DNA from: an uncultured Holophagales bacterium
GTDB taxonomy: Bacteria > Acidobacteriota > Thermoanaerobaculia > Multivoradales > UBA5704
NCBI GenBank assembly: GCA_963741305.1
Contig: CAVUHL010000002.1
Location: 56,607 to 120,606, forward strand
Length of the DNA: 64,000 bases
Direction: 5' to 3'
The notes beneath the pieces are model-generated. The model saw only the letters and a list, made by a program, of their open reading frames with translations. It did no database searches and was not told where the DNA came from. Positions within the stretch are counted from its first letter, which is position 1; every line of letters begins with the position of its first letter. Below are positions 1 to 64,000 of the stretch, one piece after another. Position numbers and translations under genes: made by a program.

Positions 1-53
1 TCGAGTCCGTATAGGGATACACACAGGGCTCTCCGTTGAAGAAGGATGATTAT

Positions 54-822
54 CTACCGCCAATCCCCACCCCTCCCCTTTCCGCGCTGAAACTCCCGTG
101 CACCGTCAGTCGCTTCGCCGCTCTCCATCGTCTGCTCCCCCAGCCGGGCCTCGATCTTCAAGCCCTCTTCCAGCGGCTGGCCGAGCCCCTCGTAGACAGC
201 TCGCCGGTCGTTGCGCAGAGCGGCTTGGGGGAAGGCGGCGAGGAGGTGGGCGAGCTCGATGGCTCTTGAAAGGGCCTGTCCGGCCGGCGCCACTTCGTTG
301 GCGAGACCCATGGATAGGGCCTCTGCGGCGGTGACCGGACGTCCGGTCAGGATCAGCTCCAAGGCGCGGCCGAGGCCCACGATGCGCGGGGAGACGTTGC
401 GTGCCGCCGTCCACCAGGGGAACACCGAAACGGCGCTCGAAGCAGCCAAAAACGGCGGTCTCGTCCGCGATCCGCAGATCGCACCAACAGGCTAACTCGA
501 GCCCACCGGCCACGCAGTAGCCGGAGACAGCAGCGATCGTAGGCTTTCCCACAGCGAGGCGGGTGAATCCCAGAGGCCCATTCTCGCCAGTCACCTCGGC
601 GGCCAGGGCTTCGAGATCCTTGAGGTCGGCCCCGGCGCAGAAGACCTCGTCGCCGCCGGTGAGGATCCCCACCTTCGCCGCGGGATCCTGGTCGAAGGCG
701 AGCCAGGCTTCTCGCAGGGCCCGTGCCGTCCGGGCGTCGACGGCGTTGCGCGCCTCCGGCCGGTGGATCCGAAGGATACGGATCGGGCCGTCGGCGGTAA
801 CGTGGACGGGATCGTTCAACAT
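54..822 (-). CDS. enoyl-CoA hydratase/isomerase (crotonase-fold) protein, frame broken once
   Basis: ORF 106..822 gives the N-terminal part with crotonase motifs (GGDEVFCAGADLKDL; AAVSGYCVAGGLELACWCDLRIA). ORF 54..449 gives the C-terminal part (LILTGRPVTAAEALSMGLANEV). These are consecutive pieces in two frames, switching near 400-450. Confidence 0.8.
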
Positions 823-953
823 TCGATGGCAGTCTCGAAGGTCACCGAAAGGATCTCATTTCTACAAGATAAAGACCGGGCGGTCAATCCCGCCCCGCAG
901 CCCAGCCCCCCGCCTCCTGTATGCTCCGCCGTCGAGACGAGGGAGGAACCAAC

Positions 954-1826
954 ATGCCCTGGGACGTGCGCGGCAAGACCATCCTGGTGACGGGAGCGAC
1001 GAGCGGCATCGGGCTGGAGGCTTCGGTGGCGCTTGCCGGACGCGGTGCGCGGGTCGTCCTGGTGGGGCGGGACCCCGGACGCACCGAGGCCGCGGTGGCG
1101 AATGTGGCGGCACGGAGCGGATCGCGGGAGGTGTCGCATCTGCTCTGCGACTTCTCCTCGCAGGCAGCCATCCGCAAGCTCGCCGAAACCTTTCTTGCCG
1201 GTCACGACCGGCTCGATGTGCTGGTGAACAATGCGGGTGCGGTGAACAAACGACGGAGCATGACGGTGGACGGCATCGAGACGACGTTCGCCGTCAATCA
1301 TCTCGGTTATTTTCTGTTGACGAACCTTCTCCGGGATCTGCTGGTGCGAAGCGCCCCGGCCCGGGTGGTCACCGTGGCCTCCATCGGACACCGGCAGGGG
1401 ACGCTCGATTTCGACGATCTCGGCTATGAGCGCGGCTATCGCATCATGAGGGCTTATGCGCGCTCGAAGCTCGCCAATGTCCTGTTTGCCGCCGAGCTGG
1501 CGCGCCGTCTCGTTGGCACAGGCGTGACCTCGAACAGCTTGCACCCCGGCGCCGTGGCAACGAACATCTGGACCGGCGCACCGGCATGGGCAAAGCCTCT
1601 CATTTACCTCCTTCTCCGGACTTCTTTCATCAGTGCCGAAGAGGGCGCCAGGACCATCGTGCAGTTGGTGGCGGACCCCGATCTGGAAGGAGTCACCGGC
1701 AAGTACTTCGAGAAGGGTAAAGTTGTTACGCCTGCGCCCCTGGCGCAGGACGAAGCCCTCGCGCAGCGCCTCTGGGAGGTGAGCGCTGGCTTGGTGGGGC
1801 TCCCGGACAAACCAAAAACTGGTTAG
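954..1826 (+). CDS. SDR family NAD(P)-dependent oxidoreductase
   Basis: ORF 921..1826. The likely start is ATG 954, preceded by GGAGG. Motifs present: TGATSGIG Rossmann motif, NNAG, and YARSK (YxxxK) catalytic motif. Confidence 0.85.
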   Translation: MPWDVRGKTILVTGATSGIGLEASVALAGRGARVVLVGRDPGRTEAAVANVAARSGSREVSHLLCDFSSQAAIRKLAETFLAGHDRLDVLVNNAGAVNKRRSMTVDGIETTFAVNHLGYFLLTNLLRDLLVRSAPARVVTVASIGHRQGTLDFDDLGYERGYRIMRAYARSKLANVLFAAELARRLVGTGVTSNSLHPGAVATNIWTGAPAWAKPLIYLLLRTSFISAEEGARTIVQLVADPDLEGVTGKYFEKGKVVTPAPLAQDEALAQRLWEVSAGLVGLPDKPKTG

Positions 1827-1911
1827 AAGCTCCCAGGGGGTGCGATAACCGGCCCCTCGCGACAGTCTGAGACAGAAGCGGACCCTTTTCCTCCGCGAAA
1901 GGAGAGATGAG

Positions 1912-3312
1912 ATGTCTCAGACAATCAGGCAGACGGGAGGGCCGTGGCTGATCGCCTTGCTCCTCGCCGGCGCGGCTCAGGCTCAGACGTTCCACTATTT
2001 GTATCACCTGGGAGATGCTCCCAACGATTTGACGTCGGTGATCCAGACGTCCAACAGCCAGTATCTCGCCACGGCGAACTTCAAGGGAGGCGCCTCCCTG
2101 ATGAGGCTGAACGCCAACGGCGATATCAACCTGACGCGCCTCTATCAGGAGGCTGCGGCGGACCCCCTGCGCGCCGCTATGGTCCGCCAGCACGGGGACT
2201 ACTTCGCCTGGACCGGAGATCACCGGACCTCAGGGGGGCAGGCGCACGATCCTGTTTTCGTCATCGTCAAATTCAACCTGGACTTCCACAAGGCTTTCAG
2301 GATCGATTTCGGCGCGCCTGCCGATGCCAGAGCCTTGGAGATCGGCCCTGGTCCGGGCGGAGATTTATTTGTCGGTGGCGTGGTGCGGCCCGACTCCGGT
2401 CAGGCGGATCCCTGGATCGCCCGCTTCTCTCCTAACGGCACTCTCAAATGGGCTAAAGTCTTCGATTGTTCTCAGGCCTGCGATCTCCGCTCCCTCCTTC
2501 CCACGAGCGATGGCGGCGTGATCGGCGTCGGCCAGGCGACGGTCGATATCCATGGGTTTTCCACCAAGCCCCGGATGTTCGCCTTCAAGGTGAAGCCCAC
2601 CGGCGATCCCGAATGGGCTTACGCGTATCACGTGGACAAAGTCTTGTTGTCCAACAGCCAGCAGTGGCTGGCCGACCTCAGCGCCTCGGGGCCCACCATC
2701 TCCGTTGCCGGCAACGTGACGGACCTCTGCTCCAACTCGCTCTCCCCGTGCGCCACGCGCCCTCCCTCCATTCTGACGGCGAAGCTCGACCCATTGAGCG
2801 GCTCTCTCGGTTCGGCCCTCGCGATCTTTCCTCCGGACGGACGCCCCGTCTTGGCAACCACGATCACCAGGGACCAAGCCCACGTCACGATCGGAGGAAC
2901 GATGCGGAATCTCCAGGGCGGAGGAGACGAGGCATTTCTTCTGAAGGGGATCCCCGAGGACAACATCCTCCAGGGAAAGCTGTACGGCGATGGCACCGGC
3001 CCCGCCCATTCGGGAATCGTGGATCTGGCCCGGGCCGCCAACACCAACCCGCAAGGCCCAGTCTTCGTCACCTGGCAGAGAAAAGGCGCTCTCCAGCGGC
3101 CGGCCGTCGTACGGACCAACGCGCTGCTGAGCGCAGGAACGCCGTTTCAACACTGTGAGCGCCCGGTTACCTTGAAGGAGGCGAGAATCAAGGTCAGTAA
3201 GCAACCCCTCAAGATTCCGCCCAAGGATGGAAAGGTCAAGGAGATCAAGCTCCTGGTCCCCGAGATCCACCCAACCCGGTCGCCCTGCGCTTCCGTGGCG
3301 GCTCCGGGCTAG
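1912..3312 (+). CDS. secreted hypothetical protein
   Basis: Uninterrupted 466-aa ORF with an N-terminal signal-peptide-like segment (WLIALLLAGAAQAQ). I recognise no catalytic motif. Confidence 0.55.
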   Translation: MSQTIRQTGGPWLIALLLAGAAQAQTFHYLYHLGDAPNDLTSVIQTSNSQYLATANFKGGASLMRLNANGDINLTRLYQEAAADPLRAAMVRQHGDYFAWTGDHRTSGGQAHDPVFVIVKFNLDFHKAFRIDFGAPADARALEIGPGPGGDLFVGGVVRPDSGQADPWIARFSPNGTLKWAKVFDCSQACDLRSLLPTSDGGVIGVGQATVDIHGFSTKPRMFAFKVKPTGDPEWAYAYHVDKVLLSNSQQWLADLSASGPTISVAGNVTDLCSNSLSPCATRPPSILTAKLDPLSGSLGSALAIFPPDGRPVLATTITRDQAHVTIGGTMRNLQGGGDEAFLLKGIPEDNILQGKLYGDGTGPAHSGIVDLARAANTNPQGPVFVTWQRKGALQRPAVVRTNALLSAGTPFQHCERPVTLKEARIKVSKQPLKIPPKDGKVKEIKLLVPEIHPTRSPCASVAAPG

Positions 3313-3332
3313 AAGTGCGCGGTAAAATCGTC

Positions 3333-3409
3333 CCTGGGACCGCCGGCGTCTCGCCGGCCTTCTAATTAGCTTTTGGTTAGTTGGCCGGCGAGACGCCGGC
3401 GGTCCCAGG
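3333..3409. terminator. perfect 27-bp hairpin made of two inverted REP-like units; probable bidirectional terminator
   Basis: CCTGGGACCGCCGGCGTCTCGCCGGCC (3333-3359) and its exact reverse complement (3383-3409) flank a 23-nt AT-rich loop. The hairpin lies between convergent genes ending at 3312 (+) and 3377 (-). Confidence 0.6.
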
Positions 3410-3936
3410 AACGATCTGCGCACGGGCCTTGCCACCCGAGACGAGCCAACGCAGCAAGCGCACCCACGGCGACCAAGCCCGCACACAAGGCGGGAGACCC
3501 AAAGAGACCTCCGCCGTCGTGAGAGAGTCCTCGATCAGCGCGTCGTGCATGGGCCGGAATACCAGAGGCCACGAGACCACTGCTAGACCGTGGGTCGTCA
3601 TCCTCAAGGTATGCCGCAGCACGACGGCCCCACCCGCCGGCAGCACCTCATAGCCATGAAACCCGTCGAATCCCTTGGGACCCGTGAAACGAAATTGATG
3701 GATCGGCCGGGATGGTACTCTTCGACGAAGTACCGGATAGGACCATGACCGCCCGTCGCGCCCACCCCGAGAGGACGGTCGAATTCCATCCGCGGCCAGG
3801 ACTGCTTCGACCACAAGGCGTCGCCTTTGGACGCCAGCGAATCCATCAGCGCCCCCACTTTTTCGCTGGTGGCTTGCAGCTCGCGTTCGTGGACGTTCAC
3901 TACTTTCATGGCGGATCTCCCGAGCACGCCTAGCAA
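3377..3936 (-). CDS. SRPBCC-fold (polyketide cyclase/START-like) protein, frame broken once
   Basis: ORF 3604..3936 (N-terminal part, MKVVNVHERELQATSEKVGALMDSL...GPIRYFVEEYHPGRSI) continues in ORF 3377..3814 (HQFRFTGPKGFDGFHGYEVLPAGG...PMHDALIEDSL). The family call rests on pattern recognition only. Confidence 0.5.
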
Positions 3937-4299
3937 GAGGACTTACTTCTCCAGCTCTGTGCCATGTCTGGCATACACGCCCGAGAAGCTAACCGGCGCC
4001 ATCCGCGCGAAAGTGCGGTTGGCGTCCGGTGCAGCGGAGTGTTAGCTGCCCACTTCCACCTTCTTTGTGATTACAACGCGTAGGTAGCGTTTCAAGTTCT
4101 CAAGGCTTATGCTGAATCCCTTAAAATGCGGATCACGTGTGAGCGCATCCCAGTCCTCCGCAGTCAACTCACGTCCAGCTTGACTTTCCACCAGTTTTCT
4201 CCAATCGAACCCTTCGGTTACAAGTTCCTTGTAGACTTCTTTTCTCGTAACACGTCGTCCAGTACATGGCCATGAGCAAGACTGACGTTAATAGCATAT

Positions 4300-4989
4300 T
4301 CAAATGATCGTCGAACTCCAAGCACCACAAGTTGAAATTCGCTTCCGCCCATCGACCAGATCAACGGACAGAGAGGGCTCAAGCATCACATTCCAATGGA
4401 ACGGTCCTACTCGAACCTCCGGCTGGTTAGATTTCTGAAAATCTTCCAAAAAATCCGATACGGTCATAACTTCCACACCGTCTGGGTCGAAGAGTTTTTG
4501 CACCCCCATTAGATCAATTTCTATTCCATCTTCCAGAATCGCCCTAGCAGCAATCTGTTCAGAGCGAGACAGGACTATCCTGAACCAATTTCTGTCGGAA
4601 AACAGTTCTTGCCAGTCAAGCGCTTCTGCCTCCCTGTACGTAAGAAGCCTTATGAAGTTCTGTCTTGCGACGGCTCGTGCACCTGCATCAAAGCCTGAAG
4701 GCGAGATCATCACTCCCTGCGGGTTACCGATATCTCTCAACTTCGACACGAATGCCTCAACCTTTTCGATACCAACAGGCCGCCTGTGCTTCCGGCATTC
4801 TATTACTATAAGAACACTGTGCAACCCTATGCTCTGACGAATCGTGACATCGAGTTGTCTAAGCCTGCCTGAGGCACCTCGCACCTTCTCATTGTGCCGC
4901 ACTTCGGCACTTGGGGCGAGTTGCTTTTGGATCTCAGCAACTAGCTTCTCGAAGTCGCGCCAATCAGAAGATTGTCTCATCTCAATCAA
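4300..4989 (-). CDS. restriction endonuclease-like (Mrr catalytic domain) protein
   Basis: 229-aa ORF. The N-terminal half has an Mrr_cat-type pattern (FEKLVAEI...RQLDVTI...VLIVIECRKHRRPVGIEKVEAFVSKL...GVMISPSGF). The region is visibly AT-richer than its flanks. Confidence 0.6.
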   Translation of the reverse strand: MIEMRQSSDWRDFEKLVAEIQKQLAPSAEVRHNEKVRGASGRLRQLDVTIRQSIGLHSVLIVIECRKHRRPVGIEKVEAFVSKLRDIGNPQGVMISPSGFDAGARAVARQNFIRLLTYREAEALDWQELFSDRNWFRIVLSRSEQIAARAILEDGIEIDLMGVQKLFDPDGVEVMTVSDFLEDFQKSNQPEVRVGPFHWNVMLEPSLSVDLVDGRKRISTCGAWSSTII

Positions 4990-5318
4990 TATGGCAGCTC
5001 GCCTTTATTTCTACTTTCGCCGAACCCGCCGTGGTATGCCTAACGTTATCCGATGTGTCGCAAAAGAGCCTCACGCATAGCTCTCATCCTATAAAAAACC
5101 TAGCTATTCTACCTTGAGGCCTTTTGCTAGTCAAGGCGGCTTGAATCCGCTGATAAGCAGCCAGGCACTTGGTTCTGCGCCACGTTTGCGTGGGAGGTTC
5201 TGTGGACCCCGTGAGCCTTGGCTATCTCTTTCCAGAAGCAAGGGTTGAGGGAAGAGACCCGCAGAAGCCCTCGGGTAAGGTCACACCTTTGCACATAATC
5301 GAGAACTAATCAGGTCGA

Positions 5319-5518
5319 GGCCCGAAGGGCCATGGGGATACAGCCTGGTGCTTCAGCGCCAGGTGGGGGGATCCACTATTTCCACGAAGTCCTGAAGGGA
5401 CGTAGGAAGTTGCGGCCTCGGTGCCGCTCCCTACGCCCCCTCGGGGCTTTATGGGATGGGCGGGGCCGCCGACCTTGGCGCTGAAGCGCCAGGCTGTACT
5501 CCTGTGGCCCTTCGGGCC
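5319..5518. repeat. 200-bp palindromic element, copy 1
   Basis: ~44-nt terminal inverted arms (5319-5363 vs 5475-5518). The arms begin GGCCCGAAGGGCC and each contains its own small hairpin. The conserved core CGCCCCCTCGGGGCTTTATGGGATGGGC is shared with the copy at 8424-8628. Confidence 0.6.
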
Positions 5519-5649
5519 TGGGCGCAACCACCCTTTATGAAATGTGTGTAACGGTATGAGGTAGGATAGAGCCTGCGGAGGCAGGTTGCATAGCGCGTGG
5601 ACGTGATCTCGATCAACGCGAGCCCAAGGAAAAGAAGGAAGCGAACCTA

Positions 5650-5970
5650 TCAGGTCCCGAGCCTTATGGTCTGACCCGGGCCAATGAAGCTGAGTGTGCG
5701 AAGCAGGTCAGGCACTAGCGGCCGTAGCGAGAGTACACTGTTCGAACGTGCGCGGAGAACAACCACAGCGAGATTGAAGACGGCCACATGTTGCTGCCAG
5801 GGAAGGCTGTGATCCACCGTGACGAGGACATCAAAACGACCCTCAGCAGCGGCAAGAAGGTCACCGTTTTTCTTGCCAGCGAGCCCGGCTTCTCGCACTG
5901 TCACCACCCGAAGTTCGGGTAGCAGTGCCCGGAACCCTTCAGGAACGCACTCGTCAAGCAGGACGCGCAT
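5650..5970 (-). CDS. DUF5615-type PIN-like putative toxin
   Basis: 106-aa ORF starting MRVLLDECVPEGF, with ...DVLVTVDHSL further in. It overlaps the upstream DUF433 gene by 17 nt, a typical two-gene TA layout. Confidence 0.6.
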   Translation of the reverse strand: MRVLLDECVPEGFRALLPELRVVTVREAGLAGKKNGDLLAAAEGRFDVLVTVDHSLPWQQHVAVFNLAVVVLRARSNSVLSLRPLVPDLLRTLSFIGPGQTIRLGT

Positions 5971-6175
5971 GCGCCAGAAAAGCTTCCTTTGCTTCCTCCA
6001 GCGCGATGATTGCCTGCTCTCGGGTCACGGTCGGGAAGTCCGCCAGGAACTCCGAAAGAGGCTGGCCTTCTTCCAGGTAATCCATGAGCGTCTGGAAGGG
6101 TACCCGAGTGCCAACGAAGACCGGAGTACCCCCGAGGATTTCAGGGTCGCTGTGAACGGGTCGTGCGGTTGCCAT
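5954..6175 (-). CDS. DUF433 domain protein (putative antitoxin)
   Basis: 73-aa ORF with the DUF433 signature PEILGGTPVFVGTRVPFQTLMDYLEEGQPLSEFLADFP. Confidence 0.65.
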   Translation of the reverse strand: MATARPVHSDPEILGGTPVFVGTRVPFQTLMDYLEEGQPLSEFLADFPTVTREQAIIALEEAKEAFLAHARPA

Positions 6176-6405
6176 AGTTTCAACTCCGGCTCACGCCAGC
6201 CTACGTCCGCGGTCCTTCAGGTGTCAAGAGCGAGCCCAGCTTATCCGCACTCCGAACCGCACCGGGAAACCATGAGAGAGGCCGGCAGGCCGCCGTGGTC
6301 CCATGAGGATGCCGAGAGTTGGGGCGAATGCATTGCGCGCGGGGGCGAATGTTCCGGAGACGATCGGCAGCCGGGTCAGGAAGATCGCAGTTCAGTGGCC
6401 GGAGG

Positions 6406-7029
6406 TCAGTCCGCGAAGATCTCGTCGATGGCGGGCTCGAAGCCGGGGAGGACCTCCGAGTCGGCTTTCTCGCCGGGGCCGAACTTCCCTAGAAGCTCGT
6501 AGACTCCATTCCGTAGCGCGAAAACCTCGAGGGAGCGCACCCGCGGGTCGGCGATCCAGTATTCACGGACGCCGGCAAGGGCGTAGATCTCGAACTTGGT
6601 GCGGCGGTCAGTGAGCCAGTTGGAGGGGGAAAGCACTTCGATGATGAGGTCTGGAGCCCCCTCGATGCCGCCCTCTTTGATGATCTCCATCCGGTCTTTG
6701 GAAATGAAGACGAGGTCCGGCTGGACAGGTGTCGCCACGGCAGGGAGGATGACGTCGATCGGCGCCGGGCAGGCTTTGCCCAGGCGTCGTCGCTGCAGGA
6801 AAAGCTTGAGGAGGAATCCGAGGCTGTAGACAGCTTGTTGGTGTTTCCAATTCGGCGCCGGCGTCATGTGGAGCTCCCCTCGCAGCACCTCGTAACGCCA
6901 GCCGTCGTCGGGCAGGCGGCGATAGTCCTCGTACGTCCACTCACCCTGAGCCGGAAGCCGTTCGTCATCGGCCGGTTGTGGGGAAAACGCGAAGGCTTTG
7001 GCTAGGACGGATGCCATGGCGAGAACCAT
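6406..7029 (-). CDS. Uma2 family endonuclease
   Basis: 207-aa ORF with the Uma2/DUF820 pattern (YEVLRGELHMTPAP...PDLVFISKDR...APDLIIEVLSPSN...K...YALAGVREYWIADP). Confidence 0.8.
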   Translation of the reverse strand: MVLAMASVLAKAFAFSPQPADDERLPAQGEWTYEDYRRLPDDGWRYEVLRGELHMTPAPNWKHQQAVYSLGFLLKLFLQRRRLGKACPAPIDVILPAVATPVQPDLVFISKDRMEIIKEGGIEGAPDLIIEVLSPSNWLTDRRTKFEIYALAGVREYWIADPRVRSLEVFALRNGVYELLGKFGPGEKADSEVLPGFEPAIDEIFAD

Positions 7030-7099
7030 CGTAGGAGTGATGGTCTCCCGGTGTCAAACGGAGGCGGACCGTTCGCGGTGCCGCCGAGAGAGGACTTAC

Positions 7100-8361
7100 C
7101 TACCGGACCCCGGCAAGCCTGCGGACCCTGACCTCCGGATAGCTCGCCTTTCCCGCCAGCAGCGGCGAGCGCTGGCCGAGCAGCTCCTGATCGAAGAACT
7201 GGCGAACGATTACGCGGGTGATTTCATTCGTGCGATTGGCAGCCATCTTACCCAGCAGGGAGCGCTCGCGCAGCGGGCCGCCCCAGAAGACCATGTCGCT
7301 GAAATCGAGGTGCAGCGTGTGTTGGACGTCCACCCGGAGATAAGGCTTCGCGGTTCGCCGGTAGATGGCGTCGCTCGCCCCCGCCCGCCCGGGCCGGGCC
7401 GAGTACACCATCAGGAACGGACGCCCGAAGCGCTGATCGATCATGTTCCCATACTGCGGGATGCCGTCGAGGTTCAGCCCTGCCTTGCAGCGCCGGTCTT
7501 CGAGGCAGAACTGGCCCGCCGTGACGCCGCCCATGGAATGGCCGAACACTCCCACGCGGCGGAGGTCGAGCCGGCTGGCGAGGCGGCCGGCCGGCGTCTC
7601 CGGTGGCAGCTTGGAGAGCCGGTCCAGGACGAGCTTCGTATCCTCCACCATCTCCTCAAGGCTGCATGGGTGTGGCGGAGCCCCGAGAGGTACTTGCGCA
7701 GCAGCCGGAGCCGCTCCGTATCGTCCTTCTGGCTCGTCACCTCGGCCATGAGGGCATCCTCGGACTCCCACTCGCCGAAAACCTCGCGGACCATCGGCCG
7801 CGGGCTCCCGCTCTCGTCGAGGAGCGTCACCACCCGCCCGTCCGCCAGCGTGGCAGCGGCGGCTTCATAAGGATGGATCACACTGAGCACGACGTAGCCA
7901 TGGCTGGCGAGCTCTTCGAGCAGCGCCGTATAGGCGCTGGCCATCCCGGTATAGCCGTGGGAGAACACGAGGACAGGGAACTTCTTCACGGCCGCCGCGG
8001 GCGCGGCATCCACCTCTGCGTGCGTGCGGACGCTCGCCAGCCCATCGAAAGCCGTGGCAGATCCCAGGGCCTTGGCCAGATCCTGCACCTCGCCGAGGCC
8101 CTCGCGCAGATACGGCGCCAACTCGCCACGGCCGACCACCGCGGGATACCAGGCCAGGACTTCCACCTGTCGAAACCCACCGGCCTCCACCGCCGTCTCC
8201 TGCCGCGATTCGTCCGTCAGCCGCCACGCCGTCGTGCCGATCGCATAAGGACCGGTCGGCGCCGGCAGCTCGAAGAGTGGGGCTGCCGCGGCGAGCACCA
8301 CGCCGTTGAGGAAGGCCGCAAAGGCCATCAGGAGAGTGGGATTCCGACTGCTTGGGATCAT
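7100..8361 (-). CDS. secreted alpha/beta hydrolase (PAF-acetylhydrolase/dienelactone-hydrolase-like), frame broken once
   Basis: ORF 7474..8361 holds the N-terminal part with a signal peptide and VLVFSHGYTG. It continues in ORF 7100..7771, which has the GHSMGG nucleophile elbow. The frame switch is near 7680-7760. Confidence 0.65.
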
Positions 8362-8423
8362 CTTGACAGCGATGGTATCGCAGGTCTGGGATTTGCCTGA
8401 GATTGGTTAGGTTCTCCCGATCT

Positions 8424-8628
8424 CAGCCCCGCCAGGGGGCGGCATTCGCCCAGCCCAGGGCGTGAGCCCTGGGATGTCCGGGTCCGAAGACTCCATTCTT
8501 CGGAAAACCCGCGGGGGCATGGAATCCGGTATGTGCACCCCTGTCGCCCCTCGGGGCTCTGGAGATGGGCCGCCAGGCAACCCAGGGCTCGCGCCCTGGG
8601 CTGGGGGAATGCCGCCCTGCCGGGGCTG
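8424..8628. repeat. 205-bp palindromic element, copy 2
   Basis: ~47-nt inverted arms (8424-8472 vs 8582-8628). The core CGCCCCTCGGGGCTCTGGAGATGGGC matches copy 1 and the overall architecture is the same. Confidence 0.6.
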
Positions 8629-8731
8629 CCCCAATCCGGTGGCTGAAGAAAAAGAGGGGGCGGTACCCCTACCGCCCCCTGTCTCACCCATGAACGCCGT
8701 CTCGGACGGCGGAAAAACCCTAGTGAGGGGC

Positions 8732-10002
8732 CTACCCCTTCTCCCGCCGCTCCCTTCTGAGATACGCCGCGAACTGCCGCACGAGATCCACCGTCACCCT
8801 CTCCTCCTCGCAGGCCTGCCGGAACATGAGGAGAGCCACGATGGCCTCGCGATGAACATCCCGCGCCTCGAAGATCGGCATCAGCTCCGACGCCAACCGC
8901 TTCAAATCCTCATGGCAGCCTTCCTGGGCGAAGAGAAGGGCCAAGTCGAGGGAAACGAGCGCAGCGTCGTACCCCATCTCCCGGGCCAGGAACTCCTGGC
9001 GGACCTCCCGGAAGGCTTCCTCGGCGGGTCCGAGGCGGCCTCGACCCAGGTGGATATTCCCTCCACCCAGCGCAGTCGAACCAAATCCAGAGGTTTTGAA
9101 TTCGACTCCTTGAGCAGTAGGGACACGTCAGGCAGGCGTTGCTCCGCTTCCTCGAACCGTTCCGCCAAGAGGAGGCTCACCAGGATGTTGAAGTGCATGT
9201 ACACGAAGAGCCTCGGTTCGCGGAATTGGTCGATCTCCTTCGCTGCCTCTTCGAGGAGGAGGAAAGCGGAATCGAAATTTCCCATCTCCTCCAGAATCTT
9301 GGCCTTCAGGAGCATGGTCTTCCCGACGCCGTGGAGATCACCGTCTACCTTGTAGAGACCGAGAACCTGATCCGCCAGAGACAAGGCTTCTTCGAGCCTT
9401 CGCTGCGCTCTTCGCAAGGAGCTCTTCAGATCAAGGATCTCGGCTTGTACCTAGCGTTGCCGCTACCACTACGGGCAAGACAGGCTTCCGCTTTGGTGAA
9501 GGCGTCGTCGGCGCTTCGCAGCTCACCCAGCACCCGCCGCGCGTTGCCGAGGTAGGCGAAGCAGCGAGCCCGCAGATCCAGCACCCACTCCACGTCGTAG
9601 GCTTCGCCCAAGTGGCGCACCACCCGAAGGGCGAGATTGGCGAGATCCACCGCTTGCGCGGGGTCGCTGAAAACAGCCTCCCGGCTCTTCGTCAGGAGAA
9701 GCTGGCACAGTCCCCAGGCGTGGAGATCCTCATCCTCCTCCACCTCGCCGGAGTTGCTCCGGGTAGGGCCGGCCGGCGAGGCGCTCCCACAGATCCGGCG
9801 CCTCCCGCCCCTCCAGGAGTGCGACCTCCTCGTTCCAATGACCGACCTGCCTCTGCCAGCGCAGGATCTCCTCGTGCCGTTCCCGGCAAACCGGGCACTG
9901 CGTCAGGAAGTGGGGAATGACGAGGCGGAGCATCTCGTCGTGCTCCAAGCTGCCCGAGAGCCACCGGGCCAGCGTCTCCAGGGAAAGATGGGCGTCGTCC
10001 AA
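8732..10002 (-). CDS. TPR-like regulatory protein with N-terminal CxxC motif, split into four ORF pieces
   Basis: ORFs 9730..10002 (TQCPVCRERHEEILRW), 9426..9743, 8902..9417 and 8732..8977 read as consecutive helical-repeat segments in different frames. Confidence 0.45.
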
Positions 10003-10139
10003 GCGTTTCTCCTCTGGTCGGGTCGTTTTGATGTCTACTCTGATAATAGAAGTATGTCATGTGGTCTCGTTCGTGACATCATAAGACAGAAAAAGGGGGA
10101 CGCGATCCGTCCGCGCCCCCTGACTGGCACCCTCGAAGC

Positions 10140-10481
10140 CTAGTGGCCGTCCGGATCCAGAGACGTGCCCTCGTCCGTGGTCCCGGCAACGCCGTCGGGG
10201 TCGATGGACATGCCTTCGCCATTCATCCCTCCATTCGGGTCGATCGACATCCCCTCCTTCGGCCCGGCCTGCCAGAGGTGGGTGACAAAGGCCCAGAGCC
10301 GCTCGCCGAAAGCGGCAACTTCCTCCATCCCCGGCAGTCCAGGACGGAGGGTGCGGGCCTGGGCTGGGACGCTCCCGGCGAGCAGGCCGATCAGCACGGC
10401 AACGACGGTAAGCACACGGCAGAGAGGGCGATAGGTGGACATGGCAACTCCTTGGGGGGCTGGACTCGGGCGCGGCGGCAT
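10140..10481 (-). CDS. small secreted protein with short MSIDP(N/D)G repeats
   Basis: 113-aa ORF containing a signal-anchor-like segment (VLTVVAVLIGLLAGSVPAQA). Confidence 0.45.
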   Translation of the reverse strand: MPPRPSPAPQGVAMSTYRPLCRVLTVVAVLIGLLAGSVPAQARTLRPGLPGMEEVAAFGERLWAFVTHLWQAGPKEGMSIDPNGGMNGEGMSIDPDGVAGTTDEGTSLDPDGH

Positions 10482-10839
10482 GCCGGCGGAGCCTGCCCTA
10501 TAGAGAGAAGGTTGCTCCAGACGGCAAAAGCGTTCCAGGAAGATGGGAAGAATCTGCGGGCGGTAGGCCTCGGGCCGCCGAGGCCGATCCCCAGAGCTTG
10601 GTGAAGTGGACCGATCGCGCCGCCGCCGAGGCCCTCATCACCCCTCTTCTCCCAGCCTCACGCCCACCCCTCCGGGAGAAGAGGGGCTTCAGGAGGTGCT
10701 TTTTCAGTCTCCCTCCTCTCCCGGTGAGGGCCAAGGCGGCGCCGCGAGCGCTCCGCTTCTCCACGCTCGGGGAATCGGGCACTTCAGTAGGGCCGCCTTG
10801 GGATACAATCCCGCCGAAATCGAAGCGGGAGGGCCACTC

Positions 10840-12633
10840 ATGTCCGTCACGACCTTGTCGGAACTGTTCTTGAAGGCTGCGAGCTACAACAAACCGGATT
10901 GCCTCCTCACGAAGGTGGGAGGCACCTTCCAGCCGATCTCCACGGCGGAGCTGGTAGACCGCGTCCGCAGGCTGTCGAAGGCGCTGGTGGACCTCGGCGT
11001 CCAGCCTGGAGACCGGGTGGCGCTGATGTCCGAGAACGGGCCGCACTGGCCCACGGTGGACTTCGCGACCCTCTGCGCCGGGGCGGTGCTGGTGCCCATC
11101 TACCCCACCCTGACGCCGGATCAGGCGTCCTACATCGCCGGCAACTGCGGCGCCAAGGTGATGATCGCCGAGACCACGGCACACCTGGAAGGGCTCCTCT
11201 CCCATGCCGATGAGCTGCCGGAGGTCAAGCAGTTCGTGATCATCCAGGGCGAGTCGAGCGATCCGCGGGTGGTCACCCTGGACTCGCTGATCGCCCGCGG
11301 GGCCGGCGTGGACGTGGCCGAGTTCGAGCGGCGGGCGCGGGCGGTCAAACCGGAGGATCTAGCCACTTTCATCTACACCAGTGGCACCACCGGCACCCCC
11401 AAGGGCGTGATGTTGACCCACGACAACATCGCCTCGAACGTCAATTCCGGCCTGTCGGTGCTGGGCCTGGACGCCCGCTACACGGCGCTCTCGTTCCTGC
11501 CGCTCTCCCACTCCTTCGAGCGCACGGTGGACTACTGCTACTTCCTCACCGGCTGCACCATCGCCTACGCCGAATCGGTGGCGGCGGTGGCGCAGAACCT
11601 CCAGGAGGTCCGGCCGCACGTCTTCGTCTCCGTGCCCCGGGTCTACGAGAAGTTCCACGGCCGGGTGCAGGATGGCGCCGCCGCGGCCTCGCCGATCCGC
11701 CAGAAGCTCTTCGCCTGGGCGGTGGGGCTCGGCAAGCAGGCGCTCCCCTACCGGCTCAAGCACCAGAAGCCGCCGGGCATGCTGGGATTCCAGCTCGGCC
11801 TCGCGGACAAGCTGGTGTTCAAGAAGATCCACGACCGCCTGGGCGGCCGCTTCGTCTTCGCCATCTCCGGCGGCGCGCCGCTCTCGCGCGACCTCGCCGA
11901 GTTCTTCTGGGGCGCGGGCGTGCCCATCTACGAAGGCTACGGCCTCTCGGAGACCTCGCCCGTGATCTCCGTCAACACCCGCGACGGCGTCAAGATGGGC
12001 ACGGTCGGCCGGGTGATCCCAGGGGTGAAAGTGGAGATCGCGCCCGATGGCGAGATCCTCGCCCGCGGCCCGAACATCATGAAGGGCTACTGGGGCATGG
12101 AGAAGGAGACGGCGGAGGTGATCGACGCCGAGGGCTGGTTCCACACCGGCGACATCGGCGAAATCGATGCGGACGGCTTCCTGCGGATCACCGACCGGAA
12201 GAAGGAGCTGATCATCAACGCCTACGGCAAGAACGTGGCCCCGGCTCCCATCGAGAACTCCCTCAAGGGCAGCCGCTACATCGGCCAGGCTGTGGTCATC
12301 GGCGACCGCCGCAAGTTCCTCTCGGCCCTACTGGTGCCCGACTTCGAGGCCCTCAAGCCCTGGGCCGAGAAGCAGGGCATCGGCGCCACCGGCAATCACG
12401 ATCTCGTCAAGAACGAGAAAGTCCGCGCCTTGATCAAGCAGGAGGTGGCGGCGGTCAATACCGGCCTCGCCGGCTTCGAGAAGATCCAGGCCTGGGAGCT
12501 GCTGCCCGACGATTTCACCATCGAGACGGGCGAGCTGACCCCGACCCAGAAGGTCAAGCGCCGGGTGATCAACCAGAAGTACGGCGACATCATCGATCGT
12601 CTCTACGCGGAGGCGGACAAGGCGGGGGGATAA
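10840..12633 (+). CDS. fadD: long-chain fatty acid--CoA ligase (AMP-dependent synthetase)
   Basis: ORF 10606..12633; the plausible start is ATG 10840 (MSVTTLSELF). AMP-binding motif IYTSGTTGTPKGV is present, plus GWFHTGDIGEIDADGFLRITDRKKELI. Confidence 0.85.
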   Translation: MSVTTLSELFLKAASYNKPDCLLTKVGGTFQPISTAELVDRVRRLSKALVDLGVQPGDRVALMSENGPHWPTVDFATLCAGAVLVPIYPTLTPDQASYIAGNCGAKVMIAETTAHLEGLLSHADELPEVKQFVIIQGESSDPRVVTLDSLIARGAGVDVAEFERRARAVKPEDLATFIYTSGTTGTPKGVMLTHDNIASNVNSGLSVLGLDARYTALSFLPLSHSFERTVDYCYFLTGCTIAYAESVAAVAQNLQEVRPHVFVSVPRVYEKFHGRVQDGAAAASPIRQKLFAWAVGLGKQALPYRLKHQKPPGMLGFQLGLADKLVFKKIHDRLGGRFVFAISGGAPLSRDLAEFFWGAGVPIYEGYGLSETSPVISVNTRDGVKMGTVGRVIPGVKVEIAPDGEILARGPNIMKGYWGMEKETAEVIDAEGWFHTGDIGEIDADGFLRITDRKKELIINAYGKNVAPAPIENSLKGSRYIGQAVVIGDRRKFLSALLVPDFEALKPWAEKQGIGATGNHDLVKNEKVRALIKQEVAAVNTGLAGFEKIQAWELLPDDFTIETGELTPTQKVKRRVINQKYGDIIDRLYAEADKAGG

Positions 12634-12635
12634 AG

Positions 12636-14771
12636 GTGCCATCCACCTTCCATCTCGAAACCGGCCCCGACCGGCTCGCCACGCTGACGTTCGACTCGCC
12701 GGGCAAGAAGGTCAACGTCTTCACCCGGGAAGCCCTGCAGGAGCTGGAGCGGCTTCTCGGGGAATTGGGGTCCCGACAGGACATCGGCTGCCTCATCCTG
12801 CTCTCGGGCAAGGCCGGAAACTTCATCGCCGGGGCGGACGTGGAAGAGATCGCCCGCGTGACGGATCCCACCGAGGCCGAGGCCGGCTCGCGGGTGGGCC
12901 ACCGGCTCTTCGCGGCCTGGGAATCACTCCCCTTCCCCACCGTGGCCGCCATCCGCGGCATCTGCCTGGGAGGCGGCCTGGAGATCTCCCTCGCCTCCAC
13001 CTGGCGGGTGGCGAGCGACCGGCCGGATACGAAGATGGGCCTTCCCGAAGTGCAGCTCGGCATCCTTCCCGGCTGGGGCGGCTCCACGCGCCTCCCGCGC
13101 CTCATCGGCATCGCCGAATCCCTGGACCTGATCCTCACCGGCAAGACCGTGAACGGCCGTAAGGCCCTCAAGCTCGGTCTGATCGACGCGCTGCTTCCCG
13201 AAGCCCGCTTCCTGGACGGCGTGCGCGACTTCGCCCTTTCCAAGCTGGACCGGAAGCGCCACGACGAAGGGGGCTTCGATTTCAAAGAGATGCTCCTCGA
13301 GAAGAACCCCCTGGGACGGAAGATCCTCTTCGACCAGGCGCGCAAGAAGACCCTGGAGCAGACCCGGGGGCACTACCCTGCGCCCCTGCGCGCCATCGAA
13401 GTGGTACGGGTGGGCATCGAGCAGGGGATGAAAGCCGGCTTCGACGCCGAGGCCCGGGCCCTCTCCGAGCTGGCCACTTCAAAAATCTCGAAGAACCTGG
13501 TGCACGTCTTCCACTTGACCGAAGAGGCCAAGAAAGAGACCGGCCTGCCCGGCGCCGAACCGCGGCCCGTCCGGAGCACCGCCGTGCTGGGCGCGGGCGT
13601 CATGGGCGGCGGCATCGCCCAGCTCATCGCCGACAAGACTGGTCTGCCCGTACGCATGAAAGACGTCAACGACGGCGGCCCTGGCGAGCGGCATGAAGCA
13701 CGCCGCCGGCCTGTTCGACTACCAACTGAAGCGCCGCCGGCTCACCGCGCCGGAAGCGCGGCGCAAGATGGCCCTGCTCCATCCCACCCTGGACTACTCG
13801 GGCTTCTCCCACGTGGACCTGGTGATCGAGGCCATCGTCGAGAACATGGGAGTCAAGCAGGAGGTCTTCGCCGAGACCGCCAAGCACGTGCAAGAGGGCG
13901 GCATCCTGGCCTCCAACACCTCGTCGCTCTCCATCGCCGGCATCGGCGCCAAGACGCCCGATCCCGGACGGGTCGTGGGCATGCACTTCTTCAACCCCGT
14001 CCACAAGATGCCCTTGGTGGAAGTGATCGCGCCCGAGGGTAGCGATCCGGCAGCGGTGAATACCGTCTTCGCCTAACCCGCAAGCTGGGCAAGACGCCCA
14101 TCCTGGTCAAGGACACCCCCGGCTTCCTGGTCAACCGGCTGCTGATGTTCTACTCCACCGAGGCCCTCTGGCTCCTCGACGAAGGCCACCGCATCGAGGA
14201 TCTGGACCGCATCATGACCGACTGGGGCATGCCCGTGGGTCCCATGGTGCTCACCGATGAAGTGGGAATCGACGTCGCCACTAAAGTCGCCCACATCCTC
14301 CACGACGCCTTCAGCGACCGCCTCCCCTTGCCCGAGTGGCTGGACAAAACGCCTCAGAGCGGCCGGCTAGGCACCAAGAACGGCAAGGGCTTCTACCTCT
14401 ATGAAGGGAAGGAAAGGAAGGGTCCGGACCCCAGCGTCTACGCCCTTCTGGGTCTCCATCCCAAGCACGAGCACCCCGACCCCGGCATGATCGCCGACCG
14501 CATGGTCCTCCCCATGGTCAACGAAGCCGCCCGCTGCCTGGAGGAGAAAGTCGTAGGAAGCGCCGCCGACCTCGACCTCGCCTTAATCTTCGGTACCGGC
14601 TTCCCCCCCTTCCGAGGCGGTCTCTGCCGCTGGGCGGACCAGGAGGGCCTCCCCCAGATCGTCGCCACCCTGGAGCGCCTGGAAAGCACCGTAGGAGACC
14701 GCTTCAAGCCCTCCGAAGCCCTCCGCACCACGGCCGCCGCCGGAGGCTTCTACACCCGCTTCGGACGCTGA
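12636..14771 (+). CDS. bifunctional enoyl-CoA hydratase / 3-hydroxyacyl-CoA dehydrogenase (FadB/FadJ-like), frame broken twice
   Basis: ORFs 12636..14042, 13693..14076 and 14145..14771 form one protein. It has an N-terminal crotonase domain (GNFIAGADVEEI), a NAD-binding VLGAGVMGGGIAQ motif, and 3HCDH C-terminal domains. It starts 3 nt after the ligase stop. Confidence 0.8.
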
Positions 14772-14782
14772 TCCACCTCTCG

Positions 14783-14815
14783 CCTGGGACCGCCGGCGTC
14801 CTCGCCGGCCTTCTA
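14783..14815 (+). repeat. REP-like GC-rich hairpin unit
   Basis: CCTGGGACCGCCGGCGTCCTCGCCGGCCTTCTAA lies directly after the stop at 14771. It is the same unit as at 3333-3365. Confidence 0.55.
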
Positions 14816-14967
14816 ACCCAAAAAAGAAAAAAGGACCTAAAGGACAGCAAAGACAACAAGGACTCTGAGGCTCTCTTGTCCTTGCTGTCCTTGTCGTCTC
14901 TTGGGTCCTTTTCTTGTCTCCCTCATAGCCTTCAGCTAGGCTACGCGAGCCCGGCCGCCGGGGCATC

Positions 14968-14996
14968 TTGACCCTCGCGAGAGCTCGATGTAGAAT
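14968..14996 (+). promoter_or_regulatory. candidate sigma70 promoter
   Basis: TTGACC (14968-14973), a 17-nt spacer, then TAGAAT (14991-14996), ending about 22 nt upstream of ATG 15019. Confidence 0.45.
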
Positions 14997-15018
14997 ATTT
15001 CCATACTGGAGTACCAGA

Positions 15019-15249
15019 ATGACTAGAAACACTCAGCACGTCGTCAAAAACCCCAACGGCGGGTGGAGCGTGAAGAGGGGCGGGGCATTGAGAGCCACGA
15101 AGACCTTCGACACCCAAAAAGAAGCTATCTCATATGCTCGTGAGTTGAGCAAGAACCAAGGCTCTGAGCTCTACGTCCACAAGCGGGATGGTACAATTCA
15201 GAGCAAGGACTCATATGGCAATGATCCTCATCCCCCGATGGATAAATAG
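15019..15249 (+). CDS. DUF2188 domain protein
   Basis: The internal ATG of ORF 14968..15249 gives MTRNTQHVVKNPNGGWSVKRGGALRATKTFDTQKEAISYARELS, the DUF2188 pattern. Confidence 0.7.
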   Translation: MTRNTQHVVKNPNGGWSVKRGGALRATKTFDTQKEAISYARELSKNQGSELYVHKRDGTIQSKDSYGNDPHPPMDK

Positions 15250-15901
15250 GTGAGTGATCAGGGCCCTGCTGGTGAACCGGCAGCAGGCTATGAGTTGAAT
15301 GTGTTTGTCAACTGCCCGTTCGACAAAGAATACTTCTCCCTCTTGCGTCCACTTCTGTTCACTATTGTTTATCTAGGCTACAACCCCCGGATCGCTTCTG
15401 AGCGTTCCGATTCGGGCGAGAACCGCGTCGATAAGATATGTCAGTTGATTCGTGAGTCGAAGTACAGCATCCATGACCTCTCACGTCTCAAATCGAATAA
15501 GGCGAGGGAGTTTTATCGCCTGAACATGCCCTTCGAGCTTGGCATCGAATATGGAGCGCGGCTTTTCGGCACTGCGTTCATGAGAGATAAAAGATGCTTG
15601 ATCCTGGAGAAGAAGCTTCACGATTTCAAGAGGGCTCTCTCTGATTTCTGGCGTCGACATAAAGGCGCACAACAATGAGCCGGATGAGGTTGTTCGAGCA
15701 GTCCGAGACTGGTTTGTGGAAACTCTCGGGGTGCGAAGCGTGAAGACAGGAACCGTTGTATGGTGGATGTTCAATGACTTCACGACTGCTTTCTATGCAG
15801 CAATGATAGCCGAGGGCAGCCCAGAGAAGGACATCGAACAAATGCCGATTCCTGAGTACATTGACCACATTCGCACTTGGGTGAGTGAAAATAAAGAGTG
15901 A
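15250..15901 (+). CDS. hypothetical protein with TIR-like / nucleoside 2-deoxyribosyltransferase-like N-terminal pattern, frame broken once
   Basis: ORF 15250..15678 (NVFVNCPFDKEY...SIHDLSR...PFELGIEYG) continues after a frame switch near 15650 into ORF 15716..15901. The fold call is a weak pattern-level guess. Confidence 0.35.
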
Positions 15902-16136
15902 CGAAAGATTGGTCTCGCTCCCTCGGTCGGAGGCAAAGAGCTTCCTCGGTGATGCCGGCGATCTCTATCTGCTGACGTAAGTTAAAGACCGGCATAAAGC
16001 TGCCTGCGAGAAACACACCCACCCGCCTGCCGCGGCACCTCCTCCTTCAGACGCCCTTGTGCAGCCGAATGTGAGATAATTCATCCGGAGCCCGAGGCTG
16101 GCTCGTACCAGCTTCCAAACAAGGAGGTAACGAGAG

Positions 16137-16307
16137 ATGAAGAAGAAGAACGAAAATCAGAAGGGACACGAACGGCGGCTTCTCTGCAGGCTGGTCGCCA
16201 AGGAGCTGAGCCCTGAGGAGCTCGGATTCGTACCCGGTGGCGTCGGGAGGATCGACCCCGTGAGCACCGCCCTGGTGACCACTCCCGGCTACGTCGAGGA
16301 CAACTAG
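16137..16307 (+). CDS. 56-aa peptide with double-glycine-type leader (candidate bacteriocin/RiPP precursor)
   Basis: It is not in the ORF track because it is under 60 aa. ATG 16137 lies 7 nt after AAGGAGG. Translation: MKKKNENQKGHERRLLCRLVAKELSPEELGFVPGG|VGRIDPVSTALVTTPGYVEDN. LSPEELGFVPGG fits the LSxxELxxIxGG leader consensus. Confidence 0.4.
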   Translation: MKKKNENQKGHERRLLCRLVAKELSPEELGFVPGGVGRIDPVSTALVTTPGYVEDN

Positions 16308-16369
16308 GCGCGGGAGCCCTCACCACCAGCCGGCCTCCTCTCCCAGCCGTAGGCCTTACCGGGAGAGGC

Positions 16370-16398
16370 GGCCGGCAGGGATGCCGGCGCTCCCAGGG
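16370..16398 (-). repeat. REP-like GC-rich hairpin unit (second subfamily)
   Basis: GGCCGGCAGGGATGCCGGCGCTCCCAGGG; a near-identical copy lies at 17886-17914. Confidence 0.55.
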
Positions 16399-16405
16399 AT
16401 CCAGG

Positions 16406-16697
16406 GGTACAACGCCACGTTGCAGCGCTGCAATGCCCCACTGCATCGGTGCAACGTCACGCTGCACGAGTGCATTGCTAAAATGCCGAGGCGCAATACC
16501 ACGTTGCAGCACTGCAATGCCTCGCTGTAACGGTGCAATGTCGCGTTACACGAGTACAATGCTAAAATGCAGGGGTGCAATGCCACGTTACAGGACCGCA
16601 ATGCACCGCCGCAGCAGTGCACGTCGCGTTGCACGAGTGCATTGCTAAAATGCAGAGGCACAATGCCGCGTTGCAGGGCTGCAATGCCCCGCTGCTA
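16406..16697. repeat. tandem repeat, about 3.4 copies of an 84-bp unit built from 12-nt sub-repeats
   Basis: The unit landmark TTGCAG-NN-CTGCAA recurs at 16420 and 16504, is degenerate (TTACAGGACCGCAA) at 16588, and recurs at 16671. CACGAGTGCATTGCTAAAATGC recurs at 16465, 16549 (variant) and 16632. Confidence 0.8.
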
Positions 16698-16698
16698 G

Positions 16699-16965
16699 TG
16701 GAAAACCTGGGTCGGCTTCAACGCGAGCCACAGCTATGGGGGCATCCTCTTCGGGCTGGTCTACGGATACCTGGCTCTCGTCCACGGCTCGTTCCTGTTT
16801 CAGTCGTCGTTTCTCCTTGGGGTTGGGCTTTGCCTTCTCCTGGGCTACGTCTTCCTGGGCAAGGTCTATTGGTTCAGCGTCCCTTTCCGTGGCATCGTGT
16901 TGTCCACTATGTTGTATCTGGCAGCGCTCGTCATCGGGTGGACCGTGGGGACGACCGGAATCTGA
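16699..16965 (+). pseudogene. 5'-truncated remnant of a small membrane protein
   Basis: An open frame of 88 codons with no ATG/GTG/TTG near its 5' end begins right after the tandem repeat. The translation WKTWVGFNASHSYGGILFGLVYGYLAL...LGYVFLGKVYWF...LAALVIGW is strongly hydrophobic. Confidence 0.3.
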
Positions 16966-16989
16966 GCGTCTTTTACGGAGGTACTATCC

Positions 16990-17853
16990 ATGAAACTTGT
17001 TAGTTTCTCGCTGGAACAAGGGAACAAATATTTCGGGAAAATCGACGGCGCCCGGTTTTTCATCGGCAGCCGGGTCTCCTTCGAAGGAAACAAGGGTCTG
17101 ATGAACGTCAGTGGCACGTCGGCACAGAAGTATGACCGCACGGAATTCCGGCCTGTCCATGGGTTTTGGGCCGATTTCATTCATCCGACGGCGATGGCCG
17201 AGGGCGCTCTTTACCACACTCTCAATACGTATGACCGCGCTCATTTTACTTTCACGTTCCTCCAATATGCCGCGCATGTTCCGAACGGAGACTTCGTGGG
17301 TTACCTTCGTGCCCTCTTGAGCCTCCCTCTCGCCCGAGAGTATTTCCCGGATCTGACCCTGAACAACAATCGAGTATGCCGTATCACGGACGATGGCATC
17401 GTAGCTCTCGAGTCGGATACATCGACGGCTCTTCTCATCGACTATCTGAACCCGTCTACCAAAGAGATCGAGGATACCGAGGTCATCCAAGCCGCGAAGT
17501 TCGTCCATTGGGCACAGAACGATCCTGCCCATCGGCAGACTCAAATTGAGATGGGCATAGCACATTTCAAAAGCAGGATGCGCCAGTACGCGAATCAGTA
17601 CGAGCTCGATGGAGTGGACGATGCCATCTGCCTGGTCATTGCGGACATCCGCCATCAGGGCCGGGCTAAAAGCTCAGCGATCCTTTCAGCCTTGAGCACC
17701 ACCAATCCATTGGAAGCACTCTTGAAGCTTGGAGAGCCCAAGTATCACGAACGCTTGGTCGTGCTGCGCCGGGAAATCAAGAAGCTTACTACTGAAGGCA
17801 CGCTGGGAATACACAAATACAGCACCACGCAGCAGGACTTTGTCGCAAAATAA
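16990..17853 (+). CDS. hypothetical protein
   Basis: Uninterrupted 287-aa ORF in an AT-richer islet. I recognise no family. Confidence 0.5.
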   Translation: MKLVSFSLEQGNKYFGKIDGARFFIGSRVSFEGNKGLMNVSGTSAQKYDRTEFRPVHGFWADFIHPTAMAEGALYHTLNTYDRAHFTFTFLQYAAHVPNGDFVGYLRALLSLPLAREYFPDLTLNNNRVCRITDDGIVALESDTSTALLIDYLNPSTKEIEDTEVIQAAKFVHWAQNDPAHRQTQIEMGIAHFKSRMRQYANQYELDGVDDAICLVIADIRHQGRAKSSAILSALSTTNPLEALLKLGEPKYHERLVVLRREIKKLTTEGTLGIHKYSTTQQDFVAK

Positions 17854-19957
17854 TGCCACGCACCCTGTTCTCAAATTGAAGAGAGGGCCGGCAGGGATGC
17901 CGGCGCTCCCAGGGGTTCTTGCCGGATCGGTCGCCCTCCGTCCAACTCACGTCGCCAGGAACCGGAAGGTTGCCGAGATCATAGGCGCCGTTTCGAGTGT
18001 AGTGCTCCCGCTCTTTCGGGTGCGTATACCAGGCTGTCAGCTCCAGGGTGTCGGTCCCTTGGTCTTCATCGTGATGGAGAGTGCCCCAGGCGGAGAGCTC
18101 CATGCCCTTCAGCATGGAGCAGCGGTTGAGCGACCAGGATTCATCGCTGTTCCCACCGGTTTCCTTGAATTCGAAGCTCGCCGTTCCTCCCCAGGTGCAG
18201 CCGATGACGAGCGTGGAGTTGTTCTCGCGTTCCCATGACCGGTACTCGGGCAGTGAGGAGATCTCGAGGTCGTACACGTGGACGATGTTCTGCTCGATCT
18301 GAGCCAGAGGCAGATATCCTGAGACGGTGGCGGTGGTGCAATCCCAGGCCGTAGGCAGCGGCGCCCGGCTGGTGAGGAAAGTGTCGGCCTGTGGCACGAC
18401 GCAGGGATTGCCCATGTCGAGGATCACGTGCCCGGCGTTGGCGAGCTCGATCTTGTTGCCCTTCTTCAAGAAGGTGATCATGCGGCGGACATCCTGGACC
18501 GGCGTTGCAGGATCCAGGTCACCGTTGAGCAGCAGGATGGGAACGTCGGGCGCGAAGGGTCCAGGCCGGGTCTGTTGCCGGGTGGCGTTTGGCCAGAAGG
18601 CGCAGGGCAGGTCGATGAAGGCCGCAGAGGCGATGCGGGTCTTCTTCGCAAGAAGACCGGTTTCCAGGTCGAAGAAGGGTTGGGGCTTCGAGTCGTACGC
18701 AAAATCGAGACATTCGACGGAGTAATACCCCGCATCGTTGGCATCGCTGGAGGGCGTTTCCGTCGTTGGATCGAGGGGCCATTGGGCATAGGTGGCGCGC
18801 AGGAGAGGAACCCGGTCGCCGGAGGCGGCCGCCGCCAGCCACCGGAGTAAATCCGCCCGCATGGAGGGGCTGTAGACCAGTCCATAGGCGAGCATCTCCA
18901 GGTCGGCGAGATAGAAGTTGCGCTTCTGAAAGTTCTGGGGGGCCGGCGGAACGGGAAGCTCTCTCGCAGCGGGCGCGGGATTCTGCACCGGCACCGGAAA
19001 CTGCACCTGGGCAGGCCCCGTGGCCAATTCAGCCGCCAGTTGATCGTAGAAGGCGAGGGGATCTTTCCCGGCAAAGCCCTTCTTGCAGGCGGGATCCTGC
19101 GCGCACCAATTCAAGGCGCCGCGCAGGGCTTGGTCGAAAGCCGGAACCTGGAGCTTGAAATACTCCATACCCGTGAGGGTCATATCCACGGCGCCGTCGA
19201 GCACCATGCGGTTGGCGGAGTTGGGATAGGCGCGGACGTAGGTCTGGCCGAACTGTGTCCCATAGCTCTGACCATACAAATAGAGCTTCGCCTCGCCGAT
19301 TTTCGTCCGGAACGCTTCGATATCCGCGACCGACTGATCGGTGCCCATGGAGGGGAGCAACGCCTTGTTGCCGATCTCGTCGTGGCATGCAAGGGCGTAG
19401 GCGCTGACGGCGTCCGACATCGTCTTGAATTTTTCCTTCGTGTCGATCGGATAGGGAAAGGTCCGGCGCACGCTGGTGAAGGCCTGCTGGGCTTTGGAGC
19501 ATTGAACGTTGTGGCTGGGATCGATGCCCCTCTGGTTGAACCAGACCAGGTCGAAAGAGTTGCGGATCGTGCCGGACAGCCCTTCGAGATAGCTCGGCGC
19601 ATCCTCCAGACCGATCTCCCCCGGCCCGCCGACCAAGGTCACCAGAACGCCCAACCGCGTATCCGCGGGCCCCTCCGCCGGGTGAATGGCGAATCGGATG
19701 GCCGTTGTGGTGGTAAGGGTTTTGCCGGTGGGGTCCGTGGAGGGAACCGGCACCTGTACTTTGAGGCAATAGAAATCTTCGGGAAGATCCATGTCCTGGA
19801 AATCCGTTTTGCAAAGATCCTGTGATGCCCCCCAAGCCTGCATGCGGGACTCGACCGTCGAGGCTCCGCTGGCCCGGCCGGCGTTGCTCCAGAGCAGGCA
19901 ACCCGAGAGCAAGAATCCCAACAGACATCCGTTGCGCGCACGTCTCCACTGCATCAT
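17789..19957 (-). CDS. secreted alpha/beta hydrolase, tripeptidyl-aminopeptidase (S33)-like
   Basis: ORF 17789..20113; the likely start is ATG 19957 (MMQWRRARNGCLLGFLLSGCLLW signal), preceded by AGGAGGG. GQSYGT nucleophile elbow is present. The extreme C-terminus reads through a REP-like unit, so the true stop is uncertain. Confidence 0.7.
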   Translation of the reverse strand: MMQWRRARNGCLLGFLLSGCLLWSNAGRASGASTVESRMQAWGASQDLCKTDFQDMDLPEDFYCLKVQVPVPSTDPTGKTLTTTTAIRFAIHPAEGPADTRLGVLVTLVGGPGEIGLEDAPSYLEGLSGTIRNSFDLVWFNQRGIDPSHNVQCSKAQQAFTSVRRTFPYPIDTKEKFKTMSDAVSAYALACHDEIGNKALLPSMGTDQSVADIEAFRTKIGEAKLYLYGQSYGTQFGQTYVRAYPNSANRMVLDGAVDMTLTGMEYFKLQVPAFDQALRGALNWCAQDPACKKGFAGKDPLAFYDQLAAELATGPAQVQFPVPVQNPAPAARELPVPPAPQNFQKRNFYLADLEMLAYGLVYSPSMRADLLRWLAAAASGDRVPLLRATYAQWPLDPTTETPSSDANDAGYYSVECLDFAYDSKPQPFFDLETGLLAKKTRIASAAFIDLPCAFWPNATRQQTRPGPFAPDVPILLLNGDLDPATPVQDVRRMITFLKKGNKIELANAGHVILDMGNPCVVPQADTFLTSRAPLPTAWDCTTATVSGYLPLAQIEQNIVHVYDLEISSLPEYRSWERENNSTLVIGCTWGGTASFEFKETGGNSDESWSLNRCSMLKGMELSAWGTLHHDEDQGTDTLELTAWYTHPKEREHYTRNGAYDLGNLPVPGDVSWTEGDRSGKNPWERRHPCRPSLQFENRVRGIILRQSPAAWCCICVFPACLQ
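17886..17914 (-). repeat. REP-like GC-rich hairpin unit (second subfamily)
   Basis: GGCCGGCAGGGATGCCGGCGCTCCCAGGGG matches 16370-16398. Confidence 0.55.
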
Positions 19958-20323
19958 GATCTCAACCCTCCTGTAAATTAAGCAGCGTCTCCAGTTTTCG
20001 AGGCTGCTTCCGAGAGAGATCAAGAACCGTACCAACGAGGATTCCCCGGGGAGACGCCATCTCACGGAGATGTCGGATATGGGGAGGGATGTCGGAGGAT
20101 GTCGGGCCGACATCCTTGCAGCCTATTGACAAACCGTAGAAGCGCTGATAGACTAATAGACAGAGATCGAAGTCCAGGGCTAAATTTGTGCGCAACCGGC
20201 TGCGCTCTACTCTTGGAGTGCGGCGTCGGGGAGAACTTTTGTCTTCGCCCGCAACATTTCAGGGTGGGGACAAGTCTCGCCCTTAACCGGGGACTGAAGT
20301 TCCCATTTTCTTAGGAGAGAGTC

Positions 20324-20542
20324 ATGAAAAGGAAGTTCACGTTCGCAATCCTCGTCATCGTGTTGGCAGTCCTGGGAACCGCGGCGGTCTTCGCTGCCAG
20401 CGACGGCAAAGTCGACATCTGCCACATCCCGCCGGGCAATCCAGGCAACGCCCATATCATCAATGTGAGCGTGAACGCCGTCCCCGCACATCTGGCGCAC
20501 GGCGACCTCCTGGGGTCTTGTGACCCCGGCGGTGGCCAATAA
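20324..20542 (+). CDS. small secreted protein
   Basis: 72-aa ORF with a signal peptide (FAILVIVLAVLGTAAVFA) followed by ICHIPPGNPGNAHII...AHLAHGD. Confidence 0.55.
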   Translation: MKRKFTFAILVIVLAVLGTAAVFAASDGKVDICHIPPGNPGNAHIINVSVNAVPAHLAHGDLLGSCDPGGGQ

Positions 20543-20645
20543 CCGTAGCGTAGCACCTAGTCCACAATCAGGAGCCGGCGGCAACCAGGGCTCTCGGTCG
20601 CATTGCGAAATTCTGCCCCGAACCCCGGCGTAGCTTTCGCAAGTT

Positions 20646-21695
20646 TCAGATCAACCCGCGCGCCGAGAGCTCGTCCTTCAGATAGGCGTAATAGATCGGC
20701 GCGGCGATCAGGCCGGCGATTCCGAAGGCGGATTCCATGGCGAGCATCACCAGCAGCAGCTCCCAGGCGCGGGCCTTGATCTCGGTGCCCACGATCCGCG
20801 CGTTGACGAAATATTCGAGCTTGTGGATTACCACCAGGAAGGTCAGGGAGCCGAGCGCGGCGCCGAGCGAATGGGAAAGGCTGACGACCACGATAGCCGT
20901 GTTGGAAATCAGGTTGCCGACCACCGGCAGTAACCCGGCGAGAAAGGTGATGGCGATCAGGGACTTGGTGAACGGCAGCCGGACTCCGAGCAGGGGAAGC
21001 ACCGCCAACAGGTAGATGCTGGTCAGGATCGTGTTGAGCAACGAGATGCGCACCTGGGCGAAGACGATCCGCCGGAAGGCATTGCCGAGCCGGTCGGCCC
21101 GCTCGGTCAGCGCCTCCGAAAGCGGCGCCCGGCGCGCCACCGGCCGTGCCTCCTGGAGAGCCACCATGGCGCCGATGATCATCCCGATCAGCGCATGGAT
21201 GAAGGTCCGTCCGAGCTCGGCGCCGAAGGTCTGCAGCGCCCCTGCATGCTCGCGGAGCCAGGCGGCCCCTTCGGTCCTCAGCTCGTCCGCATTGGTGGGC
21301 AGCTCGCGGGTGACCCACAGGGGAAGGAACTCTCTGGAGCTCTCGAGGACGTCGGCCATCTTGGCCAGGAGAGCGGGCAGATTGCCCTGGTCGCTGCGGA
21401 AGAACGCGATGCCGCCGACGATGGACAGGGTCAGCCCGGAGACGATGACGACGGCGAGGATCGCGACGGCCACGACCTTCCCGTGCTCGCGCGGGCCGCG
21501 GATGAACCGCAGCTTTCGCGCCAGGATGTGCACCAGCTCATAGACCGCGAGCCCACCCACCAGAGCGGCGAGAAGGCCCAACTGGAGCACAAGGAACAGG
21601 CCCAGGCCGGCAAGGATCCAGGAGGTGATCTCAGACCCCGAAGGCCTGGGGCGAGGGTCAGGGAGCGGCAGTGGCGTCAGCGGCGCTGCATTCAT
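20646..21695 (-). CDS. AI-2E family transporter (PerM-like permease)
   Basis: ORF 20646..21758; the likely start is ATG 21695 (MNAAPLTPL). It is a multi-pass membrane protein with a conserved C-terminal pattern (FLVVIHKLEYFVNARIVG...GIAGLIAAPIY). Confidence 0.7.
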   Translation of the reverse strand: MNAAPLTPLPLPDPRPRPSGSEITSWILAGLGLFLVLQLGLLAALVGGLAVYELVHILARKLRFIRGPREHGKVVAVAILAVVIVSGLTLSIVGGIAFFRSDQGNLPALLAKMADVLESSREFLPLWVTRELPTNADELRTEGAAWLREHAGALQTFGAELGRTFIHALIGMIIGAMVALQEARPVARRAPLSEALTERADRLGNAFRRIVFAQVRISLLNTILTSIYLLAVLPLLGVRLPFTKSLIAITFLAGLLPVVGNLISNTAIVVVSLSHSLGAALGSLTFLVVIHKLEYFVNARIVGTEIKARAWELLLVMLAMESAFGIAGLIAAPIYYAYLKDELSARGLI

Positions 21696-21864
21696 GGAGG
21701 TTGTCTCGTCATGCCTTTCAGCGCCTACAATACAGTATCTCGCGCTCAGGCAAACCATCGCCCTGGGAGCGCCAGTGGGCCGCCGGCGCTCCCAGGGCTC
21801 CAGCGAGTAGGGGCGGCCCTATGTGGCCCCGGGGCTTCTCCGGCTGCGGCGCAGCGCCCAGGGC

Positions 21865-21892
21865 TTGACAACAGTAGCCCAGGAGCTACACT
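21865..21892 (+). promoter_or_regulatory. candidate sigma70 promoter for the toxin-antitoxin pair
   Basis: TTGACA (21865-21870), a 16-nt spacer, then TACACT (21887-21892). The GTG start at 21899 would make the mRNA nearly leaderless. Confidence 0.35.
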
Positions 21893-21898
21893 TGGTAG

Positions 21899-22192
21899 GT
21901 GCGTGTCGAGAAGACTGACGTCTACGGCAAGTGGATTGACACGCTGAAGGATCGCACAGGACGGGCACGGATCCTGGTTCGCGTTGATCGCTTGATCCAA
22001 GGTAATCCAGGCCAGCACAGAGATCTGACCGATGGCGTGTCTGAACTGAAGATCGACTTCGGACCTGGATACCGCGTCTACTACACGCAACGAGGAACAC
22101 GGCTTCTGCTGCTCCTCGCGGGCGGCGACAAGTCAACACAGCAGAAAGACATCGCACTGGCGATCGAATTGGCAAAAAACTTTCAGGAGTAG
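21899..22192 (+). CDS. type II toxin, addiction-module killer protein (RelE/ParE superfamily, HigB-like)
   Basis: 97-aa ORF: YGKWIDTLKDRTGRARILVRVDRLIQGNPGQHRDLTDGVSELKIDFGPGYRVYY, the killer-protein family pattern. Confidence 0.8.
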   Translation: MRVEKTDVYGKWIDTLKDRTGRARILVRVDRLIQGNPGQHRDLTDGVSELKIDFGPGYRVYYTQRGTRLLLLLAGGDKSTQQKDIALAIELAKNFQE

Positions 22193-22199
22193 CACGGCT

Positions 22200-22511
22200 A
22201 TGCCTAAGACCGCAGCAAAGAAGCCAACCAAGACCACGCCATACGATGTTGCGGAGCACCTGCGTACTCCCGAAGAGATGGCCGCCTACCTAGACGCTTG
22301 GCTCCAAGAGGCGCCAGACGACGCAGCCGGTATTGCCAGGGCGCTCGGTAACATTGCCCGAGCCAAGGGCATGACTCAAGTCGCCAAGGATGCCGGCCTG
22401 AGCCGTGAGAGCCTCTATCGCGCTCTCAGCGCTGAAGGAAATCCGAGCTTTTCCACAGTACTGAAGGTCGCGAGAGCACTCGGGCTCAAGCTGCACGCGG
22501 AGGCAGCCTGA
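22200..22511 (+). CDS. addiction-module antidote protein (HigA-family HTH antitoxin)
   Basis: 103-aa ORF starting 8 nt after the toxin stop. It contains DVAEHLRTPEEMAAYLDAWL...IARAKGMTQVAKDAGLSRESLYRALS. Confidence 0.8.
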   Translation: MPKTAAKKPTKTTPYDVAEHLRTPEEMAAYLDAWLQEAPDDAAGIARALGNIARAKGMTQVAKDAGLSRESLYRALSAEGNPSFSTVLKVARALGLKLHAEAA

Positions 22512-22515
22512 TCCT

Positions 22516-23262
22516 ATGCGGATCGCCGCACTCTACGACATTCATGGCAACCTCCCCGCACTGGAGGCCGTGCTCCAGGAGATCCGTCAAGCTGAGGTCG
22601 ATCAGGTGGTTGTCGGGGGAGATGTCATCCCGGGTCCGATGCCGCGCGAGACCCTCGCATGCTTGCGGGACCTCGACATTCCCGTACAGTTCCTCCAAGG
22701 CAATGGCGACCGGGAGGTGCTTGCCCTGAGGGCAGAGACGGAGACAGGAGCCGTCCCGGAGCTGTTCCGAGAGGTCATGAGCTGGAACGCGGAGCAGCTC
22801 GATCCTGAACACGAGCGGTGGATCGCCGGCTGGCCTGGAATGCTCCGTATCGAGATCCGCGGGTTGGGCGAGGTGCTGTTCTGCCATGCCACGCCGCGGA
22901 ATGACACGGAGATCTTTACCCGTCTCACACCGGAAGACCGCCTCCTCCCCGTCTTTGCAGGGTTCGATGTGCCTTTGGTGATCTGCGGTCACACCCACAT
23001 GCAGTTTGACCGGATGATCGGAGAGGTTCGAGTTGTGAATGCAGGCAGTGTGGGGATGCCGTTTGGGGAACCAGGCGCCTATTGGCTTTTACTTGGACCC
23101 GGCGTTCAGCTACGGCGTACTCCTTACGATCTTGAGAAAGCCGCCGAGCGCATTCGAGGCACGAAGTATCCACAAGCCGAAGCGTTTACGGCACACAACG
23201 TCCTGCAGCCGCCATCGGAGGGAGAGGTCCTCGAAGCTTTCACCCGGGCTCAACTGAAATAA
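22516..23262 (+). CDS. metallophosphoesterase
   Basis: Motifs LYDIHGN, GGDVI, GNGDRE and CGHTH appear in the canonical order. Confidence 0.8.
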   Translation: MRIAALYDIHGNLPALEAVLQEIRQAEVDQVVVGGDVIPGPMPRETLACLRDLDIPVQFLQGNGDREVLALRAETETGAVPELFREVMSWNAEQLDPEHERWIAGWPGMLRIEIRGLGEVLFCHATPRNDTEIFTRLTPEDRLLPVFAGFDVPLVICGHTHMQFDRMIGEVRVVNAGSVGMPFGEPGAYWLLLGPGVQLRRTPYDLEKAAERIRGTKYPQAEAFTAHNVLQPPSEGEVLEAFTRAQLK

Positions 23263-23429
23263 GAGGGAATGCCCGCCTTGCTCCGCCCTACGAAGCGAGA
23301 CACCTTGTCCCGGCGAGCTTGCCGAGGCGCCAAGCCTATAGCCCGTTAGCGGTTGCCATCTGGAGTCCATGATGGTAGCATTCCGGCAATAAAGGTGTCA
23401 AGGCTTCAGGATTAGACAAGGAGAGCACG

Positions 23430-24604
23430 GTGAAATATAAGGCCTTGGTTATGCCGTTGTTGTTGGTCTTTGGCCTGCCTGTAACCTCGATTCCGGCTTT
23501 TGCTATTTCGAGATCAACAAGCGACCGGCCAGACGATGCTGCTGGCAGTCAGATTCACTTCATGTATGTGGTGCCCAGCGACGGGGTTGACCGCGCGCTA
23601 GACACCAATGGTACGCTTGAAACATCTGATCTCTGCCATAGAGCAATGGTTCAGCGCGGAAAGCAGAGGCCTTCAGCCTCGGCTCGATCGTTTTCAAGGA
23701 TCAGTTGATGTTACATTCCATAGGCTGAATCGGACTGAATCCCAGATGGCTAGCTTTAACGCATTTATTCGCAATGAGCTCGAAGCGGAGCTCATCCGAG
23801 CAGGCTTCAATTCGCCGAACAAGATTTATGCTGTTTACTACGATGGGCGAAGCACAACTTCCTGCGGAAGCGGCTTCTGGCCACCTACAATTCCTGGTAA
23901 GGTTGTGGCTCAGTACCTGAAGGGGAGAGGTGCAAGGGTTCCGCCCTTGTTCTGCAAACCAGTTTGCTTCCTCCCCTTCCAGCCCCGGTTACTGGGAGTT
24001 TGGCATGCTTCACGAAATTTTCCATGGGCTGGGGGCAGTCGCCATATGTGCACCTCACCACACGCTAGCCGGACATGTTGCGGATGACCCAAGAGATCTC
24101 ATGTATGCGGGCAACGAACCGTGGCGGCCATCGATCCTCGACATCAATAACGATGACTACTTCGCACATGGTCGATCCGGTTGCCTGGATCTCGAAGACA
24201 GCTCGTTCCTCTCGCGTGGCGCGAGCGGGTCTTGTATACCAACCTCCACGGTCTTGTGCATTGATGGCCAGCCGGGCGACAAGAGGTTCAGGGTTGATGT
24301 AAGATTCCGGACATCCAGCATCTCAGGTGAAGGCAAGGCAATTCCTTTGGCGAATCTCGGCATCAGTCAAGGAGGTATCTTCTGGTTTTTTTCGCAGGAC
24401 AACCCTGAGCTTTTGGTCAAGGTGCTTGATGCTTGCGCCTTTAACAGCTCATTCTGGGTTTTCTATTCAGCCGGCACAGATGTAGAGCTGACCCTTATCG
24501 TCAGGACACAATCACGGGGAGAACCAAGCTATACCACAACGATCTGGGTGTGGCTGCTGCTCCGGTACAGGATACTGCCGCCTTTCCTTGTCACTGAAGA
24601 CTGA
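23430..24604 (+). CDS. secreted HExxH metalloprotease-like protein, split into three ORF pieces
   Basis: ORFs 23430..23708 (signal peptide), 23608..24087 and 23930..24604 (HEIFHGLG) are consecutive pieces. The C-terminal FWFFSQDNPELLVKVLDAC...FWVF...TDVELTL domain is frame-broken again near its end. Confidence 0.5.
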
Positions 24605-24690
24605 ACAGCGGCTGGAAAGGCGAGACCCTCGAAGCCTTCGCACGGGCCCGAGTTGAATTGAAGGGGCAGGGTGGCCCTATTCGGTCACCA

Positions 24691-25134
24691 TCACTGCATC
24701 GCCGGGAGTGGGTTGTCCTCCCGCTCGTTGTCCCAGATCATGGACATCACCCACCAGCGGTCGCCATCGTGGAAGAGTTGGATGCTGTTGGTGCCGCGCA
24801 GGAACGGTTCCCCGTGGGGCTCGCGGCGGCCCTCATAGTTGCTCCAGACGTGGGCCATGTTGCCGAAGCGGTCGATGCGTTGCGCCACTTCGACCTCCCA
24901 GAAGTCATTGGCGGCGAAGAAGGGGGACCGCGAGGCGATATAGCCCTCGGTGTCGAACACCTCGATGGTCCCGCCACCCGTCGGGCCGGGCCGGGTGGGC
25001 ATCAGCCGCCCCTCAGGGTGGAACAGGGTACGCTCGCGCTCCCAGTCCCGCTCGCCGGCAGGCCCCGAGATCACCTCGTACATCGCCCTGAGGATCCCTT
25101 CGATGGTCTCCACGTCCTCCCGTCTCGCTTTCAT
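24691..25134 (-). CDS. NTF2-like (SnoaL/DUF4440-type) protein
   Basis: 147-aa ORF. Size and pattern (IEGILRAMYEVISG...HVWSNYE...QLFHDGDRWWVMSMIWD) fit the fold. Confidence 0.5.
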   Translation of the reverse strand: MKARREDVETIEGILRAMYEVISGPAGERDWERERTLFHPEGRLMPTRPGPTGGGTIEVFDTEGYIASRSPFFAANDFWEVEVAQRIDRFGNMAHVWSNYEGRREPHGEPFLRGTNSIQLFHDGDRWWVMSMIWDNEREDNPLPAMQ

Positions 25135-25287
25135 TTCAATCCTCTCTCATCCAAGATTTTGAACATCTATTGCGGCCCCCTGGGATGCAACAACCCGGCA
25201 AGCGACGGTTGACATTTCCACTCTTTTTACCTTACCCTCCTAGAGCCTTCTACTTGTCTTGCAAGATTGTAAGGTGGGGGTCATAAG

Positions 25288-25485
25288 GTGGAGATTATTA
25301 TGAAGAACGTGAAAGTGCGCGCATTTACCGCTTCTGTGGACTACAGCGATACCGAGAGAGGGGCAATAGAAGAGAGCTTCCCCGTCTACGCCCCCGACTA
25401 TCCTGCTGCCAAGGATATCGCCTTGAGCTACATCCTCCAAGTCCTCAAGCTCCAAGACTTCGAGATGCGAATCGTCGGAGCCTAG
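25288..25485 (+). CDS. hypothetical small protein
   Basis: 65-aa ORF in an AT-richer stretch; no family recognised. Confidence 0.3.
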   Translation: MEIIMKNVKVRAFTASVDYSDTERGAIEESFPVYAPDYPAAKDIALSYILQVLKLQDFEMRIVGA

Positions 25486-25509
25486 GTCCGGCTCCGAGTC
25501 GAGCGCCAC

Positions 25510-25798
25510 ATGATCAAGGCAGCGCTCGACTACTCCAAGCTCGCCGGGATCTATGGTCTGCATGGACAACTCCATCGGGATGCTGGCCGTGCTCCGGCGA
25601 AAGCTCCGCGAGCTCGGCCTGCGCACACCTCTGGTCTGCGCCGACGCTTGCCGGCTGCCCTTCCAGGGTTGCTTCCCTTGGGTCATCCTGCCGTTTCAGG
25701 GCTTCACCGAGCTCGCTACTTCGGAGGACCAACTCGCCGCCCTCCTCGACGAGGGCCCGAGCCCCGCGATCATCGCCATCCTTGAGAAGGCCGCCTGA
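25510..25798 (+). pseudogene. class I SAM-dependent methyltransferase remnant
   Basis: ORFs 25510..25785 and 25553..25798 give only a short methyltransferase-like segment (VCADACRLPFQGCFPWVILPFQGFTEL). It is too short to be a full enzyme. Confidence 0.35.
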
Positions 25799-25841
25799 GG
25801 CATTTCGGCTGAGCCCTCGGACCTCATGATTGGAGACTGAA

Positions 25842-27251
25842 GTGACAAGAACAGCACGTTTACTCCTACTCCTTTCCTTACTGTCGCCCTCTCCAGTATC
25901 TCCCCAATCCAGCCGAGAGAGCGTGCCAACCTTAGTCATCAAGGGCGGAACCCTCATTGACGTACACACCGGCCACCAGGTTACCAACAGCCTCATTGTC
26001 GTTGAAGGCAACCGAATCACGCAGGTTGGGCGAGAGTCTGACATCGTGGTGCCGCGGGATGCTCAGGTAATTGATGCCCACGATAAATGGATTATCCCTG
26101 GGTTGATGGATATGCACGCTCACGTCTCGGGAGTGAAGAATCTCCCCTTCGAGTTGTATCTTGCCAATGGAGTCACGACGATTCGGGACCCGGGCGGCAA
26201 CTTGACTCTCCTGCGACTGGCTCACCAAGAGATTGAGTCGGGCAAGAGGCTTGGCCCAAGACTTTTTTTCTCCGGCTACGTACTCGATGGGAATCCGCCG
26301 CTTTGGCCCGAGATCAGCTTGATTGCCGATACGCCGGAGCGAGCCGAGAGCGCCGTCAATTTCCTGATCGATCAAGGCGTTGATTCTGTCAAGATCTACA
26401 ATAGCATTACCGAACCGGTCCTGACAGCGATTGTTCGCACCGCCCACCGGCGCGGCATCCCTGTCATAGGACATGTGCCTCGCTCGATGACGATGACGAG
26501 AGCCGTGGAACTAGGCATGGATGGCCTCGAGCATATCCGAGTGACGGGCAGGGAGCTCTTGCCTCTGGAGGAATCTGACAAAATCGACTTCCTGCCTTTT
26601 GTCCAACGTGAGGCGCTGCTCTGGCAAAGATTCGAGCTCGATTCGGACAAGATGAGGGAGCTGGTCACCCTCTTGGCCGAGAGGAAGACTATTCTGGGCC
26701 CGACTCTGGTTGTGGACGAGCTCAGCTCGCTTGCGCTGTATGAGGAACAGGCCCGAGACCCGAACAATCGTTACCTGTCACGCGAGTCGTTCACCAGTGA
26801 CGCCGAGGCGGCGCCCGCAGTATTCAGACTCCCCCCCGAGTTGAAAGACGCCGCGGCCGCAGGATTCAGAAAAAGGCTGCAGTTCATCGGCATGTGCGGC
26901 CGCGCTGGGGTGCAGATCATAGCCGGGACGGATGGTGTAGGGGAGGGGAAGTTGCTTCCCGGCTTCGGCCTCCTGTACGAGCTCGAATTGCTGGCGCAAG
27001 CAGGGCTGACTCCGATTCAGGTGATCCAGGCGGCGACGATCAACGCGGCGCGGGCGCTGAGGAAGGACGCAGAGCTCGGGAGCGTCGAGGCAGGCAAGCT
27101 TGCGGATCTGGTGATCCTGAGCTCCAGCCCGCTCGTCGATATTCGCAATACATCGAAAATAGACGGGGTCATGACAGGGGGGCGCCTGCTGGACAGGAAC
27201 GATCTCGATACAATGCTCGCGCAAGCAGAGACCGCAGCGAAGAAGAACTGA
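25842..27251 (+). CDS. secreted amidohydrolase family protein
   Basis: ORF 25830..27251; the likely start is GTG 25842, preceded by GGAG, giving a signal peptide. Contains IDVHTGH and GLMDMHAHV metal-binding motifs. Confidence 0.8.
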   Translation: MTRTARLLLLLSLLSPSPVSPQSSRESVPTLVIKGGTLIDVHTGHQVTNSLIVVEGNRITQVGRESDIVVPRDAQVIDAHDKWIIPGLMDMHAHVSGVKNLPFELYLANGVTTIRDPGGNLTLLRLAHQEIESGKRLGPRLFFSGYVLDGNPPLWPEISLIADTPERAESAVNFLIDQGVDSVKIYNSITEPVLTAIVRTAHRRGIPVIGHVPRSMTMTRAVELGMDGLEHIRVTGRELLPLEESDKIDFLPFVQREALLWQRFELDSDKMRELVTLLAERKTILGPTLVVDELSSLALYEEQARDPNNRYLSRESFTSDAEAAPAVFRLPPELKDAAAAGFRKRLQFIGMCGRAGVQIIAGTDGVGEGKLLPGFGLLYELELLAQAGLTPIQVIQAATINAARALRKDAELGSVEAGKLADLVILSSSPLVDIRNTSKIDGVMTGGRLLDRNDLDTMLAQAETAAKKN

Positions 27252-27306
27252 CTTGCCCCTCACGGATATATTCAGGGTAGGATTCTCCCAACTCGGAGAT
27301 CCTTCC

Positions 27307-27937
27307 ATGGATGACAGCGCGCCTCCGCGCCCTTCCGCAGCTCCCGGCGAGCCGGGAGACGTGACCACGCTCCTCGGCCGGGCGCGGGCCGGCGATGGCG
27401 CGGCGTCGGACGAGATCTTCGCCCAGCTTTACCAGCAGCTCCACGGCCTGGCGCGCGCGCAGCTCGCGTCCCGGGGGGCGGCCCGGAGCGACGCTGGACA
27501 CCACCTCGCTCGTCCATGAGGCCTACCTGCGCCTGGCGAGCCCCGAGGCGCTCAGCGCCGAGAACCGGGCGCATTTCTTCAACCTCGCGGCGCGGGTGAT
27601 GCGGCACGTCATCGTCGACTTCGCCCGCCGGCGAGACGCCGAGAAGCGCGGCGGTGGCGCGGTGAAGGTCGGCCTCGACGAGGTCGGAGAGTTGGCCTGG
27701 CAGGAGGCGGAGCTCCCGGCCGATTTGCTGGCCCTCGACGGGGCTCTCTCCGAGCTGGAGCGCAGCAGCGCCGACCTCGCCCGCTTGGTGGAGCTCCGCT
27801 TCTTCGCCGGCCTCCCCCTCGAAGAGATCAGCGGCCTCCTCGGCCGCAGCGAACGCTCCCTCAAGCGCGACTGGCGCCGCGCCCGCGCGTTCCTCCTGGC
27901 CCGGCTCGGAGGCGCCGCCCTGCCTGCCCTCGACTGA
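27307..27937 (+). CDS. ECF-type RNA polymerase sigma factor (Ser/Thr-kinase-associated subgroup), frame broken once
   Basis: ORF 27253..27519 (VTTLLGRARAGDGAASDEIFAQLYQQLHGLARAQL) continues in ORF 27395..27937 (SLVHEAYLRL...ARLVELRFFAGLPLEEISGLLGRSERSLKRDW). Confidence 0.75.
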
Positions 27938-28050
27938 ACCGCCGTTGGCCCCGTTTTTCTCTCCCCCGCGCATCCCTCGGTGAAGGCCAAAAAAGCGTCG
28001 CCCCGGGATGATCCGGGGCAGATCCACCTTGAGGAGCGGAGGAGAGGACC

Positions 28051-31000
28051 ATGAAGAATCAACACAACAACCGGGTGCGGCGGGCGGGATGGTGGCTGGT
28101 GCTCGCCTGCCTCGCGAGCGCTACGGCGTTCGCCGCCGAGCCGAGGTATGAGGTGCGCCTGCTCGGAAACACCTTCACGCCAAAGGCCGGCGTATCGGCT
28201 GGCGCGGTGAAACAACTCTCGGACCGGGCTGGCTCCTTGCAGAAGAAAGGCCGCGGCTCGGTGCACGCCCTGGTGCAGCTCTACCAGGTGCCCGACGACA
28301 GCGAAAGGGCCGATCTCTTGCGCTCCGGGCTCGATCTCGGCGCCTTCGTCCCCGGCAATGCCTGGATCGCCGCGATTCCCGCCGGGCTGGTGAAGGCCTC
28401 TGTGAGCCGGCCAGAGATCCGCTGGATGACGCCCTGGACGGCGGACCGCAAGCTGCATCCGCGGCTGCGCGCAGGCAAGGTTGGAAAATCGGCGCGCCAT
28501 CCCGAGCATCCGGATTGGATCATGACCATGGTGCTCCTGCATCACGATGTGGACCTCTCACGCGGCGCCGGGTTGGCCGAAGCGGTCGGCGGCGTCGCCA
28601 TGAATCCGGTCGAAGGGATTCACGGCTTGACGATCTGGCTGCCGGAGAGCAAGCTGGCGGCGCTCGCGGACGAGGAGGAGGTCCTTTGGATCGAGGAGGG
28701 ACCGCTCCCTCTCTCGCCGGGCAACAATGGCGCCCGCAGCCAGATGAAGGCCGACGCGATGGCGGTTTCCCCGTACGACCTCGGCGGCAAAGGGGTGAAG
28801 CTCTTCATTTATGACGGCGGACGGGCGCGGCCGACCCATGAGACGTTCGATCCCGGCGACGGCAGCGGCTCCCGGTTGACCACGATCGACACCGCGCTCT
28901 TCGACGATCACGCGACCCACGTCGCCGGCACCGCGGCGGAGACGGAGCGCCTCCACCGACGATCGCGGGCGCGGCGTGGCGACCGACGCCACCATCTTCT
29001 CCGCCGGCTACGAGCGGACTCGGCGGCACCATGCTGTTCTGGGACAACGCCGGCGACATCGAGGCCGACTACGCCCTGGCCCGCAGACACTCACGACGCC
29101 GACCTCGGCACCAACTCGATCGGCAGCAACACCGCCAGCAACGGCTACGCCTGCGCCCGTGAGGGCGACTACGGAACGCGTCCGAACCTGCTCGACGGCA
29201 TCGTGCGCGGCGACAACGCCATGGTCGGCAGCCCGATGATCATGACCTGGGCCAACGGCAACGAGGGGACGGCGGCACCATGTTCGCCGGCCGGTGCGGC
29301 GCCGAACTTCACACGACCACCGCGCCGCCCTCCTGCGCCAAGAACCCGATCCACATCGGCGCGCGTCAACTCCGACGGCGCGGCGATGACCGGCCTTCAG
29401 CAGCTGGGGTCCGTGCGACGACGGCCGCCTGAAGCCGGTGGTCGCCGGCCCGGCTGCGAGACCGGCCGGGTGAGCGGCGAGGCCGCCATCTCTCCTCGAA
29501 GGGCACCGCCAGCACCTCCTACGGCCTCTACTGCGGCACCTCGATGGCCACCCCGGCGCGGCCGGCGCTGGTCGCCTTGCTGATCGAGGACTGGCGCGCC
29601 CACGGGCCACGGCGGCGCTTCGACGCGAACGGCCGGCCGCGGCCCGCCTGGTCAAGGCGATGCTGGTCCACACCGCCCGCGACCTCGGGCGTCGACTGGC
29701 CCGGACTACCGGTACGGCTACGGCGTGGTCGACGCCAAGGCGCTGATCGACCTCCTGCGCGCCGGCACCGGCACGCTCGGCGGGCCGGCCCCAGCAACTG
29801 GGGCACCGACTCGATCACCAACGCCGCGTCACTGACTACTTCACTATCGACCGTGCCGGCCGGCACCGGCGAGCTCAAGGCCACGCTGGCCTGGGACGAC
29901 GCCGCGGCCGCGGCCTTCGCCGCCAACGCCCTGGTCAACAACCTCGACCTCGAGCTGGTCGCGCCGGACAGCACCATGCACCGGCCGTGGATCCTCGCCC
30001 GGCCAACCCCAGTTGCCGGCGACCACCGGCGTCAACGCCGTCGACAACCAGGAGCAGGTGCTGGTGAAGAACCCGACGCCGGCATCTGGACGGTGCGGGT
30101 GCTCGGCGCCAACGTAGCAGCGGGACCCAAGCCTACGGCCTGGTCTACACGGCGATGCCGCAGCAGTGGGAGGATCGGCCTGCACGACCACCGCCTCCGG
30201 CTTCGAGACCGACAACGACGGCTGGACGCTGACCGGCGCCACGCGCGTGGCCGCTCCGGCCCCCGGCCACGGCGCTTTCTCGATCAAATTCGGCGGCGCC
30301 GTCAACACCACCCACGAGATGCAAAAGACCGTCGCGCTGCCCCTGAACGCCAAGGCGACGTGGACCTTCTGGTGGTACATGACCACCAACGAGGGAGAGG
30401 ACGGCTGGGGCTACGACCAGTTCTACGCCGAGGTCCGCAACTCGTCCAACGCCGTGCTCGCCGTGGTCAACTACAGCAACGACGGCGACCTGCAGAGCAC
30501 CTGGCTGCCGCAGCGGAACATCGATCTCACCCCCTGGGCCGGCCAGACGGTGAAGCTGGTCTTCCACGGCAGCTCGGACCAGCTCTTGCCGACCACCTTC
30601 TGGATCGACGACGTGAAGGTGACGACCTGCCCGGCGGGCTCCGAGCAGATCCGCCTCTCGTTCGAATCGGGGGCTGTCCAGGACGGTTTCGTGATGGAAT
30701 CCACCGAGACGAGCAACGTGGGAGGCACCGCATACTCCAACAATCCGCCGATCTTCGGCCTGCCGGCCTCGTTCGTCGTCGGTGACAGCAGCAGCGACCA
30801 GCAGTTCAAAGGTTTCGTTTCTTTCGACACCTCGGCGATCCCCGATAGCGCAACCGTCGTCTGGGCTCGGCTGAGGATCCGGCGCACCACGTCGGAGGGC
30901 GTCAATCCCTTCACCACCCACGGCGCCTGCCGGGTGGACATCAAGACGGCAGCCTTCAACAACAACATCAGCCTCGAACCGGCGGACTTCCAGGCCCTCG

Positions 31001-31236
31001 CGACCGCCGACCTTGTCTCGGTTTGCAGCGATCCGCTCATCAGCGGCGGCTGGGCGTACGCCACGCTCAACAGCGCCGGCCTGGCGGCGATCAGCAAGAC
31101 CGGCTATACCCAACTACGGATCGGCTTCTTCCAGGGCGACGACGACGATCTGACGGCGGACGTGATCCGCTTCTCGGCCGGAGAGGAGGCCGTCAGCGGG
31201 TACAGGCCGCAGTTGGAGATCCTTTACTTGCCGTAG
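28051..31236 (+). CDS. secreted subtilisin-like (S8) peptidase with large C-terminal domain, heavily frame-broken
   Basis: ORF 28051..29583 has a signal peptide, the Asp region (KLFIYDGG) and DHATHVAGTAA. GTSMATP (catalytic Ser) lies near 29540 in another frame. ORF 30166..31236 supplies the C-terminal domain. There are several frame switches between 28950 and 30200. Confidence 0.7.
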
Positions 31237-31394
31237 GGGAATTCTTCGTAAACTGAAGCCGGCCATCGTGCCCTCTGCGACCTCACCCCCGGCCCCTCCT
31301 AAAGGAGAGGGGAGACAGGCCGCTTCTTAAGCCCCTCTCCTTTAGGAGAGGGGTCCTCTGGGGTGAGGTCGCACGGCAAGGAGACCCAAATCCC

Positions 31395-34162
31395 TTGAGC
31401 GCCGCCTGGGAGCAGCATTTCGACGAGCTGGCCGAGCTCGGTGAGGCCGAGCGGGTCCGCCGCCTGACAGATCTCGCGGGCCAGGATCCGGACCTCGCGC
31501 GCTTCCTGGAGGAGCTTCTCGCCGCCGATGCCGGAGAGCACGGCGAGCTGCCCGAAACCCTGGCCGAAAAAGCTCCGGCGCTGGCCGCCCGGGCGCTCAG
31601 CGCGGCGGGGGCGGAGCCCAAGACAACCGGGCCGGCGAGCGGATCGGCAACTACCGTCTGCTCTCCCTCCTCGGCCGCGGCGGCATGGGCGAGGTCTGGC
31701 TCGCCGAGCGGGCCGACGGCGAGTTCGACAGCCGCGTCGCCCTCAAGCTGGTGCGGGCCGAGTTGGAATCGGAAGCGATTCTCTCGGGCTTTCTGCGGGA
31801 ACGCCGCATCCTGGCGCGCCTCGCCCACCCCGGAATCGCCCGCCTCCTCGACGGCGGCCGGAGCCGCACCGGCGAGCCCTACTTCGTCCTCGAACATGTG
31901 GATGGCACGCCGATCACCGAGTGGTGCATCGACCGCGGCCTCTCGCTGGATGAGCGGCTGCGTTTGATGATCGAAGTCTGCGAGGCGGTCGATCACGCCC
32001 ACCGGAGCCTGGTGGTACACCGGGACCTCAAGCCCTCGAACGTCCTCGTCGACAGCTCCGGACGCCCCAAACTCCTCGATTTCGGCATCGCCAAGCTCCT
32101 GTCGCCGGAGCCCGGGGACGCCAACCTGCTGGAGAGCGCCGCGAGTCGCCTCGGCGGCGCGCGAGCCTTCACTCCGGGCTATGCCTCTCCCGAGCAGATC
32201 CGCGGCGAGCCGGTCACCACGGCCACGGACATCTATGCGCTGGGCGTGCTGCTCTATGAGCTGCTGACCGGAGAAAAACCTTTTCCACGCGCCTCCCGGT
32301 CGCTGCCGGGCTTGATGAAGGAAATCTCCACCGAGACCCTGGAGGCTCCCTCGGAACGGCTGCGGCGGCCGAAGACCGGAGATCCGGCCGGGGTTGAGCG
32401 GCCCGGGGGCGGCCGGCGCGGCTGAGCAAGGACCTCGACGCGATCACCGCCAAGGCCCTCGCCCGCGAGCCCGAGCAGCGCTATCCGAGCGCGGCGGCGC
32501 TCGCCGAAGACCTGCGGCGCGTCCTCGACCACCGGCCCGTGCGGGCGCGGCCGGCCACCGCGAGGTACCGCGCCGGCCGCTTCGTGGTGCGCCACCGGCT
32601 GGCGGCCCTCGCGGCAGCGCTCGCCGTGGTCTCGCTCCTGGGGGGCCTCACCGCCGCTCTCTGGCAGGCGCGCGTGGCGCAGGTCGAAGCCCAGCGGGCC
32701 GAGCGGGCACGCGGCTTCCTGGTGGAGATGTTCGAGTCCCTGGACCCCGTGCAGGCCCGCAGCCAGGCCGTGACGCCCGCCAAGCTGCTCGCCGCCGGCG
32801 TCCGCCGCGCCGACCGAGAGCTGGAGGACGAGCCGGCGTTCCAGGCCGAGATGCTCGACCTGCTAGCCAGCCTCCACCGCAAGCTTGGCCTGCTGCCCGA
32901 GGGGCGCGTCCTCGCCGAGCGTTCGCTGACCCTGCGCCGCCGGCTGTTCGGTGAGTCGTCCGCCGAGGCGGCGCAGAGCCTCGTCACGCTCGGCTGGATC
33001 CGGCTCAACCAGGGTGAGCCCGTGGCGGCCCGCGCCCTGCTCGAACGCGCCGTCGCCGACCTCGAACGCACCGAGGGCCGCGACAGCCTGGTTGTCGCCG
33101 ACGCCCGCGAGCCGCTGCTGGAGGCCATGTTCTTCAGCGGGGACGGGGAGGCGATCCTGCCGCTTCTCGAGCACCGGCTGGCGACCTACCGCCGCATCCT
33201 CGGCGACGCCCACGAGAAGACCGGCATGGCCTGGAGCGACCGCGGCGTGCTGCTGGACCAGCTCGGCCGCATGAGCGAAGCCGAGGCGGACTACCGCAAA
33301 GCCCTCGCTGTGCTCCAGGCCCGCCTGCCGGCCGACGATCCCCGGCTGGCCTACCCCCACCACAACCTCGGCAGCCTGCTGCTCGGCCGCGGGCGCACGG
33401 ACGAGGCCGAGCGGGAGCTGAGGACGGCCTATGAGTTACGGCGGCGCGCCCTTGGTGATCGCCATCCCGAAACCGCGATGAACCTGCTGCTCCTTTCCAA
33501 GGCGCTGGTCGATAAAAGACAGTACAAGGAGGCGGAGGCCGCCGCCCGCAAGGTCGGCGAGATCCTTACGGACAAGGACCGTTTCGGGGCCGGCAACTCT
33601 CGGATCACCCTCGCCCAGATCCTGCTCTACCAGGAGCGCCACGCCGAAGCCATCGCCATGTTCGATCGGGGTATCGCCGAGTTGGAACCGCTCGTGGGCC
33701 CCCGCCACTCCCTCATTCTCGGCGCGCGTGCCTTTCGCGCTGAGACCTTGCTCGCCATGGGCCGCAGAAAGGAGGGCCTCGCCGGGTGGCGGAGCGTCAT
33801 CGACGCTCTTCGAGACGCTCGGCGAGGCCGGCGACGAGCTGCGCGCAGAGCTGCTCTTCAAGCTTGCCACCGAGATTCGCGAAGATGGAGGGGCCGCCGA
33901 GGCCCTCGCGATGCACCGGCAAAGCCGGCAGCTCGTCGTGCGGAGCTACGGGGAAGAGCACTACCGGGTCGCCCTGATCGACTTCCAGATTGCCATCGAC
34001 ATCCTCCGCGATCCGGCCTCGGGAGATGAGACGACACGCCGGGCCAAGACCGTGGCCCTGGTTACCCAGGCCCGCGACCGGCTGCGCCGCGTCGACCCGA
34101 CCAATACCGGCCTGGCCTATATCGAGCACCGGCTCGCCGAAATCCAGCAGCAAAAAGAATGA
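31395..34162 (+). CDS. Ser/Thr protein kinase with C-terminal TPR repeats, frame broken several times
   Basis: ORF 31685..32425 holds the kinase core (VALKLV; HRDLKPSNVLV; DFGIAK; SPEQ). ORFs 32539..34029 and 33728..34162 hold TPR-like repeats. The N-terminal piece starts at TTG 31395. Confidence 0.75.
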
Positions 34163-34214
34163 GGCCGGCCCGCCATCAAAGCGAACCGGCCTCTTTCAGG
34201 ATCAGATCCAGAGC

Positions 34215-34421
34215 TTACAGCTTGACGACGTTCTCGGCCGCCGGGCCCTTCTGGCCCTGGACGATGTCGAACTCGACGCGCTCGCCCTCGGCCAGGTTCT
34301 TGATTCCCTCGCCGCGGATCGCCGAGTGATGGACGAAGCAGTCCTTCTCTCCATCCTCCGGAGTGATGAACCCAAAGCCCTTCGACTCGTTGAACCACTT
34401 GACAGTACCTTTAGTACGCAT
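34215..34421 (-). CDS. cspA: cold-shock protein
   Basis: 68-aa ORF: [15 protein letters not shown] (RNP1) and CFVHHSAI (RNP2). Confidence 0.9.
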
Positions 34422-34872
34422 CTTTCACCTGCTCCTTGTAGTCTGAGCCGGTGAAAACCGTACCCATCTACTTTTGTAATCGTGAGACGACCCTCACGGG
34501 GGTGCTATACCGAGTGAACCGAACTTTCAGTTCGCGGCATCAGTGTAACAGGCTGGTGGGATCTCCTATTCCCGAGGTTGAACGGCGCCTCAAAAAACCC
34601 TCAGCACCCCGGCCTCCCGGCACCCTTTATCTGCCCTATATCTTCTTCGCAGATACGAGAGTTGCCTTCGTTGACCGTAACCGGCAAACGGGGTACGCTC
34701 TTCCGAGAACCTGGAGGATTTCGAGCATGGGTGCGTTTGCTGCTCTCAGCGAGTCAGAGCGTCACGACAATCGAAAAATCCCTGTGGCCGGGTGGAGAAG
34801 GCGTAGTGGAGGTATTCCTGAAGGGATTGGGCTAGGAGTTCGAGATCCGCCTGTGCTTCAATACAGGGTATC

Positions 34873-35475
34873 ATGAGAAACCGAATCGCTACCGCGCTCT
34901 GCCTTACCGTCCTTGGGCTCTTCCTGTGCCTGCCGGCCGCCGTGGCGCAACTGCCCGCCTCCGCAGGCGCGCCGAAAGTCGGCGAGAAGGCTCCCGACTT
35001 CACCCTGGAGGATTCCCAGGGCAAGCCGGTGCAGCTCTCCAGCCTCCTGAAGTCGAAGCCTGAAGGCGCCGGCTCTTCCTCCTGGGTGGTGCTCATCTTC
35101 TATCGCGGCTACTGGTGACTGTTCTGCAACTCCGAGTTGCGGAGCTTCCAGCAGCAGCTTCCCGAGTTCACGAAGCGCGGCATCAAGGTGGTCGCCATCA
35201 GCGTGGACCCGCCGGCCACCACCCGCCAGCACCTCACCAAGACCGGCTGGACCTACACCTTCCTCAGCGACCCTGAGGCAAAGGTTCTCAAACAGTACGA
35301 CCTCGTCCACTCCATCGGGGAGAACCAGGTGATCGCCCGGCCCGCGGAGTTCCTGGTCGACCCCACCGGCACGGTGCGTTGGCGGGACCTGACGGAGGAC
35401 TTGCGGGTCCGCATCCGCCCGGAGACGGTGCTGGAGGTCTTCGACCACCTTGCCGGTGGGGCTCCCGCGCCCTGA
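34873..35475 (+). CDS. periplasmic peroxiredoxin-like/thioredoxin-fold protein with in-frame UGA at the redox Cys position (candidate selenoprotein, UxxC)
   Basis: ORFs 34873..35118 and 35137..35475 are in the same frame, separated only by TGA 35116-35118. The joined sequence reads VVLIFYRGYW-U-LFCNSELRSFQQQLPEFTKRGIKVVAISVD, the WCxxC redoxin motif with U replacing the first Cys. Confidence 0.6.
35124..35142 (+). promoter_or_regulatory. candidate SECIS-like hairpin
   Basis: CTGCAACT-CCG-AGTTGCGG forms an 8-bp stem (one G-U pair) starting 6 nt after the UGA. I could not verify its loop features against the bacterial SECIS model. Confidence 0.3.
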
Positions 35476-35563
35476 CCGGGCGGCCGAGCCCCCTCCCAAG
35501 GGCCCACCCGGCGCAAACGACGCTTGCGCCGAGGGTCCCTTCTGTGCTGCAATCCGCAGTGCA

Positions 35564-35983
35564 ATGACACGCGAGGACTTTGAGCAACTCAAGCGAAGGC
35601 TGGACGATCAGCTCGAAGCCGGCATCGCGCTGCTGCGGGAGTCCCACCGTTCCCAGGTGCGGGCCCTGGAGTTGCTCCGGCTGGCCTCGGACGATGGTCC
35701 GCTCCCCCTGGAATCCAGCCAGTCGGCCGCTCCGGCCATGGCGATCTCCGCTCCCGCCGAGAAGAGCACCCGGGAGTTGCCGCCGCCCGATCCCGCCGAG
35801 GGGGTAGGGATGCGGGAGTGGAAGGTGCGCAAGGCCCTCGAAGCCTACGCGCGCGGCGAAGGCTCGCTCGCCCAGGCAGCTCAACAGGCCGGCGTTCCTC
35901 TCCACGAGATGATCCCGCTCGCCTACGCGCACGGTTTCACCCCCAAAGTGGAGACCATGGAAACCAGCCACTCCGGACGGTAG
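35564..35983 (+). CDS. hypothetical protein with UPF0175-like C-terminal segment
   Basis: The internal ATG 35564 of ORF 35450..35983 gives MTREDFEQLKRRL. The C-terminal EWKVRKALEAYARGEGSLAQAAQQAGVPLHEMIPL resembles small antitoxin-like UPF0175 proteins. Confidence 0.35.
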   Translation: MTREDFEQLKRRLDDQLEAGIALLRESHRSQVRALELLRLASDDGPLPLESSQSAAPAMAISAPAEKSTRELPPPDPAEGVGMREWKVRKALEAYARGEGSLAQAAQQAGVPLHEMIPLAYAHGFTPKVETMETSHSGR

Positions 35984-36083
35984 CCGAAGGCTCCCGGTTC
36001 GTCCCTGGGACCCCGGACCGACTATGGTACAGTACCCACCGCCCAGGCGCTGGAACCCAACCCGCGTCTGTCGTTCCTTCAAC

Positions 36084-36159
36084 GTCCCCATCGTCTAGTG
36101 GACTAGGACTCTGCCCTTTCAAGGCAGCAACACGGGTTCGAATCCCGTTGGGGATACCA
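36084..36159 (+). tRNA. tRNA-Glu (anticodon UUC)
   Basis: GTCCCCATCGTCTAGTGGACTAGGACTCTGCCCTTTCAAGGCAGCAACACGGGTTCGAATCCCGTTGGGGATACCA shows a cloverleaf with anticodon loop CTTTCAA, a TTCGAAT T-loop and an encoded CCA. It closely resembles canonical bacterial tRNA-Glu. Confidence 0.9.
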
Positions 36160-36557
36160 ATAGAATCAACGACTTACGTCTCTAGCACGAGCCGTCAAAG
36201 CCCGGCGCACCGAATACGCACCAAATACCGTGTGCGTGCGAGCCCGCGTCCAAGGCCTTGGGGCTCAATGGGGCTCCACCGGTTGGTGGCAGCGGCGCGT
36301 AAGTTCATTCAGGTAAGCCAGCGGAGGAGTTGGGGGTAGTCCAGGCGGTCCGCCCGGGAATTGGCCCTGGGCGGTCGGGAGAGCAACCCCTCTTCCCCGC
36401 GGATGAAGGACGAGCGCGGGTAAGTCGGCGGACAGCGAGTCCCAGTCCGGTCAAAACGAGCCTCCAACCAACGGCGTAAACTACGTAACCGCAGAGGTTT
36501 ACGGGTAATATCTACTACCTCTGCCGTTGGCTTTTTGGACAAAGTTGAGGCTCATTA

Positions 36558-36590
36558 TCCCCCAAATGTCCCCCGATTGTCCCCCGATCA
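36558..36590. repeat. three tandem 11-bp direct repeats (iteron-like)
   Basis: TCCCCCAAATG / TCCCCCGATTG / TCCCCCGATCA, 36 nt beyond the XRE gene stop. They share the octamer TCCCCCGA with the CRISPR repeat core. Confidence 0.5.
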
Positions 36591-36625
36591 TTAGGCGTTA
36601 GGGCGCGTCACCTGCCGGACCGCTC

Positions 36626-36982
36626 TCATGGCCTGCTCGAGCTGCTCAATCGGCTCTCCGTCTCGATCTGGCGCTTCTCGACGCGGCGGATCGCCTCCCA
36701 GAGCGACTCGATCACCTCGTCGGAAGGCCCCCGAGCTGCCATGGGCTGCGGCGCAACGGCACCCAAGGCGCCCGCCAGATCCGCCACGGTGGCCCCGTAA
36801 CCCCTAAGCACTTGGCCGAGGTTCCCTAGTGTGGGGCGGGTGCTCTCGTTCTCCCAGCGCGACAGTTGCCCCTTGTCCATCGTCAGGGCCTTGGCCGCTT
36901 CGGTCTGCGTGAAGAAGCCGGCCCGCTCTCGCAGACGAGCCAGCGCCTTGACTGCTTGCGACACTGCCGATCCACCAAACAA
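36626..36982 (-). CDS. XRE-family helix-turn-helix transcriptional regulator
   Basis: 118-aa ORF (TTG start) with the HTH pattern FTQTEAAKALTMDKGQLSRWENE. The start codon is 21 nt from the trailer-end repeat of array 1, on the same strand. Confidence 0.7.
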   Translation of the reverse strand: MFGGSAVSQAVKALARLRERAGFFTQTEAAKALTMDKGQLSRWENESTRPTLGNLGQVLRGYGATVADLAGALGAVAPQPMAARGPSDEVIESLWEAIRRVEKRQIETESRLSSSSRP

Positions 36983-37003
36983 GTAACTGAACGCCGGCAG
37001 AAT

Positions 37004-39001
37004 GTCTCAATCCCCCGAAGGGTCCTGACTGCTTTGCGACTCAGCAAACAGAACGAGACGCTTCTCACCGAGAATCAGATGTCTCAATCCCCCGAAGGGT
37101 CCTGACTGCTTTGCGACGTCCGAATGACCGGCGCAAACACCGGTTCGGCTGGTATGTCTCAATCCCCCGAAGGGTCCTGACTGCTTTGCGGCTGAAGAGA
37201 AACAGAGTGTCTCTGCTGCTCGCAATCGTGTCTCAATCCCCCGAAGGGTCCTGACTGCTTTGCGACAGCACGAGACCCAGGAGGCATGGCGAGCCGGAGC
37301 GAAACGTCTCAATCCCCCGAAGGGTCCTGACAGCTTTGCGACCTCTTCCTAAAGAGGTTTGAGGCGGCGTCAAAACGGTTGTCTCAATCCCCCGAAGGGT
37401 CCTGACTGCTTTGCGACGCAGACAATCCACTCGGTCATACCTGGCATATACCGAGGTCTCAATCCCCCGAAGGGTCCTGACTGCTTTGCGACGGCAAGAC
37501 GACCTGATGTCCGCCGCCGCGGCTCCCGGTCTCAATCCCCCGAAGGGTCCTGACTGCTTTGCGACGAGGAAAACCATGAATAGTATTGGCGGTAAAATCG
37601 ATATGTCTCAATCCCCCGAAGGGTCCTGACTGCTTTGCGACGTTATTCCTTCCGGCGCGCAAACTACTCCGGACCTTCCAAGTCTCAATCCCCCGAAGGG
37701 TCCTGACTGCTTTGCGACCGGGATCGCCACTTCGCTCATCTATGACTGCCCCAAGATGTCTCAATCCCCCGAAGGGTCCTGACTGCTTTGCGACCAAACT
37801 CTTTAAGGCACGTTCCCACGGAGTTCCTCGAGTCTCAATCCCCCGAAGGGTCCTGACTGCTTTGCGACCTTCCAAAAGGAGCAGCGCTACGAGGAGAAGC
37901 GGGAAGCTGTCTCAATCCCCCGAAGGGTCCTGACTGCTTTGCGACCCAGGAGCCCGCGCCCGGTTGGGGGAGGCCGTTGAGGTCTCAATCCCCCGAAGGG
38001 TCCTGACTGCTTTGCGACGCGAGAGGCCCTTCCGGCCTGAGAGGGCCAGCCGCTTCGTCTCAATCCCCCGAAGGGTCCTGACTGCTTTGCGACAAATAAC
38101 AACGGCTTCCCTGAGAGTAGTATGGTGGGAATTGTCTCAATCCCCCGAAGGGTCCTGACTGCTTTGCGACGGCGGCCGTACAGGCCGCCCTTCTATACAA
38201 CGAGGTCGTGTCTCAATCCCCCGAAGGGTCCTGACTGCTTTGCGACGAGAAGAGAATGAATTCCAGGCAGCCGCTTATGAAGGTCTCAATCCCCCGAAGG
38301 GTCCTGACTGCTTTGCGACGCCGAGAAAGGCATGGTTTGACGGGTTGGAAGATGATGTCTCAATCCCCCGAAGGGTCCTGACTGCTTTGCGACCCGTCTC
38401 GGTTCTTTGTCTACAATAATCTCAATAAATAAGGTCTCAATCCCCCGAAGGGTCCTGACTGCTTTGCGACCTACACCATCCCAAGGACGGGTAGGCGGGT
38501 AGGATGAATGTCTCAATCCCCCGAAGGGTCCTGACTGCTTTGCGACGGCGAGCGGCTCGTCTCCAAAGCGAAGGCAACATTCCAGGGATGTCTCAATCCC
38601 CCGAAGGGTCCTGACTGCTTTGCGACCAACTCGGAGCGCCTACCCCAAGGGCCTTACACCAGAGATGTCTCAATCCCCCGAAGGGTCCTGACTGCTTTGC
38701 GACATCGACGGCGAGGCCGTAATGGCCCAGGGCCTCGGCCGTCTCAATCCCCCGAAGGGTCCTGACTGCTTTGCGACAAGAGTCCGCCCAGGTGATTGCC
38801 AACGAAGCGTTCAATAGTCTCAATCCCCCGAAGGGTCCTGACTGCTTTGCGACGGGGAGCTTCAGCTCCCCGGAGAGGGGCCTGAGATAGTGTCTCAATC
38901 CCCCGAAGGGTCCTGACTGCTTTGCGACCAGCCAGCTCGGCCAGGAAGGCGCGGCTCTCCGCAGGTCTCAATCCCCCGAAGGGTCCTGACTGCTTTGCGA
39001 C
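37004..39001 (-). CRISPR. CRISPR array 1: 27 x 37-nt repeats, 26 spacers (36-43 nt)
   Basis: Plus-strand repeat GTCTCAATCCCCCGAAGGGTCCTGACTGCTTTGCGAC; first copy at 37004, last at 38965-39001. Variant repeats sit at 37156 (..GCGGC) and 37306 (..CTGACAGC..). The minus-strand form ends in ATTGAGAC (type I/III-style 8-nt handle). The conserved leader lies on the high-coordinate side. Confidence 0.97.
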
Positions 39002-39245
39002 TCCTGCCCCTCCAACCCCCTGAAAAGAAAGCACTTAAGACCGCCAATCCGCTAACCTCCCTCCACCTGACTCCCACGACTGCGTTCCGAGGTTTGACCG
39101 CTGAGGCATCTGGAACACCTATCTGCCTCATTCTGTTCATCTTAATCCACTTTCCTCCGCTTCCGCTAACCTCCCCCCATTTTTTGCCTCTTGGGAGGTT
39201 AGCGGCGTCGCCGATGTAGGTGAAGTAAACTAGTTGTCAAGGAAC
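39002..39245 (-). promoter_or_regulatory. CRISPR leader 1 (copy of a triplicated ~240-bp leader module)
   Basis: Alignable with 49871-50110 and 62942-63185. Shared blocks: CCGCTAACCTC (39049-39059 and 39163-39173), its inverted copy (39195-39205) forming a 12-bp hairpin, CGACTGCGTTCCG, and a TTGACA on the minus strand at 39235-39240. Confidence 0.75.
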
Positions 39246-39423
39246 CCGAGGACTGCGGAAAATGACGAGCTCACGCCCGGTGGCTTCACTTCCTTTAACT
39301 TCCTCACTATTACTGACAGAATTTGCTCCTATCCTTCCGCACCCAGTCTTGACGTTTGATTATGCGGCAGACCACCCGCATTAGGGAAGACACCATCCGC
39401 GGCAGTTTGGTCAGGGCCGGCCG

Positions 39424-40408
39424 CTAGCCGCACCAAGCGTAAAACGCCGACGCCTGACCTGTCATCACCATCTCCTTGACGGCATCAACCTGACTCCGAA
39501 GCCTCTCCCGCCAGATGGGCGTGCCCGTGCCCTCGCTCTCTGTGCGGAGTTGCTCCTCGTAGAGCGACAGGTAGCGCTTCAACGCCTCAGTGCTCAGTCT
39601 GAGCCCGGTCTCCCCGCCTTCGAAGTCCTCCGGCGCCAGTTGACGGAGGTTCAAGAGGCGGAGTGTCAGCCGGTCGATCATCGGCTGGCGAAAAACCTCG
39701 ACGACATCCAGCGCGAGGGAGCTGCGGCCATAGCGCAGACCGTGCAGAAAGCCTACCGCCGGATCGAATCCCCGCGCTTCCAGCAGGGCCCCGATCTCGT
39801 TGCCAAGGAGCACGTAGCCGAGGCTGAGGAGGGAATTCGCCGGGTCTGTCGAGGGATGCTTCTTCCGGCCGGGAAAGGGCACGCTCTTCAGCATCCGGCC
39901 GAACTGCCGGTAGTAGACCGCGGCAGCGGCACCTTCCATCCCCTGCGCGACCTCGACAGATTCCGCAGTGGCGACCTTCTCAATCAGCTCCCGAATCCGC
40001 GCCGGTGAATCCTCTTCCAAGATCCCCGGATGGTTTCGCTGGTGACGCGCCAGGAGGCGTTGTTGAGCGGTGAGCTTGGCGCTGATGACGCTCCGGCTGA
40101 AGGCGAGCCGAAACTCCGGGTCCCGCCAGCGGTCAAACTGTGCGAGACGGAGAAACACGTTCCGGGACTGGCCGGCCACCAACGAACCCCGCAGCCGGCC
40201 CCGCGAGGTCAGGAAGGAAACATCGATCCCCTGATCCAGAAGAAGCGCCAAAGCCTGGCTCGAAGAATTGGACCGAGCCCAGCACGACGAGCCGTTCCAG
40301 ATCGAAGAGCCGGAGGTCGCCGGCCTTCGTGTCTCCCTGCCAGATCTCCAACCGCTCTCCCTTGCGGCGGACCTGGGTGCCCGGTGTCATCAGGTAAACT
40401 ACGCTCAC
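39424..40408 (-). CDS. cas1: CRISPR-associated endonuclease Cas1, frame broken once
   Basis: ORF 40133..40408 (MSVVYLMTPGTQVRRKGERLEIW...) continues in ORF 39424..40251 (LLLDQGIDVSFLTSRGRLRG...NSLLSLGYVLLGNEIGALLEARGFDPAVGFLHGLRYGRSSLALDVVEVFRQPMIDR). The frame switch is near 40260. Confidence 0.9.
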
Positions 40409-40411
40409 TGC

Positions 40412-43168
40412 TCAGACCTCGATCACGAACTCCCAACCCTCCCCCTCACCTCTCCGGACCCGCCGAAGAACTCCGAGCGAAAGCTGCAAGGTCTCGCATT
40501 TCTCGTTGTCAAAGAGAGTTGCCAGCTCGGATTGGAGCCGTTCGAGGGCCGCTTCGATGCCTCGCCGGTGGCGCTTGAGCTCCGCGATCTTGCCGACCTT
40601 CTCCTCCGCCGCTCGCCGTTGAGTGTCCGCCTCGGAGGCGGCTTCATCCCGGCTTGCCGCCGGGCGCGCGGGTGACGCGCGAAACACCGGCACTTCGGAG
40701 ACTCGCAGGGCGTAGAGTACCGGCGTCGGATACGCCCGGCCTCTGAGATCGAACTGGCACTTGCAGGTGCCCACCGCCGCCGCTTCCGGATGAAGCTCGC
40801 GGAGCTTCGGGCAGGAGATTGGCCACGGTGGCAAGCGCTCGATCTGCCGGCCCGTGACCTCGGCCCGGTAGTTGTAAGTGTGCGAGATAATGGCGTGCAA
40901 GGCGCTTCGACCTTCCTCCCCCAGATGTCCCAGTGCGCAAAGGAGCGACCATCGTTCGCGATGATTGAGATAGGAGGTCTGACGCGACTTCTTCGCAAGG
41001 TAGCCGAGGACATGGCACCCCTCGAGCACCTTCTGTGCCCGCGGACCGATCGAGTCAGCCGCCTTCTGCTGCGCCGATTCGGTCCCTGGTCCCGGTGCGG
41101 CGGCACAGATCGTGGCGGCCGAGACCCGCGGCAGCGACCTGATGGTCTCCACAGGATCTGAAAGCTCCTGGCCCAGCTCGTCGAGCAACGCACAGCGCCG
41201 GCCCGTCCGCGAATGGACTCCCAGCGGCAGCTTGACCAGAGGTCCGATCATGTCGGGCCGAAGCCGGTCCCGATTGGGAAACTCTTCGATTCGGACTCCT
41301 TCGGGCAGCGGACCGATCGCCTGCACGACATCCAGCAGCCAACGCCGGAGTTGATGGCACGGCACCGGCTCCTCCAAGCGCAGCCAGAGGTGATAGCCCT
41401 TGTGGCCGCTGAGCTCGAGGAGCGTCGAGCCGCCGCGCCGCGAGATCTCGCCCCGAAGCTTGAGAGCCGCCGCCAGCGCACGCCCAAGGAGAGAGCCCAC
41501 TTCCGTAGGGCGCTCATCGATCACTCGTTTCTCCAGGTCTACGTCCAGGACGCCCAATAGAGCGGTGTCTCCAGTGCGAACCAGGGGCAGCGCCAAGGTC
41601 TTCTCTCCCCGCAGATGCGCCCTCCAGTCTTTCTCGTCCATGGGCCGATGGACTGGCACGAAAGCGCGATGGCCCGAACGGTCCACCGTCTCCACAGCGT
41701 GGACACCCTCTCGGCCTTGAAACCAGTCCTGCAACAGCCGAACATCCGACTCCGAGATCGTCTCGCCGCCTGCGGCCGAAGCGGGCTCCGGCTCGGCGAC
41801 ATACCCCGGACGCACTGCGGCCAAGCGGCTGGCGAGATCGTACCTGCCGAGCTCCGCCACCGCTTCGCTCAAGGCTACGAGCCGCTCGGTCTGCGAGCCT
41901 ACGAGCCGCCGCGCCACTGCTCCCAACTCTTCGGGCCCCACTCTCAGCAGGCGCGACCAGCCCTCCGTCTCCGCCTGATGGCTCCGCGAGCCGCCACAGA
42001 CCGCCGCCAACTCGAGCCAGCTTTGCTCCTCACACCCGCAGGCGCTCCAGGCCTCCGCCAGCGCGAATCCAAGCGTGGAAGCAACAGGACTCGAAATTTT
42101 CCACCGTGCGTCCGCCAGACGCTGAGCTACCTCTCGGGAAGCCGTCTCATCTCCGGAGCGTAACAAGGCGAGAATTCCAACCGGTGAACCCATCCAGCAC
42201 TCCGGGTGCCGGCCGAAGTAGTTCGTCCAACCTCGATACAGGGCATCGATCTCCGCGCCCTCCGGCTCCGCCGAGCCAGCGATCTCCTCCAGCCGAAACC
42301 TGAGAGCCTCCACGGCTTTCACAGCAGGCCCCCGCCCTGTCGGCCCGAAGTGATAGCCCAGGAACACGAATCCGTCTTCGGCCCGGCAAATACGGGTCTT
42401 CTCTGCGTTCAAGGTCAAACCGAGGGGCGAGAGGAGCGCAACGATTTGCTCGTGCGCCGCCCGCACCTCGTCCTCGCGAGCGGCGAGAACCAGGAGGTCG
42501 TCACAATAGCGGACATACCTCTCGTGCTCCTTCTCGATGCTGGCGTCCAGCTCCCTGAGATACAGGTTTCCGAGGAGGGGAGAGAGCGGCGATCCCTGGG
42601 CAATGCCGGTGATCATTTCGCTCACTTGATCGTGATCGAAGATGCGGCACCGCAGCACGCGATCCAAGAAGGTAAGCCCTTCCGGGTCAGTGAAGGGCTT
42701 CAGCTGGCGCCGGAGCACCTCCGGCTGAATCGTGTCGAAAAAGCTCTTGACGTCCGCCCGCAACACCCAGGCTGCGCCCTGCTCCACCCAGCGGCCCACG
42801 TCATCCGCCGCCGCCCGCGCCGACGAACCCTTGCGGAACGCTCGGCAGGCGGCCGAGAGAGTGGGCTCCACCCTGGGCGACAAAAGGTCCGTGATCGCCC
42901 TCAGCACCACCCGGTCGCGCACCGCAGGCACCACCAACGCCCGCTCCGAAGCAGCCAGGAAGGCCGGCCGAATCCGCAACACCGGAAGGGACCGATAGCT
43001 CCCGGAGCCGATCTCCTGCGTGAGCTGCTCCAACTCGCCCTCGAGCCGGGAACCGAAAGCTTCCACCGATACCCGATCGATCCCTGCCACTCCCCGCTTG
43101 GCTGCAACGCTCTCCCAGGCACGGCGTAACGTAGTGAGCGCAACGAGATCTTGCAGGAATCCCATCAC
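40412..43168 (-). CDS. reverse transcriptase fused to archaeo-eukaryotic primase-polymerase (RT-PrimPol), CRISPR adaptation-associated
   Basis: Uninterrupted 918-aa ORF between cas2 and cas1. RT blocks: GIDRVS, VPAVRDRVVLRA, FRKGSS, LRADVKSFFDTI, QGSPLSPLLGNLYL, YCDD (42497-42508), LNAEKT, FLGYHF. AEP motifs: LDVDLE (DxD at 41537-41545), SGHKGYHLWL (41381-41410), VKLPLGVHSRTG. These are followed by a PriCT-like helical/Cys-His segment and a coiled-coil tail. Confidence 0.85.
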   Translation of the reverse strand: MMGFLQDLVALTTLRRAWESVAAKRGVAGIDRVSVEAFGSRLEGELEQLTQEIGSGSYRSLPVLRIRPAFLAASERALVVPAVRDRVVLRAITDLLSPRVEPTLSAACRAFRKGSSARAAADDVGRWVEQGAAWVLRADVKSFFDTIQPEVLRRQLKPFTDPEGLTFLDRVLRCRIFDHDQVSEMITGIAQGSPLSPLLGNLYLRELDASIEKEHERYVRYCDDLLVLAAREDEVRAAHEQIVALLSPLGLTLNAEKTRICRAEDGFVFLGYHFGPTGRGPAVKAVEALRFRLEEIAGSAEPEGAEIDALYRGWTNYFGRHPECWMGSPVGILALLRSGDETASREVAQRLADARWKISSPVASTLGFALAEAWSACGCEEQSWLELAAVCGGSRSHQAETEGWSRLLRVGPEELGAVARRLVGSQTERLVALSEAVAELGRYDLASRLAAVRPGYVAEPEPASAAGGETISESDVRLLQDWFQGREGVHAVETVDRSGHRAFVPVHRPMDEKDWRAHLRGEKTLALPLVRTGDTALLGVLDVDLEKRVIDERPTEVGSLLGRALAAALKLRGEISRRGGSTLLELSGHKGYHLWLRLEEPVPCHQLRRWLLDVVQAIGPLPEGVRIEEFPNRDRLRPDMIGPLVKLPLGVHSRTGRRCALLDELGQELSDPVETIRSLPRVSAATICAAAPGPGTESAQQKAADSIGPRAQKVLEGCHVLGYLAKKSRQTSYLNHRERWSLLCALGHLGEEGRSALHAIISHTYNYRAEVTGRQIERLPPWPISCPKLRELHPEAAAVGTCKCQFDLRGRAYPTPVLYALRVSEVPVFRASPARPAASRDEAASEADTQRRAAEEKVGKIAELKRHRRGIEAALERLQSELATLFDNEKCETLQLSLGVLRRVRRGEGEGWEFVIEV

Positions 43169-43177
43169 CGATCCTCC

Positions 43178-43453
43178 TCACAAAATGCGAACGGGTTCCT
43201 GATCAGAGAGCATGCTCCGCCCATAGACATCGACCCGGACCGCGCAGGAGGCGCACAGGTAGTACACCCGGAGGCTGTCGGTCTCCGAGTCGATATGCCG
43301 GAGGGCCCGCTGGATCGACTTCTCCAAGACCTCGGGCGGCAGGTGCCCCTCGAAAACGCTCCGTTGGACGCGGGTGAGCACCATCTCCAGAAGATCGGCG
43401 ACCTTCTGCCGGCCTCGATCGCTGGAGATGTCGTAGGTCACCAACACTTTCAT
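43178..43453 (-). CDS. cas2: CRISPR-associated endoribonuclease Cas2
   Basis: The internal ATG 43453 of ORF 43178..43513 gives MKVLVTYDISSDRGRQKVADLLEMVLTRVQRSVFEGHL...DSLRVYYLC, the Cas2 ferredoxin-fold signature. Confidence 0.9.
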   Translation of the reverse strand: MKVLVTYDISSDRGRQKVADLLEMVLTRVQRSVFEGHLPPEVLEKSIQRALRHIDSETDSLRVYYLCASCAVRVDVYGRSMLSDQEPVRIL

Positions 43454-43615
43454 GGCTCGCCTGTCTCCTCCGGAGTCCTGTGTTTGCCGAAAAGACGCCG
43501 TTCTTCCGGACACACGACAAGCTTACACGCATACCTGGGTCATTTCAAGACGGTATCTGCAGGAGCGGTAGCCTTCGAGAAGGCAGGCTCCTCTTGGCCG
43601 GCGTGCAGCCAAGAG

Positions 43616-46600
43616 GTCTCAATCCCCCGAAGGGGCATGTGCCTATTGATGAATGAGCCAACGACTTGCCTCAATCCCCCGAAGGGGCGCGACCTTGCTC
43701 TGACCAACACGTAAGTTGACTTAAGCCCGGTCTCAATCCCCCGAAGAGTCCTGACTGCTTTGCGACCCGCCGGCACGACTGCAGCTGCCCGTACTTCAAC
43801 GTGTCTCAATCCCCCGAAGGGGAATGAGATGTCCGGATTGCATACATGTCTCAATCCCCCGAAGGGTCCTGCCAGCTTTGCGAGAAGCGCCCAGGCCAGA
43901 ACCATACGGATGGAGCTGCAGGAAAGTCTCAATCCCCCGAAGGGTCCTGCCAGCTTTGCGAGAAGGACTGCGGTAGCGGCTGGCATTAAGCCGCAATCGT
44001 CTCAATCCCCCGAAGGGTCCTGCCAGCTTTGCGAGTGTACGTTGGCGGCACCCGCTTACGCAGCGAAGTAGGAATGTCTCAATCCCCCGAAGGGCTGCCA
44101 GCTTTGCGAGGCGAGTGACTGACCTTGAGGGACAACGGCGGGGCTACCAGTCTCAATCCCCCGAAGGGTCCTGCCAGCTTTGCGAGGATACGACTCCTTG
44201 TGACAAGCACAGGATCCCTGGAAGGTCTCAATCCCCCGAAGGGTCCTGCCAGCTTTGCGAGTACCTCATGCAACACGTGCCCTATCGAGTATTGGGATCG
44301 TGTCTCAATCCCCCGAAGGGTCCTGCCAGCTTTGCGAGGGTTACAAGCGGCCGGACGGGAGGTGCGACATCATGTCGTCTCAATCCCCCGAAGGGTCCTG
44401 CCAGCTTTGCGAGTCAAAAAAGTGGAGTCTGCTGGCAAGATTTGATCAGGATGTCTCAATCCCCCGAAGGGTCCTGCCAGCTTTGCGAGGGCGCTATTCG
44501 GACGACCGAACCGGTCGTCGTAGTCGCGGTCTCAATCCCCCGAAGGGTCCTGCCAGCTTTGCGAGAATATCATCGGCACGGGTCAGCCCGTGGCCGATGT
44601 ATGTATGTCTCAATCCCCCGAAGGGTCCTGCCAGCTTTGCGAGGGCGCTATTCGGACGACCGAACCGGTCGTCGTAGTCGCGGTCTCAATCCCCCGAAGG
44701 GTCCTGCCAGCTTTGCGAGAATATCATCGGCACGGGTCAGCCCGTGGCCGATGTATGTATGTCTCAATCCCCCGAAGGGTCCTGCCAGCTTTGCGAGGGG
44801 CTGGCGGCTTGTGGGTGAAGCTCCGGTCATGTCTAAGTCTCAATCCCCCGAAGGGTCCTGCCAGCTTTGCGAGTTGCGTTCCTCCGGGGACGCAATAACG
44901 TCTTCCCGACAATGTCTCAATCCCCCGAAGGGTCCTGCCAGCTTTGCGAGGAAACCCAAGCCTCAACCGACCACCCCAGTTCCGATTGTCTCAATCCCCC
45001 GAAGGGTCCTGCCAGCTTTGCGAGGAAAGCCATACGATCTACCCCCATACTCTGGAAAGGTCATGTCTCAATCCCCCGAAGGGTCCTGCCAGCTTTGCGA
45101 GTCTCCAGAGGATGGTCTACACACCGGCACGTCACAACTGAGGTCTCAATCCCCCGAAGGGTCCTGCCAGCTTTGCGAGCAAGAGGGACATCCCGGCTTT
45201 CCTGGCCTTCGCCGGAGATGTCTCAATCCCCCGAAGGGTCCTGCCAGCTTTGCGAGCTCACAAGGGAATGCTGCCCCGAGCAGTAACACAAAACGGTCTC
45301 AATCCCCCGAAGGGTCCTGCCAGCTTTGCGAGAGGGATCGTCCCTTCGCGCTTTGGCCGAAAACGAAGAAGTCTCAATCCCCCGAAGGGTCCTGCCAGCT
45401 TTGCGAGTATTGTCCGTGGCGGCGAGGAGAAAGGGGGAGCGGTAATGTCTCAATCCCCCGAAGGGTCCTGCCAGCTTTGCGAGTCTCGCGATTCGCAGTA
45501 GTGGTGGTTGTGAATTTGTTCAGTCTCAATCCCCCGAAGGGTCCTGCCAGCTTTGCGAGTGCCAGATGGAGAGGTGTATAGATTTTACCATCTGCCAAGT
45601 CTCAATCCCCCGAAGGGTCCTGCCAGCTTTGCGAGGCCGCCATCGCCGAAAAACTGACAGGCATGTTGCAGATGTCTCAATCCCCCGAAGGGTCCTGCCA
45701 GCTTTGCGAGGTCAGCAAGGCGATCGACCTGGTGGTCGAGAAAAAAAGTCTCAATCCCCCGAAGGGTCCTGCCAGCTTTGCGAGCTCTCGTAGAGTTCGG
45801 GGAAGTGCCAGGCTGCCCCAATCGTCTCAATCCCCCGAAGGGTCCTGCCAGCTTTGCGAGTCCTCCGGGAGGGGGCTTTGGCGAGGCACCGGTCAATGAG
45901 GTCTCAATCCCCCGAAGGGTCCTGCCAGCTTTGCGAGAACCAGCTGCTGGAAGGCGCGAATGCCATCCTCGAGACGAAGTCTCAATCCCCCGAAGGGTCC
46001 TGCCAGCTTTGCGAGGTACGTCCAAACGCCTTGGCCATCTTGGTCGAGGAGATGTCTCAATCCCCCGAAGGGTCCTGCCAGCTTTGCGAGTTAATTTCTA
46101 GGGCCGCCGGTAGGCGGCCTCCTTGCCCGGGTCTCAATCCCCCGAAGGGTCCTGCCAGCTTTGCGAGCGCCGCAGCCCGTGAAGGTCGAGGGGTTCGTCA
46201 AGATGTCTCAATCCCCCGAAGGGTCCTGCCAGCTTTGCGAGGCTGCGCAGGGGTCGAGAGATTCCGAACTATCTATCCAGTGTCTCAATCCCCCGAAGGG
46301 TCCTGCCAGCTTTGCGAGGCGGCTGAATTAGAGGGAAAAACCATCACAGAATTCATGTCTCAATTCCCCGAAGGGTCCTGCCAGCTTTGCGAGGTTCATG
46401 GCCTTGGTGAGCATGCTCATGATGTTTACAATGTCTCAATCCCCCGAAGGGTCCTGCCAGCTTTGCGAGCTGAACAGCGGCACGGCCCTCGCCAACAACT
46501 CCCTCAGTCTCAATCCCCCGAAGGGTCCTGCCAGCTTTGCGAGGGGAGAGATACCATGGCACACGTGGGCTTGGAACACGATGTCTCAATCCCCCGAAGG

Positions 46601-49600
46601 GTCCTGCCAGCTTTGCGAGGACTCCGGCGACCGCGCTGGGCAAGCTGGACAAGAAGATGTCTCAATCCCCCGAAGGGTCCTGCCAGCTTTGCGAGCACGA
46701 CCGTCAGCGACCCCACGAAAAACGTTTCCCTTGAGTAGTCTCAATCCCCCGAAGGGTCCTGCCAGCTTTGCGAGGAGGCAGCAAGAGAATTCCTCGAACG
46801 CCTCAGCAACGAAGTCTCAATCCCCCGAAGGGTCCTGCCAGCTTTGCGAGGCCCATGTCGTAGCCCATCACTTGGGGATTCTCCATGTCTCAATCCCCCG
46901 AAGGGTCCTGCCAGCTTTGCGAGCCCTCCGCTGCCTTGACTGAGCAGCATGCCCTCCCGATGTCTCAATCCCCCGAAGGGTCCTGCCAGCTTTGCGAGAC
47001 CGGTGGAGGCGAAGAAGCCCAAGCCTCAACCCACAATGTCTCAATCCCCCGAAGGGTCCTGCCAGCTTTGCGAGTCCAACCCGAAGGTGCGGAAGATCAC
47101 TATCCATCTAACTGTCTCAATCCCCCGAAGGGTCCTGCCAGCTTTGCGAGAAGTGAAGATCAAGAAGGGGATAATGACCAGCGTCTGCATGTCTCAATCC
47201 CCCGAAGGGTCCTGCCAGCTTTGCGAGGAAGAAGGAGGACCGTTTTGGATAACGAAACCATAATCGTCTCAATCCCCCGAAGGGTCCTGCCAGCTTTGCG
47301 AGCGGGATAAGGGCCTCAAGTGGTTCAACGCGTATTATGTCTCAATCCCCCGAAGGGTCCTGCCAGCTTTGCGAGTGACGATGACATCACGGACGGCCTC
47401 TACCAGCTACTGGAGGTCTCAATCCCCCGAAGGGTCCTGCCAGCTTTGCGAGAAAAAAGATGCCAAGCTGCAAGAAACCTACAACTCGAATGTCTCAATC
47501 CCCCGAAGGGTCCTGCCAGCTTTGCGAGTATACCCTCACCGTCTCCAGCTCCTGCACCTAGTCTCGAATGTCTCAATCCCCCGAAGGGTCCTGCCAGCTT
47601 TGCGAGCATGTTCAGCGCACTTCCCTTGGCAAGGTCCACCTTCGAGTCTCAATCCCCCGAAGGGTCCTGCCAGCTTTGCGAGGACAGAAGCTCTGCCTCC
47701 ATATCCTCGTCTTCCTCAGTGTCTCAATCCCCCGAAGGGTCCTGCCAGCTTTGCGAGTAAAAATAGTGTCCCGGTAGGGGGGTAGATCTGCAAAGTCTCA
47801 ATCCCCCGAAGGGTCCTGCCAGCTTTGCGAGTCAGTGTTGGCTGTCATCCTACTGGCGTGTATACCAATGTCTCAATCCCCCGAAGGGTCCTGCCAGCTT
47901 TGCGAGTGGAGGATCCTTATGGGCAGAAGAGGCTTTAGTAGGAATTGTCTCAATCCCCCGAAGGGTCCTGCCAGCTTTGCGAGGCTGGACGACCTGTAGC
48001 CATTCACGAAGGAACATAAAGTCTCAATCCCCCGAAGGGTCCTGCCAGCTTTGCGAGGAAGAGATCGATCTTACGATGTCAGAACTTAATAATGTCTCAA
48101 TCCCCCGAAGGGTCCTGCCAGCTTTGCGAGACACAGGAGATGACTCTCTCGACGAAACGATCCTTCCAGTCAATGTCTCAATCCCCCGAAGGGTCCTGCC
48201 AGCTTTGCGAGCTGCCCCGTCCCACGCTCCAGGAACTGCAAGAAGCCATGTCTCAATCCCCCGAAGGGTCCTGCCAGCTTTGCGAGCCAGAGCAGACAGT
48301 CCTCGCACAGTGAGCCTTTCCTTTATGTCTCAATCCCCCGAAGGGTCCTGCCAGCTTTGCGAGATCGGCGGACCCCCGCACTCGGGGAAGTCCGTCCTTA
48401 TGTCTCAATCCCCCGAAGGGTCCTGCCAGCTTTGCGAGGCGGCGCAGGCTGACGGCTCTGAGCTTGCGTATATCAAGTCTCAATCCCCCGAAGGGTCCTG
48501 CCAGCTTTGCGAGTCGACGGCCCGGCGCGTTCGTACGAGACCGACGGCATGTCTCAATCCCCCGAAGGGTCCTGCCAGCTTTGCGAGGAAGATGCGGTAG
48601 GCCTCCTTCCGCTGACCTTCGAGGATGTCTCAATCCCCCGAAGGGTCCTGCCAGCTTTGCGAGGTCCTCTTGACCAGCGTGTCCCCAAGCCCCGGATTCA
48701 GTCTCAATCCCCCGAAGGGTCCTGCCAGCTTTGCGAGGACGTACAGCGAGGCCGTGCTCAAGGTGCTCGCCACGATGTCTCAATCCCCCGAAGGGTCCTG
48801 CCAGCTTTGCGAGGAAGCAGGAGCAGCTTCACCAGCCGACCTTCGCGAAGGTCTCAATCCCCCGAAGGGTCCTGCCAGCTTTGCGAGTTCATCCTCCGCG
48901 AGGGGGAGAAAGGGCAAACTATGTGTCTCAATCCCCCGAAGGGTCCTGCCAGCTTTGCGAGAAGACAGGCCCGCTATCCATGCAGGAAGATGGAGTCGTC
49001 TCAATCCCCCGAAGGGTCCTGCCAGCTTTGCGAGGACTATCCAGACCCGAGATCTACGCTACGACACTCTCAATGTCTCAATCCCCCGAAGGGTCCTGCC
49101 AGCTTTGCGAGGGCTTTTGGGGTCAGTGGGTTCGGCAGTCGTTGGTAAAGTGTCTCAATCCCCCGAAGGGTCCTGCCAGCTTTGCGAGATCAATACGGAA
49201 ACGAAGCTCCAGCTCGGTTCCTTCAAATGTCTCAATCCCCCGAAGGGTCCTGCCAGCTTTGCGAGCTTTCGGGCTCTGGTCGCCGCGCGGGCGGCGCTCG
49301 TGTCTCAATCCCCCGAAGGGTCCTGCCAGCTTTGCGAGCTGCTTGGCAACAACAGCTTCCTGCCACTCGCCAATCGGTCTCAATCCCCCGAAGGGTCCTG
49401 ACAGCTTTGCGAGGCCGAATCCGTCAGATAAACCACTTCTCGAGGTAGAAGGTCTCAATCCCCCGAAGGGTCCTGCCAGCTTTGCGAGAGTACAGGGAGT
49501 TTGATGTTCTGGCAGCCGTAGTGATGTCTCAATCCCCCGAAGGGTCCTGACTGCTTTGCGAGCTACGACGATGTTCAGGAGATGATCGCGCCTTAACGAA

Positions 49601-49870
49601 AGTCTCAATCCCCCGAAGGGTCCTGCCAGCTTTGCGAGGTTACCGCAATGTCCACAGCTTCACCTTCGCGGTAACCAATGTCTCAATCCCCCGAAGGGTC
49701 CTGACTGCTTTGCGAGCCTAGTTGGCTGAACCAATCCTTTTGAGGGATACTTGCTGTCTCAATCCCCCGAAGGGTCCTGACTGCTTTGCGAGCAGCAGAA
49801 CAATATGCATATCATAGCGATCCGAAGCTCAATGTCTCAATCCCCCGAAGGGTCCTGACTGCTTTGCACC
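43616..49870 (-). CRISPR. CRISPR array 2: 80 full 37-nt repeats plus 4 degenerate trailer units, 79 spacers (36-44 nt)
   Basis: Plus-strand repeat GTCTCAATCCCCCGAAGGGTCCTGCCAGCTTTGCGAG; full copies run from 43848 to 49834-49870. Degenerate or truncated units lie at 43616, 43668, 43730 (array-1-type) and 43803. Variants occur at 44076 (2-nt deletion) and 46357 (C to T). Hybrid repeats lie at the leader end. Confidence 0.97.
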
Positions 49871-50110
49871 TGCCTCTCTAACCACCTGAAAGGAAAGACT
49901 TTAAGGTGGCCATTCCGCTAACCTCGCTTCGCTGGGCTCCCGCGACTGCGTTCCGCCGCTTGGCCACCGGATGCCGCAAGTCTCTATCTGACTTCATTCT
50001 ACTCATCTTAACCCAATTTCTTCGCTTTCCGCTAACCTCCCCCCGTTTTGGGCCCTTTCGGAGGTTAGCGCCACTCCCCGGTCTGGGAGAAGTAAATCAG
50101 TTGTCAAAGA
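49871..50110 (-). promoter_or_regulatory. CRISPR leader 2
   Basis: Same module as leaders 1 and 3: CCGCTAACCTC at 49915-49925 and 50029-50039, the inverted copy near 50060-50070, and a minus-strand TTGACA at 50102-50107. It overlaps the last codons of the cas6 frame. Confidence 0.75.
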
Positions 50111-51130
50111 ACCCTTGGACTCCAAAGGATCGAAGAGCTTTCCGCCCCACCGGTTTCACTTCGTGGAACTTCCCACCCCTCCTTCCGGCAGACGTGACCT
50201 CGATTCTGCCGCACCCCGCGGTGGGGTTCTTGCCCAGGTGCAGGATCTCTCCCGCCCGGAGGATCGGGAAGAACCTGGCCGCTTCGGGTCCGTAGACCAA
50301 GCGGCCGATTTGCCGCCGAGCAGCATCTCGGCGCCGGAGCGGGCGGAGTAGTCCTTCACCTCGATCCATTCGGTTTCGTTCACGAGGAGCGGCACCCGGG
50401 CGGCCTCGCCTCGACGGTGGGGCGGATGGCGGGATGGAGGATCTCGCTGGAGCTTTCACCGTAGAGGCCCTCGGAAGCGGTCAAGGATGCGGGCAATCAG
50501 CAGCGCAAAGGGTACCGGCGCGTTCCGCGGTAGGAGCCGACCTCCTTGGAGGAGCCGCGCCGGACTCAGCAGCCGGATCTCCACCGGCTGGGGAGCGAGA
50601 AAGGGCTCCATCCCTAGCCCGAGCCAATCCGGCTCCAGAGTTGGGCTCAGTTGCGTCAAATCGCCGCCACAGAGCCTCTCGCGGCTGCGGTCGGGCCGGA
50701 TCCGGTCGACGGTCTCGAGGATCCACTCGGTCCGCTCGCTCCCGAGCCCCAAACGGAACGCCTGCGCAAGGCCCGAGAGGACCCAGGGATAGAGGCGCCA
50801 GCCCGCTCCCAGGAGGGTGACCTCCAGGATGGCTCTTTCTTCTTCGTTCCCCGAGGTGTACAGCGCGAACGGGGGCCGCGCGCTCCGGCTGGCGGCGAAG
50901 AGCACGCCATACGGGCAGCACTCTGCGAGGTGGCAGAGGTCCTGAGGCCTCGGCCGCGGCTCGCTCCCCGCCTCGGCCCCCTGGCACCGCGGCTCTCCGA
51001 ACGGGCAGAACGTGTCGATGAACGCCTTCCCCAGGACGCGCCGGACCAGGGCGGCCGGGAGAACCGGCTCGGTGTTCCCGCGCCCGGCGGCCGGGCGCAC
51101 CTGAAGGCGAAGGCGAAGGTAGGGGTGCAT
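50097..51130 (-). CDS. cas6: Cas6-type pre-crRNA endoribonuclease (Cys-rich N-terminal variant), frame broken about twice
   Basis: ORF 50456..51130 (MHPYLRLRLQV...FCPFGEPRC...CHLAECCPYGVLFAA...) continues through pieces of ORFs 50156..50395 and 50097..50459. It ends with the glycine-rich loop LHLGKNPTAGCGRIEV typical of Cas6. It lies directly upstream of leader 2 and array 2. Confidence 0.6.
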
Positions 51131-51145
51131 TGGCGTTCTCGCCGT

Positions 51146-52890
51146 TCAGCGCTTAGGCGGCCGCTCGTAGCGTTCCAGGGCTGGCAGGGGCTTCCCAGGT
51201 TCGAGGGGCGGCAACGCCTTCTTCTTGCTCTTGTCGTTCGTCATGAACCACCGGAAGTTTTCGCCCTCGGCCTTCTTTCCCAGGAGAACCGGATAGCACA
51301 CCTCCGTATTCAATTCTTCCACTTTCGCCGGATCTCCCAGCAGCTCCAGCGCAGCACGTACCTCCTCAGGAATGGACTCCTGGACCTCCGCCAACAATGC
51401 ATCGCAGCCTGGGAGGGCCTGTGCTTCCCCAGGTAGCGCCGTGACAGCTTCGGCTTCATGCCGGTAGCGTCGTGCGAGCTGCGAAGATAGATTGCGCCAT
51501 GCCTCGGCGTCGATCCGCGATTCCATTCTGTGGAACTTCGGACCGAAGAGCCGATCCGACTGATAGCCCGTTCGCCGGTTCGTGAAGCAGAGGGCGAGGA
51601 GATCGATGCGAATCTTCCCGAAGCCCAAGGGTTTGGCCATACCCAGCTTGTGGCGGAACTTCTCGGTGGGCCTCAAGGCATAGCGGAGGTAACCCAACTC
51701 CTCACGGGTGAGGTTCTCGAAATCGACATGAAAAAGGAAGCGGGTGTTCTTCTTGAGCGGCCGCACCCGGGCCTTTTGCTTCATCGTCTTGCTTTCCAAC
51801 TGCCGGCTTTCGTAGTTACGAGCCTCGACGTCTTCCTCCCGGTGGTGAAGGTAGAATTTCCGGCCCTGGGGTGCGTGCTTTCGGAAGTCGAGGCTCTGCT
51901 TGCTGAGATATCTCTGGTTGCCGAAATAGAGAGCCGGGCTCGGCGGCTTGGGACTGGCGAGAATCTTGAGCAAAACCGGCGCGTCGTACCAGCCTCCCTC
52001 CGGAGGACCACTCTCCGCCATGGCATGGGCGAAACGGAGCCGGCCGGCCAGGGCTCGCTCTTTTCCTCCTTGCTCCACGAATCCGAAAAGCTGTTCCGCC
52101 AGAGTTAGCTGCGTCCGACCTGCATGCAACGGCACAAGGTCGGGTGAGACCCGTTCAAAGGCGCGGTGCACACTGCCGCCGATGGGTACTTTGGTTCCCG
52201 TAAGGTCCCGGCGCTGGAAAAGTGCGTCCGCCAGCACCCGAAGCGTCGAGCAGGAGGCCGCCTCGACGATGGAGGAGATGAGTCCTCGGAGGGTGCTTCC
52301 CGGAATCATGGGGGTTCGCCGGTAGGGATCGTCCGGCGCGTCCGGGTCTGGCGATCCGAAGGGATAAATCAGCCGTTCCCTTTCGGGATCCGGCTCCTCC
52401 TGTGAGTCTTCCTTCGCGTGCGGCTGCTCGGCGCCCACCACCACGGGACCTTCGGTCTCCAGCCGGCAGACGATGCGGCCGGAGTAGCGCCGGGGACCGG
52501 CTTCTCCGTCGCCGTCGAATCGATCATGGAGGGTGCCGTTCAGGACCTTGTTGGCTCCGCCAGATGCGAGGGAGGCTCAAGGGGCACGAAATGATAGGGA
52601 TTGAGGAAACTCCGCGCCGGCACCGCCCGAGCCGGGGCCGGGCGTGCGGACCCGATATAGGGCTTGAAGCTGAGGACACGGGGCGAGTCCGCCTTCGGGT
52701 CGGGCTCGAACTCGATCCGCCGGCCGGCGGCAAGCTCCGCGTCCGGATAGCCTGCATCCCGCGCCAGAGAGATATGGAAAAAGTGGAAGTCCGGCCAGTC
52801 CTGCTCAGGGCGAGTGCGAATCTTACGCACATCACGATGCTGAGGCTTGCCGCCCGGAAACTCCACGATGGTGCCCTCTTGCCAAGCCAT
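51146..52890 (-). CDS. cas7: Cas7-family RAMP with large insertion and N-terminal cold-shock-like extension (TIGR03986-like), frame broken once
   Basis: ORF 52540..52890 (MAWQEGTIVEF...FLNPYHFVPL) continues in ORF 51146..52444 (MIPGSTLRGLISSIVEAAS; LAGRLRFAHA; KFYLHH; LGMAKPLGFGKIRI glycine loop). Confidence 0.65.
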
Positions 52891-53404
52891 TACGAGCCCC
52901 CTTCCACGGCGCGGTAGCGGACGTAGCGGACAGCGCCTGCCTGGACGTATTCCCTATAATCAGGAACGCGTATCGGGGAGAGCCGGGATCGAGCCCCTCG
53001 TAGCGCAACGGGTCGGGGATACGCTCCTCATACCAGGTTGCGGTGCCTTCCAAGGCTTCGCCCCAGAGACGGGAGCGGCGGTCGCGTTGCACCCAGCCGG
53101 GCCCGCCGATGTGTTGCGCCGATCCCTCGGGAGCCGTGGGGATCACGGCCAGCTCGACGCCGCGGTCTCCCAACCAATGCAGGTCGCGCTCGTCGTTGAA
53201 GACCCTCAGCTCCTGAAGCGTGGGGCGACGCGCGATCTCCTCCCAACGAGCCCGCGGGGCGCGGAGAAGGCACGCTTCGGTGGCCGTCGTGTAGAACCCC
53301 CAGGTCTCCTCGGACGGCAGCTTTGCTAGGAAGTCTTCGAGGTTCGCCAGCGGATGGATGGTGATTTCTTCGCTCGGTTGGATGAGCTTTCCCTCACTAC
53401 TCAT
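52890..53404 (-). CDS. small type III-D accessory subunit, Csx19-like by position and size, frame broken once
   Basis: ORF 52832..53404 (MSSEGKLIQPSEE...) reaches, after a frame switch near 52960, a TAA that overlaps the next gene's ATG (TAATG at 52888-52892). The assignment comes from synteny (between Cas7x2 and Cas7-insertion) and its ~170-aa size, not from a recognised motif. Confidence 0.35.
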
Positions 53405-54974
53405 GGGCCGATCCCTCTCTGGGCTCGCCGGTCTGCGGGTGGGCGCTCAGCTCGCGATGAAGCTCCTGCACCCAGGTGGCGAAGCACTCTTGCAACTCCG
53501 GGCCGGCCAGGTCCCCGGCCGCGGCAGGGCTTTCCACGGGCCGCGGCGGACTCCAGCTCGCGCTTCCCGGACGCTCCTGGAGCTCAGGCACGCCCGCGAG
53601 GGCCGCGGGCGGCTGAAGCCAGAAGCGGTCCGTGGCAGTGATCCTGCGCGGAATATTCGTTGAGCCCTTTCGCCGTGCCGAAGCCCACCGGAATATCGGC
53701 GAGCAGGAGATCCCGGAGCACCAGGGTCATCAGCCCCAGCCCCCACTCCTCCAGGCGATAGCGGCCGATCTCCAGGTGGATCTCGCCGGCCAGGGTGACG
53801 GCGGGGCTCAGCTCGGCATTGAACTTGGCGCCGGCTGACGAGCCGCCGGTGAAACGGTCCACGGCCACGAATTCCTGCCGCTAAGGGGGGCCCTCGGCGG
53901 GTCCGAGTGGAAGGAAATCCGTGATCCTGACCGGCGAGGCGAGCCTGCCGCTGCCGAAGACGCGGCAGGCCTTGCAGTGGACGGCGAGCTCGCCGTCAAA
54001 ATCCATCTTCTCATCCAACTTCTCGTGACAGGCCGCTCCACGGCGGTTGAGGTAGCAGGCGGCCGGCTCGCCGCCCAAGGTGCGCAGGATCTGCTCGGCC
54101 CGGCTGCGCAGGGCGCCCCGCAAAGCGCTGCCCGGCAGCACGGGCCTACCGTCCGCCTGACGTGCGTAGGTATGGTCGAAGCCGGACCCCAGGGCCTCCG
54201 CCGGGTCGTTGACCAGGAAGCCCCAGGGGAAGTGAAGCTCAATCCGAAGCCGGAGCTGTGCCCAGGCGTCTCCTTCAGCCGGCAGGTCCCACTCCGCATT
54301 CCAGCCGGAGGGAATGAGGGGGTCACCGCGGCGCCGGCCGTGGGGTCGTCGGAGAGGAGGTTTTCGACGAGATCCGCCGGCCGGGTCATGTCCAACTCGG
54401 CGCGGTCCAGACGCACCAGCTCGGCCCGACCCAGGCCGGAGGAGGTCTTGCCACCCAGGAAGAGCCAACCGGCGGCCAGACGCTGCAACACCGCCTCCAG
54501 GGCACGCAGCTCATCCTCCTGCGGATCGTCGATCCGCAGCTCGAAGGGAAACTCGACGCCGCCCTCCACCACCTCGACGTCGTACTTCCGCCGGTCCGCC
54601 GCCGTGCGCGTGCGCCGGTCGATGCCCACGCGGTCGCGCACTCGGGTCGACAATGGACCGCTGGACGCCCCTCCCAAGACGTGGAGCCGCGAGGCGGCGA
54701 GGTGGGAGTCTTCGCCGTCCTGGCGTCGCCGGCCGGCCGCGCGGGGTCCCAGCAGGCGGCAGACGACACACCGGCATTCCGGAGCACGGCGGCACCCTCC
54801 GGTGAGCCGCTCCAGGTCGGCCCGCAGGACGCCGGCCAGTGACGAGCCGGAGAGCGCCACCTGGCCGTCCGTCTCGCGGAAGAGGGGTTGGTCCACGGCT
54901 CCGAGACGGCGGCCGTCGCCGGTGTGGAAGCCGTAGGGGAAGCGCAGGGCGCCCGTGTAGGTAGTCCTTTTCAT
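53397..54974 (-). CDS. cas7: fusion of two Cas7 (Csm3/Cmr4-like) RAMP domains (Cas7x2), frame broken 2-3 times
   Basis: Starts at ATG 54974 (MKRTTYTGALRFPYGFHTGDG). Domain 1 has LSGSSLAGVLRADL, a CxC..VC Zn-like motif and LGGKTSSGLGRAEL. Domain 2 (ORF 53881..54468 frame) has PVLPGSALRGALRSRAEQIL and a Cys cluster, then ORF 53584..53868 has VAVDRFTGGS...PVGFGTAKG. The likely stop is TAG 53397. Confidence 0.65.
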
Positions 54975-55489
54975 GGCTGTGCCTGCTTTCGCGCCTCGTC
55001 CATCCACCGCCGCGCCAGCGCGCGGAGGAGGACGCGTGCGATGTCCGTCAAGAACCGCTTTTCGGCTTCGAGATCCCGTGGCAACGCGCCCCGGAGGGCA
55101 TGCCTCACCTCCGTCACCGCTGCCCTGACTGCCGCTCCAGATCCTCAAGCCGTAGAGGCCCTGCTCCCCCTCCTCCACCTCACCCAGGCGGTCCAGGGCC
55201 TCGGCGATAGGCTCCCAAAGGCCCTGCTCTCCTTCGCGGTCCTTGCGGTTCTGCTTTTCGCGATCCTGGTCTTGCGGTTCTGCCGGATCCGGCCAGCCAT
55301 GCCCCGCAGCTCGGCCGCCATGGCGTCGCGGTCTTTCATCGTGGCGATGCGGAGGAGCAGGGCGGCGGCCGGGCGGAGGTTCTCCTCCCGCGGCCGGAAG
55401 GAGTCCCAGGGCGGAGGCATGTCCACGCCGGACTGCTGTTCCAGCACGGCCACGAGCCGGCGTTCGAGCACGTCGCGCGCGGCGATCAT
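54971..55489 (-). CDS. cas11: Cas11-like small helical subunit, two compensating frame switches
   Basis: ATG 55489 overlaps the upstream stop (ATGA) and the TGA at 54971-54973 overlaps the downstream ATG (ATGA). Helical, charged sequence: MIAARDVLERRLVAVLEQQ...EPIAEALDRLGEVEEGEQGLYGL...RFLTDIARVLLRALARRWMDEARKQAQP. The middle part reads sensibly only in a second frame. Confidence 0.45.
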
Positions 55490-57366
55490 CGGGATTCCCT
55501 CCTCGGCTCGGGAGCTGCCGTCTCTTGAATCAAGATCACGCCGAAGCCCTCGTTGCGGCGCAGGCCGATGCCTTCCCGCGCCGCTCGTTGCAGGGTCTTC
55601 AGCTCCTCTTCGGCCCCGTTCTCCGGCCGGACCAGCAGAAAAGACGAGCCGGCGGCCACCGCCAGTTGGTCGGACTTCGGCAGGCGATGCGTGCTGTTCC
55701 ATCCGGCCAGCAGGTGGAAAGAGCTGAAGGCTTCATCGAACTTCGGCCGGGCGAGACCCAGGTCGCCCGGCACCAGGCTCTCGCGGAAACGGAGGTGTTC
55801 GTCCGCCACGAGGGCCGGCGTCACCAGGTCGATGCGGAGATACCCGGAAGCCGGCCACTCGTCCGGCACCGGGGCCGCGTTCGGATAGAGGCCGGTTCCG
55901 CCGGGCCGGCCGGCGAAGGCCGAGACCCGGCAGTCCAGATAGCCCAGGGCGCCCTTGCGCCGCCCGACGCGGAGCGGAAAGCTGTCGCTCACGGCAAGCC
56001 CGAGACCGGCGAGGAGGCGCTCCGTGTCGTCCGCGCTCCCGGCTTCGATGAACCCCCGGAGGCGCGTCCCTTCGGGCAGGGCCTCGTAGGCGAAGAGCCC
56101 GTCCTCTCGAACCGTCTGGCTCTCGGGTTGGATCCGGTTGTGAGGGCTCAGCGCTAAGCGCGCAGCCACGTCTTTGCCCGCCCCCTCGAAGCGCGGCCCC
56201 CAGGGGATCAGGCGGGCTCCGCAGTGCTGACAGCGCTCGATCTCAGGCTCCAGCAGCAGGTCCACGAAGCCATGACCGAAGGATTGTTTCGGACCTGGAC
56301 GGATCTTGCAGGTGTGCTTGGCCAGCGGCACCGGCCGGCTGGCCGCCTGTGCGGAGGGCGGATAAAGGAATCCGAAACGCACGCCTCCTGAAAGGAAGCA
56401 GCGCAGGAAGTCCTCCCCGGCCCGGTCTCCCCGCCAGCGGGCTGCCAGCGCGCCGCGAAGGGCGCTTCCGGCCACGAACGGCAGGCCGGCGATCAGGTTG
56501 CCCGCTTCCGGGAGGCCTCCCATCACCACCTCGCCCACCACCGTGGCGTCGATCTGGAGGAGCTTCGAGGCTCTACCAGAACCTGCCTCTTGCGATGTAG
56601 GGGAGGAGTTCCCCTTTTCCCGGACGGGGGCAGGCACGTCCCGACAGAGAGGTCCAGGGCAAGGGCCTTCACGGCGTCCTCCCAGGATGCGAAGGCGGGA
56701 GCGAGGATCCACCTGGTCGAAGCGGATACGACAGGCGCCGAGCCCCCGCCGGCGGTGGCCTCCGATCTCGCGGATGAAGCGGAGCGCCGCGACGAGTAAG
56801 CTCACCTCCTGCCGCGCCAGCCCCGGCTCGATGTCGGTCGAGCCCGCGAGCTCGAATCCTTCCAGCGATTCTTCCAACGTGAACAGATGCTCGTCGGCCG
56901 CCCGGCCGCTCCTGAAATCGATGGCCGTGCGGGGATGGGGACGCGCCAGCAGTCCATTCACTTTGACCGCCTCCCGGGCCAGCTCTTCCCGGTCCGCCTG
57001 CTGCCAGACCGGGCCGGCCCCTCCCAGAAGCACGAGCCGCGCCGGACTCCACGCCACCAGGGATTCGCGATGGGGCGAGCCCGTGAGAGCACAGAACGGA
57101 CAGAGCCCCTCCCGGCCCAGCCCGCAGAGACTGCCGAGGGAGCCGTCCCGGCGGGTGAGCGTGCCGTCGCAAACGTCGATGGCGAGCGCCTCCGCCAGCT
57201 TCCGGACCGCATCGCGCACCAGCCCGCGGATCGTGGAGCCGGGCACGAAGGGAAGACCCAGGGCGTCGCGCCGTACCAGGCTGTCCAGATAGCGGCCCGC
57301 GGCCTCGCCGCTGCCGATATGCCAGCTCCGGTCGAAGTGGATGGTGTAGTCGATCCGCACGGTCAC
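55486..57366 (-). CDS. fusion of Cas7-like and Csx10/Cas5-like RAMP domains
   Basis: Uninterrupted 626-aa ORF. The N-terminal domain has HIGSGEAAGRYLDSLVRRDALGLPFVPGSTIRGLVRDA and GGHRRRGLGACRI. The C-terminal domain has LPFVAGSALRGALAARW, CQHCG-type Cys motifs and GIGLRRNEGFGVILI. Confidence 0.65.
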   Translation of the reverse strand: MTVRIDYTIHFDRSWHIGSGEAAGRYLDSLVRRDALGLPFVPGSTIRGLVRDAVRKLAEALAIDVCDGTLTRRDGSLGSLCGLGREGLCPFCALTGSPHRESLVAWSPARLVLLGGAGPVWQQADREELAREAVKVNGLLARPHPRTAIDFRSGRAADEHLFTLEESLEGFELAGSTDIEPGLARQEVSLLVAALRFIREIGGHRRRGLGACRIRFDQVDPRSRLRILGGRREGPCPGPLCRDVPAPVREKGNSSPTSQEAGSGRASKLLQIDATVVGEVVMGGLPEAGNLIAGLPFVAGSALRGALAARWRGDRAGEDFLRCFLSGGVRFGFLYPPSAQAASRPVPLAKHTCKIRPGPKQSFGHGFVDLLLEPEIERCQHCGARLIPWGPRFEGAGKDVAARLALSPHNRIQPESQTVREDGLFAYEALPEGTRLRGFIEAGSADDTERLLAGLGLAVSDSFPLRVGRRKGALGYLDCRVSAFAGRPGGTGLYPNAAPVPDEWPASGYLRIDLVTPALVADEHLRFRESLVPGDLGLARPKFDEAFSSFHLLAGWNSTHRLPKSDQLAVAAGSSFLLVRPENGAEEELKTLQRAAREGIGLRRNEGFGVILIQETAAPEPRRESR

Positions 57367-58884
57367 TCCTTCCGCAGCTCCGAGAGCACGAGAGCATCCG
57401 CCAGGGCCAGGCGGTGATAGGTCCGGGTCTTGCCTTCGGCATGCACGGTTTCCGATCGCAGCAGGTCCGGTAGCGGCGGAACCTCCGGATCGAGCGCGAA
57501 CGGCCTCTTTTCCTGGTCCTGGCGCGCCAGCCAGGCTGAGAGCTCCGCCACCACCCTCTCGGGCACCTGCCAGACGGCGTGCAACCGCGTATCGGGCCCG
57601 TCGTCCCGCGGCGAGAGGATCTCCCGCAGCCGGCCCCGTTGGCTCGCCGTCACGTCCGCCAGCCGGCTGGCCAGGCCAAGGAGGTCTTCAAGCTCCTCCG
57701 GCGTGTACGGACCCGCCGCGCCGTAGGACCAGGCCGTGCCGGAATCCTGCTCCGGCCGCTCGATCGTGGCGCGCTCCTGCTCCAGGGATTGGACCTGCGT
57801 AGCCGTGACCCGGTGAAAATCGAGCGCCGCCTGCACGCCATCCTGCCGGCAGCGGGCCTTCGCCCGGCCGAGCAGGGAGTCGGCCAGGGTGTGGGCCTGG
57901 CGGAAGGGAAACGAAGGTTTGGAGAAAAGGAGCCCCGCGGCCATGCCCGTCGTGCGGCCAGGCTCCGTAGGCTTCTCCACCTCGAACTTCCTCAGCAACT
58001 CCATGGCAAAACGGATCCCGTGCCGCGCCGGCAAGGCCACGACCAGGTCATCGCCGCCACAAATGAGCACTTGGAGACTGGGGCTGGAGTCGCCAGGGAA
58101 CGCCGCCTCCACGGCATCGTTCAGGGCCTGCGCAGGGTCGAATCCACCTCGGTGGAGAGCTTCTCCACGTCCTCGAGGCTCAAGTCCTCGAACCAGTCGC
58201 CGAGGCCATTGCCGTCCGCCACCACCAAGGCGAGATCGTCCTCGCCCGCAAGATCCTGGAAGTTGGCCGGCAGCTTCGCGCCCCGCAGGCGTTCCGTCAC
58301 CACTGGGAGATCCAGGGGTTCCGGCAACCGTAGACCTCGTGCTTGGGATCGCGGCCCGGCTTGGAAAGCTCCTGCAGCTTGCCGTGCATCCGGCGCTTGC
58401 GGGCGCAGGCCGGGCCAAACCACTGGGGCCGGTCTGTTCCAGGATCGCGAAAGGTTTCGTCCGCCGTTTCCCGGCCGCAGACCTCGCAACGCTTGAGAAA
58501 CGGCATCGAGGCGAGCTGCCGCGCGCCTCCGGATGCCCGTTTCGCCCGCCGGAGGAGCCGCATCAAGTCTTTCTGATCGAGCTCTGCGGACTCCTCCTGC
58601 GTGAGCGAAACCAGGGTGATTCCGTCACCGCCGGTCAGATCCAGAAAGGCGTTGCGGACGCATTCGATCAACTGGGCCGCGCGCGTTTCGTCCGCGAGGC
58701 GGGCAAGGAAGTTCCCACCGCCCGAATAGATCCTCCTGCCGCCGAATTTCCGGATGAGCTCCGGCACCGCCGCGCGGTCAAAGAAGTCGATCAAGGCGCT
58801 CGCGCCGCGCATCTCCAGGAGCCGCGGAGATCCGAAGATGTAATCCTGGATGCTGCGCACGTCGCCGGCCACGTAGGTCGGCAT
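57363..58884 (-). CDS. cas10: small Cas10 (two Palm domains, zinc ribbon, GGDD cyclase motif, no HD domain), frame broken twice
   Basis: ORF 58297..58884 (MPTYVAGDVRSIQDYIFGSPRLLEMRGASALI...YSGGGNF...CEVCG) continues into ORF 58121..58489 (LALVVADGNGLGDWF), then ORF 57363..58418 (ICGGDDLVV, GGDD at 58047-58058). About 507 aa in total. Confidence 0.7.
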
Positions 58885-58918
58885 CTCGCACCTCCTCCCG
58901 AAGTCGCCGCTCGCAGGT

Positions 58919-60646
58919 TTACGCCGGTTTGAGCCGGCCCATCAGATCTTTGTACGACAGCGGCTGGCAGTCCGCCGGGATGCGGCCGCCGGCGGCCTCC
59001 AGCAACCGGCCTTCCCATTCGTCCAGGCGCTCCCGCGCCGCCGGATCGAGATCCGGCACGTCCTCCCGGAACCGGGCCAGCACCACCGAAACGAGCGTCT
59101 GTAGAACCGTGCGGTAGTACTGGAGCAGACGGTACGCCTCCTCCTTCGGCACCGGCGCCAGCCAATGCACGGCCTTATGGCGTAGATCCGAGAAGTCCCA
59201 GAGTTTCGCCGTACCGCCCTTGCCCTTGAACAAGCCGCCGTCCAACTCCTTGGAGAGAGCCGGCGCCGCGAGCACTACCGCACACGTCTGGGATTTCGCA
59301 GCCTCCGCGTCCTCTGATCCTTCTAATCCGTCCGGGGAGATCTCCAGGCTCTTCCCGCGGAGCACCTTGAGCGCCTGGGCTGAGGATCTCTCGCAGATGT
59401 CGAGGGCTTGGGAACGAAGCTCTCCGATCCGTTCGTCGTTCAGCTCTCCAGGTGAGGAGACCTGCAACCGCTCGGGGTGCCGGCCGACGAAGACGTACAG
59501 GGCGAAGGAGATCACTGCCTCCAGAGTGCCGTACAGACGCAGGAACACATCGCGCGGGCGTTCCTGGATCTGCGCCTCGCCGTTCCACACCAGGACGTCC
59601 AGGAAATAGGCGAGGCCGGTTACCGGGTCCGAGAAGACAGCCCCCGGCGAGAGCGCTTGGATGATTGCTCTTGACGGATCATTCGTGCGCGGCCATACCT
59701 TGCCGAGGCATTCCACGGTGGCGGCCACCGGAACGCCAGGCAAGGCCGCGATAGCGGCCTCGGCGTAAAAACCCTCGCTCCACAGGCCATACGAGCTGCA
59801 CACCCGCTGCACGGCATCGAACCGCGCCGCCATCGGAAGCCCCGCGAGCAGTTTCTTCACCTCGGGACTCGCCGCCATCTCGCGCAGCTCACCCGCCAGT
59901 CTTTCAGCCTCGCGAAATCGGCTCCGGTCGAACTCCTCTTCGAGCCGAACTTGCTCGCGAAGCTTGAAAAGACTGTAAGGATGCTGGAGCCGGCCCGGCC
60001 GCGAGGTCCCCGGAACCGGCCTTCGCAGGATCGAATCGTCGTATTGGTCGAAATCCACATAGCTCGATTCGAGCTCCAGGAATCCTGCCGCGAGAAACGC
60101 TCCGGCGATCATCGACTTCTTGGCCCCCGTGATATCCAAGACGATCCTCGCCACGGAATCCTGGCGCTCCTCGACGATCTCCCGCACGGTGAGGAAGAGG
60201 TCCGCCGCATCGTCTCTGACCTGGCGCTTCTCGACTTGGCCGTATGCGGGCACGCCGAGGAGGGTGCGGTACTCGTTCCAGAGCTTCTCCAGCACTCGGA
60301 GAGGCTCCTCCTCAAGATTCTGCTCGATCAGCAGGATCACCTCCACCTCTGCATGGTGGGCCACTGCCAGGAGGAGCGGCTCGGGAGAGTGGCCCACGCA
60401 GAGGATGAGCAGATCCGGCCCGCCGATCTCTTGGCGGCGTCTTGCCCCTCGCTCGCGGACTTCCCTCAACTCGGCGGAGAAAATCGGCGGTGAGCCGGGC
60501 TCCCCGTACCACAACTCATGCTCGATCCCCCTCAGCTTCTCCGCGACGGCCCGCGCGCCCAGGCGGTCCAGAAGCGCCTGGTAGCGATCGACCAGGGGAC
60601 TCTCGGACTCCTCGGACCGGCTCCCGGAGAACTGCGCCTCGTTCAT
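58919..60646 (-). CDS. CARF domain protein with C-terminal HEPN-like Rx4H motif (Csm6/Csx1-class ancillary effector)
   Basis: ORF 58919..61042; the likely start is ATG 60646, preceded by GGGGAG. The CARF pattern is DLLILCVGHSPEPLLLAV...VLDITGAKKSMIAGAFLAAGF. RHKAVH lies at 59165-59182 near the C-terminus. Confidence 0.65.
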   Translation of the reverse strand: MNEAQFSGSRSEESESPLVDRYQALLDRLGARAVAEKLRGIEHELWYGEPGSPPIFSAELREVRERGARRRQEIGGPDLLILCVGHSPEPLLLAVAHHAEVEVILLIEQNLEEEPLRVLEKLWNEYRTLLGVPAYGQVEKRQVRDDAADLFLTVREIVEERQDSVARIVLDITGAKKSMIAGAFLAAGFLELESSYVDFDQYDDSILRRPVPGTSRPGRLQHPYSLFKLREQVRLEEEFDRSRFREAERLAGELREMAASPEVKKLLAGLPMAARFDAVQRVCSSYGLWSEGFYAEAAIAALPGVPVAATVECLGKVWPRTNDPSRAIIQALSPGAVFSDPVTGLAYFLDVLVWNGEAQIQERPRDVFLRLYGTLEAVISFALYVFVGRHPERLQVSSPGELNDERIGELRSQALDICERSSAQALKVLRGKSLEISPDGLEGSEDAEAAKSQTCAVVLAAPALSKELDGGLFKGKGGTAKLWDFSDLRHKAVHWLAPVPKEEAYRLLQYYRTVLQTLVSVVLARFREDVPDLDPAARERLDEWEGRLLEAAGGRIPADCQPLSYKDLMGRLKPA

Positions 60647-61146
60647 ACCTGCTCCCCTTCGCCCATGCGGATCAATCCAGCATGAGATTGCGGAATTGCG
60701 AGAAATCTTCTCTCTATCCAACCTCCCTGTCAAGAGCAGCGGCACGCGGACGGTCGGACGGGTCGCCCGCATAAGGGTGAAGACACGGGTTCGCGGCAAA
60801 CTGGTAAGAGACAGACCTGCCCACAGTAGGCATCGGAGGGCCCGCCGACGTGCGAATGCGCCGGAGCGTTTGAAGTTCCGGAAGTCGCCTGGTCGCTTCG
60901 GGTCCCGGTGGTGACCGGCAGCACCCCGGAGGTCCCACCTCATTCGCGCAACGGAGCCTCTCTCGAATGTACCGGAAGTACCAGCGTGCCTCTGCCGGGG
61001 GAAGGCCCCGAATGGGGCAAACCCTCCGCCCCGTCTGAGCAAGCTTCTCGGCCCATGGGGGAAGCTCGAAATGCCGCCAGAGCCGGGTCCATAGGCTAGC
61101 CTCCGGGGGCGCCAGCGTGGGCGAGTGAAGTCAGGAGCGCATCCGG

Positions 61147-62941
61147 AGACTCAATCCCCCGAAGGGTCCTGCCCTAATTGCGGCTAGGAGCCTGCGCGCC
61201 AGAAAACCGGATAAGCGGGCGAAGGTACTTGCCGGCCCCTGACGCACGAGCCGCAGGAGAACGAGCGCTATGAACGCGGGGCCGGTCGAGCTGCCGCCGG
61301 ACCTCCGTCCGGCTCGCCCGCGACCTCCTGCCGCAATTCCGCTCAGCAACTCCAGCGACTGGCCGCATCGACCTCCAGCCGTGCCGCGCTTGGACTGAAG
61401 CGCCGCAGATAGCCGGGATTGCGCGGACAGCTCGGCCCCGTTCGCAACTTGGCTCAGCAAATCCTCGGCAGCCGCTCAGCTCAAGGAGCCTACGACTTGA
61501 AAAGGGGCCGCCGCAGGAAAGAAGTGCGGTGCCCCATATAGATCGCATGTGGTGAAGGAGACTTCCGACATATGCCGCTTTTGCGGTAGTTGGGGTACTT
61601 TTCTGGCGCGCCGGCTCCGGAGTTTGCCGTACGCTGGAATGGCGCCCGCATCGCAGAAGAAATGTAATGCCCCGAAGGGGTCCTGCCCTAATTGCGGCGA
61701 GCTAAGGCCCAAACAATGAACCGTCCGAGAACAGCTTCGTCTCAATCCCCCGAAGGGTCCTGTCCTAATTGCGGCCGAAAGAAGGTCTGGCTCACGCGAC
61801 TATAGTAGTTACGTCTCAATCCCCCGAAGGGTCCTGTCCTAATTGCGGCCTGGGAGATCAACGGCTTCATCGTTCACTACAATCACAATGTCTCAATCCC
61901 CCGAAGGGTCCTGTCCTAATTGCGGCAAGGTCGTGGTGGATGTTCCACCCCCCATTGGAGGAGGTTGGAAGTCTCAATCCCCCGAAGGGTCCTGTCCTAA
62001 CCCGGCCAAGCCGGAACCAAACAGGGAGGACGCATGCTACACTCTGGGTTCGGCAGGATCTGGCATCTTCACCTGTCAAGCACAGGAACAGCGAAAACAC
62101 CGATCCAAGCATTAGAAGCCTTTTTACGCCAACCGTCCTGCTGCCCACGAAGACCCTTCCCGTGATAGTGACTACGGGTAAAGGATTTTTTATGCTTCCT
62201 TTCCAAAATTCTCGCCATTTTGGCAAAGATCTCACTCTTAAGGGACTAATTGCGGCTCCAGTGGGAAGTGACGGGGGCCCCTTCGACGGACCTATCGATG
62301 TCTCAATCCCCCGAAGGGTCCTGTCCTAATTGCGGCGACATCGGCCCGACTGATGCAGGTAAGCGAGCGGTGGTACCGTCTCAATCCCCCGAAGGGTCCT
62401 GTCCTAATTGCGGCCCAATAGTTCAGGCTCAAAGCCGATGTTGCTGATTTTTAGTCTCAATCCCCCGAAGGGTCCTGTCCTAATTGCGGCGGCCCTAGGC
62501 AGATAACCGTCAGATGGACTTGTGAGGGTCTCAATCCCCCGAAGGGTCCTGTCCTAATTGCGGCGGTAGAATCCCGAACCTTTTCAAGGGAAGATATTCA
62601 GATCCGTCTCAATCCCCCGAAGGGTCCTGTCCTAATTGCGGCGTGGGACTCGCCCACCGTGTTCGTCACAATGGTGAACAATGTCTCAATCCCCCGAAGG
62701 GTCCTGTCCTAATTGCGGCTTCTTGATGTAGGCGGTGGCTCCCGCCTCGAGCCCCCGGGGTCTCAATCCCCCGAAGGGTCCTGTCCTAATTGCGGCGTTG
62801 AGTACGACGTGGCGGTGCCGGCAGACGGAATGACGTCTCAATCCCCCGAAGGGTCCTGTCCTAATTGCGGCACCAACTGCCACTCCAGATGCAGGGACCG
62901 GCTCGTCTCAATCCCCCGAAGGGTCCTGTCCTAATTGCGGC
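61147..62941 (-). CRISPR. CRISPR array 3: 13 full repeats (one split by an insertion) plus 2 degenerate distal units
   Basis: Plus-strand repeat GTCTCAATCCCCCGAAGGGTCCTGTCCTAATTGCGGC; full copies run from 61739 to 62905-62941, with spacers of 33-44 nt. A degenerate copy sits at 61664-61698. An orphan degenerate copy at 61147-61183 is separated from it by ~480 bp of non-repeat sequence. Confidence 0.93.
62001..62249. mobile_element. 249-bp insertion inside a CRISPR repeat, flanked by a CTAA direct duplication (MITE-like)
   Basis: The repeat starting at 61971 is intact for 30 nt (..CCTGTCCTAA) and resumes as CTAA-TTGCGGC at 62246-62256. The insert is AT-richer and has subterminal hairpins (CCGGC-CAA-GCCGG at 62002-62014; GCCA-TTT-TGGC at 62214-62224). 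I see no clear terminal inverted repeats and no ORF. Confidence 0.6.
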
Positions 62942-63185
62942 ACCTGCCTCTCTAACCACTTGAAGGGAAAGCACTTAGAGGTGGCCATTCCGCTAACCTC
63001 GCTTCATCGGGCTCTCGCGACTGCGTTCCGGCACCCGGTCACGTGGGCGCCTGGATTACCTATCTCCTTCATTCTGCGGATCTTACCCCAATTTCCCCGG
63101 CTTCCGCTAACCTCCCCCCATTTTGGGGCCTTCCAGAGGTTAGCGCTACCTCCGGAGAGAAGGACGTAAATTAGTTTTCAAAGAA
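62942..63185 (-). promoter_or_regulatory. CRISPR leader 3
   Basis: Same module as leaders 1 and 2: CCGCTAACCTC at 62990-63000 and 63104-63114, and an inverted copy near 63135-63145. The TTGACA position reads TTGAAA here. Confidence 0.75.
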
Positions 63186-63189
63186 CCTC

Positions 63190-64000
63190 GGGACACCAAA
63201 AGGTGAAAAACTTTTGCCCCGGTGGTTTCGCTTTCTGAAATTCTCTCGCCTTCCGGCCACCGGTCCTCAGTTTCTTGCCCGCTGCCAGTATCTCACCTCC
63301 CTTAGAGGTTGGGAAGAACCGAGGCGCTTCGGGTCCTTGCTGCGAGATTCGGCCAGAGCGGCGAAAGACAGGCAGAAGCTTCCCCATCGACGGCCCTGGC
63401 TCACCCGCAGGTGACTGAGCCTCTCCACGGACATTCGCCCTCCTCAATGAAGACACGACTGCGGGCCGATTGGTAAGTGCGACCAGGTCAACACGGTCCG
63501 AGCCGTACCTTCCCGTCGGCCGCCTGTTTCTCCGATCGTAGCCAAGCCCGTCGCCCGTCAAGGCCAAGCCTCCCCGGCACAAGGCGACCAAAGCATTCCT
63601 CTACCACCCTCGGGAGTCCCACCACGAGGCCGCCGCTTCGGCCCTCTTTCGCTCTTCAGTCTCGCCGCTCAGGAACGGCCGTCAAGGCAGACCCCTTCGG
63701 GCGGGCCCTCAAAGACCCGTCCTGGACGGCCGTCCCTTCGAGCGGCGACGGCGCTACGCGCCTCCTCCCGGGAGCCTCGAAGGGCCGGAGCGGCGGCCCC
63801 GCACCCGGCGCAACGCCGGAAGCGCTCATCCCAGAAAGGACAGGCTCACCATGATCGTGAGGAATCTCTCGACGGCCCGCCGGCAAGACACCGCGAAACG
63901 CACGGCGGGGACCCGCCCTGCCACCGTCGACGACGTGACCGATGAGCCCCCCGGGAGACCCCACGTTCTACCTCGGGACTCATCATCCCGACTGGCTGGC
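63190..64000 (-). pseudogene. second cas6-like gene or remnant, frame-broken, running off the window
   Basis: 63190-63330 aligns at nucleotide level with the 3' end of cas6 (GPEAPRFFP..GEILAAGKKLRTGG vs GPEAARFFP..GEILHLGKNPTAGCG). Upstream frames contain CAGCG and GRVFEGPP, reminiscent of the Cys-rich CPYGVLF region of the first cas6. Confidence 0.3.

What the first reader, a model, noticed from the sequence alone, without database searches (positions are those of the whole stretch)
36084..64000. 27.5-kb co-directional type III CRISPR-Cas supercluster (3 arrays, about 118 spacers) starting right after tRNA-Glu
From 36.6 kb to the window edge every supported element is on the minus strand. 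The order is: cas6-like remnant, leader3, array3; then CARF-HEPN, cas10, cas7:cas5, cas11, cas7x2, csx19-like, cas7-insertion, cas6, leader2, array2; then cas2, RT:PrimPol, cas1, leader1, array1, XRE regulator. Effector genes are chained by start/stop overlaps: GTGA at 57363-57366, ATGA at 55486-55489 and 54971-54974, an 8-nt overlap at 53397-53404, and TAATG at 52888-52892. The locus begins about 0.45 kb after a tRNA-Glu, a classical island insertion site, and clearly continues past 64000. Three arrays served by one adaptation module and one effector module, with array 2 alone carrying 79 spacers, indicates a very active or long-lived system.
Basis: partly seen in the sequence, partly recalled or inferred. 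Interest (0 to 1): 0.7.

Follow-up and report, generated by a model that had tools for sequence, protein, structure and literature searches.

The report
Type III-D CRISPR locus with RT-primase
This is a real but fairly ordinary bacterial CRISPR immune locus (subtype III-D, three spacer arrays, a reverse-transcriptase/primase fusion for capturing new spacers), probably from an acidobacterium; many of its genes look broken, most likely because of sequencing errors.

Summary
From 36.6 kb to about 63.3 kb everything identifiable is on the minus strand.

The effector operon runs CARF-HEPN, cas10 (no HD domain, GGDD intact), cas7:csx10 fusion, cas11, cas7-2x, csx19, cas7-insertion, cas6. The adaptation operon is cas2, RT-PrimPol (918 aa, the known CART-CAPP class), cas1. 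All five start/stop overlaps are exact. Profile searches and intact orthologous operons place it in subtype III-D. It is closest to the Synechocystis III-Dv architecture, but cas11 is not fused.

Four caveats:
- Seven of the eleven cas genes carry about 12 frameshifts and one in-frame stop. A fadB-like housekeeping gene in the same window is also split, so these are probably assembly indels, not decay.
- Array 3 is interrupted by 292 bp. Beyond its leader and a 65-nt cas6 remnant (to 63336) nothing is recognisable, so "continues past 64000" is unsupported.
- There is no evidence for a tRNA-Glu island.
- The "cas7-insertion" gene has lost its insertion domain.

Verdict: a new member of a known kind, of modest interest.

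The parts
36084..36159 (+). tRNA-Glu (UUC). It is adjacent to the locus but not shown to belong to it.
   Evidence: ARAGORN; Rfam RF00005, 61 bits
36626..36982 (-). XRE/HTH_31 regulator next to the trailer of array 1. It is not conserved in related loci.
   Evidence: Pfam HTH_31 E=4e-10; no tblastn hit in L001-L009
37004..39001 (-). CRISPR array 1: 27 repeats (GTCGCAAAGCAGTCAGGACCCTTCGGGGGATTGAGAC in crRNA sense) and 26 spacers.
39002..39290 (-). Leader 1, homologous to leaders 2 and 3 and to the L005 and L003 leaders. It contains the CGCTAACCTCC...GGAGGTTAGCG inverted repeat and a second GAGGTTAGCGGAA copy.
   Evidence: alignments; blastn
39424..40408 (-). cas1, with one frameshift at about 40264.
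   Evidence: TIGR00287 scores 228 bits (cutoff 71.7) after frame correction. Orthologues are 86% identical in two frames.
40412..43168 (-). RT-PrimPol fusion (CART-CAPP), 918 aa, intact. It has a group II intron-like RT with YCDD, an AEP domain with DVD and SGHKGYH motifs, and a Cys/His-rich C-terminal domain.
   Evidence: NF040561, 260 bits (cutoff 200), and TIGR04416; PDB 6ar1 and 7nqd; motif conservation in 34 homologues
43178..43453 (-). cas2, intact.
   Evidence: TIGR01573, 62 bits (cutoff 24.5); tblastn
43616..43839 (-). Four degenerate repeats at the trailer (oldest) end of array 2.
43848..49870 (-). CRISPR array 2: 80 repeats and 79 spacers. The two-spacer unit 44490-44606 is duplicated at 44644-44760.
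49871..50160 (-). Leader 2.
50097..51130 (-). cas6, with three indels: two compensating ones at about 50470 and 50408, and one at about 50312. Homology to orthologues ends at 50184.
   Evidence: PADLOC Cas6 7e-17; tblastn against L003, L007 and L008 cas6; frames
51146..52890 (-). TIGR03986-family Cas7 ('cas7-insertion'). It has one frameshift at about 52560 and lacks the roughly 235-aa insertion domain of its orthologues.
   Evidence: TIGR03986, 239 bits (cutoff 161); alignment
52890..53404 (-). csx19, with one frameshift at about 52958.
   Evidence: TIGR03984 scores 39.5 bits (cutoff 35) after correction
53397..54974 (-). cas7-2x (double Cas7 fusion), with frameshifts at about 54315 and 53655 and an in-frame TAG at 53881-53883.
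   Evidence: Csx7 TIGR02581, 137 bits (cutoff 108); PADLOC Cas7_IIId; the orthologue hits PDB 8s9t_D Cas7-2x
54971..55489 (-). cas11 (small subunit). A double compensating frameshift creates the stop at 55145.
   Evidence: There is no profile hit. It is orthologous to the 163-176-aa genes at the same position in L007 and L008.
55486..57366 (-). cas7:cas5(csx10) fusion, 626 aa, intact.
   Evidence: PADLOC Cas7_IIId 1e-23 and Cas5_IIId 7.5e-23; Pfam RAMPs and Cmr3; PDB 8s9t_A Cas7-Cas5-Cas11; 30 homologues of about 620 aa
57363..58884 (-). cas10, about 505 aa, with no HD domain and an intact GGDD motif. It has two frameshifts, at about 58345 and 58128.
   Evidence: PADLOC Cas10 1e-23 and Cas10d; Pfam Cas10-Cmr2_palm2; tblastn in three frames
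58919..60646 (-). CARF-HEPN (Csx1/Csm6-like) effector, 575 aa, intact, with the R-x4-H motif RHKAVH.
   Evidence: PADLOC CARF_HEPN 1.6e-39 and Csx1/Csm6 3.6e-33; TIGR02710; motif; start
61148..61184 (-). Lone repeat copy with one mismatch.
61739..62941 (-). CRISPR array 3 (repeat GCCGCAATTAGGACAGGACCCTTCGGGGGATTGAGAC). It has 9 repeats, then a 292-bp non-repeat gap (62008-62299), then 4 repeats, giving 11 spacers.
62942..63336 (-). Leader 3 (62942-63233, 77% identical to leader 2) preceded by a cas6 3'-end remnant (63272-63336).
   Evidence: blastn and tblastn; alignment; L007 cas6 residues 279-300 hit

Best explanation
This is a chromosomal subtype III-D CRISPR-Cas system from a high-GC bacterium, probably an acidobacterium.

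Expression and effector (inferred from orthology):
- The three arrays are transcribed on the minus strand from homologous leaders.
- Cas6 cuts the repeats, leaving the 8-nt AUUGAGAC tag.
- crRNAs load into a fixed-stoichiometry effector made of Cas10, Cas7-Csx10, Cas11, Cas7-2x, Csx19 and a TIGR03986 Cas7. This is inferred from the solved Synechocystis III-Dv complex.

Interference (inferred):
- Binding of a complementary transcript leads to RNA cleavage by the Cas7 domains.
- Cas10 has no HD nuclease but has an intact GGDD cyclase site, so it is expected to make cyclic oligoadenylate.
- That signal would switch on the CARF-HEPN RNase encoded just upstream.

Adaptation (inferred):
- New spacers are installed at the leader-repeat junctions by Cas1-Cas2.
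- They are helped by an RT-PrimPol fusion (CART-CAPP) that can make DNA prespacers from RNA or DNA.

Status of the claims:
- Shown here: the anatomy, the family assignments, orthology to intact operons and the motif conservation.
- Inferred: every activity.

The roughly 12 frameshifts and one stop in seven cas genes are most likely consensus indel errors of the assembly, so the system is probably intact in the organism.
For: Arrays, orientation and leaders:
- Arrays and repeat orientation.
- Degenerate repeats sit only at the leader-distal end of array 2.
- The leaders are homologous over about 290 nt.

Family hits above curated cutoffs:
- Cas1: 228 bits against a cutoff of 71.7.
- Cas2: 62 against 24.5.
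- CAPP type A1: 260 against 200.
- TIGR03986: 239 against 161.
- Csx7: 137 against 108.
- Csx19: 39.5 against 35.

Other profile and structure hits:
- PADLOC III-D-specific Cas5_IIId, Cas7_IIId, Cas10, CARF_HEPN, Cas6, RT and PrimPol.
- The nearest solved structures are the Synechocystis III-Dv subunits in 8s9t and the CAPP structure 7nqd.

Intact orthologous operons:
- L007 and L008 carry uninterrupted operons with the same gene order. L005 shares the order over the part that was fetched, but several of its own genes are broken.
- The RT-PrimPol and the Cas7-Csx10 fusion have homologues on contigs of identical length in seven cases.
- For one of these, L008, co-residence on one contig was read directly.

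Motifs:
- GGDD in Cas10.
- RHKAVH in the CARF-HEPN protein.
- YCDD, DxD and SGxxGxH invariant in 34 RT-PrimPol homologues.

Literature:
- III-Dv composition and mechanism: PMC11026444.
- CAPP and CART-CAPP: PMC8211822 and PMC10415136.

Assembly-error reading:
- A fadB-like gene at 12636-14768 is split across three frames, with continuous Pfam profile coordinates.
- A kinase-TPR gene is probably split as well.
- The relative L005 (record name contig_33302) is broken in different genes.
- Frame-corrected proteins regain full-length family matches.
Against: - As written, seven cas genes cannot be translated. One disruption is a true in-frame TAG at 53881-53883, not an indel.
- The Cas7-insertion protein lacks its insertion domain, which in III-Dv holds the crRNA 3' seed (PMC11026444).
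- The first repeat of array 2 lacks 3 nt at the integration junction.
- No protospacer was found, either with array 2 against 50,697 phage records or with three of the newest spacers against IMG/VR.
- cas11 and cas6 get no NCBIfam or Pfam hit.
- There is no expression or activity data.
Confidence: 0.8

Rival explanations
1. The locus is a genuinely decaying type III-D system. The arrays persist, but cas1, cas6, cas10, cas11, cas7-2x, csx19 and the TIGR03986 cas7 are pseudogenes, so neither interference nor adaptation works any more.
For: - There are about 12 frameshifts and one in-frame TAG in 16 kb of cas coding sequence.
- The insertion domain has been lost by a clean 235-aa deletion.
- The first repeat of array 2 is truncated by 3 nt.
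- Array 3 is interrupted, and there is a lone repeat.
Against: - Housekeeping genes in the same window are split at a comparable density.
- The four largest genes are intact: RT-PrimPol at 2.8 kb, cas7:csx10 at 1.9 kb, CARF-HEPN at 1.7 kb, and cas2.
- Repeats are almost perfectly uniform across 123 copies.
- Only one disruption is a substitution. Neutral decay should add many substitutions, yet Cas1 is still 86% identical to its L005 orthologue with no gaps.
- L005, another assembly with a long-read-style contig name, is broken in different genes.
Confidence: 0.15
2. The cluster is a mobile genomic island that integrated at tRNA-Glu and extends well beyond 64000, perhaps with a second cas module serving array 3.
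For: - The locus starts 467 nt after tRNA-Glu.
- Related loci sit in unrelated genomic contexts, which is compatible with horizontal transfer.
- Array 3 has its own repeat variant and a cas6 remnant upstream, which could be a trace of a second module.
Against: - There is no integrase or recombinase between the tRNA and the locus.
- No copy of the tRNA 3' end occurs elsewhere in the window beyond a chance-level 1-mismatch 12-mer inside cas1.
- GC content of the locus (0.58-0.70) is like that of the flank.
- No tRNA lies within the fetched flanks (at most 10 kb on each side of the matched gene) in five related loci.
- Positions 63340-64000 have no cas or repeat similarity.
Confidence: 0.12

Closest known systems
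Synechocystis sp. PCC 6803 type III-Dv system (PDB 8s9t; PMC11026444)
   Same: - The gene order matches: accessory CARF/HEPN genes, cas10, a cas7-cas5 fusion, cas7-2x, csx19, cas7-insertion, cas6, adaptation genes and an array.
- Cas10 lacks an HD domain and keeps GGDD.
- The best PDB hits of the window's or its orthologues' Cas7-Cas5, Cas10 and Cas7-2x proteins are the III-Dv subunits.
- The repeat ends in a ...TGAAAC/...TGAGAC-type tag.
   Different: - Here cas11 is a separate gene, with an ATGA overlap. It is also separate in L007 and L008, so the triple Cas7-Cas5-Cas11 fusion is absent.
- Sequence similarity is remote (E values from 1e-6 to 1e-17).
- The window's Cas7-insertion protein lacks the insertion domain.
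- The adaptation module carries an RT-PrimPol.
- There are three arrays instead of one.
CART-CAPP fusions (CAPP_A class type 2), e.g. Caloramator australicus CCJ33120 (PMC8211822, PMC10415136)
   Same: - The architecture is the same: an N-terminal group II intron-like RT, then an AEP Prim-Pol domain, then a C-terminal domain.
- The gene lies between cas2 and cas1 of a type III locus.
- NCBIfam NF040561 scores above its cutoff.
- The AEP domain aligns with the Marinitoga CAPP structure 7nqd (E=6e-26).
   Different: - This protein is larger: 918 aa against 713 aa.
- The RT domain's best PDB match is GsI-IIC RT, and it is only weakly similar to the CaCART RT domain 8bgj (E=5e-14).
- The AEP catalytic DxD and His motifs are invariant in 34 clade members. 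By contrast, the PP domains of the two characterised CART-CAPPs were biochemically inactive.
RT-Cas1 systems of type III, e.g. Marinomonas mediterranea Cas6-RT-Cas1 and Vibrio vulnificus III-D RT-Cas1
   Same: A group II intron-like RT is linked to type III adaptation and is expected to allow spacer capture from RNA. RT-Cas1 fusions are the next-best hits of the RT domain (P0047-P0061; PDB 7kft).
   Different: Here the RT is fused to a primase-polymerase, not to Cas1 or Cas6. Cas1 is a separate gene.

Membership tests
CRISPR-Cas subtype III-D | Cas10 large subunit without an HD nuclease domain | tested here: met
   Cas10 is about 505 aa and starts directly with the first palm domain, 34 nt after the CARF-HEPN stop. 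Orthologues are 508 and 513 aa. It hits the PADLOC Cas10 and Cas10d models. The GGDD motif is present.
CRISPR-Cas subtype III-D | Csx10-type Cas5 | tested here: met
   PADLOC Cas5_IIId hits at 7.5e-23 and covers profile positions 18-332 of 343. NCBIfam Csx10 TIGR02674 gives only 54.9 bits against a cutoff of 177, and only over the C-terminal part. The feature is therefore met by the III-D-specific PADLOC model, not by the NCBIfam cutoff.
CRISPR-Cas subtype III-D | Csx19 (all1473 family) | tested here: met
   TIGR03984 scores 39.5 bits, above the cutoff of 35, and covers profile positions 14-166 of 170 after frame correction. The uncorrected sequence scores 32.7 bits.
CRISPR-Cas subtype III-D | Several Cas7 paralogues, including a TIGR03986 Cas7 with a large insertion | tested here: inconclusive
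   The family match is strong: TIGR03986 scores 239 bits against a cutoff of 161. However, the roughly 235-aa insertion present in the L005, L007 and L008 orthologues is missing from the window gene.
Type III-Dv variant (Synechocystis) | Cas7-Cas5-Cas11 triple fusion | tested here: not met
   The Cas7-Csx10 ORF ends at 55486 and cas11 starts at 55489 with an ATGA overlap. The genes are also separate in L007 (621 + 163 aa) and L008 (620 + 176 aa).
Type III-Dv variant (Synechocystis) | Cas7-2x double fusion | tested here: met
   A single 524-aa gene (after frame correction) contains two Csx7-like domains. Orthologues are 549-568 aa. The orthologue hits PDB 8s9t_D Cas7-2x at E=1.4e-17.
CART-CAPP (RT-PrimPol adaptation polymerase) | N-terminal RT with catalytic YxDD, an AEP Prim-Pol domain, and a position next to cas1/cas2 | tested here: met
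   TIGR04416 covers residues 16-322, and the motif RYCDD is present. NF040561 scores 260 bits against a cutoff of 200. PDB 7nqd hits at E=6e-26, with DVD and SGHKGYH aligned to the catalytic motifs. The gene is flanked by cas2 and cas1.
CART-CAPP (RT-PrimPol adaptation polymerase) | Priming, reverse-transcription and spacer-acquisition activity | not testable with these tools
   This needs biochemistry or acquisition assays.
CARF-HEPN (Csx1/Csm6) cOA-activated RNase | A CARF sensor domain plus a HEPN domain with R-x4-H | tested here: met
   PADLOC CARF_HEPN hits at 1.6e-39 over 430 profile positions. Csx1/Csm6 hits at 3.6e-33. The RHKAVH motif lies near the C-terminus. TIGR02710 gives only 32.5 bits, below its cutoff of 83.9.
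tRNA-integrated genomic island | An integrase next to the tRNA, a direct repeat of the tRNA 3' end at the far boundary, and deviating composition | tested here: not met
   No integrase was found. No repeat of the tRNA 3' end occurs in the window. GC content is similar to the flanks. Relatives have no tRNA nearby. The far boundary beyond 64000 could not be examined.

The most novel reading that the evidence does not exclude
The window and its roughly 30-45 metagenomic relatives may form an undescribed III-D lineage. The relatives that carry names are from Thermoanaerobaculia (Acidobacteriota) and Gemmatimonadota. This lineage would be intermediate between III-D1 and III-Dv: Cas7-Csx10 is fused, Cas11 is still free, and Cas7-2x is present. 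It appears to be linked to a roughly 920-aa RT-PrimPol in which both polymerase active sites are under selection. If so, this adaptation enzyme would use two active polymerases, unlike the characterised CART-CAPPs, whose Prim-Pol domain is dead.
Probability: 0.3. Interest if true: 0.45.

Novelty: new member of a known kind. Interest (0 to 1): 0.3.

Why it matters
The locus is a clean natural example of a partly fused type III-D effector with a cOA/CARF-HEPN arm and a CART-CAPP adaptation polymerase. It carries 114 unique spacers and comes from a poorly studied phylum.

The conserved clade around it has intact operons in L007 and L008. That clade could help in two ways:
- It could help order the fusion steps from III-D1 to III-Dv/III-D2 and on to III-E.
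- It offers RT-PrimPol proteins with both catalytic centres conserved, for testing why CAPP domains are kept.

For annotation, the lesson is practical. The window's frameshifts would make a Cas-typing pipeline miss or fragment most genes of the locus.

Tried and rejected
- **Extending the contig.** Look-ups of the window's own RT-PrimPol, with both possible starts and as P0001, found no record. Exact-peptide scans of GTDB genomes gave only two remote hits, L001 and L002. A scan of JGI metagenomes gave none. The region beyond 64000 could therefore not be read.
- **Spacer targets.** Array 2 against 50,697 phage records in distant mode gave no match. Cores of the three newest array-2 spacers against IMG/VR gave no match. 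Spacers against the rest of the window gave only 11-15-nt chance matches.
- **Rfam.** It found only the tRNA and an Acido-Lenti-1 sRNA, and no match to any Rfam family over the repeats.
- **Repeat folding.** The small CCC-UUCG-GGG hairpin is no more stable than in shuffled sequences, so direction rests on other evidence.
- **Promoter scan of leader 2.** It gave only a consensus-level hit inside the first repeat-spacer unit, which I did not use.
- **GC3 frame plot.** It was too noisy to place the frameshifts, so I replaced it with tblastn against orthologues.
- **Programmed frameshifting.** Rejected, because the orthologous operons in L007 and L008 are uninterrupted and L005 is broken in different genes.

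Full report
**Observation**

ARAGORN and Rfam both find a tRNA-Glu(UUC) at 36084-36159 on the + strand. A 24-nt repeat core occurs 123 times with up to three mismatches, always in the same orientation and never on the other strand. A looser search finds 125 copies.

The copies form three arrays:
- Array 1, 37004-39001: 27 repeats, 26 spacers.
- Array 2, 43848-49870: 80 repeats, 79 spacers.
  - One repeat, at 44076, has a 3-nt deletion.
  - Four degenerate repeats lie at 43616-43839.
  - One two-spacer unit is exactly duplicated in tandem.
- Array 3: 9 repeats at 62300-62941 and 4 repeats at 61739-62007, separated by 292 bp that match nothing.
- A lone repeat sits at 61148.

That gives 116 spacers, 114 of them unique, 33-44 nt long.

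**Direction**

Read on the minus strand, the repeat ends in ...GGACCCTTCGGGGGATTGAGAC. This is the type of 3' end that gives the 8-nt crRNA tag; the Synechocystis III-Dv repeat ends ...GGGGACTGAAAC (PMC11026444). Three further observations fit minus-strand transcription:
- The variable part of the repeat is its 5' half, which differs between arrays. The 3' 24 nt are identical in all three.
- Degenerate repeats occur only at the low-coordinate end of array 2.
- About 290 nt on the high-coordinate side of each array are mutually homologous and also homologous to the leaders of related loci.

This is inference from anatomy. No expression data exist.

**Genes**

Profile searches on raw ORF pieces and on frame-corrected proteins support every assignment. 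In minus-strand order:

| Gene | Coordinates | Main evidence |
|---|---|---|
| CARF-HEPN | 60646-58919, 575 aa | PADLOC CARF_HEPN 1.6e-39; HEPN motif RHKAVH |
| cas10 | 58884-57363 | No room for an HD domain; ICGGDDLVV present |
| cas7:csx10 fusion | 57366-55486, 626 aa | PADLOC Cas7_IIId plus Cas5_IIId |
| cas11 | 55489-54971 | No profile hit; orthologous to the small genes at this position in L007 and L008 |
| cas7-2x | 54974-53397 | Csx7, 137 bits (cutoff 108) |
| csx19 | 53404-52890 | TIGR03984, 39.5 bits (cutoff 35) |
| TIGR03986 cas7 | 52890-51146 | 239 bits (cutoff 161) |
| cas6 | 51130-50097 | PADLOC Cas6 7e-17; G-rich loop LHLGKNPTAGCGR |
| cas2 | 43453-43178 | TIGR01573, 62 bits (cutoff 24.5) |
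| RT-PrimPol | 43168-40412, 918 aa | NF040561 "CRISPR-associated primase-polymerase type A1", 260 bits (cutoff 200), plus group II intron RT |
| cas1 | 40408-39424 | TIGR00287, 228 bits (cutoff 71.7) |

Array 2 lies between cas6 and cas2, and array 1 follows cas1. An HTH_31 (XRE) gene at 36982-36626 lies past array 1, but it has no counterpart in any related locus. I therefore do not count it as part of the system.

**Relatives**

The RT-PrimPol has about 45 homologues with the same RT + AEP architecture, at 49-73% identity. The few that carry names are from Thermoanaerobaculia and Gemmatimonadota metagenome-assembled genomes. The Cas7-Csx10 fusion has 30 homologues of about 620 aa.

The two gene families have homologues on contigs of identical length in seven cases (39905, 17134, 32739, 536506, 121888, 44521 and 28792 nt). 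This suggests that the effector variant and the RT-PrimPol travel together. I read co-residence directly only for L008.

Locus by locus:
- L007 (JGI) has an uninterrupted operon: CARF 552 aa, Cas10 508, Cas7-Csx10 621, Cas11 163, Cas7-2x 559, Csx19 179, Cas7-insertion 813, Cas6 315, followed by arrays.
- L008 adds cas2, RT-PrimPol and cas1 directly after cas6.
- L005 is the closest relative, at 78% RT identity. It is collinear with the window and uses the same repeat.
- L003, L005, L006 and L007 also have two or three arrays per locus, so the multi-array layout is a clade feature.

The window has a cas6 3'-end remnant plus leader in front of array 3. L005 has a cas1 3'-end remnant plus leader in front of its cas6-proximal array. 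Leader-array units are evidently copied together with the tail of the upstream gene.

**Broken genes**

I mapped the disruptions by running tblastn with the orthologues against the window and by reading the frames:

| Gene | Disruptions |
|---|---|
| cas1 | 1 frameshift (about 40264) |
| cas6 | 3 indels (about 50470 and 50408, compensating; about 50312) |
| TIGR03986 cas7 | 1 frameshift (about 52560) |
| csx19 | 1 frameshift (about 52958) |
| cas7-2x | 2 frameshifts (about 54315 in a C run; about 53655) and an in-frame TAG at 53881-53883 |
| cas11 | 2 compensating frameshifts |
| cas10 | 2 frameshifts (about 58345 and 58128) |

RT-PrimPol, cas7:csx10, CARF-HEPN and cas2 are intact.

The same problem exists outside the locus. 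A fadB-like gene at 12636-14768 is spread over three frames, and its Pfam profile coordinates continue across the breaks: 3HCDH_N positions 2-33, then 32-164, then the C-terminal domain. A Ser/Thr kinase stops at profile position 201 of 263 and is followed in another frame by its likely TPR tail.

L005 has a record name (contig_33302) that looks like long-read assembler output, and it is broken in different genes: RT-PrimPol and cas6. After frame correction, the window proteins regain full-length matches above the cutoffs.

The simplest reading is consensus indel error, not decay. I give real pseudogenisation about 15%. It cannot be excluded without the reads.

**Real structural peculiarities**

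- The TIGR03986 "cas7-insertion" gene lacks, cleanly and in frame, about 235 residues present in all three closest orthologues. In the III-Dv structure this domain holds the crRNA 3' end (PMC11026444).
- The first repeat of array 2 is 3 nt short at the leader junction.
- The leader-proximal repeats of array 2 alternate between the array-1-like ACTG variant and the CCAG variant. This hints at recombination between arrays.

**Classification and mechanism**

Four features place the locus in subtype III-D: Csx19, a Csx10-type Cas5, a TIGR03986 Cas7 and an HD-less Cas10.

The nearest solved structures are the Synechocystis III-Dv subunits in 8s9t. The TIGR03986-family protein 9wxh is also a top hit; from its length (1235 aa) and family I take it to be the III-D2 Cas7x3, but I did not verify that entry. 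The gene order matches III-Dv (PMC11026444), with one difference: cas11 is a separate gene here and in L007 and L008. The lineage therefore sits between III-D1 and III-Dv.

By analogy, I infer the following:
- The effector is a fixed-composition RNA-targeting complex.
- The GGDD Cas10 signals to the CARF-HEPN RNase through cyclic oligoadenylate.

The RT-PrimPol belongs to the published CART-CAPP class (PMC8211822, PMC10415136), whose RT domains prime and copy both RNA and DNA for prespacer synthesis. In the 34 full-length homologues, the RT YCDD motif and the AEP motifs DxD, SGxxGxH and FPxRD are all invariant. The DxD aligns with the catalytic DID of the active Marinitoga CAPP. By contrast, the Prim-Pol domains of the two characterised CART-CAPPs were inactive (PMC10415136). 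That is the one point with some novelty potential.

**Claims that fail**

- *Island at tRNA-Glu.* Adjacency (467 nt) is real. But there is no integrase, no repeat of the tRNA 3' end in the window and no compositional break. No tRNA lies within the fetched flanks (at most 10 kb on each side of the matched gene) in five related loci.
- *Continuation past 64000.* After leader 3 and a 65-nt cas6 remnant ending at 63336, the last 660 nt match nothing. I could not obtain the rest of the contig.
- *Spacer targets.* None were found. "Very active" therefore rests only on spacer number and diversity.

**Verdict**

It is a new member of known kinds: subtype III-D with a CART-CAPP adaptation module. It comes from a probable acidobacterial metagenome contig with indel errors. 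An Acido-Lenti-1 sRNA at 5474-5519 supports that taxonomic assignment. Interest is modest.

Noticed in passing
window 5474-5519 (+): Rfam finds an Acido-Lenti-1 sRNA (RF01687, 43.7 bits against a gathering score of 37). Together with the Thermoanaerobaculia-named relatives, this suggests an acidobacterial host.
   Followed up: partly
window 12636-14768 (+): A fadB/fadJ-like gene (ECH_1, 3HCDH_N, 3HCDH C) is split over three reading frames, with continuous Pfam profile coordinates. This shows the frameshifts are not confined to the CRISPR locus.
   Followed up: yes
window 31445-34026 (+): A Ser/Thr kinase domain is cut at Pkinase position 201 of 263 and is followed in another frame by a TPR region. 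This is probably one gene with a frameshift near 32400.
   Followed up: partly
window 52208-52249 (inside the TIGR03986 cas7 gene): A clean in-frame absence of about 235 residues, the whole insertion domain, which the orthologues in L005, L007 and L008 all have.
   Followed up: partly
window 49834-49870 and leader-proximal repeats 49377-49834: The first repeat of array 2 lacks 3 nt at the leader junction. The newest repeats alternate between the array-1-like ACTG variant and the array-2 CCAG variant, suggesting exchange between arrays.
   Followed up: no
window leaders 39002-39290, 49871-50160, 62942-63233; L005 6700-6959 and 13724-13983; L003 8768-9027 and 13823-14082: The leaders share a conserved element: the inverted repeat CGCTAACCTCC...GGAGGTTAGCG plus a second GAGGTTAGCGGAA copy about 60 nt before the first repeat. 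It could be a protein-binding site or a leader RNA hairpin.
   Followed up: partly
L005 6513-6718 versus window 39426-39631; window 63272-63336 versus 50227-50291: Leader-array units are preceded by short remnants of the 3' end of cas1 (in L005) or cas6 (in the window). Arrays seem to be duplicated together with the tail of the upstream gene.
   Followed up: partly
window 62008-62299 and 61185-61738: These are 292 bp interrupting array 3 and 554 bp between array 3 and a lone repeat. Neither resembles leaders, cas genes or anything in the related loci.
   Followed up: partly
window 40412-43168 and homologues P0001-P0035: Both the RT (YCDD) and the Prim-Pol (DxD, SGxxGxH, FPxRD) catalytic motifs are invariant in 34 homologues, unlike the biochemically inactive Prim-Pol domains reported for two CART-CAPPs.
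   Followed up: partly
window 6409-7053 (-): A Uma2-family putative restriction endonuclease (Pfam E=1e-36).
   Followed up: no
window 4001-6000, 14001-18000, 22001-26000: These stretches have lower GC (0.54-0.58, against about 0.65 elsewhere) and few long ORFs. I did not examine them.
   Followed up: no

Follow-up and report, generated by a model that had tools for sequence, protein, structure and literature searches.

The minus-strand open reading frame between cas2 and cas1 in the window, by which we mean the whole 64,000-nucleotide stretch of DNA analysed here, encodes a reverse transcriptase (RT), a Prim-Pol of the archaeo-eukaryotic primase (AEP) type and a C-terminal domain (CTD) in one polypeptide. 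That this frame has the CAPP-RT or CART-CAPP architecture is near certain, and the identity and genomic context of the fusion carry the same grade, which does not extend to a division of labour between its two polymerase sites. We consider it probable that the gene encodes the CART-CAPP adaptation polymerase of a type III-D locus in a Thermoanaerobaculia-like bacterium and that both of its catalytic centres work. In contrast to the two enzymes of this kind that have been tested, the protein of the window appears, judged by its residues, to have retained both polymerase centres.

Proteins built in this way are already known: the architecture has a name, annotation databases contain models for it, and part of its biochemistry has been worked out. 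Zabrady 2021 (PMC8211822) defined the 'CAPP-RT' type, and Zabrady 2023 (PMC10415136) dissected two CART-CAPPs, the Caloramator and Geobacillus enzymes; the original prediction, which knew of no mechanistic account of fusions like this one, was wrong on that point. RT-AEP fusions also appear in the Toro clade scheme (PMC8632793), and RT clade 12 was described as Firmicutes-only. NCBIfam, Pfam and PADLOC already hold models for the domains or the type of the fusion. In the tested enzymes, the RT domain alone primes de novo and polymerises DNA on RNA and DNA (PMC10415136). All priming and extension is performed by the RT, and the Prim-Pol domain is inactive (PMC10415136). Because the Prim-Pol was inactive in both enzymes studied, the idea arose that the RT had replaced it, and the authors hypothesised that an inactive Prim-Pol is common in such fusions (PMC10415136). 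Published biochemistry further describes that Cas1-Cas2 integrates the products of the family's DNA synthesis.

Gene boundaries, domains and fold

The fusion gene and its domains, with the evidence for each assignment, are as follows.
40412-43168, minus strand: RT-CAPP (CART-CAPP) fusion gene, 918 codons plus stop (open reading frame, Pfam, NCBIfam, single-frame match to relatives)
42194-43168, minus strand: RT domain (aa 1-325), comprising the fingers, the palm and the first part of the thumb, with catalytic D139, D223 and D224 (YCDD) (RVT_1, GsI-IIC RT, Foldseek, invariance)
41819-42184, minus strand: all-alpha region (aa 329-450) (AF2 helices 329-450, Foldseek to full-length GsI-IIC)
41099-41752, minus strand: Prim-Pol (AEP) catalytic domain (aa 473-690) (MsCAPP alignment, Foldseek, invariance in 38 fusions)
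40679-41044, minus strand: helical C-terminal domain (aa 709-830) (NF040561 coverage, AF2, conservation)
40415-40633, minus strand: long helix and small beta-sheet (aa 846-918), Mu Gam/Sipho_Gp157-like (Pfam PF22709, E 3e-13; AF2)

The original prediction had placed a 918-codon frame 9 nt after the cas2 stop and 3 nt before the cas1 start, and re-reading of the DNA reproduced this exactly. The cas2 stop (TGA, 43178-43180) is followed by a 9-nt gap with GGAGGA and then by the start codon of the fusion, a GTG with ATG as codon 2 in the minus-strand read-out, while the stop of the fusion (TGA, 40412-40414) is separated by a 3-nt gap from the cas1 GTG at 40408. Equally exact were the positions it had given for four motifs, namely YCDD (42497-42508), DVD (41537-41545), SGHKGYHLWL (41381-41410) and VKLPLGVHSRTG (41201-41236).

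Profile scans and AF2/Foldseek agree on the order that had been read from the translation, i.e., RT, AEP/Prim-Pol, a PriCT-like Cys/His segment and a helical tail, with significant matches to RVT_1 and to the CAPP Prim-Pol and with NF040561 above its cutoff. The RT domain matched Pfam RVT_1 (E 1e-27) and the GsI-IIC RT, both in sequence (6ar1, E 8e-30) and in fold (Foldseek to 7k9y, E 1e-18). Its group-II-like motifs, together with the adjoining cas1/cas2 and the type III genes, make it near certain that the gene encodes a CRISPR-associated RT (CART). The all-alpha region that follows probably corresponds to the thumb/D-like portion of group-II-type RTs; Foldseek alignments of the fusion to full-length GsI-IIC cover ~460 columns, but at an rmsd of about 14 A. 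This region is largely missing from distant clades, where the RT and the Prim-Pol lie about 30-40 aa apart.

The Prim-Pol domain could be aligned at residue level to MsCAPP (7nqd/7nqf, E 2e-25), and the predicted fold superimposed with a Foldseek TM of 0.86-0.89 and an rmsd of about 2 A. As D542/D544, G591-Y-H593 and I627-E628 align to MsCAPP, the AEP motifs I (DxD; D542/D544), II (sxH; H593) and III (hD/E; E628) are all present. The claim of three AEP motifs therefore stood in so far as the D/D/H residues align with the solved CAPP active site, but KLPLGVH (646-652), which had been taken for motif III, is an additional family-specific motif distinct from it. The canonical acid of motif III is, by alignment and invariance, E628 in VRIEEFP, which aligns with DVEIFP of MsCAPP.

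Within the C-terminal domain, C718, H736, C786, C802 and C804 are invariant; the domain is PriCT-like and its Cys/His residues form a probable Zn site. In the AF2 model the tail consists of a helix (846-889) and strands (893-917). The Pfam scan of the whole protein returned RVT_1, AEP-TOTE and Mu_Gam-TOTE. NCBIfam NF040561 ('type A1' CAPP) scored 260.5 bits over aa 471-882, where its cutoff is 200, and the PADLOC models for CRISPR RT and for 'PrimPol adaptation polymerase' scored 230 and 159 bits, respectively. By this curated-cutoff match, the AEP motifs and fold and the operonic linkage to cas1-cas2, the gene is almost certainly a CAPP of class A. The AlphaFold pTM of the full fusion was only 0.40, so that the inter-domain geometry is not readable from the model.

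Conservation of the two active sites

Among 38 fusions, down to 32% identity, D139/D223/D224 of the RT and D542/D544/H593/E628 of the Prim-Pol are invariant, and the Prim-Pol domain is conserved to the same degree as the RT. KLPxGxH is likewise invariant in the clade of the window. An active-site census of 145 family representatives, drawn from the best 150 and hence biased toward profile-like sequences, found both sites kept in 107/145, an RT aspartate lost in 11/145, the Prim-Pol site lost in 22/145 and both lost in 0/145. Three loci with a dead-site fused Prim-Pol (L083, L107 and L153) each carry an intact stand-alone CAPP next to the fusion, and these three fusions share only 25-31% identity with one another. 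A dispensable Prim-Pol site is hard to square with losses that never coincide and with a back-up CAPP beside the dead sites. At the level of sequence, the pattern argues that the Prim-Pol site is needed in the protein of the window, contrary to the published guess of general inactivity, and suggests that most family members, the window's included, are under selection for both active sites. We would give roughly even chances to the more specific reading that the protein, like the majority of CART-CAPPs, requires catalysis at both centres, which would act sequentially on one substrate.

The tested fusions from Caloramator australicus (CCJ33120) and Geobacillus lituanicus (ASS88148) show the same order of RT, class A CAPP Prim-Pol and CTD, with 8BGJ as the structure of the RT domain. 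Like the fusion of the window, they neighbour cas1-cas2 in type III loci and have an intact RT YxDD, and the numbering of GlCART-CAPP is similar (D214/D215; RT-PP spanning 1-690). They come from Firmicutes, whereas the window derives from a Thermoanaerobaculia-like member of the Acidobacteriota. The protein of the window has 918 aa versus 713 in CaCART-CAPP, with the helical region 329-450 and the Mu-Gam-like tail as extra parts, and its RT matched 8BGJ (E 5e-14) more weakly than GsI-IIC (8e-30) or Cas6-RT-Cas1 (7kft, 7e-26). Their Prim-Pol is inactive while the residues of the window's Prim-Pol are invariant, a contrast drawn from the published descriptions of the two enzymes; two genome scans, in their best 80 loci, and a protein search with the Prim-Pol domain gave neither CaCART-CAPP nor GlCART-CAPP.

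The stand-alone TPR-CAPPs, MpCAPP (Marinitoga piezophila) and MsCAPP (Marinitoga sp. 1137; 7NQD, 7NQE, 7NQF, 7P9J), share the homologous Prim-Pol and CTD as well as the operonic linkage to cas1-cas2, with an N-terminal TPR in place of the RT. DxD, GYHxW, VE.FP and K.PLGVH align column for column between them and the window. Stand-alone CAPPs prime and extend DNA and displace strands on integration intermediates (PMC8211822), the DxD of MpCAPP is essential (D177A/D179A; PMC8211822), and enzymes of the MpCAPP type are DNA-dependent only and poor on RNA templates (PMC8211822).

Could the Prim-Pol of the window nonetheless be a catalytically silent scaffold, with the RT making both strands and the Prim-Pol/CTD binding nucleic acid or docking Cas1-Cas2? 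The same CART-CAPP would then work as the Caloramator and Geobacillus fusions of identical architecture do (PMC10415136), and the part of MpCAPP outside the CTD was found to bind Cas1 (PMC8211822). The representatives with a clearly degenerate Prim-Pol site (about 15%) still keep four CTD cysteines, so a non-catalytic role is enough in some lineages. Given the two tested enzymes, motif conservation may mislead as a guide to Prim-Pol activity. Nevertheless, the invariance of D542, D544, H593, E628 and KLPxGxH in the window's clade, the RT-like conservation of the domain, losses of the RT and Prim-Pol sites that never coincide, and Prim-Pol losses that in three unrelated loci stand beside a back-up CAPP all weigh against a silent scaffold, which we regard as doubtful.

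The CRISPR locus and its frame breaks

The genes and arrays around the fusion are listed below.
43178-43513, minus strand: cas2 (Pfam CRISPR_Cas2, E 8e-20; TIGR01573)
39424-40408, minus strand: cas1, in two frames (separate open reading frames match positions 1-45 and 50-283 of the Pfam Cas_Cas1 profile)
37004-39001, minus strand: CRISPR array A, located downstream of cas1, with 27 repeats (37 nt each)
39002-39423, minus strand: leader of array A
43616-49870, minus strand: CRISPR array B, about 82 repeats, with a degenerate trailer end at 43616-44035
49871-50300, minus strand: leader of array B
50196-61042, minus strand: type III-D-like effector module with RAMPs, Csx19, Csx10-like, Cas10 and a CARF protein
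61739-62941, minus strand: CRISPR array C, 13 repeats, with its leader at 62942-63400

The effector genes and the three arrays with their conserved leaders all lie on one strand, and the leader of array A is 72-73% identical to those of arrays B and C. The cas2 frame opens at GTG 43513, with the Met at 43453 as the probable true start. In the close clade the genes run cas2-fusion-cas1, in distant clades fusion-cas1-cas2; stand-alone CAPPs have cas1-cas2 downstream in most loci. The window encodes one RT and one Prim-Pol only. A protospacer search with 115 spacers, which covered the remainder of the window and 159 related loci, yielded only chance matches of 14-15 nt, and array B spacers gave the same result against GenBank phages.

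In cas1 we found a +1 frameshift, a single extra T at about 40264, which shows as a 13-nt spacing versus 12 nt in relatives and also in a DNA alignment. This break was absent from the original prediction. In the effector module, cas10 and the RAMP genes are interrupted by seven or more frame breaks, and the window has nothing to match ~230 aa of the gRAMP-like protein found in relatives. With a frameshifted cas1 and broken effector genes, the system may be non-functional here, or the assembly may be error-prone. If the CRISPR locus were decaying, the fusion frame would be open by chance and uncoupled from Cas1 or the effector complex; we hold this to be rather improbable. The nearest relative (L005, a long-read MAG) is broken elsewhere, including two breaks in the fusion gene itself, and because its set of breaks differs, the breaks look like assembly indel noise rather than shared decay. 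Decay is also difficult to reconcile with more than 120 nearly uniform repeats and conserved leaders, or with the unbroken fusion frame, cas2 and one 2.4-kb RAMP gene.

Other RT systems and proposed role

RT-Cas1 and Cas6-RT-Cas1 proteins (Marinomonas mediterranea; 7KFT) carry a group II intron-derived CRISPR RT like that of the window and are the next-closest RT relatives (33-39% identity). Spacer acquisition from RNA has been demonstrated for RT-Cas1-type fusions, as cited in PMC10415136. In those systems the RT is fused to the Cas1 integrase, whereas here Cas1 is separate and the RT is joined to a second polymerase; the stop codon at 40412-40414 and the separate cas1 start at 40408 rule out an RT-Cas1 fusion. 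Over aa 1 to about 450, with the thumb motif RGWxNYF, the fusion matches the GsI-IIC RT (6AR1/7K9Y) best, both in sequence and in fold, but unlike group II intron RT/maturases the fusion is without a maturase or endonuclease C-terminus. A mobile group II intron was rejected since TIGR04416 reached 209 bits, below its cutoff of 300, no intron RNA was detected by Rfam within 36000-51000 of the window, and the 9-nt and 3-nt gaps leave no space for one.

DRT7/UG10 PPRT also combines RT and Prim-Pol in one polypeptide, and product handoff from RT to Prim-Pol is documented for DRT7 (preprints 10.64898/2026.04.18.719102, PMC12439943), which makes it a precedent for such a handoff within a single chain. 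Together with the Pfam names of the AEP and C-terminal domains, both taken from the TOTE conflict system, this could point to a stand-alone DRT7/UG10 (PPRT) or TOTE-type defence RT-primase that sits near CRISPR by chance and acts in abortive infection via aberrant DNA. We judge this very improbable and reject it for DRT7/UG10. DRT7/UG10 has no CRISPR link, uses protein-primed synthesis and serves abortive infection or damage tolerance. In its PPRT form the Prim-Pol is N-terminal, the reverse of the order in the window. PADLOC UG10_large covers only the RT core, at 85 bits versus 230 and 159 for the CRISPR models, and the fusion is operonically linked to cas2 and cas1 through gaps of 9 and 3 nt, with cas linkage kept across phyla.

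The many frame breaks on the contig might suggest that two genes, one for the RT and one for the Prim-Pol, were joined artificially by misassembly or a frameshift. This reading has a negligible chance of being correct and is refuted, in line with the original prediction, by four relatives that align in a single frame over the full length, by ~45 full-length homologues (49-73% identity) that come from many independent assemblies, short-read MAGs as well as complete chromosomes, and by more than 150 clusters at 50% identity that match the family profile in many phyla and always adjoin cas1/cas2.

For the favoured reading, an adaptation polymerase with two working centres, we propose the following course. 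The fusion would be made from an operon that it shares with cas2 and cas1, and both of its catalytic centres would be active. The RT would copy transcripts or RNA genomes into a first DNA strand. The Prim-Pol, aided by the Cys-rich CTD, would prime and fill the complementary DNA strand and/or repair the gapped repeat after integration. Double-stranded prespacers would then pass to the separately encoded Cas1-Cas2, which would insert them at the leader-proximal ends of the three arrays. A first strand made by the RT and a second by the Prim-Pol, as originally predicted, was not seen in the two tested enzymes but is still plausible in the clade of the window, because its Prim-Pol catalytic residues are invariant. 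We infer this two-site division of labour from sequence comparison.

The locus and its relatives refine the published picture in a way that can be tested, in that most family members appear to be under selection to keep both active sites. If both centres are catalytically required, the view of the Prim-Pol in these fusions as a relic that is generally dead would be overturned, and the two loss patterns would together mean that type III adaptation modules of this kind never do without a dedicated polymerase activity and usually need two. Should the selection for both sites hold, an Acidobacteriota-type CART-CAPP would be the better model for the conversion of RNA into double-stranded prespacers fit for integration. 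It would also be a natural enzyme for making dsDNA from RNA in a single chain and free of primers, useful in transcriptional-recording tools.

Gene boundaries and domains of the fusion protein

On re-reading, the gene structure of the original prediction proved exact, as did all four motif positions it had given. The fusion is encoded by one uninterrupted ORF of 918 codons on the minus strand (43168 down to 40412), with a GTG start and ATG as codon 2. Its start codon follows the cas2 stop codon (43178-43180) after 9 nt carrying a GGAGGA ribosome-binding site, and its TGA (40412-40414) is separated by 3 nt from the cas1 GTG at 40408.

The assignment of an RT part and an AEP/Prim-Pol part is borne out by Pfam, NCBIfam and structure-profile matches. 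Pfam domains and the regions of an AlphaFold model are as follows:

aa 74-274, RVT_1 (Pfam, E 1e-27)
aa 476-687, 'AEP-TOTE' primase domain (Pfam, E 7e-19)
aa 855-917, 'Mu Gam/Sipho_Gp157-like' C-terminal domain (Pfam, E 3e-13)
N-terminal part, RT fingers and palm, then thumb-like helices (model)
aa 329-450, all-alpha region (model)
aa 473-690, Prim-Pol domain (model)
aa 709-830, helical Cys-rich C-terminal domain, CTD (model)
aa 846-917, long helix with a small sheet (model)

The NCBIfam model NF040561, 'CRISPR-associated primase-polymerase type A1', matched aa 471-882 with 260.5 bits (curated cutoff 200), and the best PADLOC models were CRISPR 'RT' (230 bits) and 'PrimPol, adaptation polymerase' (159 bits). 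Compared with solved structures, aa 3-318 matched the GsI-IIC RT (8e-30) and Cas6-RT-Cas1 (7e-26), while the Prim-Pol region matched the stand-alone Marinitoga enzyme MsCAPP (2e-25), pairing DVD with DID, GYHLW with GYHIW, IEEFP with VEIFP and KLPLGVH with KVPLGVH. One correction concerns the third AEP motif: the canonical motif III (a hydrophobic residue followed by D/E) is I627-E628 in VRIEEFP, aligning with DVEIFP of MsCAPP, and the KLPLGVH block given in the original prediction is an additional, family-specific motif. Identity as a group II intron RT/maturase was rejected, as the NCBIfam equivalog scored 209 against a cutoff of 300 and a scan of 36000-51000 gave no group II intron RNA.

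The AlphaFold model, built from 38 homologues, reached a mean pLDDT of 85 and a pTM of 0.40, so that the domains are individually reliable and their mutual arrangement is not. Using Foldseek, the predicted Prim-Pol fold was found to match MsCAPP (TM 0.86-0.89, rmsd ~2 Å). Residues 1 to ~450 aligned with the GsI-IIC RT over its whole length at an rmsd of ~14 Å, for which reason we assign aa 329-450 only tentatively to the thumb/D region.

Relation to described CART-CAPPs

The RT–Prim-Pol architecture is not new, and the fusion is a further case of a described family. The original prediction knew of no mechanistic description of such a fusion; this does not hold, as CART-CAPPs have been published and studied biochemically (PMC8211822, PMC10415136). 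CRISPR-associated Prim-Pols (CAPPs) were defined by Zabrady et al. 2021 (PMC8211822), and Zabrady et al. 2023 purified CaCART-CAPP of Caloramator, GlCART-CAPP of Geobacillus and their domains (PMC10415136). The isolated RT domain performed de novo priming and polymerisation on RNA and DNA templates alike, the isolated Prim-Pol domain and RT-dead RT-PP constructs were inactive, and RT priming fed integration by Cas1-Cas2 (PMC10415136). A 2021 review likewise mentions RT clade 12 sequences 'adjacent or fused to an AEP domain' (PMC8632793), and homologues of the fusion already bear the NCBI name 'CRISPR-associated primase-polymerase type A1'.

The family is widespread, with ~45 full-length homologous proteins at 49-73% identity and 472 RT-related loci in one-genome-per-species data. 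Full-length fusions occur in Acidobacteriota, Gemmatimonadota, KSB1, Nitrospinae, Myxococcota, Poribacteria, Armatimonadota, Verrucomicrobiota and others. When 1.84 billion representatives were searched with the profile, the best 150 matches all scored at least 496 bits, and about two thirds of them matched the full-length profile as a single segment. The closest relative comes from a Thermoanaerobaculaceae MAG (fusion 78% identical, Cas1 86%), which makes an origin of the window in Acidobacteriota probable. Gene order is conserved, the close clade having cas2-fusion-cas1 and distant clades fusion-cas1-cas2; cas1-cas2 almost always comes after stand-alone CAPPs. Some family members (P0045, P0172-P0174, P0187, P0193) have 120-200 additional N-terminal aa ahead of the RT, with TPR repeats in P0045, which gives TPR-RT-PrimPol architectures.

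Published clade-12 examples are from Firmicutes, to which the clade is described as restricted, and the window RT matched the CaCART-CAPP RT structure at only 5e-14, weak beside its other matches. For these two reasons the window fusion may belong to a lineage of its own that shares this architecture.

CRISPR locus and frame breaks

The genes cas2, fusion and cas1 lie in this order on the minus strand, together with three arrays of 37-nt repeats and spacers of 36-42 nt:

37004-39001, minus, CRISPR array A, 27 repeats
43616-49870, minus, CRISPR array B, ~82 repeats
61739-62941, minus, third CRISPR array, 13 repeats

In reverse complement, the repeat terminates with ATTGAGAC, which we take to resemble the type III 8-nt crRNA tag. 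A 24-nt repeat core, GTCTCAATCCCCCGAAGGGTCCTG, is common to all three arrays, whose repeats differ at the opposite ends (ACTGCTTTGCGAC, CCAGCTTTGCGAG, TCCTAATTGCGGC). The three stretches of ~300-420 nt that adjoin the arrays on the high-coordinate side share 72-78% identity, which points to conserved leaders, and a single adaptation module apparently works with all three repeat variants. In array B, two spacer-repeat units are duplicated in exact tandem at 44451-44799 (154-nt period, 100% identical), and repeats degenerate at the trailer end (43616-44035). A single degenerate repeat (61148-61184) lies immediately upstream of the CARF gene.

The locus also has, upstream, a type III-D-like effector module comprising a TIGR03986 RAMP, Csx19, Csx7-like and Csx10-like RAMPs, a Cas10 palm and a CARF protein. 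Within the 64 kb there is no second RT or second Prim-Pol, the fusion being the sole copy of each. The genes flanking the CRISPR locus are ordinary chromosomal metabolism genes. A tRNA-Glu(TTC) (36084-36159) marks the locus edge, an XRE-type HTH gene (36626-36982, cas strand) lies directly downstream of array A. Elsewhere, a tandem repeat at 16402-16695 with nested 21/42/84-nt periods (TGCAATGCC...-type units) lies in a lower-GC stretch.

Many frame breaks had been remarked on from the sequence, and alignment of intact ORFs of short-read MAGs with the window indeed shows the type III-D effector genes changing frame at least seven times:

~58330 and ~58100, cas10
~54300, ~53660, ~52960 and ~52560, RAMP genes
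~50312, effector region 50196-58905

Moreover, near 52208-52240 the window lacks ~230 aa that the gRAMP-like protein of the relatives possesses. The cas1 gene is split by one extra T at ~40264 (40252-40275: CAATTCTTCGAG; CAATTC-TCGAG in the four relatives compared), and dropping it restores a full-length Cas1, ...VQFSSQALALLLDQGIDVSF.... In the nearest relative, which is a long-read MAG as well, the breaks fall at other places, two of them within its own fusion gene; since its breaks sit elsewhere, assembly indel errors seem somewhat more likely than real decay.

Active sites and proposed mechanism

A set of 38 full-length fusions reaching down to 32% identity shows no variation at RT residues D139, D223 and D224, at Prim-Pol residues D542, D544, H593, E628, K646 and H652, or at CTD residues C718, H736, C786, C802 and C804. 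Prim-Pol domain and RT are conserved to the same degree (mean column identity ~0.7 each), and 96 of 106 Prim-Pol domains from genome loci retain the full D-D-H-E-K-P-G-H signature. Fusions at five related loci have lost one site:

L083:4591-7353, Prim-Pol site lost, reads NNHQ
L153:4000-7536, Prim-Pol site lost, reads STRE
L107:2643-5354, Prim-Pol site lost, reads EERQ
L010:9953-12883 (KSB1), RT YSDN for YxDD, second catalytic Asp lost; Prim-Pol intact
L011:2262-4778 (KSB1), RT YSDN for YxDD, second catalytic Asp lost; Prim-Pol intact

At L083, L153 and L107, each site-less fused Prim-Pol adjoins an intact stand-alone CAPP with cas1. At only 25-31% identity to one another, the three fusions form no cluster, and their losses therefore look independent.

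Census of active sites in 145 family representatives, skewed toward profile-like sequences
Both sites intact: 107
Prim-Pol site degenerate, RT intact: 22
RT second Asp to Asn (YxDN), Prim-Pol intact: 11
Single conservative Prim-Pol-site change, or RT site not covered: 5
Both sites lost in one protein: 0

The four CTD cysteines are kept in the census even where the Prim-Pol site is dead. We read the Prim-Pol site as being under purifying selection unless another polymerase can stand in. The window fusion falls in the class with both sites intact and a sole CAPP.

CAPPs perform DNA-dependent priming, extension and strand displacement on integration intermediates and contact Cas1 physically (PMC8211822), and self-priming by the RT domain with RNA- or DNA-templated synthesis yields DNA that Cas1-Cas2 can integrate (PMC10415136). 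Judging from the residues retained, both centres of the window fusion would be active: the RT would make the first strand, the Prim-Pol with its Zn-type CTD would make or complete the second strand and/or repair the duplicated repeat, and the unfused Cas1-Cas2 would integrate the product at the three leaders. Given its domain name and the self-association of the CTD of MpCAPP, the second Marinitoga enzyme (PMC8211822), we speculate that the Mu-Gam-like tail might bind DNA ends or dimerise. A handoff from RT to Prim-Pol in one chain occurs in DRT7, an unrelated defence protein (recent preprint, 10.64898/2026.04.18.719102). The proposed division into an RT-made first strand and a Prim-Pol-made second strand is plausible for the clade of the window but differs from the findings on the two tested enzymes. 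This leaves the hypothesis that most CART-CAPPs use both polymerase sites, in contrast to the two studied.
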